A stretch of DNA of 61,594 nucleotides, filler included, from Asterionella formosa (lineage: Eukaryota): NCBI GenBank assembly GCA_002256025.1. It is 4 parts of 4 records of this genome, joined end to end, with 100 filler letters (N's around TTAATTAATTAA, not from the genome) between each part and the next. Parts side by side here need not be neighbours in the genome. Positions count along the whole stretch, not along the records: positions 1 to 15,345 come from NKIB01005490.1; positions 15,446 to 30,777 come from NKIB01005494.1; positions 30,878 to 46,184 come from NKIB01005507.1; positions 46,285 to 61,594 come from NKIB01005511.1. One strand, given 5' to 3'. Positions 1 through 61,594 of the stretch are shown here, one piece after another. The notes beneath the pieces were generated by a model, which worked only from the letters and a program-made list of their open reading frames with translations, searched no databases and had not been told where the DNA came from. The position numbers were made by a program, and so were the translations under genes. Positions within the stretch are counted from its first letter, which is position 1; every line of letters begins with the position of its first letter.

Positions 1-470
1 GAGGATGGATCCCACCTAACGTTCCTCGTTGAACGACCTCACCGATCAAGTTCAGGTCGTGAGGATGGATCCCACCAAACGGGCCGCGGAGAACGATCTC
101 ACCGATCAAGTTCAGGTCGCGAGGATGGATCCCACCAAACAGGTCGCGGAGAACGATCTCACCGATCAGGTTCAGGTCACGAGGATGGATCCCACCAAAC
201 GGGTCGCGGAGAACGATCTCACCAATCAAGTTCAGGTCACGAGGATGGATCCCACAGAACAGGGCGTGGAGAACGATCTCACCAATCAAGTTCAGGTCAC
301 GAGGATGGATCCCACAGAACAGGGCGTGGAGAACGATCAAACCGATCAAGTTCAGGCCGCGACGAATCCTACCGATCGGACCATAGAGGACGATCTCACC
401 GTTCAAGTTTAGTCCGCGATGAAGGATCCTACCGATCGGACCGTGGAGAACGATCAGACCGACCACCCTT
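1..470 (+). repeat. 60-bp coding tandem repeat (6 good copies plus about 2 degenerate)
   Basis: gaggatggatcccac...gatcaagttcaggtc recurs at 1, 61, 121, 181, 241 and 301, then decays. Confidence 0.95.
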
Positions 471-753
471 GGATCACAGTGAAGGAGCATCTCGAAGATC
501 GGAGGATGCATCTCGCCGATCAATATCAAAAACTGATGAAGGGTCCAGACGGTCGACGTCGGGACGTGGCGACGAGCATTCATCTCACCAGTCAGCTAGG
601 ACCCCGATGATAGCGTTGTATTCCGATCCTGTGGAATTGGCAAAGGAGCGTATGGCCATTGCCAGGTCGGATGCAGAGTCTCGAAAAATTCTTCGGTCGC
701 AGTCTTCTAGCCGATTGGAAAGCTCCAAATTTGACAATGTTGAAATCGTGTAG
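1..753 (+). CDS. 3' part of a Ser/Arg/Gly/His-rich protein with 20-aa tandem repeats (5' end outside window)
   Basis: Frame 1 is open from base 1 to TAG at 751-753, reading EDGSHQTGRGERSHRSSSGR repeats and running into the 469..753 ORF. The 29..412 ORF is a shadow frame of the same repeat. Confidence 0.6.
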   Translation, partial: EDGSHLTFLVERPHRSSSGREDGSHQTGRGERSHRSSSGREDGSHQTGRGERSHRSGSGHEDGSHQTGRGERSHQSSSGHEDGSHRTGRGERSHQSSSGHEDGSHRTGRGERSNRSSSGRDESYRSDHRGRSHRSSLVRDEGSYRSDRGERSDRPPLDHSEGASRRSEDASRRSISKTDEGSRRSTSGRGDEHSSHQSARTPMIALYSDPVELAKERMAIARSDAESRKILRSQSSSRLESSKFDNVEIV

Positions 754-1316
754 ATAGTTACTGTGGGAATCAGCAATAGTTATGAATCGGTATCTACGTA
801 TTCATAGAAGAAGACGCCGTTAATTGACAAGACCACCTTGTACCTGGTAACTTAACCCCTTGGTTTTTACCTGTACTCATATTTTAAAGTTTCATCATAA
901 GCCATTGACCTGCTTTGCTTTTAATTTGAAATATGAGCGAAGATTCCTATTTATGCTCTACCGAAGGTGGTTTTCACAAACTGGTACCAGGTACCTGGTC
1001 CGAAAAGTATGTGATGGTCGACGCTCGGTTACTATACACGGTATAGTATTTTCACAATATTAAGTTCTTCGTTGGTAATTTTAGCTAAGTAAAATCGTAC
1101 TCCGGAGTACAGGAGTAACTACATAAGCCCCGGGCTATCAGGGCGCAGCAGCATCAAAATGTATGAATGACAAAGGCGAGCAATCATGGGAACTGAAAAT
1201 CACATACCTATATAATTATTGAAAGTGTATGATATGGTTGTTGGTGTGGTGATGCTAACAGAACAAAAGCAACAACACCAATCCAATCCAACCCTCGTGA
1301 CCACTGCTAGCTAATC

Positions 1317-2666
1317 ATGGACTCAATGAGTTGCGTACTGACATCGGCAGAAGCCGAACAAGCAATTCAATCATTGCAACGAATCATCCAGTACCCCACT
1401 GTCTCCGCCACTGCCGCAGAATCAGGCGCCTACAAGGAGTGCGCCATGTACATTCTCCAACAACTGGAAGGACTCGAGTGCTTGACAAACGTTCATTTAC
1501 TCCTTGAAGCGCCTGAACATTCACCTGTCGTACTGGCTTGTTGGAAGGGCAAGGACGAGACTCTTCCAATCATTCTACTGAATTCGCACTACGATGTGGT
1601 CCCAGCAGCGCAAGTGGACTGGACTGTCCCGGCCTTTGAGGGACTCAGGAAAGATGGAAACATTTACGGCCGGGGGGCCCAGGATATGAAGTGCGTATGT
1701 GTACAATACATCGAAGCCATTCGAAAATTGGCATCGACAGGGTTTACACCAGAACGAAGTATCTGGCTGTCCTTTGTGCCGGATGAAGAAGTTGGGGGAT
1801 CCGGCATGGCGGCGTTGCTGGACTCGGATTTATACAAGAATCAGTGGCCAAACATTGCTCTCGCATTAGATGAAGGACTGGCTTCGACTGACAATGTATT
1901 TTCTGTCTTTTACGGGGAGCGATTGCCGTGGTGGATTGATGTGACGGCAACTGGAAACACGGGACATGGTAGTCGCTTTATAGAGAATACAGCCATTGAA
2001 CAGTTGATCGATCTTGCCAACAAGGCTCTAGCATTCAGAGAAGGGCAAAGACTTGCGTTGCATGATGGACAGAAGCATCACAATTGCGCTCATGCGGTAG
2101 CGGCGAAAAAGGTTTTGGGAGATGTCACTTCGTTGAACATTACCACCCTGCAAGCCGGTGTGCGAGTTGCAGATACGTATGCGTATAATTGTGTTCCTCC
2201 CGTTGCCAAGTGCTCTTTGGACATTCGGATTTCTCCGCATGTGCCACCTCATGAGATAAAGGACATGTTGGATGGGTGGTGCAAGGAATGTTCCAAAACA
2301 GACGATCACAAACTATCTTGGGATTACATTGGTCATAGGAATGATTTGCAATGTCACGCAACTACCTCCATTGATGCTGATGTCAATCCATGGTATTCAA
2401 TTTTTTGTGAATCCTTAAAGAAGCAGGGTATGGAATTGAACCCGCAAGTCTTTCCTGCTGCCACGGACTCAAGATTTCTGCGAGTTCTTGGCATTCGGGC
2501 ATTTGGGTTTTCTCCCATGAGGAATTGTGAAATCATGCTGCACGAGAATGACGAGTATATTCCGGAACGAGTTTTTGTAGAAGGTGTGGAAGTGTATGTT
2601 GGTATCATTCAATCCTTGGGGAGCCAGACAGAAATAGAGGTGGATAGAATGTCCAAAAAAAAGTGA
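1317..2666 (+). CDS. ACY1: Aminoacylase-1 (peptidase M20A)
   Basis: Motifs LNSHYDVVP, YGRGAQDMK, FVPDEEVGG, ALDEG, FPAATDSRFLR and LHENDE in a single 449-aa ORF. Confidence 0.93.
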   Translation: MDSMSCVLTSAEAEQAIQSLQRIIQYPTVSATAAESGAYKECAMYILQQLEGLECLTNVHLLLEAPEHSPVVLACWKGKDETLPIILLNSHYDVVPAAQVDWTVPAFEGLRKDGNIYGRGAQDMKCVCVQYIEAIRKLASTGFTPERSIWLSFVPDEEVGGSGMAALLDSDLYKNQWPNIALALDEGLASTDNVFSVFYGERLPWWIDVTATGNTGHGSRFIENTAIEQLIDLANKALAFREGQRLALHDGQKHHNCAHAVAAKKVLGDVTSLNITTLQAGVRVADTYAYNCVPPVAKCSLDIRISPHVPPHEIKDMLDGWCKECSKTDDHKLSWDYIGHRNDLQCHATTSIDADVNPWYSIFCESLKKQGMELNPQVFPAATDSRFLRVLGIRAFGFSPMRNCEIMLHENDEYIPERVFVEGVEVYVGIIQSLGSQTEIEVDRMSKKK

Positions 2667-2744
2667 GGTTTGTACAGAGTAGAGGGAATAAAACTTATCA
2701 TTAATTGAACAGATCTTTTCATGCTTTATCCTTATAGGATACTT

Positions 2745-4312
2745 TCAACGTGGAACTCTACTTCTACGACCAAACATCATTAATTTGTAAACGGTCCAGT
2801 GAGATCGAGCATGAAAGGCTTTAGGGCAAAATTCTTGATGTGTTTCTCCTTGTGTCGCCCGCAATGAAAAAGTTGTATCGAAAGGCACAGTCTTCATGAT
2901 CACTTCAACGCCTGATGCAATCTTCGCCCTGTTCGTTGGTGATGATGATCTTTGCTTTATGATAGTAGCTCTATTATTTTGGCCGTTGATCGATTTCTCC
3001 GTATCAACGTCACCTTCTTCGATCTCGGCTGTAACACTGACCGCAGTGGAAGCTAATGCCCATGATGGAGGGGCCTTCATGATTGATAGGGAACACGATT
3101 TCTCGATAGTTTCTTCAGTAGGGATCGCTTTATGATAGTTTGCTGATAACTTCAAAAGGGATCTTGGAGGTACTTCTCGCATCATATGAAATGCATAGTC
3201 CAACAAGTCTTGAGCAGTTATGCCACTATCTGAATCCCAGTCTGGTTGAATCTTAGCTGGAAAAGTACGCATCATCATGTACGCCATTGCAGGATCGGGA
3301 TCGGAACATATCAATTCTTGCTTGTTGTATGGATGAGTAAGTAACGCGACTGCAAAGTATAAAGGAAACATTGGATGCGAGCAGAGAAAGGCATCAAGCA
3401 ATCGACTTGCAACTTCTTCCTTGTGAATATCATGGCTGAACCACGTTACAATCCAAGGCAACATTCCGTTTGACATTTCCACTTCCGCGTCCACCAAGAA
3501 GTCATGTACATCCTGGTCAACTCTATCAATCAAGGGTAATAAAATACGGTCCAGAAACCAAGCCATTTGATGAAAGTCTTGTCGTAGAGCGTCTCGAAAG
3601 TGAGTTTGACAAATTCTCCGCATCACGGAACTTGTCAAGTTAACATCCTCGAGATTGAGGAGCATCACACCGGCAACGTCATGAAGTCCTTGATAATAAT
3701 GAATCTTGCCTTGTTGACGACTCAGAGGTGAAGCAATCGTCGCTTCTAGGACTGATGCCAGTCTCTCCTGTTGAATTGACTTTACACTTTTCGGAGAAAA
3801 TTCCTCGCCTGCCAGAACCAATTCAGTAACAGATTGAGGGGATGGAGCGCTACCACGTTTTTGGTATCGATAGAGAACTGACCTCCCAGCATCTCGGCGA
3901 ATCAGCTCAACATCTTTTTCGTCTATAGTGTGCGCCCCCTTTGTCGACTCCGTTGGATGACGCGCAACAGATAACCGAAGTCCCACAAGCAACGGCCAAG
4001 CGTGCTGTCGCATTTCCGCTGTGATTGACAAGATTTAGGTCAGAAGAGCCCTGAAACGTACACGACAAGGATTCGAACGTAATACCTACCGTTCACAAGT
4101 CCACCAGAAGTCAACGAAAGCTCTCGTAGCTCCCAGAGGTCGATCACATCCTTTTTCAGACAAGCCCGGATCATCCTGACCTTGGCGTCGCGTTGTTCCG
4201 AGACACGGAACGTTTGCTCCCCTTCTTCACCTTGGTCCTGGAAATCATCCATGTTGATCATAACGCGCGTCGATGCTAGAGGCCTTGATGAACCAACGGC
4301 AGTAGCATACAT
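2745..4312 (-). CDS. TBC-domain RabGAP, TBC1D20/Gyp8-like (2 exons; intron 4019-4089; start codon uncertain)
   Basis: Splicing GTAGGT..CAG restores GGLVNAEMRQHAWPLL. Also IRRDAGRS (R finger), HYYQGLHDV (Q finger), WIVTWFSHD and SHPMFPLYF. Confidence 0.85.
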
Positions 4313-4547
4313 ACAAGTAAGGTGCACGTCGGCACTTGAATTCCTAATTATAATGGTGCTGAGTAAATTTCTGATTTTCAGTTCGTCGCGACAGTATCAG
4401 GATGATGTGCGTACCATCTATATTGGAATTGTCTACATGAATGAATTTTGAAAAAACATCAAAGGGCCTTCGTGACCGAAACAATTGTTACGGTTCACTC
4501 TCCTGCTTGAGTTTTTTACTATCTACCGGTGGTGGTAGGGGTCGAAA

Positions 4548-5201
4548 ACCAGTACCCTGGTACCCGGTACCTGGTAAATGCTGGTCGTTCTTGGAATACC
4601 ATCACATGGAAGGTCCGGTAAAACACAGTTTTTACTTAAGAACAGACTAAGCTAAATATCTCGATTACCGGACCTTCCTGTGGTATCAGGTGCCTTGTAG
4701 GAGAACTGGTAGACTACTTGTACCAGGTACCAGGTACCTGGTACCAACAAGCCAATAGCAGCCATGACTTCTATATCCACAACTTACACACAATCGCACA
4801 GTACCAGGTAACGATTTCTGAGCAAGCAGTACCTGGTACCAGGAACCATGTACCAGTACCGTATGTCGCACCAGTATCGGTGTTACAGTCCGGTTACCAG
4901 GGGGTACCTGATCCCGCCTTGGATTGGCCTACTGCACAGCATGGATTGAAATTCCAATTTGATAGCTACAGGTAGACCAATCAGATTGTCGAGCACGCCA
5001 TCCAGAGCTGAAGCAGCCAACGACAAAGACCGACACACTCGCCGACGAGGTCAACGAAGCAACTCCACACAAGTTCAGGCTACCACGGTAACAGCTCTGT
5101 GTGGAAATGGGTGTAGGAGCAGTACATAAAGCAAATTACCTGGTACCTGGTACCGCAACTTGCCGGTATGTACCTGTTACCTGGTACCACTGGTACCGGT
5201 A
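4548..5201. repeat. Densest example of the intergenic TACC(A/T)GG / TACCGG micro-repeat clusters
   Basis: gtaccaggtaccaggtacctggtacc at 4720-4745 and tacctggtacctggtacc at 5137-5154. About 20 similar clusters occur elsewhere in intergenic DNA. Confidence 0.85.
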
Positions 5202-5508
5202 TGTTGATCATCACGAGAAATTGTTCGTGGCTGCTTGTCTGACCATTGGCTGTGCATAAATATCAAACAGGAACAGACAAGGGATGAGTTTTCCATTGTT
5301 ACGAGGAAATTTCGTTGGCCAGACAACAAAACACTTTGTTGAGGTTGAGCAAAAAAGATCGGCGAAGAGTAACGAGTCTTCAAATGTGGAAGATTTCTTT
5401 ACCAAAGGCAACGTGAGGTCTACGACAATTCCAGGAACTGTGTGCGTCCTTCTCACTCCGCCAAACAAGGCTTCATTTACCTTTCCTTGTCATCGAAATC
5501 CCTGGACC

Positions 5509-6691
5509 ATGAAGCTCGCTGTCTCCGCCCTCCTCATCGGCTCCGCCGCTGCCTTCTCAAGCCCTTCCATGACCTTCTCTATTGGAAAGAAGGGCAAGCC
5601 AGCTCCTAAGAAGCCAGTTCTTAAGAAGGGGGCCGCTAAAGTAAAGGTGTGTCTAGATTCGAAGCAGCCATTGAGGAATACCCACATGTGTCACGCGAAA
5701 ACAGCGTTACTCCCAAGACTCGATGCGAAGGTTTCTGAACTATGAACGCTGCCCACTGCAATATATCATGGGTTTGATCAACCATTGATTGTGTCATGGC
5801 GGACAATCAGCTCGAGGCTTGACTCCTGCTGAGAGGATACACAAGTTTCAGTTATCCCGACTTCAATTGCTTCAGAAATTTTTGGAAAATCTTCAATCTG
5901 TGTCAGGCTTAAAGGGATCTAAAACTCCTGGTTGTTAGAAATAAATTGGACTGTTGCACATGGCTCACCTTTTTCTCTTCTTTTGTTAGGCTGTCGGGGG
6001 TGCTTCCCCTTCTGCTCAGGCTTGGGCCAGTGCCGTGCCTTCGATTGCCCTTCCGTTCGCGAAGGCTCCTGGTACCCTTGATGGATCCATGTTGGGAGAT
6101 GTTGGTTTCGATCCCCTTGGTTTCTCCACTGTCCCTGTCGGACCTTGGTTCAATGGTTTTGAAGGACGCGAAGGGAAGGTTTCTGACCTCACCTGGTACC
6201 GCGAGGCCGAGCTTATCCATGGACGTATCGCCCAGCTCGCTGTTGTCGGCTTCATCGCCCCTGGTCTTTTCGGAACCCTCCCAGGCAACGAGTGGACCGG
6301 TCTTGATGCCTACTCTAACACCAACCCTGTTGCGGCATTCTCCCAGGTTCCTGGACTTGCCATTCTTCAGATCTTCCTGTTCATGACTTTCCTTGAAATT
6401 CGTCGAATTGGAATCATCCGCGAAGAGGGATCCAGTTACCAGGCTGGAGACCTTCGTATTGGACAGGGCAGCGGCCGCTACAACCCTTTCGGTCTCAACT
6501 ATTCCCCTGAACAATATGAAGAGAAGCAACTTCAGGAGTTGAAGCACTGTCGCCTTGCCATGATTGGAATCTTCGGACTCTGGGCTCAGGCCATTGCCTC
6601 TGGTGAATCAGTCATTGATCAGCTCGGTGCTGGACTCACTGCCCCTGAATACTACGCCAAGGCTGGATACTTCCTCCCTGAAGGCATCTAA
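5509..6691 (+). CDS. Light-harvesting (fucoxanthin-chlorophyll a/c) protein, probably Lhcr-type; exon 1 5509-5646 (or 5640), exon 2 5990-6691
   Basis: Signal peptide ending AAA|F (ASAFAP-like). LHC motifs GDVGFDPLG, YREAELIHGRIAQLA and QELKHCRLAMI. The GT-AG splice stays in frame. Confidence 0.92.
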
Positions 6692-7375
6692 GTTATTAAC
6701 TTCACTGTTTGAAGCAAGTGAAGATAATGTACCCTCCCGTGTTCCTTGGTGTGTTGACTGAAGGGAATGCAAAACTACCTTGCTTAATTCTATGCTAATA
6801 TGGAGTCAAAGTAACCCCTGTTTAGATAGCAAACACACGTCACCTGACTGCCGTTTGTGAGCACTTAGACTTCGTTGATCAAGATAATTCTGATACCATA
6901 GGATTGTTATGATGACATCTTCTTTCTAGCATTGTATGTAAGGAAAGCGAAAAATTGTGTCCTAGTCGAAATGGCATGATTGTGAACAACACTACTGGTA
7001 GTGATTTGACTTCACTCTAAATACAGGAGGATATTCTGTGTGGATATTAGTTCTTATGCATCATTCACTTTGATCATGGGATGTGCCACTTTTTGAGGTG
7101 AAGGAGTTTCGGAAAGACCCCAAAACCACCTAGCTGTACCCGTACTTTGTGGAAATTCATTTACAGGTAGCTCGCACGTCAATAAACCATGGCGACGAAA
7201 GGGGCCATGTCGATTCCTCGCGATTCAAGAATTTCCTCTCCCATGTGCGTAGAAGGCAGTAGGAATATGGAACCTCAGTACAAATACAGTAGAAATCTAC
7301 GGCAAAAATTGTCAGACAGACTTAGTCTTCACATAAATCTCATGTCATAGACAAAGCAATCGATAGATTGCGACA

Positions 7376-9459
7376 ATGGCTGACAATAGCGACAATAACG
7401 ACGCTTCCGACGACGAAATTGTGGAATCGGCTGAAGCTACAGGAGATGAAATCGACTTCTTTGATCACGAACCATCGAAACAAGAGAAGATCTTGGTAAG
7501 GAGTATGGAACCGCTGTCGTTTGCCATATTTGACCATCATTGTCCCTCGTTGAGATTCCCATCATTGATTCCTACAGGAAAAGTAGTACATGTGCACTAC
7601 ATAGATTCCGAATGTTGTTCAATTTTTTTGCTTTGTCGAAACAATACTTTCGTGGGTTCTATCTACGTTCAATAATGCGTTGACTTTTTGGCCGAGGCAT
7701 TCCTACGTAAATTTTCAACCCAACGGATGAGCATGCAAGTTACCAGCAAGCTCCAAAAAAACACCCATATTCCCGGAATAAATAGTTACTATTTCATTTT
7801 TCCCTCACTTTCTGGAAGCTATATTGCATGCCGTGCCTATGCTAGCTAACATGAGACTCCTCAATTCCTATACCGCTGCAGATGAGAAAAGCCAATAAAC
7901 AGCCCTCTGAGTGGCTCAAATTACTTTGCAAGGATTGGGCACGCGAGAACGAAGATTTGGTTGCAGAGACAGACATCAAATTCGTCGAATACAAATCTTA
8001 CATGAAGGGGATGCTTTCGGCTCAACTTCTATGCCGGTTATCCATTGCGCAAAATAAGGACCACGATGGCTCTGAAACAAATCCCCTGGTAGATTTTTGG
8101 GATATCCTAGGAATCGACGATGATTTTGACAAGGCATATATAGTTGCTCAAGTTGACCGATTCTGCACCCTCTACAGCATTCGTGGGCCCGTCCTTGACG
8201 ATGTACATACTGTGCTAACCGAAAATTTTGGAGCTTCTGGTGCCGCAGCAGCTGCTGCCGTGGCAGCTGGGATGGCAATGTCTCCTGGAAACTTATCCCA
8301 TCTCCCTCCTGGTAGTTGGCACGGCATGGATGGCGCCGCTGCTGTTGCAGCGGCTGCAGCAGGTTAGTTTCCGCCATGCCGCCATGTTGTATGCTACGAA
8401 AGTCTGGAAAACCTTAAAACTAACGTCCTCAATTCTTTTTGATTTGGTATAGCTGCTGCCGCTGCTGCTGCAAATGCCGATGCCAGTACCAGGTTGAACA
8501 AGAGGCAAGCGGGCGAAATTGCGAAAGCGCATAAGATGGCCAAGGACGCCGAGAAGGCCCTCGAGGCGGAACGACGATCTTCCCAAAAACGTGAACAGCG
8601 CCGTTTGTCCATGGAGAGAAGGGAGTCAAAGCTTCGAGAGCGTGAAAATTTTCAGTATCGCAAGTCTCTTGAAAGGACAGCACGCGAATCCACTCGTGAA
8701 GAAAGGCGACAAAAGAAGTTGGCGATGCGTAATCAGCGGGAGAAGTTTGCAAACGAGCAAAAGGAAGCAGCATTAAAACGGGCAGCTGAGTTAGTTGCTT
8801 CCAATCGCGTGCCTATCGAAATAACGCGTGGTGCGGTTGCAGCCAAGGCTGCGGCGATTGCTGCAGTCGCTGCCACTGGCAATGTCATCCTTGAACCAAA
8901 GGACTTGGATGATAAGAAAAACCGATCTTCAATTGTGGTGTCCACGGCGTCTGATTTGCATCAGATTGTAACGCACTCCAAAAATTTGTGGACAAAATAC
9001 AATGCCATTGCGAAAGAACACAACCAAAAGGTCAACTGGCTCACCGTGGCAAGGGAACTTGGTGTTCATGTCAAGGTCCGAGAAAAGTACGCGCGCATGC
9101 ATGCTAGAGCCGAATACCGAGGTTTCGATTGGGAGAAGCATGGTCACTACAAGATCAAGGACTGCCCTGGCATATTTCTTGAGCCGACACAGGCTGAACA
9201 GAGAGCCAGAATGCCTCCACCGCCACGTGACCTGTCTACGACTGTTGTAATCGACGACGGAACGCAGGAGGACGATGCCATTGCTGCAGCGGCGGCAGTC
9301 GTCGATGCAGCCGGAGTCAAGATGGAAAATGGATGCGTCGTTGAGACTGTTGTGCAACCAACAGAGGAACAAACGGCCGCGGCTGCTGCAGTTGCAGCTA
9401 CTCTCGTTGCCGATCCAACTGCTGACCTGGTGGACGTGGATCAAATTTCACGGGGTTAG
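7376..9459 (+). CDS. Unknown protein with poly-Ala tracts and a charged coiled coil (exons 7376-7495, 7882-8362, 8453-9459)
   Basis: GT-AG junctions join ORFs 7376, 7882 and 8494 with consistent phases (0 and 1). Confidence 0.75.
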
Positions 9460-9498
9460 GGATAAAAAGTGTCTAGGGACGTTAGTAACCATCATTTA

Positions 9499-10076
9499 TT
9501 AGATACCCTCTTTGTATTTAGTTTTCTGCCAGTGCTCAGATGTCTCGTCTTGACCAGTATCCAACCTATCCATCTCAGCCTTTTCCTTGGCTTCGCGTTC
9601 CATTTTTTCTCGTTTTCTCAGCCTCTTACGTTCCTTTCGAAACATAGCCTCAAGCATCTCTGAGTTCTGCCTTTGGTGCTTTTCACTGCTAACTGCCAGT
9701 TTAACTGAGAATCCATCGTCACCGACCTTTTTCAGCGATCCGTCATTATCATATCGACGATCACCAATGCCTTCAATCTCCTTTATCTTCAATTTCTCGC
9801 CTGAAAAGCCCAGAGGTGAACGAATGAGTATTTCACTCCAAAACTTTGGAACTCCCATGCATCGTACTCACCTTGTTCTCCAATATTCTCGTGTGCTTTG
9901 GAGATCGCCCATTGCATAATGTACCAACCGGAAACGACGGGGATTGAACAATAAACACCTCCCATCACTGCTCGCCCCCATGGTGGTAAAGGATACCGCC
10001 ATCCATTGTGAATTCGGTGCTTCAGTCGCTCGTGTGCCTCACTTAATCTTTGAATATACTCGAAGAATGACGGCAT
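9499..10076 (-). CDS. Small unknown single-pass membrane protein (exons 10076-9872, 9800-9499)
   Basis: Intron GTGAGT..CAG (9871-9801) joins AHENIGEQ-G-EKLKIKE. One hydrophobic segment and a charged C-terminus. Confidence 0.7.
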
Positions 10077-13000
10077 TGTGCTGATCTGGAAACAAAGAAT
10101 TAGTAATTCATGCCTTTATCATGGGGCTCTAATAATGCATCCTGGGTACCGGTATTTGGATCAAACCATAATTAATATGTATGTACTAAAACAAAAATTA
10201 TTTCACTTATCGAATAATTTTTATGTGTTCTAACCAATAACCAATTGTTGTAGGGGGGGGGGGATTGTGATCTTGGAAAGCTTCCATATTCTTCATGATC
10301 ACTTATCACTGGAACACTGCAGATAGGGAAGTTATGTCACATGCATGACAGCAGATTAGTGGAAAGGGGAGAGATAGTATTGTACCACAGAAACAAATAA
10401 TTGATCAGGAAATTCTTCATGAATGATGAACACCTAAAGATTGATGCTGAAGCAAAACTTGGAAATATTGTGACCCCGCCCCTTGTGAACACTCTTTTGA
10501 CCATACTACCTTGATTAACAGCTTGAATGAAGGGGAGTAGCAGAGAACTATTACAACGTATGGTGAACAGGCACAATATGCTGGCAATATGTGTGAACAA
10601 TACATATGTATGTTGAACCTATGGATTTATAGCAGACTGCCAACTAATACTACCAGCAGTAAAACTAACAGGGGTATGAAATTAATATAAAGAGCATGCA
10701 TTGTTAAGAGAATTACATATTTGGTAAACGTTTTTCTCTGTGTCTGGCAATGATTGGGTTTGTCATGATTTGCACTGCAGTTGTTCATACCCTAATTTCA
10801 CTTTCCTTTACAAATATGTTTTGAATTTGTCCTTTCTGTTTGCAAAGTATACTGGTACTTACCGGTATTCTAACATATGCCAATGTATGAAGCAGTATAA
10901 AGCAAGAACCGGTACATACGTCTGCATAGTACTCTGAGTGGGATGAGTAAGTTGCTTCAATTGGCTGAGGAGCTGCATTTAACAATGATATTATTATTTT
11001 ATGTATGATGTAGTATAGCAACCATCCATCTAAGCCGCGAAATACGCCACTTTTCAAGATTTGTTCTATGTAGGAATGTTAATTATGTGGTACTTCACAT
11101 GAATTAATGCTACTCCTCCCATAGAAAGGTTACTTTTAACGGGTTTTTGTGAAGATTTCACAAAAAACTTTGAACTCGAGACTAAATTAGTTGATGTTTC
11201 AAATATTCATTTCAAAGTTCAACTAAGTCCGCTCTTGAGGCTAATTCATTTAAGACATGCATCTTCCTTTGTGAAATAGCAAGGATATTTGTGGTGTCTT
11301 AATTCATGCTACAGTAGTGTCTTAATTCAGCTACAGTTTATGGTTGTGCACTTCACGTAAATAATATTTACTATTATACTGAACATGATTACTTGTCGTG
11401 GTTTCATTTGATGGTTCACAATCATACGGTTATTTCCAAAGCAGGAATAGTTGATGTTACAACTATATATTTTTAAAGTTCAAGATAAATTTTTTAGATG
11501 ATAAATCATTGCGAAAGACAACTCACTACTAATTGTTTGATTGCAATCTGCCCTTATTTGATTGAGAAAAACGGAGCGAAATGGATCTCGAGAAATATCG
11601 CAACATGACTCGTGATGTAAGCAACAGCCAACCATAATGATCACAAAACAGGTACGGAACGAATCATTTAATATTGAGCGAATTTGAAAGGCTAAACTAA
11701 ATATCTATTCGAATTGGTGTGTGTTATCGACTGCAAATCTTCGGAGTACTATTGGGCATGAATTGATGGAGAAAATCGAAGCGATGTGGTTGTCAGCAAC
11801 TGGGTGCATGAAGCATATCAACAATCATCATTACCATCGATATTGTCAGCATCCAATATGAATTCTCTTATTCTTTTACAAAAACTGTATTTCGTATGAA
11901 TTCTAAAGATACAAAATATATGAATAACATACCTGTATTGTGAATATGTCAGAAATGGCATCGTGATGCTGAGTGTGTTGACCTCAGCTAATGAATAGGT
12001 ATGGTATCTCAGACTAGGTACCAGTATACAAGGCCTACATAGGGCTATGATACATACTACCAGTACCAGGTACCAGGTACCTGGTACCTTGGGTCTTTTG
12101 ACCCTGCACTCAGACATACTAGCTAACAAATAGCTATACTTTATGGTACCACCAGGTACTCCTGGCTGGTAGAAAACAGCTCGACGTTGCAAGTGTGAGA
12201 CTGTAGGTTTGCCCTACCAGTATTTCAGTCTTCCCCTTTGTCTTTTTACAATAGGAATTATGCTGTTCGTACTGTGAAACTGTACTCATTTCTACGTGCG
12301 TACTGTGGAACTGTAGGTTGCTTTGCCCTACCAGCATTCCCGTATTCACCTTGTTACAATAGAATATGGCGTTCGTACTACTGTGAATATATTAAGAGTA
12401 ACCATTGGCTGTGTCCTCTCCTTCTTGTCATATTTGTTTTAGGTCACACTTGTACTAGCATCAGAATTTGTCCCGACGAAGTAAGACTGCGCCAGGCTTT
12501 TTTCGTGTAGATTGTAGGTTCTGTTGGTACAAAGATGAAGTCATGGCTGCGCCAGGATTCTTTACCCCCTCTGAATTCATAAAGAAAACATTTTTTTAAA
12601 CACCACTGTGCACAATATGTTTTCAACATTGGCGATGACCCTTAAAACCATCATCCCCCTTATGCTTTTCAGCGCCTCACCATTAACAAATCCTTCATCA
12701 GCCAAGAACTCACATATTGTTTGTTGCAACAACAGAAGGTGGAATGATGTAACATTGAGATTGTAAGCAATCGATGCTTTTAAGGTAAGATTTATTTGCT
12801 AACTAATTTTGCTATCATATCACCAAGTGAAGGATAACTCATACTGATATGCTGTTGTTTTCAAAATTCATTTGACATTTGAACAGGCCTTTTCAGAAAA
12901 GGAGTGTTCTTTGGAAAGCATGAGTGATAGAGGGTGAAATGATACAAAATGGAGACACGCAATGGAGGCCTTTAAGGTAGCTAAGCTCAATCTTCAGTTT

Positions 13001-13689
13001 TTGTCATTGTATCAGCAAAGCGAGCGATAAATCACATGGTTCTGTTATTGTTCTCTACATTTTTTTTACATTTTAGCCGTCCATTTCACAACAGGAGCAT
13101 TCTTTTGAATGCATCAGTGAGTTGTGGTGCTGCCTGATTGTTGCCGGTTTGTTGCTTCAATTCGACTGTCCCAAGGAACAGTTGAATGCTACTACATCTG
13201 TGTGTTGCTTTCTGCTGTTGCTAGTTCTATCATATGTATTACTGACACACTGTTGTTATGTAAATCTTTGCAGGTCAATGTACTAGCTAGAAGTCATTTC
13301 AAGGACAAGAAGGAAGCCAGTGTGTGATGCATTCGCTCATGTTGCAACTTCGTACAATGATGCCTGTTCAAGAGTGAATGAATGGCTTCTCTTCGTCTTG
13401 CAATGTCCTTACAGATGTCTCATCTCAAGAGTATGAAACCATTGATCATGTAGGCACGGATCTCCGTGCCCAACACAAAATAGTTCATATATAAAGCAAA
13501 TGGTGTTGCTGTCCCATGCCGCTTTTAGTGGTTATTAGCAGAGCCACTGATTGCGGAAAGAAGGCTATTTGAAGCGGCGTGGGAGGATGTTCTATTGTTG
13601 AGTAAAGCAACATGAACCAAGAATATGTACTACCGGTACTCTGGTACTTCGGTACCTGCTACCGCACTGATCTTTATTAAACCAACATA

Positions 13690-14009
13690 CATCAGCGTAG
13701 ATTCAATATAATGTATAAACACGAACCATGAGCATTCATGTTGGCATCCTCCTGATTTATATATGTGTTTTGGCATTGAGCAAAATCATGTCTACAAAGA
13801 GTAATGTAGATATTGTATTAACGTTTAAAAATCATTTTTGTTTGCTTGAAATGGAACTCTGTCAATCTGGCGCCGATTCCTATTTAATTCAAATATTCAA
13901 ATGGACACTCAAATCATGGGAATTCATGGTAGGAAACTCCCTGTTCCACGCCGTTTTTACAACCCTAGCGATAATTTCTCCAAACTAGGGTTAAGCCGGG
14001 GCCGCAACC
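13690..14009. mobile_element. Isolated terminal fragment of Kolobok-like family B
   Basis: About 320 bp homologous to 42280-42605. Ends CTAGGGTTAAGCCGGGGCCGCAACC followed by TAAA (degenerate TTAA). Confidence 0.75.
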
Positions 14010-14536
14010 TAAAGAGAAAGGACCAATTGCTTGTATTCCCCTCTAAGTAAAATCAGTCGTGGCTGTGTACATTTGCTCACCTCCAGGGTTAACAGACACC
14101 AGGTTTTGCAGCACCTGGTAATTACCTGTATCTGCGGTCGTTGCTATTTTTGGTTGCAATCAAATTCTTGGGAACTCCTTTTGGCATTCATAATCATACC
14201 GGTACATGTTAAAAAATGATTGTATACTGGTATATTTTTTCAGATGTGAGTAACGCAAGTTATACACAGGTATTAATATTGCTTTCTGTCTTTCTCGGCA
14301 ACCACTTGAAAATGTAATGATTTACCGTAGTATACTTCATTGTCCTGGACCCCCCTGAGGTTGCTGGACCCCCCTGTACATTTTTTTCATGATGGCACCA
14401 AACACCCAATAATTTTCTAGACATACTAGACAAAGTAACGTGTTATAATTCTGATTTTTGTGGCGGAAATTGAATGACGCTACCATTATAAACTACCAGT
14501 AATATCGGTACTACCAATGCATACTACATATTAATC

Positions 14537-14947
14537 ATGTCAACAACAAGATCAGCAACAATCAACAGCCGCCGAGATGGGGAGTTGCTTGGACTGAATG
14601 CTTCCAGCAATGGGCGCTCATGTGAGCAACATGAATGCTGCGGGAAAGCGGTTAAGGCTGATGATGTGATCAGGTTCAAGCTGGCTGTTGTGGAGGATGT
14701 ATTGGGCAAGCCATTGGAGATGATCAAGGCTGTCCTCATCAAGGATGGCACGGAACTTTGCACTGTTGGGTTTCTGGGCAGAGAAGTTGCAGCATTGCCT
14801 TCACAACGGAGCAAGTACATCGACAAGTTTGCGCAGGTGCTAGAACTGTATGATGACAATGAAAATTCTATGATGAGAAAGAAGAGCAAGAGGAATGCCG
14901 GAATGGCTTCATTCCGCTTGATGGAGGATATTCAAAGCCAGGAGTAG
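14537..14947 (+). CDS. 136-aa transposon-associated protein, Cys/His motif plus possible HIRAN-like fold
   Basis: Intact GC-rich ORF in AT-rich surroundings, with GRSCEQHECCG, CTVGFLGREVA and FAQVLELY. Confidence 0.65.
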   Translation: MSTTRSATINSRRDGELLGLNASSNGRSCEQHECCGKAVKADDVIRFKLAVVEDVLGKPLEMIKAVLIKDGTELCTVGFLGREVAALPSQRSKYIDKFAQVLELYDDNENSMMRKKSKRNAGMASFRLMEDIQSQE

Positions 14948-15261
14948 ATTCGATTGTAGCAGTCCTCAATAACGATGTAGAAATGCATTCTATACTATTT
15001 ATTATAATATTGTAGAACAGTCAGTAAATAGACTCCAGAGTCATTTCCTTTAGCATTTATAGTGATTCATGTCAACTGTAGTTCTAGCTACTAGCTTCAA
15101 CACGAAAAATCAAATCGTAAATTACGACTTACTAAGCTGTTTAACATTAACGCTATTGAATTGCTTCTACAAATCAATAATATAACAATAGAGCATGCTT
15201 AAACAGACTATAAATTTATATTTCTAGTCACATGCTACACTTTTTGAATAAAATAGAGTCA

Positions 15262-15345
15262 TCAATCGCTTGCAATGTAACCAACCGCATTCCAAGTGTT
15301 CAAAATTGTTGATTGTGACACCCTCAGCCAAGCTGTCCAAACCCA
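15262..15345 (-). CDS. C-terminal 27 aa of a pogo/Tc5-type (DDE_1) transposase
   Basis: Translates WVWTAWLRVSQSTILNTWNAVGYIASD*, matching the WV..AW..(I/V)....I.N.W...G tail of DDE_1 transposases. Confidence 0.6.
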   Translation of the reverse strand, partial: WVWTAWLRVSQSTILNTWNAVGYIASD

Positions 15346-15445
15346 NNNNNNNNNNNNNNNNNNNNNNNNNNNNNNNNNNNNNNNNNNNNTTAATTAATTA
15401 ANNNNNNNNNNNNNNNNNNNNNNNNNNNNNNNNNNNNNNNNNNNN
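15346..15445. other. Artificial contig linker (N44-TTAATTAATTAA-N44)
   Basis: Six-frame-stop spacer embedded in Ns. Confidence 0.97.
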
Positions 15446-15539
15446 ATGATGGGCAAGTAAGTTTCAATGATTTTAACAGTCATGAAGAAGGACTGTGCAC
15501 ATCAATATGATTCTATATATCTGTAGTACACACTGATTG

Positions 15540-15790
15540 TGCTGACAAGTCAGACCTAGATAATAGGCACATATAAAGCAGTGAAACAACCATAGTCAAA
15601 GTGGGTGTCACCAAGGCGGATGGCAATGGTTCCAAGACCCATGACCAGAGTGTGAGCATTGGTCGTGGCAACACGGACAGCCAGAGCAATTACTAGTGAG
15701 GGGAGTGTTGGTCACAAGAAAGTAAGAGCGGAGAGGAAACATGTCAATGGATGCGCCTGAGTCCGAGCAGAGGCGGTTGGCAAGGGCAGA
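15540..15790 (-). pseudogene. Ty1/Copia aspartic-protease relic
   Basis: Minus strand reads LCSDSGASIDMF, then frameshifted VMGLGTIAIRLG and TALYVP..LVS, with stop codons. Confidence 0.6.
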
Positions 15791-17659
15791 AACATGACAG
15801 AGAGTACCCTGACAGCAAGCAGGGGACAAGGGCGGCGGAGCACCAACATGGCGGGCAGAGCCAAGCAAGCAAGGCTGGAAATGGATCATCACTATCGAGG
15901 CAAGAGAAAGCTTCATCCGGACAGTCGTCCATAACAAAGTCCGAGAGGGGAGAAGCAGAGGTAGAGTGGACCTGGTGCTGTGTGCGACGGGCGGAAGCAT
16001 GGGGAACAGGTGGGGATGTGCTGGTGGGATCTGGTGGTGCAGCAGGGAGAGCCGCAACAGACGCATAGGAAGGGGCTGCACAGGTGGGGGGGGGGGGGGG
16101 GGGGCCCGGGGCCGGGGGGGGAAGCGTCACAGACAAGCCGGCCAGAGCCCAGGACACCACCAGGGGGGGGGGGTGCAGTGGGATGGGGGTTGCTGACGGA
16201 AAGGGGATGTTTCGGGGTGATGGTGTAGCGAGAGGTGACAACAAGAGAACAGGCCGCTAAATCGTGGTGGTTGCAACAGTGCACTGGACATGGAATGGGC
16301 ATGTGCATGATTAAACCTGGTGGTACCTATCCAACAAGAAGAAGAGGAAACCGGAGTGGTAGTGTCAGAGGAGGGGAGGGAAGATTTCAGACCAGGGTGA
16401 GCCATTTTGATGTATGGTCAAAGCCACGTCTGCAAATAGAAACCATCATATTTCCATGATGCATCATAGGATTATGATCATCTGATCATAATTATTCGTT
16501 ATATCATCTAATAATTGTGATAAATGCCCTCGTAATTTAAATAGTAGTAACCCTTTTGACTATGGAAATTTAATTATTATATGTATTGTTTCTTTTAGGT
16601 TCCTTTATTTAAATTTCTTGGTAGGAGAATGTACCAGTCGTGAAAGTAATGTGGTTTGGCTCATCATCCTCTCCAGTCCTCGCTCTGATTCTTGCAACAA
16701 CGACAAAGCAGCCATGTCGAGAGGAACGAGATTATGTGATAAAATCTTCATTTGTTGTTCAAGTCATCATATGTCTTCGATGAATCATCATATACAACTA
16801 AGAAATTTGTATCTGTTTTTTTGCAAGCTGAATATTGGTAGAGAATCATGCTCAATGTTAAGATGGAATGCGGCATTTAATTCTCAGTATATAGCATCAA
16901 ACCCAATTGCATACTATGAATTATTGAACAATAACCAAGCCAAATTAAGTTTCCGCTCATAATGCATCACTGTGCCTTTCAATTGGTATAGATATGGCCT
17001 GCCCTGCGCTGGCAGCATAACGCCTATACTGGTGGTTAAATTTTTAACAGCTGTCCACAAGTGTACCATAGTACGCTTGTAGTACTCTTCATGTAAAATA
17101 AAATTCTGGGGGTGCCTGGAAGGTCCGTTACTAGCGCATGTCTTAAGTGCACCTTTTCAGTTTCCACTCACTCACAATGATTTTGTCCCATCATGCCTGC
17201 TGGACGAGATAGGCCAGCTTTCTATGGAAATAATATTCCTTAAGTAATTTAGGAAAACATTACTCTTATTGACCAATGACGATTTTCTGAACATGACTTG
17301 GATTTGAAGACTGATGAACCATTTCAGCAAACTGACTTCTAGCTTCAGAATACAAACACTAGGAATCATGATCTCTTTCTATGTTTAGAACTTGCTGAAA
17401 ATGACTAAAATTTGCCAACAATGATTAGAACTTACTGACAACAATTAGAGTTTGCTGACTATGACTAGAACTTGCAAATAGAATACCCTGCTTGGTAATA
17501 TTGAGATTTTCCTTTATGACAACATTATTACATAAAATACTGCCTGACTTCCATGTAATTTACAAGTAGACCATCATTTTTCCATTCTTGTTCTGGTGTA
17601 TAAATAATATGGGGTCAATTTTTCACTTTGTCATACCTGTGTTATTGGTGACATATTTT

Positions 17660-17925
17660 TTGCAAATGTCTTGGACCAGCATTGTGGAGCTTGTACTGTA
17701 CATAGTCTTCACAAGCTTCCAAGCATGTGTATTGCTGGAATCAACTCCAATCAATCCTTAAGGGGGCTCAATATAACTGTCCTTGTTGAAATCAGCATTT
17801 AGGAATGCTGCTTCCACACCAACAGCCTCCGCTTGCCAACCATTTTACATCGTTACAGTGAGTACCATTTTGATTGTTGCATCACTTGCAACAGGAGCAA
17901 ATGTCTCAGTAAAATCAACACCCTA
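17660..17925 (-). pseudogene. Ty1/Copia reverse-transcriptase (RVT_2) relic
   Basis: Minus strand reads GVDFTETFAPVASDATIKMVL..*..GVEAAFLNADFNKDSYIEPP*G...KLVKTMY..VQAPQCW. Confidence 0.8.
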
Positions 17926-18539
17926 GATTTCACCAAGCTCACATCATTTGAGCTGAAGAAAAAACTGAGATAAGTTAACAGGTCGGAAAACTTTTGAGCA
18001 TCAACTTCATGACAACGTGGTGAACCGGGGTGTAGCTGGAAATAAAATACAGTAATATCTAGATGCTTGTCCAGAGCATGTTCAGCACGATCTTAAAGCC
18101 ATCATGCATGGGAACGATGGGGTGGAGTACGGTACCTGGTACAGTTTGTACGCTGCTACCGGTTGCAGCAAATCGTGCTGAAACTTTTAAGTTGGCCGCA
18201 AGTTGCAGGTAGAACCTTGTACCTGCTATGTCGTGGAATTAAAAAAACTACACAGGTTTTTCCCGGCCGAGAAATCAGCATGCAAGGCACGCTCAGGTTG
18301 CACACCACGTACGCACCGGGTACATATCCGGGAAGCACGTACCGGTAGTACCATTGTACCGTACAATACATAGAAGGTACCAGGCACTGTTACCTGGTAG
18401 TCACAAAGCATTAATAATTTTATCATAAAGCAAAAAAAATTTACAATAACAAGGAAAGAGCGAGAACGTCGTCACATCGTCGCGATTTCCATACTATAGT
18501 CACTATAGAAACAATTGAACGATATCAACATATTTTACA

Positions 18540-19774
18540 ATGGTGGCGTCTGAATCTACTGCTCTGGTTGGCAATGAAGTGATAGGAACAAACTCCGTGG
18601 CTCGTAAAGCCTTCGAAGGACAAGACGCTGAAGCGTCAAGGTAAGAGTTTTTTTGGTCGTCTCGTTGTCGCTGACTCATCTCCGTAGTATCTTGCAACTT
18701 GTTGAATAAAACGAAAAGGACACCACTGGGATGGTATTTTCAGGATTTCTGTCTCGCTGCTGTGGAAAGTTTAGTTGAGCACAGAATGATGTATATCAAA
18801 TTTTCCATTTTTTTTAAGCCGACAAGTTTTTTGCCCACTCCTTCGTTCTTGTCAGACAATACCATGAGCAACGTGATATAAGTGAAGAACATCACCAAGA
18901 ATCAGGTGGCTTACTCAAGCCCATGATTTTCGGTGGCCTCGATGGGATTCTCACGTCCTTTGCGATCGTTGCTGGAGCAGCCGGTGGCAATTTATCAACC
19001 AACGTGGTACTGATCCTAGGATTCAGCAACATCTTCGCTGATGCTCTTGCAATGGGCGTTGGCGAGTTTCTATCTTCCAAGGCGGAAAACGAGTGGATTC
19101 TGAGCGAGCGCAAACGAGAGGAATGGGAATTCGAAAACTTTCCCGATGGAGAAATCAAGGAAATGGTGGAGATTTATGAAGAGCGAGGAATGAGCCATGA
19201 CGATGCTGCACTTGTCATCCATACCATGGCTAAATACAAAGATTTCTTCGTAGATGTCATGATGACACAGGAGCTACAACTGCAGGTACCTGATGTTAAT
19301 CATGTGAAAGAAAGCTTTCGTGAAGGTTCGTGTGCTTGAATCACTTGATTTAACGAGTTCGCTGTTGCTGCTTTGATTGCGTTGGGTATCGCAGCTGACC
19401 AGTTGAAAATCCTTCTTCGCTAGGTGTGGTCATGTTTTGCTCGTTTGCTTTCTTTGGGGCTTTGCCTCTCTTAGGATATGTGTTTTTCCCGCTAGCGTTT
19501 CCTCAGATGAGTGAAACTGAACTCTTCCTCTGCGCATGTTGTGTGACCGGATGTGTCCTCTTTCTGCTAGGGTCCATCAAGAGCGCATTTAGGTATGTCA
19601 AAGACCATTTGGTTGTGTGTGAAACCATTTCTAAAATACAATCTCACCCTCTAGTGTGTTTCTCTCAGTTCATCGCACTGGCTTATTTCTGGAATGGAAA
19701 CTTTATTCCTTGGAGGAGCTTGTGCGTCAGTTGCCTTCACAATTGGTCAACTAATGGAACAATACGCATCTTAA
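18540..19774 (+). CDS. VIT1: Vacuolar iron transporter VIT1/CCC1 family (exons 18540-18640, 18856-19325, 19424-19592, 19669-19774)
   Basis: IFGGLDGILTSFAIVAG and FADALAMGVGEFLS, an acidic metal-binding insert, and three in-phase GT-AG introns. Confidence 0.9.
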
Positions 19775-22700
19775 ATTGAATTTGATTATAGAACCCGAAA
19801 TGAGAACTTCAAGTCCAGCATAGTAGTCAGTAGGATTGACTCCACATTTGTACAAAAACACACCACTGCATCATTTTGACAATGATGATCCATTGCAGTG
19901 GGGTGATTGATTGCGAATTTGAAACTTGCTTCTTTTCAGAGTAGAGGATATTGAATGTACAAGTCAAATATGTGGGCTCCACTTTTCTGTAGTAAACTCA
20001 CTTTGTTAGCCGAAGAATGGCGAGCATATCATGCAGCCAGCTTTAAATTTGTCCAAACTTGCAAACAACAAGGGAAAAGTAACATGATCTGTTTTGCCAC
20101 ATGACTTGACGCAAATTTTATTCTGTAACACTCATTAAGACGCAATTTTACTTTTCCTATTTCTTACATGGTACGCTGACAACAGTTCCCTGTGTAGAGG
20201 ATTCCATTGACAGTATGGCTATAGTTGGGCAAAAACTCAGAACATAGATTTCAAATTAGATGTTTTCTCATCGGTCCGTTGCCCTATTTTCAGTTCCAGG
20301 AAAATGACTGCCACTTGCAGATACATGATTTCCTTGTCATTGCAACCTAATATTTCAGCATATGTAGCGGAGGTATGATAATGATATATTCTGCCCATCA
20401 GAGTATTTGGTGATACTACCAGGTTGGTTGAGAGAGACTATGTATTCACAATAAGTTGAAGAAACAACTGAACGAAATAGTTGATGAAGTATCAGCACCC
20501 TGTTCAGTAAAGGTGGCAGGACATACAATCACTGATAGTTGAGCGAGACACAGAATAACAAGGATCATAGCCTGGTGGAAAAGACTAGTAGTGCCCAGCT
20601 CTTTGCAAATCATGCAATTAATTGCAGGCGGGGCTTATTGAACAACAGCAACAATAGCTTGATGTGATTTCTGGCCTACAAGTCATAAAGGTGATTGGTT
20701 GAAATTTTGGAGAGCCTTGCTGAAACTTCAGTCATGCCTCACAAATCATATGTGCTGTCCTGTGATCAGCTGATTCTGGATCGGCAACAAGCACAGCTGT
20801 AGCCCAGCAGTTAGAAAAATGTAAATGCAATATTCGGATACAAGTTCATTGAAATGATTGACGCCGCTAAAACTTTCTCAAATAAGAGATGTTGCCATTT
20901 TCCCACGAAGTGCAAGTGCTAAGAATACAATGATGGCAAAATCATTTATTTCTTATGAGCTAGCTCAAATTGACACTGAGAAAACTCATAGAAAATTACA
21001 TAGATTAGATGAATTGCTTAATTCTTGTGAATATTCTCTTCTTCTATTTTGTTAAATTGAGAATCCCTTGTCATGCGCTTTCTAAGACCACGAAGTTGCA
21101 TTGTAATGCGCTTTCTAAGACCACGAAGTTACATGGTGTGACTTTCATAGCACAGCCTGCTGACATTGTGCTTCCCTAGTTATGTTTGTAGCGTAGGTGA
21201 GTCCCCAATCATCTTTTGTCAACGTTGATCGTCTTAGCCACAGAGTTAGGGGAAACTCGTCCAACCACATAGACTTCAGATCAAAGGAAACATGCTCAAC
21301 CAGCTAAGCAAGCTATTCCCCTTCTTCTATATGCATCATTGCTATATACTAAATGAAAGGCGTTGCCTTTTCCGTAGCTGTTTCTTATCATAGTTAGTAA
21401 GTGCAGACTCTAATATCTACATTACTAGTATAGATATCAGCAACAGCACAGCATGGAGCTAGATTGGTTGCTTTGGTCTTGTTGTTTACTTTTTTCCAAG
21501 AGATAATTGTTCAAGTCAAGGCCTTTGTGTGAATGCTGCAATATTGTTGGTGCAAATGGGGCATAATTTTGTATAATGCTTTGCGCAAGCAAGTATTGCT
21601 GTCCTGGAAATTCTTATGTCCCCTTGTTATTATCATGTAGCAGCAGTAATTATATGATAGACTGTGCTGTTTGCTATGTTCATCGATTGGAAGTATCCAA
21701 ACTTAGAAAACTGGTGAGAATTCGGAACATTTCCTCCTTGGCATGATGTGCAGGCGTACTGAATAATTGTTTAGATCAGGGGAAACATGTGCTCCCTAAT
21801 GGACCCTGTTTTCTGGGTTCAGAAACCGTCGAAATTTTCCTATGAATAGGCAAACACATTCTAGCTAAAATGCGTAAATCATCATGGAAACAGGAATTAT
21901 AGCGAGTTGAACCATTAAAATACAGAGGGGTAGTTTAAGTGTTAGATGGTCATGTGATGGCAGGGGCGAAGAAGGCAGCATCAAGCATTTTTTAGCTGAG
22001 CGGTCATGTGCTGAAACAGACAAAGTGTGACAGGATAGGCTCTATAGTTCATCATAGACAGTAGAGTTACTCTATGAAATGATATGTTTTATGACTTAGT
22101 GATGTATCCTTTAAACTTTTTTAATTCTTCTTAATGTGAAACTGTCAAAATGTGGGGAAATGGCTTAAAAAGCTAATGACAATGACCAGGAAGCAAAGTA
22201 AAAAAGGAACCAAAAGTAAGCAAATTTTGCTTCCTTTGCTTTATATTCTCTAAACTCAAAATCATTTTTCTTTCCCAGCCAAAGTAATGAAAACAACCAA
22301 TAATGAATCAATCTAAAGGAGTTAGAATTTGCATATGCATGTACCAGCCAGCTTCATGATACATACAAACCCCAGTATTGGATATAACTATTATACACAG
22401 CCATGTATGGTTGGATTCATGCTCAGGGTGCCCAAGGTAGCACTCATAGGTACTAGTTTATACATATTAGCCTTGTTTATGCAATCCTTTTGTCTATATA
22501 AATCAGTTCAATTTATTCATTATGAGTGACTGGAGAATGCTGTATCATGTTATCTTAGCCTTGACCATGACCAAATAACAATGATCTCCATAAAAACGAG
22601 AATGACACTTTGCCATTTGGTACAAACAAGGTGACCCCATGAAAAAGAATGCATTAGGAGCATCTATGTGGGCGGAGTACTGGAATTTGACTTAATGCCA

Positions 22701-23429
22701 GTTACCACCAAGCAAAGGCGGACCCTAAAACCGTCACGACAACAATTTTTTGCAGCAAATTACGGAAATTTCAGCCAACCAAAAATAGAAATCTCATACG
22801 CAACTGGGAGGAATAAATTGATTTCTTTCATGTGTTTCAATACTATGTTTTTTCACTTATGTGGTACCTGGTACCAAGTAGGTGGTACCTGGAGGTCACT
22901 CATCTTTTTTACCGGTAACTGGCACTGGTACCAGGTAGTGGCATATTGTTAGACAGCAGAGGTAGAGCGAGCGTCGTGGTGATGACGGAGCCAAGAAAGA
23001 GAATTCTGTGAAAATACGGGCACGTGCGGAGCCCTATTTATGGATATTTTTAGTCAACACATGCAATTAGATACCGTACGGACAACAGGTAATGAAAAAT
23101 GTCGACATAGCTACTACACAAGACATACCGGTGTACAGGTAACTGCCGCTGGACAATTCAGACTACCGGTAGTAGTTTACATAGATAAATGAATTACATA
23201 TACCGGTATATGTAATAACATATGATAAAGGCGAGCAGCCTTTTCCCAACTCTCCTGATTGGCGTCGCATTACCTGGTACCGGTATGTTTGATGATATCA
23301 CGGACTACCAGGTCCTGGGTATTAGCAGGTATACTGGAAGGAGCGATAATTTCCTCTGTTGACGTTTTCTTTGTCGCCCGTCCATAAAGTAAACCCGTCC
23401 ATAAAGTAAACCCTTCCATTGAGCACTCG

Positions 23430-23966
23430 ATGATGTATCCAATAATTGCTCGGAATCCCCGACCTCAGGACGCCATTCCAATTATGGGACCACGAAGGCA
23501 ACCGACAATGCCTACATTTTCAACATGGACAGTACCGGTAATCGCGCCAGCTGCTCCTTCATGTGGACCCAATGAAGCGTTTGCCTTTCACGAGGAGTTG
23601 GTGAATCCACAGCAAAAGCGATGCCGAAATGGGGGACGCAACTCGTTTGAACAATATCAAGAGCAACATCATCAGCCGGTAGTCCATCCATTTCAGCAAT
23701 CCATACAAGAGATACCGTCCGAAGATGAAGTGTCGCAATCATCTGTCGGCAAAAGATCAAGGCCCAACAATTACAGAGCTCCTCGAGAGGTCAAGAGTTC
23801 TCTTGTTTCTGTTATGGGAAGCTTGGTAGGTGGAGGCGCTTGTCAATCAAATATACAAGTAAGGCTTCGGCGAGAATTATCTGCGAGTCATTTGGATCAA
23901 TTCATGAGTTCGGATGCAATGGACGAAGACATTCCGGAACATCGTGAACGAAGTATGAGTTTTTGA
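23430..23966 (+). CDS. Hypothetical low-complexity protein (178 aa)
   Basis: ATG-initiated ORF with coding-like composition, RLRRELS and RERSMSF. No recognised domain. Confidence 0.55.
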   Translation: MMYPIIARNPRPQDAIPIMGPRRQPTMPTFSTWTVPVIAPAAPSCGPNEAFAFHEELVNPQQKRCRNGGRNSFEQYQEQHHQPVVHPFQQSIQEIPSEDEVSQSSVGKRSRPNNYRAPREVKSSLVSVMGSLVGGGACQSNIQVRLRRELSASHLDQFMSSDAMDEDIPEHRERSMSF

Positions 23967-24160
23967 ACTCTCTTCATCGACAAAATTGCTAGTGGTCGTG
24001 GAACCCTGTCTTTTCTAGTTTTACGTTAACGAACTGAAATGTTTTCAATGCATTGAATATGTAAAATTAATTTATAAATTGACTCCTATATAATCCACGT
24101 GAAGAAACTGAGCAAATGATGGTCCTTCCGTTGTTGCAAGAACTAGTCGCAACCAAGTGC

Positions 24161-25956
24161 TTACGAATAGCGCTTGGTGAAATCTTCGTGGTGCTTTCGA
24201 ATCTCGTCCACTGACCTTGCCATTTCTTCCTCGGACGGTAAGAAGGTGGTTCGGAATCCATGCCGCCCTTCCTCTTGTCCAAATCCACAAGCCGGTACGA
24301 CACAAATTCCTGTCGCTTCCAGCAATGAAATAGCATAGAGAGTATCTGGAGACAAGCCTTCTTTCGCAGCTGCATGAATGGCTCCTTTCGGAAGTTCCAC
24401 AGATGGAAAGCAGTACATGGCACCTTGGCTAGGTTGACACGAAAAGCCCGGAATGCCATTCAGTCCGTCACCGACAATCTTAGATCGTCGCTTGAGTGAA
24501 TCATATACAGCCGCTTTTTCAGCTTCGTGGCTTTCGTAGGACTCATCTCCTGGTTTCGGTCCACGTGCCATGAGACTTGTCATGATTTGACCAGCAATTG
24601 TGGAGCATAGATGAACTGAAGCTAATTTGTAGATTTGCTCCTTGACTTTGGAATCAATTCCAACCATCTCCATGTATCCACCTCGACGACCACACTCACC
24701 AAAGAGTCCCTTGCTAGTGGAATGAAATGAAACTAGTTCCAAAGCATCTTTCTGAAGTAAGCCCATGTCATGCGCGGCACGCTTGCAACTAACGAATTCT
24801 CCGTCATAGACATTGTCTTGATAGACTTCGTCAGCAAGCAAGACGAGGTTATGCTTGGAGCAAAACTTGACAATGTCTTGGACAGCCTTGCGAGATAGTA
24901 CTTGGCCAGTGGGGTTACCTGGGTTGATCAGGACAAACGAGTTGACTTTAATGCCATTCCCTCTTGCTTCTAGGAGCGAACGTTCTAATTCTTGAACGTT
25001 GAGGTCCCAATTATGGCTTTCGTCTAGATAATACCCGACCTTTTGACCTCCCAGGAGGTCAATAGTCGCAGAATAGATTGGGTACTGTGGAATGGGAATC
25101 ATAACACCACTATAATTCGCGTAAAAATGAAAGTGGAAGGGTTGGTTTCAGGGAGACGAAACAAGCAGCGTCACAAACGAAGGCAAGTGATCTCTCATAC
25201 CATTTTGAATCAGCAATCAATGCCGTTAACACCATTTCAATTGCCGCCGATGCTCCGTTCGTAATGAACAAATCATCAGGGTTGCATGCAATTCCACCAT
25301 CGCGCTCCTCGATAAACTCGGCAATATCGTTACGAAAGCACTTGACGCCTTGTGAGTGAGAGTATGCACCTGTACCTCCACCTCCGAGACCCTTTTTAAT
25401 TTCCCTGGCACGCCGAATAGCGTCGGCGGGAAACATCTTTGCAACATCAGGATGGTCTATCCCGACCTCCTCAGGCAGATCAGCTAACGCGAGTACTTGT
25501 CGGGGCCATGTCAAGGGCTTTTGACCAACTGAATGTGGGTTTCCAATGTTTGTATAGACAATGTGATCAAAGGGATACTTCTCCCCCCTGGTGAGTGCAT
25601 CCGCGATGTGGTCAGCAGCAATGACGACTTGTCCGCGAACAGCGTATTCCATGCCTCGGAGCTTTTGACACATGGCGTCAATGGTAAGACGCTTGTTTCC
25701 AGTTGCAGGATCTGCTTTATCAATTACACTGATCGCTGGTTTGACATCTGTTTGAAGCGAGCAGAGCTAGAGTAATTAGCTTGGGAGGGATGACTTTTGT
25801 GCATTCGCATCTCTCACAAAATGCGAACAGTATCGGAAGTCCAACTTCTCACTTACGAGTTTGAAGAGCTTCAGTGACAATATACTTTGAAAACACTCGT
25901 TGCCAGCGGCCTAAGGCCACCAAACCGAGGAGAAACGTGTTGCTTCTGATAATCAT
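24161..25956 (-). CDS. ALT: Alanine aminotransferase (class I PLP), 3 exons, probable mitochondrial presequence
   Basis: EYAVRG, NIGNP, GAYSHSQG, INPGNPTGQ, LADEVYQ and SFHSTSKG...GECGRRGGY. Introns at about 25856-25780 and 25200-25110. Confidence 0.93.
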
Positions 25957-26454
25957 GTTTAATAAGTCAATATGGTTTAAATGAGGAAAAATAGTTTTAA
26001 TGAGAAGAGTTACTGGTACCGATATATCGATCGATTCGTTGTCAACGACCCGAATAAATAGAAAAAGGGGCGCTCAAGTGTACCAAGTTGATGTTTGTTG
26101 CCAGTATAGACTACTCCGGTTATTTGTGACGGAACGAGCGATGCGTCGAGTCACCACAGTCGATTTGAACCAGTGAGCATGATGCATGAGAGAAGCAGTA
26201 CATATTCTACCCAAACAATTTTGTAGAAATGATTGATGCTTCGCTTATTTAGGTGGAGCTGATGCACAGGTATACTAATTACCGGTATGTTGAAACTGTG
26301 ATATATCATATGTAGGGTTCTCGTCGTGTGAAGCAACGTCATCGACCTTGTGATACATTGGTATACCGCTGTATATGTAGGAACTGGGATTCCGTACCAG
26401 GTACCGGTAATGTAGACTACAAAGAATGGGATATACGTATGCTGGAGGTACGCA

Positions 26455-26679
26455 CCTGCGCAAGTTGCTCTAATTTTGTTCAACTAAAGCTTTAGCTGTC
26501 TTTATCCAAGATTAAATCGTTGATCTAAGCAAAATGACCGCAACTTGCCTGGAGGTATATAAGTGTAGTGCCGGTACCTGGTACCAGGTACCAGAGCAAG
26601 TTGCGGTCATTTTGTTTATAGAAACAATTCAATATCGGATAAAGTAAGCTAAAGTTTTAGTTTGGCACAATTGCACAGG
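26455..26679. mobile_element. Fold-back MITE-like element with CCTG...CAGG ends
   Basis: Perfect 19-bp inverted repeat (26530-26548 / 26596-26614) extended by imperfect arms (26481-26548 / 26596-26664). Right end is CAGG|TA. Confidence 0.6.
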
Positions 26680-27270
26680 TACCATGGCAGACCACGTCCC
26701 GGCATTGAACAAGTTTATGATCATGAATGATATCACGGCTGGTGTGTACCAGGTGTACCAGTTACCAGGTACATACAAATAAATCATTCAGCTTTCTGCA
26801 TTCATTCGTTCATTCGTCACTCATATGTAGCTGCATACGTGTTTACGATGACATCATCGCAATGTGTATGTGTGACGACTTCTTACTGTATGTGTGTTTT
26901 CCGTCTAACGTACCTGGTACAGGGTACCAGGTACCCTGGTACCGGTAGTCCAACCAACGCTTCGTCACAGTATGTAATGTGGTTCTGCCTGTCTGGGTTT
27001 GTTATCCAGTTTTTACCTTTCTTGTGTTTCTTCTTGTGGTTCGCTATGTATATAAATAGTGATTAAAAACTGTAGACTAGTCTACTTTACCAGGTCAAGG
27101 TACCGTGGTATATACGACTCCAAGTTATTAAATTTATTACATTACTATCACAGGCTGGCCAACGAATAAGAATACCGGTAGATATTCCAGCGAATTATTG
27201 TGACACTCTTTCGCTGTCTTATTTATGGCGGTGGTCTCGGTGAACACGATAACTTCCCGTCCACAGCCCC

Positions 27271-28712
27271 ATGAAGTCACTTATTCACACCATTTTCCTC
27301 CTAGCCACCATGAAGACGGTCGCCGCACTCCCCACTCCAAAGAACATTGTGGTGGTTGGAGGTGGCATCCAGGGCACTTCAGTTGCCTACCATCTCGCCA
27401 AGGTAGCTTCGAAGGAAACCACCATTACAATTTTGGAAGCCAAGGCCCCCGCATCAGCCGCTTCTGGAAAAGGTGGTGGCTTCATGGCACGATCTTGGGG
27501 AAATGGAACTCCGACGCAACGATTGCATGAATTGGCCTTTGACATGTATGGCGATTTGGCCACAGAGCTTGGTTGCGTTTCCTATCGAAAGTTGCCTGTG
27601 CTTTCAGTATCTCCTGGGTACAAGGGAGTCGACGCAGCGCGCAAAGACAAACAAATTGGACCCCTAATGCCAAACTGGCTGGATGGACAAGTCGGAAGGA
27701 TTTCGGCCATGGGTTATGGAGATGATACAGCCCAAGTAACACCATTGGAATTTGTCACGCGAATGCTGGATGTCACTTCAGATCGAGTGAGTGTTGTGAT
27801 GGGTACTTGCACAGGTGTTGAAACGGATCAAGGATCCGAAAGGGCAAGTAGAAAGGTCACAGCTGTTAAGTATATACCACGAGAGACCGACGAAGAAGCC
27901 ATTCTACCTGCTGATGTAATTGTTGTCTCAGCTGGACCCTGGAGCTGTGCAGCAGAAGAATGGTTTCATGGAGCAGTCGAAGTTCCAATGGAGGGCATTA
28001 AGAGCACAAGCATTGTATGGAAGAAAACAGAAGGAGAAGAAAATGTTGATGCCACTGCATTGTTTTGTGGTGAACACGCACAATTTGGAACTCATTGTAC
28101 GTTTTCGATTCCTTTGTATTGCTTTATTTCAGATTGAACAGGTGACTAACAGCATTAAATGGAAATATCTTCAGTGGAAGTTTATCCCCGACCAGATGGA
28201 ACAATTTATATTTGTGGGATAGGAGGATCAGATTACATTTCCAAAGATGAGCTTAAAACTGGTGCATTCAGGGAAGTTTGTGATGCCAAACAATCTCGAG
28301 TTGAAGCAGCATCAGGTGCCTTTCAGGAAATGTCATCGCTCTACTCAAAAATTGGAGAGTTGGATCGTGTTCAAGCATGTATGAGACCTTGTCCACCAGA
28401 TGCCTTGCCATACATGGGAAGAATACCTGGATTTGAAGGTGCATTTATCAATGCCGGTCACAACTGCTGGTATGTTTGCATGTCACTTGTTTTATCTGTT
28501 TATTGCGTGGGCCTAATCAACTGTTGCTTTTCTTGCAAAGGGGAATTGCTTGGGCCCCAGCTTGTGGAAAGGCAATGGCAGAACTTGTACTGGAGGGTGA
28601 TTGCACAAGTATTAACCTCAAACCCTTTGACCCAGCACGATTCACTCCATTATCTGGTCGAGGTGGCCGAGGACGAAAACGAGGTGAAACTGATGTTGGG
28701 GAGCAATGGTAG
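27271..28712 (+). CDS. FAD-dependent oxidoreductase (DAO family, Tda3/Btn3-like), 3 exons, N-terminal signal-like sequence
   Basis: VVGGGIQG Rossmann motif, ASGKGGGF, EVYPRPDG, QACMRP and AGHNCW-GIAWAP. Introns at about 28098-28174 and 28470-28540. Confidence 0.87.
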
Positions 28713-30777
28713 ATTCTTTTATATTTGAGTTGAATGTACAATGCAGAAAGGAGTACCATCAAGCCACCCATTTCAAGATAAGGTATGCAGGAAGAGACAT
28801 TGTTGCTTTGCATGGTATGTAACATGGCCAAAGGTGCTCTGGTTAAGTGCACCCCTGCTCCAAGATGATTAAACCCATATCAAAATCTCCCACTTATGAG
28901 AGTTTTTGTCAAGCGATAGAGATATTTTTGTCATGACTCAGGAACATGTGAAGAGTACTTTCAGCCACAATCCAAATTGCACATTAATACTGGGTGCCTC
29001 AACCTAGATAGACTATTGGAAGTATCATAACTTGAAGAGCTGCCATTGACATTGTGCTTCCCATTAGCCAACAATTAAATAGGCAGTATTCCAAGAGTTC
29101 TCTACGACATCATGGTCCTACATCAAAGAAAATGAATATTATCTTTATCTATACATCCATAATCTGTATCTATTGTCTACATTGGACCAAATTTAGAAAC
29201 TATCCTTACCTACATAGAACAAGGTTGTGATAAATTGAGATAACTCCTGCTATCAGGACTTTCTCTCCAAGGCATCTATCTAGCTTGCAAGTTAGTTACT
29301 GCCTTTGTTCGAGAATAGAAGGGGTAAAATTAACACATGCAATAGCATGAGGTGCAAATAATTAATCTTTCCGAACAGCCTAATAGACTCAAATTTTGTT
29401 ATGAACCTAATATTGTATACATATTATGTACATACAAATCAATTGCAAAGGTAATTTTTGTTGTTGCATCACAGTGGAAAAAGTTGTTAAGCTGGAATTC
29501 ACTATTTCTACACCAAAAGTAGTCAGGCAAATGCAACTTACATTTAAGTGGTTGAGGATCATTTGCTGAATTCAATGAGGCAGCAATAATAACGTCCGCA
29601 AATAAAAAGTATCATGCACATAGGATCAAGGGCATTGTACGCTAAGTGGCACAGGATTTTCGTATGTATGATAATCATATATATGATAATTTTTGGATCA
29701 AAACTATGATCAAGGTATCCTATAACTAGGATGATTTATTAATATTTTACCGACCTTGAAGTATAATGATAATCAGAACATTATCATCACACAATGTATA
29801 TCAACTGATCAACAACATTACTCATCATCATCATAAACCTTCTCATATTATTTTCAATTTTCGTGATTGCCCCATGTAAATTATTACTACAACGCATCCT
29901 AAAATCAGCTCAACTCTATGCTATCATGTGAATTGTTTCATCGTAAATCTATCGTAAACATGATCATAATTCTAATCACAAGCATTTTTCAAAAAGGATT
30001 GGAATGGATCGTAATTTAATTAACAAATTTAACAATGATAGTTCTGTTTTGTCAGCTACTACCCAAGGAAGCAATGTTTCTCTCCTCTCCACTCGTTACA
30101 ATGTATATTGTTCCTGTCTCGCCCTTTTCTTCCTCTTTTCTGAATCTTGTGCCAAGCAATGCCTTACTAATGTTGCATCTCTCTCCCTGCTGTAAGTGTC
30201 ATTCTGAACTCGCCGACTATTCGGTTGATTGATTGGTTTTATTCCTCTATGCAGTTACAGTAACAATGAGAAGGAACAATTTGTTAGCTAGACATGTTAC
30301 ACTGACACAACATCACGCCATTCCATCGTATACTCTTGCTTGCTTCACTTACCACAGCCAAATCAAAGCAAGTGATGCATAAGTCTGTTATATCAAATTG
30401 TCAGAAGTAAGTTCTTGAATAAGTAAGTTTCTGGTTTCCAATGTTGTCGATTAAAACTTACCGATTCATTTTTGTTAGCTTAACTTTGAGAGAAGGTAAA
30501 CGTGGCGTGTCCGTCAGTTATGTTCCATCAGAAGTGAATAGGTCCAATGACAAGAGCACTTACCAATTTTTTTGATTTACATTGGTGCTCCCCAACAAGC
30601 GAAACGAGCTGTTGAATCAACTGAGAAAAAAGGGAATGTGTTAATTATATTATTTGTTGTTGTCCTGCCTCCCAATGATTGTCATCCAAGTACCACATTG
30701 ATGGCTTCATTACCTTAAACATACTCCATCCTTCGAAGGCGCAATGTGTTGAAGCCACAATGTTTTTCGTTATTGCG

Positions 30778-30877
30778 NNNNNNNNNNNNNNNNNNNNNNN
30801 NNNNNNNNNNNNNNNNNNNNNTTAATTAATTAANNNNNNNNNNNNNNNNNNNNNNNNNNNNNNNNNNNNNNNNNNNN
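30778..30877. other. Artificial contig linker
   Basis: N..TTAATTAATTAA..N. Confidence 0.97.
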
Positions 30878-32149
30878 CAGAATCCTAGTGATACCTCCTT
30901 CTTCAGCAATTGCTATCCTGTTCTTATCATCATTCACAGTCAGGTTCCAAAGTGCTGCACAACCATAGTGCTGCACATCCACATTTGAGGAATGATTCCT
31001 CATTGCAGACAGAATCATAGTGATACCTCCTGCTTCAGCAATTGCTATCCTGTTCTTGTCATCATTAACAGCCAAATTCCAAAGTACTGCACAACCATAG
31101 TGTTGCACATCCACATTGGTAAAATGAATGTTCACTGCAGACAGAATCGTAGTGATACCTCCTGCTCCAGCAATTGCTATCCTATTCTTATCATCATTCA
31201 CAGTCAAGTTCCAAAGTACTGCACAACCATAGAATTGCACATAGACATTGGTAAAATGAATCTTCATTGCAGACAGAATCGTAGTGATACCTCCTTCTTC
31301 AGCAATTGCTATCCTGTTCTTATCATCATTCACAGCCAAGTTCCAAAGTACTGCACAACCATAGTGTTGCACATCCACATTGGTAAAATGATTCTTCATT
31401 GCAGACAGAATTGTAGTGATACCTCCTGCTTCAGCAATTCCTATCCTGTTCTTATCATCATTCACAGTCAAGTTCCAAAGTGCTGCACAACCATAGTGCT
31501 GCACATCCACGTTTGAGGAATGATTCCTCATCGCAGAAAGAATCAAATTAATACCTCCTGCTTCAGCAATTGCTATCCTGTTCTTGTCATCATTCTTCAT
31601 CGCAGACAGAATCATAAAGATACCTCCTGCATCAGCAATCACCACCTGGTTGTTACCATCATTCACAGCCAATTTCCAAAGTGCTGCACAACAATAGTTT
31701 TGCACATCCACATTAGAAGAATGAGTATTCATTGCAGAAAGGATTGTAGCAATACCTCCTTCTGCAGCAATCATCTCCTTGTTGATGTTATTATTCGTAG
31801 CCAAGTTCACAAGCTCCATGAGACTTTCTGTTTGAATGTCAGCATTCTGCTCATTCCTTTGCATCTTTGAAAGAATTGCAGCAATCGAAGACGAACTTGA
31901 GGTGGCAGTAGGCCATTCATGATCGCATATGGGGCAGCTGACTCGCTGAAACCTCTTTTTGCGAAGCTGAACGTCTGGATGATGAGGACAGAATCCACTC
32001 TTATGGTACTTTACTTGTTCGCCATACTCGCTCGTATTTGGAGCATCATGGGTAGGGACGTATGAAAATGCAGGTGAGAGAATCGGCATGTTTGATTTGT
32101 TCTCGTTGATTTGGCTGCTTGTTTTATCGCATTTGTGATGAAACGCCAT
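30878..32149 (-). CDS. Armadillo-repeat protein (43-aa repeats), 3' end lost in gap
   Basis: Near-identical 129-bp units encoding IAEAGGITTILSAMKNH..NVDVQHYGCAALWNLAVNDDKNR. N-terminal CPHHP..CPIC motif. Confidence 0.85.
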
Positions 32150-32701
32150 TTTCGTTGTGGTCGTGTTTGTAATTCTTCAGTCTCTACTACCGGTCGTTGA
32201 ATTCTACATGCAAGCTCCACATTCATTAAGTCATCATCACTACCGGTATACCGGAACTTTTGTCGATCATGCATTCCGGTATATGTTTGTATGCACTAAC
32301 GGTACATTATATACCATACCAGGGTACCTGTACCTGGTACTGGTACCAGTGAAGAACTCCTATGACCCACTGAGTTCTCCCATTCGTTTGATTAGTTCGA
32401 CTAAACCTTGTCCATGCCTTGCGAGAATCAAACTTCCAGCAAGTTGCGGAAATTTTGCTTCTAGTGCTACCTACTTCGTCGTCCCGGCAATATGGTGATT
32501 CCACTTTCAAGTTGATGCATGTGTATCTCTTTGACGGCCGTTTGATTAATCAACCAGCCGGCTTGTTGTTCTGAATTATATCTAGAATGATTTTATTTTA
32601 AGCCTAAAATATTGAGACAAATCTATTTTGCTTATTCTGCCATTTGCTTCCATTGATTTTGCTTAAAGTAGGACCATTTTGCTTAAAGTAGGTTTACTTA
32701 A

Positions 32702-33880
32702 GGTTGCTGCATTTGAAACCCTAGGCAAAAATTAAAATAATGCTTAGGGTTGCCAAAATTCCCTAAAATTAAGCTATATTTGAATGACGTGATTCCATTT
32801 GAAATATTTAAATCACTGGAAATTTGCAATTACATACATAGATTCCTTTTCGAAATTGCTAAATATATATATAAACACCCTTAGTAGTCGCTGTATGTAT
32901 ATATACCCTAGAAATACGATCAACATACATGCATGGACACTCTATACTCCGATTAAAGATTTTATATGCTATGCATTGAATCCGTTCATATATGTATTTA
33001 TATTCTACATGGCTTAATGTGCATATACCAGTACTACAATCAATACCCTGATCGACGACTATGTGTCATGTATATGACCTGGCGGCTCGGCAAATATTTG
33101 AAAATGCACTCAAGGAGCGGTACACGTATGTCCAATGATGATCATCTACTGGTACCCGTTGTGAATATAGCACCGGACTGTCAGTACACCCAAGAAAATG
33201 TTACATGTTTATCCAATATGGCCGGTGTGGGGTTGCAAGACCTCGCAAACCAGGCCAATCAAACAGAGGATTGAACGTCACGCTCACCAATCATATAATA
33301 TATGTGGAAGTGGGTACTTACAATGATATTTTTCGGACAGGAGATTTGAGGACTAAATATTCCGGCACACGACTACCATTCCAATGATGACGTTTCGGCA
33401 CTTAATAATTCTGATTCCGATATTTTGGCGACCGTAGAAACGGCCGATTTTGTCGAGTTTTTGGACGACGATAGCTAAACATTGGCTGGGTCTGACGGCG
33501 ATTTAGATACATAGGTAACTTTCAAATAGCATCAGTATATAACTTCTGACAAGAAACTGCAGAAAGGAACTTCTTTTTTTACTATGCCAAATAAACAGAT
33601 TTCCCCCGAATTTTCGAGTCGTTTTAGCATAGCTAAAAAACCGAAGTTCCTTTCTGCAGTTTCTGACCAGATCCTATATACTGACGATATATTGAGTGAA
33701 CCTACACCCCTATTTTGTCCGAAGACTGTATTTTATCACATGGAAAGTGTGTGTATTGGTGAAAGCTCCGTTTAGCGTTATACATTTTTAATTTATATGT
33801 GAAAAGTAGGTGTTTGATAAGTCTGACTGAATATTATTTTCTGAACCCTACCTCGAGCTAGGGGTTCAAATGCAGCAACT
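32702..33880 (+). mobile_element. Non-autonomous Kolobok-like element A1 (internal-deletion derivative)
   Basis: TTAA|GGTTGCTGCATTTGAAACCCTAG ... CTAGGGGTTCAAATGCAGCAACT|TTAA. Its 3' part is homologous to 43041-43720. Confidence 0.88.
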
Positions 33881-33914
33881 TTAAAGTAGTTTTGCTTAAA
33901 GTAGGTTTGCTTAA

Positions 33915-34326
33915 GGTTCCTGAATTTGATCCCCTAACTCGAGGTAGGGTTTAAAAAAAATAATATTGAGTCAGAGTAGTCAAACCCACACTTCTTACGA
34001 GAAAAACGTAAATGTCTATCGCTAAACGGAGCTTTCACCAATATACACCCTTTCCATATGCTTAGATACAGTCTTCTGACAAATTAGGGGTATAGATCAA
34101 CGCTGTATATCGTCAGGATATAGGATCTGGCGAGAAACTGTTAATGTATATACTTATTGAATTCGAAAAGGAATCTGTGTATGTACGCGCAAATTTCCAG
34201 TGATTTAAATATTTCAAATGGAATCACGTCATTCAAAATTAACTCATAAAAATTCTTAGTTCCAGGGAATTTCGGCAACCCTAAGAAATATTTTAATTTT
34301 TGCCAAGGGGTTCAAATGCAAGAACC
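33915..34326 (-). mobile_element. Non-autonomous Kolobok-like element A2 (412 bp, opposite orientation to A1)
   Basis: TTAA|GGTTCCTGAATTTGATCCCCTA ... GGGGTTCAAATGCAAGAACC|TTAA. Confidence 0.88.
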
Positions 34327-34849
34327 TTAAAGTAGTTTTGCTTAAAGTAGTTTTGCTTAAAGTAGCAGTTTTGCTTAATGTGTGATGTCACCATTTCATC
34401 CCTTCACTGCCATCACACCCACCTACTACTGGTACCTGTCGTAATATAATCATATTATACCGGCAAACACAAAGACAGGTAAGAGTTAGTATTATAGACG
34501 AAGGAAACAGGGGATGTGCACGAAGCCTGCATTGAAACCTCAAAAAACAGGAAAGATCGGAATACAGGCAGGCTGAGGAAAATTGAGCAACCACTGGAGT
34601 CAATTAAAAAATACCTACCAAAAATTGAAGATGAAGTTCGAAAGCAAGCTAGCGACATGTAAACCACGCAAGAAGAAGGTCATGGAAGTGTCGATCTGCC
34701 AGAGAACAACCATGCCGAGGGTTCAAGGCAGAAAGCTCACAATTCTGCGAATTAGCTTACGACAAACGCAAATCGTTGATCACCAAGCCTTGCAAATTTA
34801 TAGTCTTTAGATAAAAATTCACCCACCCGGACAGCCACCCACGGCTAAA

Positions 34850-35834
34850 GTGCAAAACTCGACTGCAGCTATGGGAAACCCGGAGGAAAGGAACTACCCA
34901 AGCTACTTAGAACCAAATTCAAAAAATCAACTATGAGTCTAGATTAGTTGGCGCAACAAATCAACCTCAACAAAGAATCAGAAGAGGAATAAAGGAACAT
35001 TTGCAGAAAAGGCAGTCGGATGAGTCGGTAATCGAGTCGAAGTAACTTCGTGATATAATATAGAGTCAAACAAAATATATTTTCAAACAATCCCATAATG
35101 CATCAGTGATTCCATGAACAAATTTAACAAAACAAAATCGCCTGTCCTTTCCTTCCAACACACCATGCCCCCTCTCTCTGCTTCCGACTTTCTTAATCTG
35201 GGCTTTCTTCATGCAGGATTCGATAAGAATAAGAATGAAAGAACTTGCGATGCAACGAAACTTCGACGATTTCGTTCATTCTTTGGTCTCAGTCCACAGA
35301 GTTGCAGTAGTCCTCAACGTCCAATACCCACGGAACAATCAAAGTGGAACATTCGCATTTCGTGTGAACAAAATCGTTGTGAAATCCGATTTGAAAGAAG
35401 TTTTGACCATCCTGAAACCACTATTCGATGTATGTGATTCCAAGTTGGTCTAGATGGTGCTTCATGAAAATGGTCGTGGGATCACAATCACAGAGCTGTG
35501 TGTGCCGATGTTCATGGTTCAGCAGGTGAACGAGATTTACTAACTTGAAATGGAATCAGAGTTTTGCGAACCTACCATGCATGCTCATAAAGTAGCTGCA
35601 ACAAAGATTAGAAGCAAAGATGATCGTTTTGAAAAGCACACTGATTTCTTTTTCCCTGATGGAATCAAGTGCTCTTTCGAGCATTTCAATGTTGCAGCGA
35701 AGTTGAAAGCGAGGTACCGGATGTTGGAAGTGCCTATCTCTAATGATACCGGATCAAGACTTCCATTGAAACAACTTGTGTCCTTTCACATGTGGAAGTT
35801 GATTATCATTGGAGAGGTCAAGCAGCTTGGATAG
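34850..35834 (+). pseudogene. Possible degenerate PIF/Harbinger (ISL2EU-like) element remnant
   Basis: MPPLSASDFLNLGFLHAGF..TKLRRFRSFFGLSPQSC resembles, from memory, the N-terminus of diatom DDE_Tnp_4 transposases. It is fused to unrelated broken ORFs, and no TIRs were found. Confidence 0.35.
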
Positions 35835-38089
35835 CTCGAGATTTCTTCTGATGAAGACAACCTTACAGAAGCCCACAACCGTTTGTCTAGAATGGTGATA
35901 GGAAAGAAGTGATACTAGATAAGAAATGATGATATTAACTTTCTTTCATTCATTACTATTAGGAATTGCATTCATTGATTCATTGCTAGCGGAACTTTTA
36001 GCTGGCTACAATAATTGTTTGGACACCAGCTCTACTGATGAAACTCTCAGGCCATTTTCGTCTATCAACAACCATGACGATGAGGATGGGATGTCAAATG
36101 ATTTGGGTTTACAGCATCTGGAATCTTCTATGCTCAATCCTGATAAACAAAAAGAAAATGACAAACATGGGCAGGGTGGAAAGAGTCAACATGAGGTCAT
36201 CAAGAATGGTGCAAGTATTTCAACTTACAGTTTCAACCCTGCTGCATTGGAACACTATGTACCCATCCGAAACACGAAGAACAAGAGAAAACGAAAGGAG
36301 GAAAAAATTGGTGGTCGCAGAATGTGGTGGCAATATACAACGATACAGCTGTCGAAGAACAGGCTTCCATCAAATGCGTTCGCGGCAGTGACATCAGTTA
36401 AAGCGGTAAACGTACCAATGCCAACAACACAAATGTTACAAATACCACAACTTAGAAGTTGCGATGATGTAGGGATACCAGAATAGAAAGCCGAAGTCTC
36501 AAATTGCAATACTGGTACCATAGCCAGTAAATTACTTTCCTTCTCTATTAGTGAGGCAGGCAGCTATACTGGTATGTACATATGAAAGAAGGTTCACCGT
36601 TATACCGGTAGGTATGTTTGTCTACCGGTACATAGTTTTAGCAGCCAGAATATGAATTAAGGACTTCTACCGGTTTAAAAAAATATTGCTTAAAGTACCG
36701 GTAGTTTTGCTTAAGGTTCCTGCATTTCAACCCTAGTTTAGAGGTAGGGTTAAAAATATAATATTGAGTCAGAGTACTCAAACACACACTTCTTACAAGT
36801 AAAACATAAATGTACATCGCTAAACGGAGCTTTCACCAATACACACACTTTCCATATGCTTAAATACAGTCATTGACAAAAGTAGGGGTATAGGTCAATG
36901 CTATATATTGTCAGGATATAGGATCTGGCGAGAAACTGTTATGAATCACCTCTTTACATGACGTGTCAATATGTGTCTGTGTCTGTTTGTCTGACAGTAC
37001 CCATGCATCTTATTTAAATCATCGTTCTTCTATATCAACTTAATCTAATCTCTCTTTTAACAAACACACCTTCCAATCTCCTTTTGAGCTTGTCAGGTTA
37101 GTTATTGGACTCCCCTCCTCCATCGTCTCCTTGTTCATCAACCTCGTCGATCTCTCTCGTCCCCTCCTTCACTGCAGGTTATGAGCCCAAGCCGTTTCCT
37201 TGAAAGAAACGAAATTGTTGATTGATAATTCGATCTCACTGTCGGCGCCGATCACAAAATCTCGTTCGCATTCGATTGTTTTCACATCATTCATTTGGCT
37301 GCTACATCTGTCTATCTATAAACTACACTACACAGCAGAAGTAGACAAGTGTATTGAGTAATCTTTATCAAAAGAGTGCTATTTGGCATTCAAAGGTTGC
37401 CTGCTTTTCATTCGCAACACATCGTCAACGGCGTTTTTCTTTTTTCGTCGTGAATCGTTTTCATATCTTCACACTATTTTGGCTACGAAAATACTCTACT
37501 GTAAACGATCATCTGTGCACGAGTGTTTCATAAGTACTGTTTACCAGTTACCACAATACTACTCCGGTAGTTCGTTCTCGTTTGAGTCAGATCTTCCGCT
37601 ACGGAATTATTACACTACGTGGTGATCGTCGTTCGTAATCGCAAACCCTACGCACTACTTTGTTGCACTATTGATCTACAGTACATCGATAGTTGCCGGC
37701 TACGGGGTTTATCTAACTGGGTGTCGTGCGGTTCACTTGTGAACCAGAAGCACCGAGGACAATCGACCGTACAGACCTACGTAGTGCAATCTACTTCATT
37801 GCACAACCGAATCGCCGATCGTCTCATCCACAGCACCATCCACGTACAGTAAGCATACCAAGCTTCCGTACAGTGACAGGCTACACTACCGTACTTACTT
37901 AATTACCGGTATTACTGCGTACAAGGTACCAGGTACATATTCCGCCGTACCAGCTGTACCGGTACTCGAGACTTCCTCAAGTACTCCGAAGCTCCGAAGT
38001 ATCAGAGTACCTGTTACATACTCCGTACCAGGTACCAGGTAGTAGTATTTATTGAATATATGAGCTTATTTGTTAATCCTTGTGTGTAA

Positions 38090-39603
38090 CTCGTTCTCTA
38101 AGTCGACTTCCAAACCATCTTTCTCCACCAATTTAATTCTAATTTTTATCAATCATAGTATTCGATGAACAACACGACATCAATGGCGTCATAATGAATG
38201 TCGATGTACTAAGAACGAATATATTTTGATCAAATTGTTCATCAGGATGTGAAATAAAATTTTCGGTGCTTGTGGACTGATTGTAATTGCTGTGGAAACA
38301 AAAATTCCTAACCATCTTGCTCCACCATTTTAAGGCTGATTTCTATCTAGAAAAGTATTCGATGTACACGAGATCAATGCCGACATATATTGATCAAATT
38401 GGTCATCAGGATGTGTACAATTTCGGTTCTTGTGGACTGCTGCATGACCAGTATTCCAAACCAGCCATCTTTCTCCACTAATTTAAGACCGATTTCTATC
38501 AAGCAAAGTATTCGATGTAAAGGAGATCAAAGTTTTCATGGACAATGTCGATATTCTCAGATTGAACATATATTGATCAATGGAGACATCAGGATGAGTA
38601 AAATTTTCGTATGCTTGCAATCAGTGCTGTGGCAACAAGAATTCCAAACCTCCTTTCTCCAACCAGCAATTTAAAGCCGATTTTTATCAAACATAGTATT
38701 CGATGTACAAAAGATCAATGCTGTCATTTCGAATGTCGATATTCTCAGAACGGACATATATTGATCAAAGGAGACATCAGGATGTGTAAATTCACTGTGC
38801 TTGTGGACTGATCATTAGCCAGTGCAGTAGAAACAAAAATTCCAGACCATCTGTCTCCACCAATTGAAGGCCGATTTCTATCAAGCATAGTATTCGATGT
38901 ACACGAGATCACTGCCATCATTTAGAATATCGATATTCTCAGAACGAACATATATAAATCGAAATGGTCATCAGCCAAGAAGGTGTGTAAATTTCCGGTG
39001 CTTGCTGTGGACTGCTGCATGACCAGTGCTGTTGCAACGGAAGTTCCGAACCATCTTGCTCCACCATTTTATGGCTGATTTCTATCTAGCATAGCTAGTA
39101 TTCGATGTACGCTAGATCAATACCGTCATGGCGAATGGCGATATTCTCAGAATGAACATATAGTGATCAAATTGGTCATCGGGAAGGTTTGTAAAATCTC
39201 GGTGCTTGCTGTGGACTGAACATCAGTGCTGTGGCCAATTTATATCCAGCATAGTATTCGATGTACATGAGATGAGTGCCGTCATTTCGAATATCGATAT
39301 TCTCAGAACGAACATATATTGATCAAATTAGTCATCAAGATGTGTAAAAATTTCGGTTCTTGTGGACTGCTGCATGACCAGTATTCCAAACCATCTTCCT
39401 CCACCAATGTAAGGCCGATTTCTATCCAGCATAGTATTCGATGTACACGAGAGCATTGCCGGCATTTCGAATATCGATATTCTCAGAATGAACATATATT
39501 GATTCAATTGGTCATCAGGATATGAAATAAATATTCGTTGCTTGTGGACTGATCATAAGTACTGTGGCAACAAAACTTCCATACCTCCTTTCTCCACCAA
39601 TTT
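38090..39603. repeat. Degenerate tandem repeat, about 190-bp unit, about 8 copies
   Basis: tattcgatg..gatattctcagaa..ttgatcaaa..cttgtggactg..ctccacca recurs near 38159, 38356, 38509, 38697, 38891, 39099, 39255 and 39435. Confidence 0.9.
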
Positions 39604-40530
39604 ACAGCTGCTCATCCTTTCCTTCTTTTTCTATATTGTACTTGCTAGAGTTATCGCTGTAGACTATTTGTAGCCGCTCCGAAAAGGAGAAGGCCATTGC
39701 GGCACATCTCAATTTTGACTCACTACGGCGACATGCATTGAATGTTAAAATATGCAACAGCTGTTTCTAAACAATTTTACGAATTCATTCGTTGATAGCT
39801 GCTCATCCTTTCCTTCTTTTTCTATATTTTAGTTGCTAGAGTTATCGCTGTAGAATATTTGTAGCCGCTCCGAGAAGGAGACAGCCATCGCGGCACATCT
39901 CAATTTCGACTCACTACGGCGACATGCATTGAATATTAACTACGGCGACATGCATTGAATATTAAAAATATACAACAGCTGTTTCTTAACGAATTTACGA
40001 ATTCAATTGTTGTCAGATACTCATCCTTTCCTTCTTTTTCTATATTGTACTTGCTAGAGTTATCGCTGTAGACTATTTGTAGCTGCTCCGAAACGGAGAA
40101 GGCCATTGCGGCACATCTCAATTTTGACTCACTACGGCGACATGCAAGGTTAAAATATGCAACAGCTGTTTCTTAACGATTTTACGAATTCAATTGTTGT
40201 CAGCTACTCATCCTCTGATTCTTTTTCTATATTGTACTTGCTAGAGTTATCGCTGTTGACTATTTGTAGCCGATCCGAAAAGGAGACGGCCATTGCGGCA
40301 CATCTCAATTTTGACTCACTATCATGGCAACATGCATTGAATATTTAAAATATGCAACTGCTGTTTCTTAACGAATTTACGAATTCAATTGTTGTCAGCT
40401 ACTCATCCTCTGGTTCTTTTTCTATATTGTACTTGCTAGAGTTATCGCTGTAGACTATTTGTAGCTGCTCCGAAACGGAGAAGGCCATTGTGGCACATCT
40501 CAATTTCGATTCACTACGGAGACATGCAAT
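39604..40530. repeat. Second, unrelated tandem repeat, about 190-bp unit, 5 copies
   Basis: ctcatcct..ctatattgtacttgctagagttatcgctg..ggcacatctcaattt recurs near 39607, 39798, 40017, 40203 and 40398. Confidence 0.92.
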
Positions 40531-41423
40531 GCTCAACGATGCTCAACGAGTACCAACGGTGCTTTATTTCCAATCTGGCAGGCTATTGTAATCTCTACAA
40601 TCAACAATGACTTAATAATGTGTCTACAACATCAACTACTACTACGTGTGCTGAATTCTACTGTGTGAATCTTCCTCTTGCATGTATTATTCTTTGCCAG
40701 TTCAGATCAAAGAAATATGTAACATTGCTGAATCTAGACATTCTTCTGCCCCACGCCAAAACACATGCATAAATCAGGAGTACGCCAACAGGTACGCTCA
40801 TGGTTCGTGCTTATACGTTATATTGAATCTACGCTGCTGGATGTAGGCATAATAAAAATCAGTTCGGTATATTTTCTTGGGTGCACTGACAGTCCGGTTC
40901 TATATTCTCGACGGGTGCCAGGGTACCAGGTACCAGTATATGATCATCATTGGACATACGCGTACCGCTCCTTGAGTGCACTTTCAAATATTTGAAGACC
41001 GGCCGGGTCATATAAATGACCCATAGTCGTCGATTGGAGTATAGATTGTAGTACTGGTGTATGCACATGAATCGATGTAGAATCTAAATGTATATACATA
41101 TACATATATTAAACGACTTGAATATGTCGAATGGATTCAATGTATAGCATATAAAATCGTTAATCGGAGTATAGAGTGTCCATGCATACATGTTGATCGT
41201 ATTTTTAGCGTATATATACATGCAGCGACTAGTGTTTATATATATATTTAGCGATTTCGACAAGGAATCTATGTACGTATTCGCAAATTTCCACTGATTT
41301 AAATATTTCAAATGGAATCACATCATTCAAAAATAGCTAATTAAATTCTTAATTCCAGGGAATTTTGGCAACCCTAAGAAATATTTTAATTTTTGCCTAG
41401 GGTTTCAAATGCAGCAACCTTAA

Positions 41424-42605
41424 GGTTGCGGCCCGCAGTTAAACATCACAAGGTCTGTTTCTTTCCAAAATAATTTTATTATGTACATCAATCCACACAG
41501 TACGAGCAACGAAATAAAATAGTTAAAGGTAAAATTAGATTTCACCAATACGACCACTTTGCATATGCTTAGATACAGTCATTGGTCGACTTAGGGGTAT
41601 GATCTATATACAGATATGGTAAGGACCTCATATCTGGAGAGAAGTGGCAGTTATCCCTCTTGGAATCATAACTATCAAAAAAATAGTCAAAAAAAGGGGG
41701 CCATCAAGCTTTTAAAAAATCTACTAGGGATAACTGCCACTTCTCTGCAGAAGTTAAATCCTGACGTTATAGGGTACACGGCTATCTATTTCTTTCTCCA
41801 TGAAACCCCGTAGATGTAGAGTAATCCTCCTCCAAAAAGTCGACCCGATCGGCTTTTTCAACAGTCGCCAAAATATTGGAATTGGAATTTGTATGTGCAA
41901 AACGTTCTCGTATACTTGGAGTCTTGCGTAGGTATGTTTTGCTGAATAATTCTCAGTCCGAAAAGACTCCAGGGTAAGTTCCTGCGTCACTACACATATT
42001 CTGATTGGTTGAATTGAATTTATTCACCTGCTTCAGATTCGCTGAAGTATCCCGGTCTTGTAAAATCTCGCCAGCCACACTTGAACCACACGTATTAGAT
42101 GCACTGAATCCTGGTTGTTGGTAAAATCAGTACCGGTACTACCGGTAGTACATCCTGTCCTCCATCATGATGAACCAATATTGTGTACTACTGGTACCTG
42201 GTGCTCCGAGTACCAGTTACTCCGGTACTGATTTACATACCGGTACATACCATTGTTTGTGGAGTCATATTGTAACTACAAACAGCAACATAGATTCATT
42301 GTCATCGTATTAACAAGAGCCATGAGAATACATGTTGGCATACTCCAAATTTATATATGTGTTTTGGCGTTGAGCAAAATTATGTCTACTACATCCAGCA
42401 ACGTAGAAAAAGAATAAACGTTTAAATATCATAATTTTTTAAATGGAATTCTATCAATCTGGCGCCGATTCCTGTTTAATTCAAAAATTCAAATGGACAC
42501 TTACTTGAATCATGGGAATTCATAGTAGGGAACTCCCTGTTCCACGCCGTTTTTACAACCCTAGCGATATTTTCTCCAAACTAGGGTTAAGCCGGGGCCA
42601 CAACC
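41424..42605 (-). mobile_element. Non-autonomous Kolobok-like element, family B
   Basis: Shares TTAA 41420-41423 with A3. Ends GGTTGCGGCCC ... GGGCCACAACC|TCAA. Carries distant homologues of the family-A 3' region. Confidence 0.75.
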
Positions 42606-42610
42606 TCAAG

Positions 42611-43036
42611 CAGCAAAACATACCTACGCAAGACTCTACGGTAAGTATATGAGAACGTTTTGCACATACAAATTCCAATTCCAATATTTTGGTGACTGTT
42701 GAAAAAGCCGATAGGGTCGACTTTTTGGAGGAGGATTGCTCTACATCTGCGGGGTTCCACAAAGATTAAAGTAGATAGCCGTGTACCCTATAATGTCAGG
42801 AGTTAACTTCTGGAGAGAAACTGCAGTTATGTATCGTAGATTTTTAGAAAAACATCGTAGCCCCTTTTTTGGACTATTTTTGCGATAGTTACAAATCTTC
42901 AATACATAACTGCATTTTCTTTCCAGAAATGATATCCCTGCAATATCTGAAGATAGAACATACCCCAAAACATGTCGACCCATGACTGTATCTAAGCATA
43001 TGCAAAGTGGTGGTATTGGCAAAAGCTAATTTCACC
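42611..43036 (+). mobile_element. Inverted partial copy of the family-B interior (B')
   Basis: Reverse-complement homologue of about 41527-41944, ending ...TTCACC|TTAA directly against A4a. Confidence 0.75.
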
Positions 43037-43040
43037 TTAA

Positions 43041-45020
43041 GGATCCTGCATTTCAACCCTAGTATAGAGGTAGGGTTAAAAAATAATATTGAGTCAGAGT
43101 ACTCAAACTAACACTTCTTACGAGTAAATCATAAATTTATATCGCTAAACGGCGCTTTCACCAATAAACGCCCTTTCCATATGCTTAAATACAGTCATTG
43201 ACAAAAGTAGGGGCATAGGTCAACGCTATATATCATCAGGACATAGGATCTGGCAAGAAACTGCAGAAAGGAATTTCGGCTTTTTTACTATGCTAAAAAG
43301 ACAGGAAATTTCGGGGGAAATCACTTTTTTTGGCATAGTAAAAAAACCGAAGTTCCTTTCTGCAGTTTCTCGCCGGAAGTTATATACTGATGCTATTTGA
43401 AGGATACCTATGTATCTAAATCGGCTTCAGACCTAGCCAAGGAATCGTCGTCCAAAAATTCGACAAAATCGGCCTTTTCTACTGTCTCCAAAATATCGGA
43501 ATCAAAACCAATTAGCGCCGAAACGTCATCATCTGAATCAGAGTCTTGTGATGCAATATTTAGTCGTAAAATTTCCTGTACCAAGATTTCCAATGTAAGT
43601 GCGCGCAGTATTTTATATGCACTGATTGGCCATTGCAAATTACTTATTACCTCTGTTTGATTGGCCTGGTTTGCGAGGTCTTGTAAACCCACACTGGCCA
43701 CACTGGATACACATGTAACATTTTTGTGTGTGTTTGCCGGTACTGTATCCAGTAACATCTCCGTACCAGTACTACTACGATGCAGTTTGCCTTCAAAGAA
43801 AGGGCAGAGTGTATTGCTTTTTCGCTGATGATCATTCCGGCCGCAATGCTTGCATTGCGCATTTGACTTCCGGATTGCAGTTGTGGCCTCCGGTTCTTCT
43901 GTTAGCGCGACACCAGCTCTGTAAGTCTTACCTGATTTCTTGTCTTGCCTTTCTTGCCGCACAGTTTCAAATCGTGCTGCATGTAATTTTTTCGTTTCGT
44001 TTTCTCTTCCGTTTGAATTGCGCCTTGTAGACTGCATCGTCATTCCGTCGCTTTTCCTTTTGCCTCCAGAAGGATTCTTGCAATTGTGACATTACCATTC
44101 CACATCGTTTGTAGACATCGTTCATGTATTTTGTGACTCCTTGTGTTTGTTGTCCAGCAACCGAAGCCACTCTATATTGTAGGCTACCAGATCCTGCAAA
44201 CACTTTGTTTTTTGGACATCGTCTTGAAACTGCATTGTTCATTGCTTCGTTAATCTGTGTATCGAAGGGATGATACAATGATAGAAGCTTTTCGCCTTCG
44301 ACTTTTGCTGCAACATTGAACATTAACCAATCATACAATGGTCTTTCTGTTTTCATATCGTGATATTTTCCATTGCTAACATTTTTCCTCCTTTCACAGG
44401 ACACCATGTCTCAGAACAAAAGTCATGGCAGCCAAACAAGTGGTTGATTGGTGCCTTTGATGATTCCGTAAAATCAATCAATGATAGGTTCCGGTTTTTT
44501 TTAATCCATGCTCCATAATATATTTTCAAGCGGAGACAATCTGCTTTTGATGGACGCTCGAGGGAGACCGGGCCATTGGATTTTAAAAAGGCAGGGCGGA
44601 GAAGTATGCGGACCCAGTGTAATGGATCAGAAAGGAATTGCGGTTCTGTGACATGTAGTGGAAGGTAACCTTTGTCGGTTTTTTTTTCATTTAATGTTCA
44701 TGGCCATTCAAAAGCAGGCTGTAGAGTTATTAAATCCTTTAGGACCATTTCAACACAGCTCGAATTGTAGAATCATCATCACAGATGATTGTAGAGTAGA
44801 TAACATTGTATTTAGTAATGGCATCAATCATCATTTCCACACCCGCATCTGGTTCCCTGGCCTTCGAGCTTCCAGTTACATGATTCTTGGAACAAACATG
44901 ATGCTTGATAAGTTTCTTGTACCCTATAGCCCTGTCACACATGTTAATAACAGACCTTTGATTTTACTCAATAGTTTAGTATCTTTCTTGTGTAGCCACT
45001 GTTGCAGAATGCATGCCCAC
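43041..45020 (-). mobile_element. Right half of an autonomous-type Kolobok-like element (A4a)
   Basis: TTAA|GGATCCTGCATTTCAACCCTAG terminus followed by transposase coding remnants. Confidence 0.8.
43408..45020 (-). pseudogene. Frameshifted Kolobok-type (Pfam 'Mutator-like') DDE transposase, central and C-terminal part
   Basis: CSKNHVTGSSKARE...IICDDDST (2nd D), DTQINEAMNNAVSRRCPK (E) and a C-terminal CKHCGRNDHQRKSNTLC knuckle, split over frames. Confidence 0.8.
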
Positions 45021-45044
45021 GTCTGCAAATAGAAAACATCTTAA

Positions 45045-46184
45045 GGGCCGTTCTTATCATTTTTTTCGTGTATGTGTATCACGGAATTTGAATTTTTTTG
45101 AAAATGTATCAGCAATGGTAACTCGATTTGAACTGAATTTCATTCATTCCAAAAGTGACACTGTATCACTAATTTGTATCACAGTGTATCATGGAGTAAC
45201 AAGGATTGTCAACGGTGACAGGCCAGCTACAAGCATCTAGATATAAAGGGGGAGTAATATGCATATGCGTAGCTTAAATAAAAATACAACCGGAATAAAA
45301 TAACAAATATCATATCATCTTAGGGTCGTTCTTATTATTTTCGATTTGGTATCATTTTTTTTGAAAAAGTATCATAAAACGGCTACTCGATTTAAACCGA
45401 AAAAATCCATTCTCCACAAAAATAAAAATAAAATTGTATCACCAAAAAGTATCACGAAAATTCAACGGTTACGGGCTGGCTACAAACATGTGCTTTTCCT
45501 TCCTGACTAACAGTACATAATGGTACCAAGCCAGTCCTCAAACCATGCAAGAAATCTACGCGAATTATGTATATGGACTACTATGGTCAATGGTATTTGC
45601 ACAGGTATTTGTTGTAGTCACGTGATCATTTTCGTATTCTATTGCCTAGTACGTGCTGGACGAGTGATAGTAGAATGTACCGGTAGTGACAGCCAAAGCC
45701 AAAGTATTTGCACAGCTTGTATATGTCGTAGTCACGTGATCATTTTCGTATTCTATTGCCTAGTACCTTGTCATGAATTCCCGGACCAGGTAACCAGGTA
45801 CCTGTAATTAGATAGCGGGTATGTCTCTATGCACATGACTCAATCTGTTCAATTTTCGACTCTGTGGTAGTCGTTCTTTGGTGTTGTGGCTGAACATTAC
45901 CACACACGGCCGCTATAATGATTGTATTGTGCTTCTTTGATGCACACCATAACAATTTTTGTGTATATTATCTAGATGTCAATAAAAGTACTGCCCTGCA
46001 GGCGTATTTTCGGTTAATTTATTAGTGACAACGGAAATGATACCCGCGTGAAAACGTCAGTATCACTGATACCGTTTTTGGAGGGGGCAAAAAAAGGTAT
46101 CAATTTTGTATCAATGATACAAAATTGATACCATCAAGTTACCGTTGCTGATACTGTGTTTTGATACCAACCGTCATTTTTTGC
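45045..46184. mobile_element. Unrelated TIR-type insertion with GTATCA/TGATAC subterminal repeats; far end in gap
   Basis: TTAA|GGGCCGTTCTTA at 45045 and a diverged second copy TTA|GGGTCGTTCTTA at 45323. GTATCA repeats on the left, TGATAC repeats at 46030-46170. Confidence 0.55.
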
Positions 46185-46284
46185 NNNNNNNNNNNNNNNN
46201 NNNNNNNNNNNNNNNNNNNNNNNNNNNNTTAATTAATTAANNNNNNNNNNNNNNNNNNNNNNNNNNNNNNNNNNNNNNNNNNNN
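46185..46284. other. Artificial contig linker
   Basis: N..TTAATTAATTAA..N. Confidence 0.97.
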
Positions 46285-46683
46285 ATACTTAGATCCTATC
46301 CACTGTATAATACTATCATATTAACTGTTGACTTTAACTGTATATATTAAACGACAAACATATATATTAATTAACATACTTTATGATTGCTTGATTTATA
46401 TTCTGTGATGTATCGATAACACTTGCGTACATATTTTATCGTATTTTATTGTCATTGTTCTATTTTTACATGATCATATTTTGATCAAAATTATATCATA
46501 TATATTTTATAAAATCATCATAATTTTAGGATCAATGTATCATAGCTATGTGATGTACTTTATTCAATATTACGTATCATACTTCGGTGATGTATGCATC
46601 GATGTAACCTTATCATGATATCACAGTATCATCTTATCAATCATGATGAGATGATTGGGAAGCAACTGTATTCTGCATTGTAG

Positions 46684-47456
46684 TACCGTATAGCCCTGTC
46701 GCACACATTACAGACCTTAGATTTCACTCTGTAGTCTAGTATCTTTTTCGTGTAGCCGCCAATACAAAAAGCATGTCCACTTACAGAGTTGTACTTATTC
46801 CCGCTGGAACGCTGCTGCCAGCCCATATCGTAACTAACAGTGAGTCGAGGCATATTCAGTACAGACAAGCGATCCATACCAGTCAGACTGTTCTGTCTTC
46901 ATCCTTCAACCTGGTAAGAATGGATTCACCTTCCAGAAACTTCTCCACCAACTCTTCGACTTCATCCCAATGGCACTGACATTCAGGGCAGTAAAAATCG
47001 CATCATTCGCAGAAGATGCGATCCTCACATCCCTCCACATACGACTCTACAATCAACTGGTCTTGGCAGGTAGGACAACTATCATGACTGTAGTTAAATT
47101 TGTCATTACCATTGTCATCATTTTGATGTGTAATTTCGCTCATGGTTGATTGTTGCTTTTTTTTGGTTTCTTACCAGTAGTCATCAACAATATTTCCATG
47201 CTGCCAGCTCGTCTGACACATATATGTTGATTGTATGATAGGGTATATAAACATTTAGCGATGCAGAATGTATATGTACATATTTATTGAATTCGAAAAG
47301 GAATCTATGTATGTACGCGCAAATTTCCAGTGATTCAAATATTTCAAATGGAATCACGTCATTCAAAATTAACTCATAAAAATTCTTAGTTCCAGGGAAT
47401 TTCGGCAACCCTAAGCATTATTATGATTTATGCCTAGGGGTTCAAATGCAGGAACC
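46684..47456 (-). mobile_element. Left end plus first catalytic motif of a Kolobok-like element (A4b)
   Basis: TVSYDMGWQQRSSGNKYNSVSGHAF...KILDYRVKSKVCNVC (1st D). Terminus ...CTAGGGGTTCAAATGCAGGAACC|TTA(CCGG)TAA. Confidence 0.82.
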
Positions 47457-47671
47457 TTACCGGTAATTTACTATAAATGATTACCGGTATATGCATAACG
47501 GTTTCTACCATTTTAGTATACAAATTGTGATTGATCGGTATATAGCCTAACTACATGATCGTTTCACTTCATGGTTTGCAGCCATTCATTTTCTTTCCCG
47601 TCTTGATCAAAATGGAACCACAGGAATGAAAAGATCCGAAATGGCAACATTCATAAAATATTTGCATCACA

Positions 47672-49225
47672 ATGGTATTTCTTCACGCAACCAACGGTAA
47701 TGATCTCACAGCGGTCGTGACCACAATAGGACATGCCCGTCTCTCGATTCCCTTGTACAACAATAGCAGCCATAGTCTCCAATCGACACTGACCTATTCG
47801 TTCCAGGAGGACGAAGCAACTGTCACTCGATTGTTGTTTGTGGGGAGAAGTCACTTGGTTGCTGTCCTTCCCAAGAAATGCCTTGTATGGAACGTCGTGC
47901 GAGGCGTACTAGTGCATACGATTACACAAGATTCCGTGGTGGATGTCGCCTCCAATGAGTTATTTTTGTACATTCTGACCTTGTCGTCGAACGCCAAGTG
48001 GTACATTTACGAATATTCTGTGGACTCTGGGAAGTTGATTCGCAAAATTAAGGCTGGTCGTAGTCATGGCGAAGAGCACGGAATTGACGCTTCATTGGCC
48101 GTGTCGAACGACAATGTAGCTGTACTATATGGTAACGCTATCAAAGTCATGCGACTGTCAGATGGTATAAAAGTGAGCAAGTGCAAACTTGACAGCCGAG
48201 AAAAAGGTATTCAAGGAATGATGGTGATGAATGGAACAGTCGCGGCAACGACTACGGACGCTGGGGTTTCCTTTTTCCAAGCAGAAACTGGAACGGAAGT
48301 AGCAGCGCTGATCTTAGAGGAGCCTCCCCTGACTCCCATTCAACTAGCTCTTGCAGACGATGGTCACCATTACCAGGTCGTGATCAACAATACCTTTTAC
48401 ACATTGGACGTCGCCAAGAAGACCATTATTGCAACCTGTAAGCTAACTGCTCCAACGGAACAGTTGGTGCTGTACCCTGCTGGGGCTGATAAGTTGCGGG
48501 CCATTCTTGTTGATCGAAAGTCTGGACTTCATTTCCGAACTGTCACTTGCGTCAACGAACATGATGGCACATTGCTTTCACATGTGGAGATTAAGCTCGA
48601 TGACGACGACGACGATGAAGGAAAACAAATGGTCGCCTCCAGCAAAAAACGCAAACAAGCTACTGTTACTCTTGGTTCTGGTCAGGCGGGTGGTGAAAGT
48701 GGAATGGTCGTTGATGAACAACTTGACAAGAAGAAGCAAAAATACGAAGCAGATCCAGATCTTGACGAGCCAACGATTGCGGAACGATTGAAACAATTGG
48801 CGGAGGAATTTGATCGTGTTGAAGACGATGATGTTGTTCTTCCAGCAGAAGGATTGGACTTCGAACCGAAACGAGCCACCACTGAATCTTTGGCCAAGCT
48901 GTTGCACCAAGCACTGTCCAGTGGCGACGATCCCATGTTGGAACTAGCTCTAGGTGTGAGAGACAAGTCAGTTATAACAACATCCTTGAAAGGATTGGAT
49001 CCTGACGAAGTTGGTTTATTGTTGACTAAACTGACCATGCGACTATCCAGCAAGCCAACAAGAGCAGCTGATTTGGTGCCTTGGATTGGCAATGTATTGG
49101 CCACTGGAAAGATTCGCCAGGCAAATCTCCTTCGACCACTGAGAAACCTATTGCAAGAAAGGGTAGAGTCATTTCCTCATTTGCTCCAATTAGAGGGACG
49201 GCTATCCATGTTGGCTAGCATGTAG
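47672..49225 (+). CDS. UTP5: SSU processome protein with C-terminal Utp12/Dip2 domain (UTP5/WDR43-like)
   Basis: Beta-rich N-terminus; SLAKLLHQALSSGDDPMLE...KPTRA..LVPWI...LLQLEGRLSML. Confidence 0.78.
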   Translation: MVFLHATNGNDLTAVVTTIGHARLSIPLYNNSSHSLQSTLTYSFQEDEATVTRLLFVGRSHLVAVLPKKCLVWNVVRGVLVHTITQDSVVDVASNELFLYILTLSSNAKWYIYEYSVDSGKLIRKIKAGRSHGEEHGIDASLAVSNDNVAVLYGNAIKVMRLSDGIKVSKCKLDSREKGIQGMMVMNGTVAATTTDAGVSFFQAETGTEVAALILEEPPLTPIQLALADDGHHYQVVINNTFYTLDVAKKTIIATCKLTAPTEQLVLYPAGADKLRAILVDRKSGLHFRTVTCVNEHDGTLLSHVEIKLDDDDDDEGKQMVASSKKRKQATVTLGSGQAGGESGMVVDEQLDKKKQKYEADPDLDEPTIAERLKQLAEEFDRVEDDDVVLPAEGLDFEPKRATTESLAKLLHQALSSGDDPMLELALGVRDKSVITTSLKGLDPDEVGLLLTKLTMRLSSKPTRAADLVPWIGNVLATGKIRQANLLRPLRNLLQERVESFPHLLQLEGRLSMLASM

Positions 49226-49431
49226 AATACTGGTAACATCCATGCAGAACATTATAATTAAGCGTGCTCTCCTTTTCTTGTTTTCTGCAATCTACTGCTT
49301 ACTCCAAGCTCCTTCATTGGGCACCAACTTCATCTTTATCTTGCTATAAGGAAGGCTGATTCAAAAAATGATATTGGCATTTTGCTGTTGTGTTTGCTTT
49401 AACATTAAAAGGGGAATGCGACGTGCTGATT

Positions 49432-50490
49432 CTACAGTTCGTTCTCCTTTCCTTCCCGAGGTTTCAACTCACGTTCACCATTGGACGAAGTCAAAACTTC
49501 TGCCTTGGCTGGCCCTTTATATTTCATAGCCATAACATTATTGCACCATGAATCTGGACAATTGGGCTCTTCCATTCCCATGCCAAACATTTCGGCAGGT
49601 TCAATGCCCTCAGGCAACGGAATGTGGTTGTTCCAGGTTGGAGGAATACCAAAATGATATTCATCAACCTTTGCGCCAGAAATATCCCAGTTCTTGGGAT
49701 AATAGTGCAAAAACAAGGAGGAGTACCACGATCCATCAAATTTTCGAGGGCGACCATGAAAAAGTTTTGAAGATTCATAGAACACCATATCACCGCTCGT
49801 CATGGAAACTTCGTTTGTATTACCTAGAAAGTCTTCAACCACAAGAGGCCACGGTTTGGAATCTTCTGAATGATCAATGTGTAGAATCGAGGAAATGATG
49901 TGTGTATTGGGATTGTCCACGTGCATGAAAAGTTCGGAATTGTTTTGGTAGACGCGCAGGCCGTAGGCAACGGCAGGAACAAGTTCTTGGCCCGACCACG
50001 CTTCGTGCATCCACAGCAATTCCTTGAGAATGCGTTCGTTCATTTCTCTGTTCTCGATAAACACGGGGGGATTTTCTTCGTCGAATCGGAGTCCCATGCG
50101 CCTACACATCTCTGCACTTTCCAAGGTGGCTTGGGATAAGCCCAAATGCAGCTGTGTCTTGAGGAGGTCGACTGCTTCCTCCGGGGCTCGCGTCATGGCC
50201 CAGCCAGTCTCTGTGAAATTATGTGAAACAATGGAACTTCCAACTGTCAATAGCCATGCGTCGTACTTGGTAGCGGCATTCTCCATGGCAGCGACTTGCT
50301 GATAGCGCCGTTCGAACAGGCGGCGCCAGCCAGGAGTCTCGGGCTTCAATTGAGGCGGGGGCCATACATAACCTCGCTCCTTGAAGCTGGCCACTCGGTC
50401 TTCTTCCGACCACTTTGAGCTTTGGCCGGAGCAGAGGCAGAGTAGTGGCGAGAATAAGAGGAAACAGAGCAATGTGGAGCTGACCAGCAT
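49432..50490 (-). CDS. Secreted/ER 2OG-Fe(II) dioxygenase (prolyl-hydroxylase-like)
   Basis: Signal peptide, YGLRVY, HVD..THIISSILH, FYES..FHGRP and C-terminal ENEL. Confidence 0.78.
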   Translation of the reverse strand: MLVSSTLLCFLLFSPLLCLCSGQSSKWSEEDRVASFKERGYVWPPPQLKPETPGWRRLFERRYQQVAAMENAATKYDAWLLTVGSSIVSHNFTETGWAMTRAPEEAVDLLKTQLHLGLSQATLESAEMCRRMGLRFDEENPPVFIENREMNERILKELLWMHEAWSGQELVPAVAYGLRVYQNNSELFMHVDNPNTHIISSILHIDHSEDSKPWPLVVEDFLGNTNEVSMTSGDMVFYESSKLFHGRPRKFDGSWYSSLFLHYYPKNWDISGAKVDEYHFGIPPTWNNHIPLPEGIEPAEMFGMGMEEPNCPDSWCNNVMAMKYKGPAKAEVLTSSNGERELKPREGKENEL

Positions 50491-50739
50491 ATTCGTTGAT
50501 ATTATACGTGTATAAATATTAAAATTTCATTTTATGTGTTTTGATCCGCGTTGCATATCATGTTGTGCGTCAAGTGCAAATTATTCTCACAGTGTATGTG
50601 TATATTATAAATATATCGGTATACACCGGCATACATAGTGAAAATATTTTATGGAAGACTTTTATTCACGAATCGTAGTGGTGGAAGAAAAGTTTCCTAC
50701 TTCACATTAATTTTTACCACATGTACGAATATGTTACTA

Positions 50740-53700
50740 TTACGCACGAGTTGTTCCAGCGAGGTACTCCTTTTCATACCTTTCCACTTCTGCATCCAAA
50801 TCAATCCAACTCTCTTCAAAGAGATCGCCACTAATGATGCGCTTCGCCATACTAACCTTTGGCTCCTTGTGCAACGGATTATTACACAAGTCAATTGTCT
50901 TGGATGCATTCTTGCTCTCATCAGAACACCACGATTCGCACCACAACCATTCCTGTGGCAAACTAAAAATTGGAACCTGATGTTGTGCATAATTGGGGAG
51001 ATCTTGGTCCAGATTGGACAAAGAATTGGGATCTGCGGAAAGCTGCTGATATGTTGATCGTAGAACGTCTCCGACCAGATCCTTACGAAACTTTTCAAGA
51101 TCCACTACATACAATGCCGAGATATGGTAAGGCTTTCCCCGCAAATGCGACTCCCAGAAGCCACCTCTCCAGAACTGAAAGCCTAACGTCGACTCTCGTG
51201 ACGAACACATGGGAGTGTATCCGTAGGGGGCACCCTTGAGGTCCATCTCCCAAAGCTCCTTTAGATCACCTCGAACCACTTGGTCAGCATCGACGTAGAT
51301 AATCTTCTTTACATCGAGGGGAAAGAGGACATCCAAAAAGAGAATCTTGTATCCCCAAATGATTCTTTGCTTCTCTGATTGCCCCCTCAACCATTCTGGC
51401 CATTTGTAAGTAACAAACTCGACTTCGCAACCAATTTCATGAGCCATATGCTTAGCAGAAGCTTTAAAGGATGGAGACAAAAAGTTTTCAAAGAGCCAAA
51501 ACTTAACCTTTGTTGATGTTCGCTTGGTGACGGACAACATCATAATCTTTAGGAAGCGTTCATACAAATGCCCAGTTGCTAACGAAAATACATTGATAAC
51601 TTCTTCTGAATCAGATCTGGATGCCTTCTTTGCTTCGTTCTCGTAAAACAAAGTCGCCTTTTCATATCCTGGTCGCCGTTTGACGAGAAGCAATTCGCCA
51701 TGTCCCACAAAATCCTTCATCACAATTGTTTTGGTACCGTTATTAGCTGCAGGTCCAGTCACTGTGATCCCACTACGTCGACTTATCTTCCCCTCTACGA
51801 CATCAAAGATTTCTGCCCCCCGCGAGGATGGAGCAATATTGAGATTCCAGACACCAGGTGCGCCGCGAAGCTGCCAATAGCCAACAGTCTTCATGACGAG
51901 GGTGTCAGAGTAGACCATGAGGGGTTCATCGAGAGGAGGCATATCAACACTTCCATCTGCTCCGATTTCGGCAGTAACAAACCTTGACACTGCCTCCTTT
52001 TTGGTCAAGGTCAACATAAGACCATTTGGTGGTGACTTTGAAACGGCGTCGTAGCACTGACCGAAGAACAAAAGATTTTTCAATTCGTATTCAACACGGG
52101 TCACATAGCGACGATCCTGAGCAGGGACAGAGTGGTCGATTTCCCCAACATGGGCGTCATCACTACAGCCTGAATGGAGATCACAACGCAGATTATCCGT
52201 GTCCTGAATGGTAAAGGACTGTTGAATGTTCCATGACTCAGGGGTATCAAGTTGAAGCGTCAAAATATGTATGGTCGGCAAGTTTGAAAAAATTGCCTTG
52301 GGCGGTGCCTGGTCTGGAAAGTTCCTCGGCTCCGCCACGAAACGATAGTAGCTGCTAATCTTGTCGTCTGCATGCATAAGTGAACGAGGCGCTAGAATGA
52401 GTGTGAGAGGCAGCTTCAAATTATCTCGCATTGCCCGAAGGAGCGGTGCGACTCTTTGGGCCGACTCAGTGACGGGATCCACAATAGCCGTCACAGAAAT
52501 GCGAAGTTCATCAATGCTATCCATATTAAACGAGAAACGCAATGGATTATTGTCGATCTCAGCACTTTCTTCGATTTGATCAATTTGTACTAGCAAATCT
52601 TCCCTTCCAGCATTTGATTCTTTGTGCTTGATGGCGAGGAACTTCGCCGTAGCTGCAATCACGTCATGATACGAGGATTCACCATACGGACGATTTGAAG
52701 CTAATAACTGAGTTGTTACCTTTGAACGCTTTAGTTCCAACTCCAATAAAAGATCCATATCTTCCGGGACTAATGGTGCATCCGGTACAAAGACCCGCCC
52801 GTTTGCTGTAATAAAGTTTGTAGCAGTAAAGTCTTTGGGAACTTCAGCACCACACGATCTCATCTCATCATCGGTTTCGGCACTTCGACTGAGAAATGCT
52901 ACAAGACCTGACGCACCGATCGCATTAGCCTTAGATAATATGGAACACATTTCACGAGACTTCAATCCATCAGTAGTAGGAATGAGCCTATAGGCTATCG
53001 ACGCCTTTGTACCTCCATCGACTTGGCCCACAGAATCCGGGAAGGCATCCATCACTGATATAAAACTAGTCGCTAAAGACTGGCCTTCCACGGAGTCGAA
53101 ATCAATGAAGGCTTCGACAACGAATACAGTCGTGGGAGGGACAATGGATTCGAAACTGAATGATTTCGGATATAATAGCGAGTCAGTGGTAGTGAACTCA
53201 TGTTCCAAATCCATATGAGCAAACTTTGAATCTGACCCGCCACCTAGCAATGGGTGGATTCTAGGAAAGACGTTCTCCCCTTTGAGAATCATTCCATAAA
53301 CAGACTTGGGCGATGTATCAGTGATTTCACCTTTCATAACAAGATCAAAAATGTGTTGCTGTTCTGCCATGAAGACTGCTCCGATTTCTTGAGGTTCGTC
53401 ATTGCTAGGTAAAACGCGACCATTGAGGAATCCCATGCCAGGTTTGATTCCTTTGTTCATTGCGAATCGAAGCGCCTTTCCGTATAATGGGAGTTTGTCT
53501 TCATCTATATCTTCGTCTTCGGATAGCGCCTCCAGAGCCATATCGACAGCTTTAGCTCGTTCCATCACTCCAATTGACTCCAGCAACTGGGCATGGAGTG
53601 TTACCAACTCAGCCATTTTTAAAACCCCACCCTTTCTTTCAGCATTTTGAGCGAGTTTGAGGATCAGACGATCCATATATTCAGGCGAAATACCCTGTCC

Positions 53701-55608
53701 TGCGAACCTTGTAGTGACGAGGGAAAATAAACGATGCACAGCTTGAGTGGAGGCTGTGTATGCATCCAAATCTTCAATAGTAGGAATTTTTCCGCCATTA
53801 TTGAGGATGGATTTTACAGGACATGGATCTTCACTATTGACTCCGTTCTTTGCACTCCACGTGGCACATGCATCTATATCTTCTTGTGAGACAAACAAGA
53901 CCCCCATCCTTACTGGATACCCCGCATGCAGTAACTGTCCCCCCAGTTGCAATGCTGCATGTTGACCAACTACCTTCATAGGATCTACCACTGCCAATAT
54001 TGTAAACATATTACGGCGGACACTGGGTGGTGCACCATACTGCATTGCAAACAACATTTGCTTGACTTGGCGTGGCCATTGACGGTATTCAACATCGCGT
54101 TCCACATCATTGACATACATGATTGCCTGCTGGAATCCTCGAGCCACATCAATTCGAACTGCCTTATTTTGACTACTTTCAACACCGCTACCACCATTCT
54201 CCTTTCCTAAAAACAATGTTTCTCCCATGGCCCATGCCTTTTGCACTTTTTGAAGTGCTGCGATATCATTGTCTAGTAATTTCCCGAGTCGTTTTTTCAT
54301 ATCTCCCAACGCAGTTTGTTCTTGTCGCAATACTTTTAACAATTCAAATACATTAAATGAAGGGCGGTTGATGTCGATTTGACGACCGTTGATACTTAGT
54401 GACACTCCTCTACCGCTGCCAGCATCAAGTTGAGCGTCTTCCAAATGTTTGGCCATGGTCCGGATGTTTGTGGGAATTGTAACATGAACCAATGTAGATG
54501 CAACTGATGGTAAATTTTGCGAAATATCTTCCAAGGCTATTAATACATCTTGATGTGCTGCTGCTGCTGCAATCACAGTTGTTGCTTGTAGTGGTAATTG
54601 CCGACGTTGCCATTTAGGTGGGAGGCGTTGTGAATTCCGTTGTTGTCCTTCATGTATCTTCCATAATGCTGCTTGTAGTTTAAGGTCATGATCATGATGA
54701 TCAGTTCCCAACAACATGGATAGATTAACTCCTGCCAGCATGTGGTTGGATATAGTTGATAGTTGTGTAACATTTATGAATGCATCGTCGGGTTTTCCTT
54801 TTGAATCTTCAAATACTTTGTATTCAACGTTTTTGATATCCAATCGTACTCCGTATCCCTGCAAGACGACCACATCATCAACAACACCATCCTCACTGCC
54901 ACCAAACTCTTCAAAAGCCACATTTCCCAAATGTCTAACAACAAAGGTATGGTTTGATTGAATAAGTAATTGATATGCTTTGACAAACTCCATGGATATC
55001 AAATTGGCATACAGCACATGAATCTCAGATGATGATGATGATGATGAGTTTCCTCCATGACGAGCGGGTTCATCTGGTAGTAACTGTTCCTCTTGCACAA
55101 CAAATGCATTCTGGTTCAAAGTCGGCTGCTGAAGAATATGTTCCCTAGCCATACCTCGATGAAGTTCGCACTGCGGACTCTGAGCTCTCAAGGACAATGA
55201 ATATTCCAACATGGCCTTCTCCATGGCCCCCTCCGTCACCTGAAGTACCAAGTCAGTCACTTGTTGGTAGGTCAGCACGGCGTGATGACCGTCCATCTTT
55301 GTCAGTTCCAGCACCAACCGATCCATCCAATCCCAATCCCCGTGCTGATCTAGCCACGCTTCACAGGCAATGTTATGAAAAGTGAATGGCCATGATGGAG
55401 CCTTGACCATGGCTTCCAACTCACGGTGCACAATTGGAGACACTAGTTCAGATGATTCCTTGACAGCATCCGACGGATGATGGTCAGCAGACGACGAAAA
55501 CAGAGACCAGATGGAAGACACTTCCACGGCGGCAGAGGCCAGTGGAGAAATGTCGAAAACCAATAGAACAGCGAGTCCAGCGAAGCGGCGGCCAATTGGA
55601 GACAACAT
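50740..55608 (-). CDS. UGGT: UDP-glucose:glycoprotein glucosyltransferase (GT24), single exon
   Basis: Signal peptide from MLSPIG; LQGYGVRLDIKNVEYK, INVFSLATGHLYERF, KIIYVDADQ, LSNLDQDLPN, WLWCESWC and KTIDLCNNP. Confidence 0.95.
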   Translation of the reverse strand: MLSPIGRRFAGLAVLLVFDISPLASAAVEVSSIWSLFSSSADHHPSDAVKESSELVSPIVHRELEAMVKAPSWPFTFHNIACEAWLDQHGDWDWMDRLVLELTKMDGHHAVLTYQQVTDLVLQVTEGAMEKAMLEYSLSLRAQSPQCELHRGMAREHILQQPTLNQNAFVVQEEQLLPDEPARHGGNSSSSSSSEIHVLYANLISMEFVKAYQLLIQSNHTFVVRHLGNVAFEEFGGSEDGVVDDVVVLQGYGVRLDIKNVEYKVFEDSKGKPDDAFINVTQLSTISNHMLAGVNLSMLLGTDHHDHDLKLQAALWKIHEGQQRNSQRLPPKWQRRQLPLQATTVIAAAAAHQDVLIALEDISQNLPSVASTLVHVTIPTNIRTMAKHLEDAQLDAGSGRGVSLSINGRQIDINRPSFNVFELLKVLRQEQTALGDMKKRLGKLLDNDIAALQKVQKAWAMGETLFLGKENGGSGVESSQNKAVRIDVARGFQQAIMYVNDVERDVEYRQWPRQVKQMLFAMQYGAPPSVRRNMFTILAVVDPMKVVGQHAALQLGGQLLHAGYPVRMGVLFVSQEDIDACATWSAKNGVNSEDPCPVKSILNNGGKIPTIEDLDAYTASTQAVHRLFSLVTTRFAGQGISPEYMDRLILKLAQNAERKGGVLKMAELVTLHAQLLESIGVMERAKAVDMALEALSEDEDIDEDKLPLYGKALRFAMNKGIKPGMGFLNGRVLPSNDEPQEIGAVFMAEQQHIFDLVMKGEITDTSPKSVYGMILKGENVFPRIHPLLGGGSDSKFAHMDLEHEFTTTDSLLYPKSFSFESIVPPTTVFVVEAFIDFDSVEGQSLATSFISVMDAFPDSVGQVDGGTKASIAYRLIPTTDGLKSREMCSILSKANAIGASGLVAFLSRSAETDDEMRSCGAEVPKDFTATNFITANGRVFVPDAPLVPEDMDLLLELELKRSKVTTQLLASNRPYGESSYHDVIAATAKFLAIKHKESNAGREDLLVQIDQIEESAEIDNNPLRFSFNMDSIDELRISVTAIVDPVTESAQRVAPLLRAMRDNLKLPLTLILAPRSLMHADDKISSYYRFVAEPRNFPDQAPPKAIFSNLPTIHILTLQLDTPESWNIQQSFTIQDTDNLRCDLHSGCSDDAHVGEIDHSVPAQDRRYVTRVEYELKNLLFFGQCYDAVSKSPPNGLMLTLTKKEAVSRFVTAEIGADGSVDMPPLDEPLMVYSDTLVMKTVGYWQLRGAPGVWNLNIAPSSRGAEIFDVVEGKISRRSGITVTGPAANNGTKTIVMKDFVGHGELLLVKRRPGYEKATLFYENEAKKASRSDSEEVINVFSLATGHLYERFLKIMMLSVTKRTSTKVKFWLFENFLSPSFKASAKHMAHEIGCEVEFVTYKWPEWLRGQSEKQRIIWGYKILFLDVLFPLDVKKIIYVDADQVVRGDLKELWEMDLKGAPYGYTPMCSSRESTLGFQFWRGGFWESHLRGKPYHISALYVVDLEKFRKDLVGDVLRSTYQQLSADPNSLSNLDQDLPNYAQHQVPIFSLPQEWLWCESWCSDESKNASKTIDLCNNPLHKEPKVSMAKRIISGDLFEESWIDLDAEVERYEKEYLAGTTRA

Positions 55609-55630
55609 GATGATAATGTCTGTCTGTTGT

Positions 55631-55787
55631 CTCTCTTTCTCTCTCTCTCTCTCACACACACACACACTTTCTTGGAACCAAAACAAACCCGATAAAATAG
55701 TTGAAGCTAGTGATGGAATATTATGTACTGGATTAAAGTAGCAATGACAATCAGTTCAATGACCATCATCATCATCATCATCATCAT
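55631..55787. repeat. Microsatellites (CT)n(CA)n and (CAT)n upstream of UGGT
   Basis: ctctct..cacaca at 55631-55667 and catcatcat at 55763-55787. Confidence 0.85.
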
Positions 55788-56451
55788 GCAGGATCAAAGA
55801 AGATGATGGATTTTGTTTACATTCCTTAAATTTTAGTACCGGAGTCCGAACTAACCACAGCCAAGTCCCTGCATGCCGCGCGCGGCTGGGCTGTTGTTTG
55901 TACTTCTACACGTTATATCAAACTCGTGAACTATGCTGGGAAGTTCTGGTACCGGTACCAACAAAGGACAAATTCTTAGCAGTATATTATACCGGTAGCA
56001 GACTATGAGAGGAAACGAAGCTAAATTTCTCATTCAAAAGATCATTAAGTTAGCTACAGCAACTTGCTCTGGTGGGTATGTGATACTTTACCTCTCCTCT
56101 CCTGTGCGTGGTAGGAGTATGTACAGTGTACAGTGTACAGTATATACCGGTCCTGGTACCGTAAGACGGTACCGGTAATTTGTAGTCGCGGCGAAGGTGT
56201 AACAAAAAGTCTGCCAAAAGCAAGAGTTTATAAAATGGAGCCGAACAACAAATAGAAACTTTGTTGACCTGCTCCATTTCGATTACTATTTCGGGTATTC
56301 CAGATTAACTTGTTGGAACTGCTTCCTATCGATAACTGACTTTTGTATTTTATTGAATTGAATCGAATCGAATGGAATCAAACCGCTTCATTTACCATTA
56401 ACTTTAGCCTTTATACGAATTCGTGTCAGTACACACAGAAACAGAAACAGG

Positions 56452-57873
56452 ATGGATCAATACAACGCCTACGGAGTACAATTCGACTCAGGAACAGCCA
56501 ATCCTTACTTGATGCAGCATCAGATCCAACAAATGAATGATTCTATTCAGGAACAGCAGCATCGACAGATGCAACATGGATTTGGATACCCTTCGAGTGG
56601 CATTGATTATCCCGGAATGAATGATGTCATGTGGTACGAGTTGTTGCCTATGTTGTGTGCTCTCTGCACGCCCAAACAATTATGGGTAGACTATTCTTAT
56701 ATACACGAGTGATTCTAACATTCAAATATCTCTCTTTCTCTCTCTCTCGCTTTTACTCTTTCTCTCTCCCTCTCTCCAAATCAAAGTGGTAGAGGAGGAG
56801 GGACAAATAACCACATTGGCAATATTCGATTCCGCCAACTTGTCAATGATCACAAACTCAGATATTTGGCCGCACCCAAGGTTGACAAGCCAAGGGTCGC
56901 CATGGAAGTTGTTGTGATGTGGAGAGGACTCGACCCTCCTGGAAGATTCTTAACCAAGACAGATGCAACTCAGGGCGATGACAGTCTTTGGCACGATGTC
57001 GGGGACAAGAAGGCGAGAGAAAAGGCATCGCAGTGTTTGCGAGAAAGGACACCAGAAGTCATTCCTTTTGTGAAGCAAGTCCAAGAAGGAGAAAAGAGGA
57101 AAAAGGAGGACGGAAATCATGTCAACGAAGGAGAAAATTCATTATCGGATGGTATCGTCATGGAGGCAGTAGCACATGTCCCCGACTCCATCGCGTCGTC
57201 CGGTGTACGCACCCCTGATGCTACCCCGTCCATCAGTGATGCCACTAGAAAAATGTTGCTCCCTGCGTCAAATCAGCCTTCGACTCCAATAATTGGAAAC
57301 AAGGACAAAAAGCGCCTCACTCGAGAAGATTTTGCAGAGGCTGTTCCGACCGCCAACACCTTTGAAGATGTATTTGACGATGATTTTGAGGATGACAATG
57401 ATGATGATGGCCTCACACTGGAGGCATACCAAAATCAAATTCAAGAATTCTTGGAAAAAGCACCCAAGGGAGATGAATGTGATGAGTATTCTGTGGGTGA
57501 GCGTTCTCTCCTAATGATGGAGACATTATCCTCGAATTCATGGGTCAAGTCCTTCCAATCCCTTGGATCCGTGATGGGACAAGGGAGTACAATGATGATG
57601 TCGATGAATGCATCAATGAAGGACATTGAAGAGACGGACGATCTTCCTGCACAAGAGATCAAACAGGAAAAATCAACTCGATCACAAAAGTTTTCTGCCA
57701 TTGGGGGTCAGAATTCAATCAGTATGTTGTCGGACATGACGGACTTTAAATCGACAAGGTCTTCCAAATTGGGTGCCAGTATGGCACCGTCCAATTTGTC
57801 AATGATGTCAGAACTCACTGATCTTAGTGAAGGTATTAGGAATATGGATATGGATAGGCGAAGGGATTTGTGA
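56452..57873 (+). CDS. DUF6824-domain protein (exons 56452-56633, 56787-57873)
   Basis: Splicing gives NDVMCGRGGGTNNHIGNIRFRQLV...PPGRFL...WHDVGDKKAREKASQCLRE, followed by a disordered tail. Confidence 0.88.
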
Positions 57874-58182
57874 AATTACATTTTCAAACGTAATTCGAAC
57901 CGAGCGTATTCCACGCTCCTGCAGGCGAGACAGATGGTTTGTGATTGTTAGGAATGTTCAAGTTAATGAATTTACGTTGTTAAGTAGAATTTGTCGTGAG
58001 CGGGTTCACCAAGGTTTCGTCTTCGCCAGAAGCGACTATCGGCAGCTAGAGTTAGAAGTGGAACCGGGCAGATCCTAATCGGAACAGCAAAAACGATTAT
58101 TGCAGTGTCAGACTCGATCTGCAACAGGATAAACATACTTTCTCATTAAAACTAATTGTGCAGTATTCCACTAATATGGCTC

Positions 58183-59735
58183 CTAATTTCCCCCGGCAGC
58201 ACTCCTTGCCATGGATTCGATGCGTTCCCAATCTTTCTCCAGATGATTCGTTGCTTCGCCTGTCCGGCCCAGGGACTTGCCTGATTTCCACCCTAATTTT
58301 TGGAGCATCTGGTTCCCGATATTTTCTTCACCAAGAATATCTTGTGGTCGAATTTCAGCAGCTACCACACTCGGTTCTAGAAATGGCAATGAAACGGGTG
58401 CCACTTCTGGTTCATGAAGACGACGGCGTTCCCACGCACGGTCTCTATATTCCTTTTTGATGCGTTGTTGCTCTTTCCATTTGGCAACATTCACCTTGTG
58501 TCGTTCTGATTGGTCTTGGTGACGCTGAAGATGAGATACATCCTTAAATTTGCGCCGACACCACGGACAGATCGGTTTACCAGCCTTGGTAAGTAGTAAT
58601 GTGTCCCGAGACAGCCACCGCTCCATGTTTGCAGAGTAAGCCTTGTGAACGACGGGAAGACTTTTCTTGGGGACGACCTTCTTCTCTGAGGGAGGGGAAG
58701 TCTCCATGGCAGCTGCCTTGTTGCTTCCCGGAAGATTTTTGGTTTTCAACGTAATGGCAATGGCTGGTGCCTTGACAATGAGGGATGCTGCCACGATTTC
58801 CTCTTTCGTTGCTTGTTGTTCGACTGGTTGAAAGGGAGAATCTTCCTCCGGCGTGTGGCGGTAATATTTTTGTTCCTTGGTACTAAAGTACAGTTTAGTC
58901 ATTGGGTCAAAGAAGAACTGACTAATGGCATGATAAAACATGCCAGATCTGGCATCGAATACGTATGTAGCACTTCGTTTGTCAAAGGGAGGTGGCCACT
59001 GCACAGTATTTACTGTATCTCGTTTCTTCGGCCGTTTTTTGGGTCGACCAAATTCGTCGCAGTCTTCTGGAATGTCCGACTGATGTTCGGAAAACGAGCC
59101 CCTTGGTCGATCTTGATGCTTAGGTTGACCTTCACACCGATAGCAGACATCATCACTCTCTGTATTCCAAGATTGGCACTAGTTTGTATCATGCGAGAGG
59201 TGTGATGTGCGTGTAATTAAACAAGGAAATAGGATTCAGTCAGGGTCAGTACAATGAATAGAATTAAAAAACGAACGTTGGTACTATCGCTTATGTCTGT
59301 ACCTCCATGCACTTCCACTCGCGGTAGCGATCCCATTTCGAACTATGCACTCGAGAAGTGGAATCTCGGTTGCCATCTTGGATCAAAAACAAGGAAGATG
59401 TGTCAAGGCAAGTGTGAGCCAAAGGTTGCGATTATGAACCAAAACTAGTAACTTCCGCCACCACATGGACTAAGAATTAGCCTCATAGATTCATAGCATT
59501 GACAAGATATGGACAGCAGGACAGTACTCCTTTCCTAGTGCTGAATGCTCGATGTTAAATCACAGTCATGAAATTCATCGTCGGTCACAAAAAAGGAATA
59601 ATACGTATTTTTGTTTCACAGTAAAAGGCATTCACCTCCTCGACTTTCTTGCTTGTAGCCTCGACTTTCCTCGCGCCGAAGATGACTGGAAGGAACATCC
59701 TCACTGCGTTTTGGACCAGAGCCATTGGATGACAT
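58183..59735 (-). CDS. RBM5/RBM10/SUA-like splicing factor: RanBP2 ZnF, OCRE, C2H2 ZnF, G-patch (at least 3 exons)
   Basis: Splicing yields WKCME|CQSWNTESDDVCYRC. Also YVFDARSGMFY..FFFDPMTKLYF (OCRE), CPWCRRKF..HLQRHQDQSERH and NIGNQMLQKLGWKSGKSLG. Confidence 0.8.
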
Positions 59736-60197
59736 GATGAGGCTGGCAAGAAAATAAATTAGCGGTTTGTCGGATTAACAAAATATGTGTCAATGGAATC
59801 ATCAATAATCGGAACAAACCGCTGCTCCATTACGTGTTGTTTCTCTATATATTTTATATGAAAGACTATAATTATTATTACTACTGACAAATTCATTTAT
59901 TTCTACTATTTATCGATATATTATGTAGATTCAGTCACTATCATCATGCAATGGCTGATCATGCATACATACCTGGCATCATGACAAAACGCAGAAAAAT
60001 TACCTTAATTGGAGCTTGCAGTTTGGGGTACCAAGTAACCCCTAATTTGCTAAATGCCATTACCTATTTGCGGTCAAAATAAAATTTTGGGTTAGTACAA
60101 AATAGGTGTCACACTGGTCATGATTCACTGCAATCACGATGCTGGGAACCAGCATTATGGATAGAAAACAGGCTGCGTTGCAAATAAAATTACCTAG

Positions 60198-61427
60198 CTA
60201 GCATAGGAGCCGCTCTTTGGAAAGGATGGCAACACCAGAATCCCTTGAACTACTCCCAACACAAGAATGATTGGACTTATTTTTGTAAATCATAAGCTTG
60301 ATTTGGCAATGGTACAGTTGAGACTCTTCTGCATCATCACACATGGAGTCTAGAATGTCCTGCATGCGACGACGACGACTTTTTGTTCGATTTACAGCAC
60401 TGACGATGCTATTCATGGATGAGACGCCAGTGTCACTCTGGGTGGTGCAAGTAGTAGCCGCTGTTGTTGTATCTGTTGTATCAGGAGGAAGTGAGGATGA
60501 TGATGACTTGAAGCAGGCAATTTCTTGTTGCATTTCAACATGGCCAGATTTGATTGGTTCATTATCGTTGACCAAGTTATTTGAAGAACAGATACGGGAT
60601 GAAGGGGAGGAACACAACAAAGGAAGATGGTCTTGGACCTCTACACAAGAGGTATTTGTTTCCCAACAAGGAAAGACTGGTTCAGAGATGCTCTTTGTTT
60701 CTACGGAACCAATTCCATGAGCATCGAGTTTATTGACAATTATACATGATGGTTCAGAGCAAGCTGGTATTTGCGGTGGAGGCAGGCTAGCTGTGGTTTT
60801 CAGCGCCAGCGAAGCTTGAACCAGAACAGGCACCAAGGAGTTCGTCCACCGCACTCTTGTCAAATCAGGGTTATTGGGAATATCAAAACGTGCAAGATGC
60901 TGATACGAGACTGCCAATGAGTGATTCGCAATCTGTCCTTGATGATTATACTTGCACACAACTTTGATTTCATCTGGATTTTCATGAGGAAACATCAATC
61001 CATGTTCATTGCCTTCGAAATCCGTTTGAGTTGACCCTCGACGAAGAATCGGTCGAGCTTTGGTCAAAAAATAGCAGGAACTTGGGTGCGCTGTATGACG
61101 CGTATGATGAAACTTTGAAAAAAGCGAACAAAGAGAGCCGCGGCGTGGACGTCGGGATGCAATTTTGATATTTTCGCAACAGTTTTCATTCATCGTTTGA
61201 ATTGTTGCTCGCCATGATTTATGAATTGTGTAATACTGACCAAGAAAAACATCTTGTGAATTTAAATTGTGATCTCGTTTATACGAAAAATTGTTTGTGA
61301 GCGCCATCCGATGAACAAACGAGAAGCGATTGTTCAGAAAAATGTGAGACCGCCAGATATTTGCACATCTTGTGATTCGTGTTTTTGTTTCGTGTTGTTT
61401 TTCATACAATGTTACATGTTCGTGCAT
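60198..61427 (-). CDS. Hypothetical protein (up to 409 aa; true start uncertain)
   Basis: Long stop-free ORF with a Ser/Thr-rich C-terminus and no recognisable domain. Confidence 0.45.
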   Translation of the reverse strand: MHEHVTLYEKQHETKTRITRCANIWRSHIFLNNRFSFVHRMALTNNFSYKRDHNLNSQDVFLGQYYTIHKSWRATIQTMNENCCENIKIASRRPRRGSLCSLFSKFHHTRHTAHPSSCYFLTKARPILRRGSTQTDFEGNEHGLMFPHENPDEIKVVCKYNHQGQIANHSLAVSYQHLARFDIPNNPDLTRVRWTNSLVPVLVQASLALKTTASLPPPQIPACSEPSCIIVNKLDAHGIGSVETKSISEPVFPCWETNTSCVEVQDHLPLLCSSPSSRICSSNNLVNDNEPIKSGHVEMQQEIACFKSSSSSLPPDTTDTTTAATTCTTQSDTGVSSMNSIVSAVNRTKSRRRRMQDILDSMCDDAEESQLYHCQIKLMIYKNKSNHSCVGSSSRDSGVAILSKERLLC

Positions 61428-61594
61428 ACCGGTATATAAAAATGAAATTATTAACTCGAGTAATGAGATACTTGGTACCGTGGTACCAGGTACCTGGTAC
61501 CGTTATGTTGAGAATGGGTGGTTCGAAGAAAAATGGGTCCTCCGCCCTCAGTCCATGCACCTCCATTTTGCTCGAGATAGAGGCATATACGGTA

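Follow-up and report, generated by a model that had tools for sequence, protein, structure and literature searches.

The intergenic TACCWGGTA and TACCGGTA motifs of the diatom Asterionella formosa are probably the scars of repair at TA sites visited by cut-and-paste elements, with two different agents involved, and have accumulated in the open DNA upstream of genes. Alignments of repeat copies show that both motifs arise de novo, the TA being duplicated around a fixed filler. The analysis started from a window of 61,594 nucleotides, filler letters included, made of four joined parts of assembly GCA_002256025.1.

TACCGGTA occurs at 31 sites in the window against a shuffle mean of 0.25 (maximum 2), and TACCWGGTA at 32 sites against 0.42 (maximum 3). 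Genome-wide, the totals reach 28,528 and 26,886, respectively (1,718 and 902 for the controls), and by an arithmetic estimate the ~55,000 intact sites of both motifs make up ~0.5% of the genome. With a gap of 150 bp as the limit, the 63 window sites fall into 28 groups. Of these, 17 have at least two sites; there are nine strict head-to-tail arrays of two or three units each. Single units account for 141 of the 171 arrays in a 262-kb sample not chosen for motifs. The preliminary description had named 14 clusters, all of which contain the motifs where it put them, and had placed them mostly near gene starts and outside exons. This placement holds under gene models derived from ORFs (11 of the 19 tested have Pfam support), with 62 sites noncoding and one of the 63 in coding DNA. 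The 5´ 1-kb flanks carry 44 sites in 11.6 kb, compared with none in 3.8 kb of 3´-only flanks, one in 23.9 kb of gene bodies and, for the remaining intergenic DNA, 18 in 22.1 kb. In this one window, and with these models, the motifs are thus enriched upstream of genes, which also supports the earlier suggestion that scars stack at gene starts.

Two TACCWGGTA units lie upstream of a peptidase M20 gene (841..993), three units upstream of a VIT1 gene (18133..18399), seven upstream of the ORF at 23430 (22865..23286), and others upstream of an armadillo-repeat gene (32241..32339) and of an ORF ending near 61217 (61427..61499, including TA-CCGTGG-TA-CCAGG-TA-CCTGG-TA). Ten units occupy the divergent region between a TBC gene and a light-harvesting gene (4568..5202, with arrays at 4721-4743 and 5137-5152), and ten more that between aminotransferase and FAD-oxidoreductase genes (26280..27181, with arrays at 26395, 26575 and 26925); the divergent region of the UGGT-like and DUF6824 genes also contains units (55950..56178). 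Further groups are the three-unit array TA-CCAGG-TA-CCAGG-TA-CCTGG-TA (12064..12086), five units including the array 38026-38041 (37904..38041) and three TACCGGTA units (42131..42246).

De novo events were polarised by requiring the empty allele in the majority of aligned copies. A TA was converted to TACCGGTA in 12 of 22 polarised 6-bp insertion rows (11 distinct sites), to TA-CGG-TA in two of four 5-bp rows, and to TA-CCTGG-TA in one of five 7-bp rows, plus one +14 event. In each class the TA is duplicated around the filler and the empty allele is ancestral. The copy pair L129/L134 has two further, unpolarised +7 events; in all, the alignments show three TA-CCWGG-TA insertions. The +7 copy L119 has a variant in common with the empty copy L200 that the CCGG copies of the site do not share. 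Within repeat clades, the units subsequently decay by point mutation.

The claim of TA-duplicating insertion made in the preliminary description is therefore borne out, and its three internal controls can be graded. Against paralogues, the conversions of TTAA to TTA-CCGG-TAA where a foldback copy ends (47457..47466) and of TA to TA-CCGG-TA within a 15-mer repeat unit (36694..36710) read as claimed. The third (40911..40935, minus strand) is a real +15-bp insertion of CCTGG and CCCTGG units, common to L120 and L127, with its empty counterpart at ~33146-33160 inside the TTAA-flanked foldback repeat copy of the A family that served as internal control (32698..34330). Taken alone it is ambiguous, as CCTGGTA and CCCTGGYA are also tandem copies of the neighbouring CTGGTAC(C). 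In 10.9 kb of strain contigs (~0.4% divergence, few indels), no TA-type change appears among the four unique-sequence indels listed, and the 99% match L291 has no indel in 210 bp. X5 and X8, and by implication X2, have a 7-letter gap somewhere in 22475-22886, near an array, which was not counted as an event.

A resident source can be named for the CCGG class. Six pogo-like families (F1–F6) show PF03184 (DDE_1) matches, terminal inverted repeats and TA duplication, the latter confirmed against empty paralogues. Four of them (F1, F2, F4 and F6) have the structure TA|CCG…CGG|TA, and F3 and F5 end in CAG. F1, with its DDE_1 transposase, inverted repeats and TA duplication, qualifies as a pogo element; it has a D-D-35-D triad, read by eye, an open 421-aa frame and near-identical copies (154 termini within one mismatch). 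A weak DDE_1 frame in L229 was inspected and yielded no termini. The window itself contains an F2 element end with a TA|CCG terminus (14325..15345, plus strand), 91-95% like L064/L065, which reaches an assembly gap and carries a 3-bp TA-G-TA insertion in its own terminal repeat. The fillers CCGG and CCG/CGG correspond to the terminal bases of these resident elements, and from the CCG…CGG ends of four of the six families we infer that the 5- and 6-bp classes are footprints of such elements. The flanks of TACCGGTA are near background (left G 34% versus 25.5%) and resemble F1 targets (11 of 36). The scar-to-element ratio is very high, with ~28,500 CCGG sites against some 150 F1 termini. Two homologous sites exist in empty, filled and scar states, in separate lineages, as expected by chance for a family of >1,000 candidate matches. 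At the two sites that pogo elements occupy, the scar-bearing copies share only 84–89% identity with the filled ones, so none of the scars is tied to the insertion from which it came.

The 7-bp class is, as far as sequence can tell, the product of a separate process. The TACCTGGTA flanks are strongly biased (G 80%, C 81%), so that this class, preferring GG-TA-CC targets, feeds on its own product. CCGG and CCWGG thus differ in target context, and they are also uncoupled between species: a further genome, probably of a diatom, has the TACCWGGTA class but hardly any TACCGGTA. Viral contigs gave no match. The second-species set (30 of 123 loci, grouped by eye; many high-GC metagenome matches, being simple direct repeats, were excluded) shows dense arrays, almost no repeats in 156 kb and a rough 5´ over 3´ motif excess. 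The orientation of CCWGG units is almost random. Genome-wide, two-unit 20-mers are direct in 1,234 cases, T-A in 595 and A-T in 357, close to independent addition.

If an element is involved, the side products would point to CCAG rather than CCT ends, with CCAGGG found 56 times in one count and, in another, 49 times against two of CCCAGG/CCTGGG. No TA element ending in CCA, CCT or CCC was found in ~0.9 Mb (1.3% of the genome) or in the DDE_1 families examined. The search, by shared termini and inverted-repeat scans in this ~0.9 Mb and in the 156 kb of the second species, yielded only an 88-bp MITE, the MITE-like L352 and CCG or CAG pogo ends; the candidate F6 was rejected, as it ends in CCG. 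Profiles PF13358, PF01359, PF13592, PF01498 and PF02992 gave no match (controls silent for PF01359 and PF02992); of the four Tc1/mariner/IS630 profiles, two had weak or silent controls. The earlier footprint reading thus gains a resident CCG…CGG source for CCGG and, in the sequence searched, lacks one for CCWGG, and its derivation of both from one class of elements ending in CC(T/G) is not supported. Two other origins of CCWGG were discarded. CpG decay of CCSGG is contradicted by fresh events that already read CCWGG and by a CCWGG:CCSGG ratio of 333:20, whereas CTGG:CCGG is 217:277; longer duplications (GTA, GTAC, GGTACC) are contradicted by the symmetric flanks and by L119.

The 88-bp MITE, which the preliminary description had missed, lands preferentially in TAC-CWG-GTA and is shown to be a consumer of scars. 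TACCWG directly precedes 655 of its 1,706 termini. CWG is duplicated in 14 of the 36 youngest copies and in 14 of 19 others, in both orientations, and the one empty site found reads YAC-CTG-ATA. In the window, a full copy with ends CAAG…CTTG (26461..26547) is followed by a partial one starting straight after an array (26597), and MITE ends adjoin the array 5137-5152 (at 5155) or lie beside the VIT1 (18199) and armadillo-repeat (32440) units. Since the duplication is CWG and not TA, this high-copy MITE is, on the reading of its flanks, a user of TACCWGGTA as target and not its maker. The opposite view, that it moves as a TA|CCWG-core-CWGG|TA unit and leaves CCWGG scars, is very improbable. TAC…GTA does flank 12 of 36 young copies on both sides, seven of ten termini lie within 150 bp of arrays (8% background), and L352 sits in TAC-CAG-GTA in the second species. 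However, whichever way the core is oriented, W stands as a direct repeat on its two sides, cores that are nearly identical differ in their outer flanks, and the only empty site already has CTG.

Ordinary slippage of a 6–7-bp microsatellite is the least probable builder of the arrays, to the point of being nearly negligible. A modest excess of direct over inverted two-unit arrangements (1,234 versus 952), one pure tandem +7 event (L115) and the duplication-like reading of the +15 insertion would suit it, and it may contribute a minor share. As the main source it is refuted by the de novo TA-duplicating insertions, which occur without a local template; moreover, inverted arrangements make up 44% of two-unit 20-mers, units mostly occur singly and they did not read as direct copies of adjacent sequence. 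The preliminary description had named whole-unit slippage as the outcome that would overturn it, and de novo insertions were found instead. An unlikely but credible account of CCWGG, though not of CCGG, is templated insertion by microhomology-mediated end joining: a break at a TA, for instance after pogo excision, would prime on a nearby or ectopic array via GGTA/TACC, copy one or two units and rejoin at the TA, so that arrays seed arrays and no second element is needed. On one side of the +7 targets stands G, GG or CC, insertions of several units (+13, +14, +15) roughly equal single +7 ones in number, no CC(A/T)-ended element was found in the sequence searched, and CCWGG arrays are also present in the repeat-poor second species. 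Against this, a first seed is required, the oriented side products (CCAGGG and CCAG, not CCTGGG and CCTG) do not obviously follow, and TACCGGTA, though abundant, shows no copying with that flank bias.

Somewhat less likely again is that selection retains the motifs in promoters as transcription-factor sites, insertion being a mere supply and the 5´ pile-up reflecting function instead of open chromatin. The strong 5´ bias here, the rough 5´ excess in the second species and the palindromic form agree with it, as do the available parts of two reports, in which TACCGGTA is a Phytophthora infestans promoter motif (PMC3597505) and PsMyb37 binds TACATGTA (PMC11134190). Yet identical insertions are also seen within copies of transposons, in many different places, units in repeat clades decay by point mutation, and unit number and spacing vary freely among promoters. 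This account concerns retention and not origin, and is compatible with scars.

Under the preferred reading of TA-site scars from two agents, pogo-like excision would leave two CCG-type overhangs, joined through a CG overlap into TA-CCGG-TA or through full overlap into TA-CCG-TA or TA-CGG-TA; later CpG decay of TA-CCGG-TA would give TA-CTGG-TA. TA-CCWGG-TA would be the scar of a second TA-specific element, not found and most simply CCAG-ended, in which a CAG/CAG overlap with a central mismatch would yield CCWGG, and partial joins CCAG and CCAGGG but not CCTG or CCTGGG. If this element prefers WGG-TA-CCW, each scar would be a better next target, which would build arrays. A broader and frankly doubtful extension is that diatom promoter DNA owes most of its sequence to a self-reinforcing scar process shared between species, in which a long-lived or domesticated TA-cutting enzyme adds CCWGG and recreates its own preferred target, another transposon family has become a specialist on the scars, and the scars are raw material of stramenopile promoter motifs, including the oomycete TACATGTA and TACCGGTA.

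Excision scars, usually held to be rare, can supply a genome's top non-coding k-mers. By every computational measure (palindromy, abundance, 5´ bias) they can pass for promoter motifs. Scars of transposons are enough by themselves to build a promoter-like motif of high abundance, and the findings of motif discovery in diatoms and oomycetes can be tested anew through TA-duplicating indels in repeat copies or strains. Furthermore, the scars preserve a record of transposition reaching well past the copies that survive, and the MITE offers a case of one element family landing on the scars of another process. No report of such arrays in diatoms was found in a literature search with most subscription papers outside its coverage.

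The mechanism is already known; the scale is unusual, and for one half of the phenomenon, the CCWGG class, no maker was found in the sequence searched. According to the accessible portions of PMC2874221, PMC7913693 and PMC9976928, Tc1/mariner-pogo footprints consist of a duplicated TA around a few terminal bases and stem from end joining, with a filler of 0–4 bp in the latter two taken together, PMC7913693 giving 2–4 bp for Tc1/mariner; the Tc1 footprint is quoted as taCATGta in the sections of PMC3520976 at hand. Like those of Tc1, ZB, Passer and Sleeping Beauty, the scars described here are a TA duplicated around few bases. CCGG and CCG fall within the 0–4 bp range, whereas CCWGG (5) and CCCTGG (6) exceed it, and for CCWGG, with its 5-nt filler and strongly preferred flanks, no source is known. 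Moreover, known footprints are rare or experimental, in contrast to ~55,000 sites with a 5´ pile-up and arrays. With respect to known DDE_1 elements of the pogo superfamily, F1–F6 are diatom families placed by profile match, four of them with CCG ends. The MITE resembles NuwaI (PHIS superfamily), for which the available text of PMC4482050 gives CWG target duplication, here confirmed at one empty site. Unlike NuwaI, reported mainly from animals, it is a noncoding diatom element ending in C…G whose partner was not found, and the data agree equally well with GC ends and a duplication of the single base W; among 150 scored DDE_Tnp_4 matches, the one family examined is active, with TWA flanks and ends other than those of the MITE. 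Finally, Phytophthora TACATGTA (motif-1/M93) and TACCGGTA (M94, identical to the motif here) are likewise TA-x-TA palindromes, very abundant upstream of genes in a stramenopile. A footprint origin was considered for them and dismissed on grounds of abundance and conservation, as stated in the accessible part of PMC3520976. For the Phytophthora motifs a binding protein is known (PsMyb37, on TACATGTA) and the source portions available report no evidence of insertion, whereas for the diatom motifs insertion is shown by the repeat-copy alignments.

The window is nuclear DNA, which its light-harvesting gene and DUF6824 gene suggest to be that of a diatom-like alga, from an assembly of 68.4 Mb; the sequencing runs that contain it are chiefly labelled as freshwater or algae metagenomes. 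The motif clusters announced in the preliminary description are real. TACCWGGTA occurs 32 times and TACCGGTA 31 times, where shuffled sequence has on average 0.42 and 0.25, and the two are the top over-represented non-coding 8- and 9-mers of the window. Their proposed position, mostly near gene starts, was also borne out: by ORF-based gene models, 44 of the 63 sites lie in 5´ flanks (11.6 kb), none in 3´-only flanks (3.8 kb), one in gene bodies (23.9 kb) and 18 elsewhere (22.1 kb), with one site in coding DNA. This bias fits open chromatin or selection. Genome-wide, TACCWGGTA is found 26,886 times and TACCGGTA 28,528 times, versus 902 and 1,718 for the reversed-pattern controls, and the inserted letters sum by our arithmetic to about 0.36 Mb. 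Single units form the majority: in a 262-kb sample drawn without regard to the motifs, they make up 141 of the 171 arrays.

Three 100-bp assembly gaps (15346–15445, 30778–30877 and 46185–46284), each with a 12-letter TTAA filler, are scaffolding artefacts. An armadillo-repeat gene of 132-bp tandem units (30878–31906) is truncated at an assembly gap, a 60-bp tandem repeat at 1–500 is coding-like and two tandem arrays at 38090–40542, with units of about 190 bp, are non-coding.

The motifs are insertions. A set of 235 sequences (0.90 Mb, in which searched repeats are over-represented) was aligned all against all and surveyed for events of 3–16 bp, and 38 copies of a TTAA-flanked foldback repeat, which has more than 1,000 candidate genomic matches, were aligned. 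The survey yielded 591 indel events; in 197 of them, copies lacking the insert outnumber those that carry it. Among the 22 polarised 6-bp rows, 12 convert TA to TACCGGTA, at 11 distinct sites, and four are point-mutated copies at those sites, three via CpG transition. The four 5-bp rows include TA-CGG-TA twice and TA-CTG-TA once, and one of the five 7-bp rows is TA-CCTGG-TA, at locus L119, which has no template in its neighbours and whose nearest variant is an empty copy. Two-unit additions were seen in one +14 and one +15 family, and the L129/L134 locus pair holds two further, unpolarised +7 events. Strain contigs, when compared, gave few indels only. Of the internal controls put forward earlier, the interrupted TTAA and 15-mer read as described; in the third, a paralogue comparison, the insertion is real but may be taken for a tandem duplication as well. 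Slippage was rejected as the main source and is minor, since inverted two-unit 20-mers (T-A 595, A-T 357) occur genome-wide beside direct ones (1,234).

Dinucleotide duplications around C/G or GC, a further scar class, are the commonest small insertions in repeat copies: 88 of 106 polarised 3-bp insertions read XY-(C/G)-XY with any dinucleotide duplicated (XY-W-XY control, 3), and 36 of 46 4-bp insertions read XY-GC-XY (L001–L234 and the window). A PF02992 profile search concerning this scar class gave no match, though its control was also silent. Foldback elements that are nested in one another, have TTAA-(A)GG ends and long inverted arms, and which we take to be Kolobok-like, lie at 32698–34330, 36711–36938, 40722–43600 and 47269–47459.

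For the CCGG class, the genome itself contains a source, pogo-like elements ending CCG...CGG. The PF03184 profile has 93 matches in the genome, and six families were resolved, four ending TA-CCG...CGG-TA and two TA-CAG; an end of family F2 lies at 14325. Copies of family F1 are 99–100% alike, with 154 termini and an open frame of 421 aa, and its TA duplication was confirmed against empty paralogues. Joining of two CCG overhangs via CG would leave CCGG, and their full overlap CCG or CGG; exactly these three fillers are observed. Little base preference is seen in F1 targets, and likewise in TACCGGTA flanks, and motifs are denser than average near F1 ends, with eight in 3.5 kb of flank where the genome as a whole has about 0.8 per kb. 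Two homologous repeat sites each occur empty, filled by a pogo element and with a scar; the scar copies are not nearest kin of the pogo-filled ones, and the coincidence is expected anyway because the foldback family is so large. The class is very probably the product of a known mechanism, the excision footprint, at unusual scale. The weak point is the number of scars, about 28,500 versus a few hundred element ends. Locus L229 has an open frame of 694 aa that matches DDE_1 weakly and for which no termini were found; it is possibly a domesticated pogo gene.

The CCWGG class differs. TACCWGGTA is flanked by G (80%) and C (81%), giving the consensus CWGG-TA...TA-CCWG, and 71% of units outside strict arrays are still followed by C (262-kb sample). 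The target thus resembles its own product, which implies positive feedback. TGG is preferred to AGG by a factor of about 1.6, in line with the excess of T-A over A-T, the two data sets not being independent. Side products are oriented, CCCTGG/CCAGGG numbering 49 versus two CCCAGG/CCTGGG and three CCATGG in the same sample. An element with CCAG ends would yield the whole filler set (CCAGG, CCAG, CCAGGG and others); terminus scans and profile searches, with about 1.3% of the genome read, found none. The footprint source with CC ends suggested in the preliminary description holds for the CCGG class, with its four CCG-ended families; for CCWGG none turned up in the sequence read. The main rival is that CCWGG units were made by templated end-joining. 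CCWGG is an unexplained, self-reinforcing variant, for which we lean towards a footprint reading.

Another candidate source of CCWGG scars was an 88-bp MITE (copies at 26461 and 26597), with 1,706 termini; TACCWG precedes 655 of these. Whichever way it is oriented, the MITE duplicates CWG (exactly so in 14 of one set of 19 full copies and 14 of another set of 36), and five paralogues share an empty site with the sequence YAC-CTG-ATA. Because CWG is what it duplicates, and CTG is already present at the empty site, the MITE did not make the TA duplications and was rejected; it is a third player that uses the scars. CWG target duplication is given as the defining feature of NuwaI (PMC4482050) and is common to the MITE, for which a 1-bp duplication can also be read; a NuwaI-type autonomous partner was not found. 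Dozens of identical transposase matches belong to an active PIF/Harbinger-type family with TWA-GGGTCG ends (L271–L276), and related ends lie at about 45050 and 45320 (45050–45480).

Thirty metagenome loci (156 kb, within L286–L355), chosen for holding an array and grouped by eye, have no real match to the A. formosa sample, and their DUF6824 gene suggests another diatom. Their fillers are CCAGG (337), CCAG (121), CCAGGG (27), CCGG (15) and CCTG (11); flank bias and location upstream of genes are as in A. formosa. Dispersed repeats are almost absent from these 30 loci, and their intergenic DNA is rich in TA-C-TA, TA-GC-TA, TA-GAC-TA, TA-CAG-TA, TA-CTCGAG-TA and TA-CCAGG-TA modules. A 464-bp element with inverted ends (L352:2979–3442) lies inside TAC-CAG-GTA, the layout of the 88-bp MITE.

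No description of diatom arrays of these motifs was found in the literature searched. The promoter motifs reported from Phytophthora include TACCGGTA, identical to the diatom motif, and TACATGTA (PMC3597505); a Myb protein is reported to bind TACATGTA there (PMC11134190), and its origin as a Tc1 footprint has been dismissed on grounds of abundance (PMC3520976). The diatom case shows that such abundance is compatible with an origin by insertion. Tc1/mariner and pogo footprints are reported to have 0–4 bp between the duplicated TAs (PMC2874221, PMC7913693, PMC9976928), a range that takes in the CCGG and CCG/CGG fillers described here and is exceeded by the 5-nt CCWGG filler.
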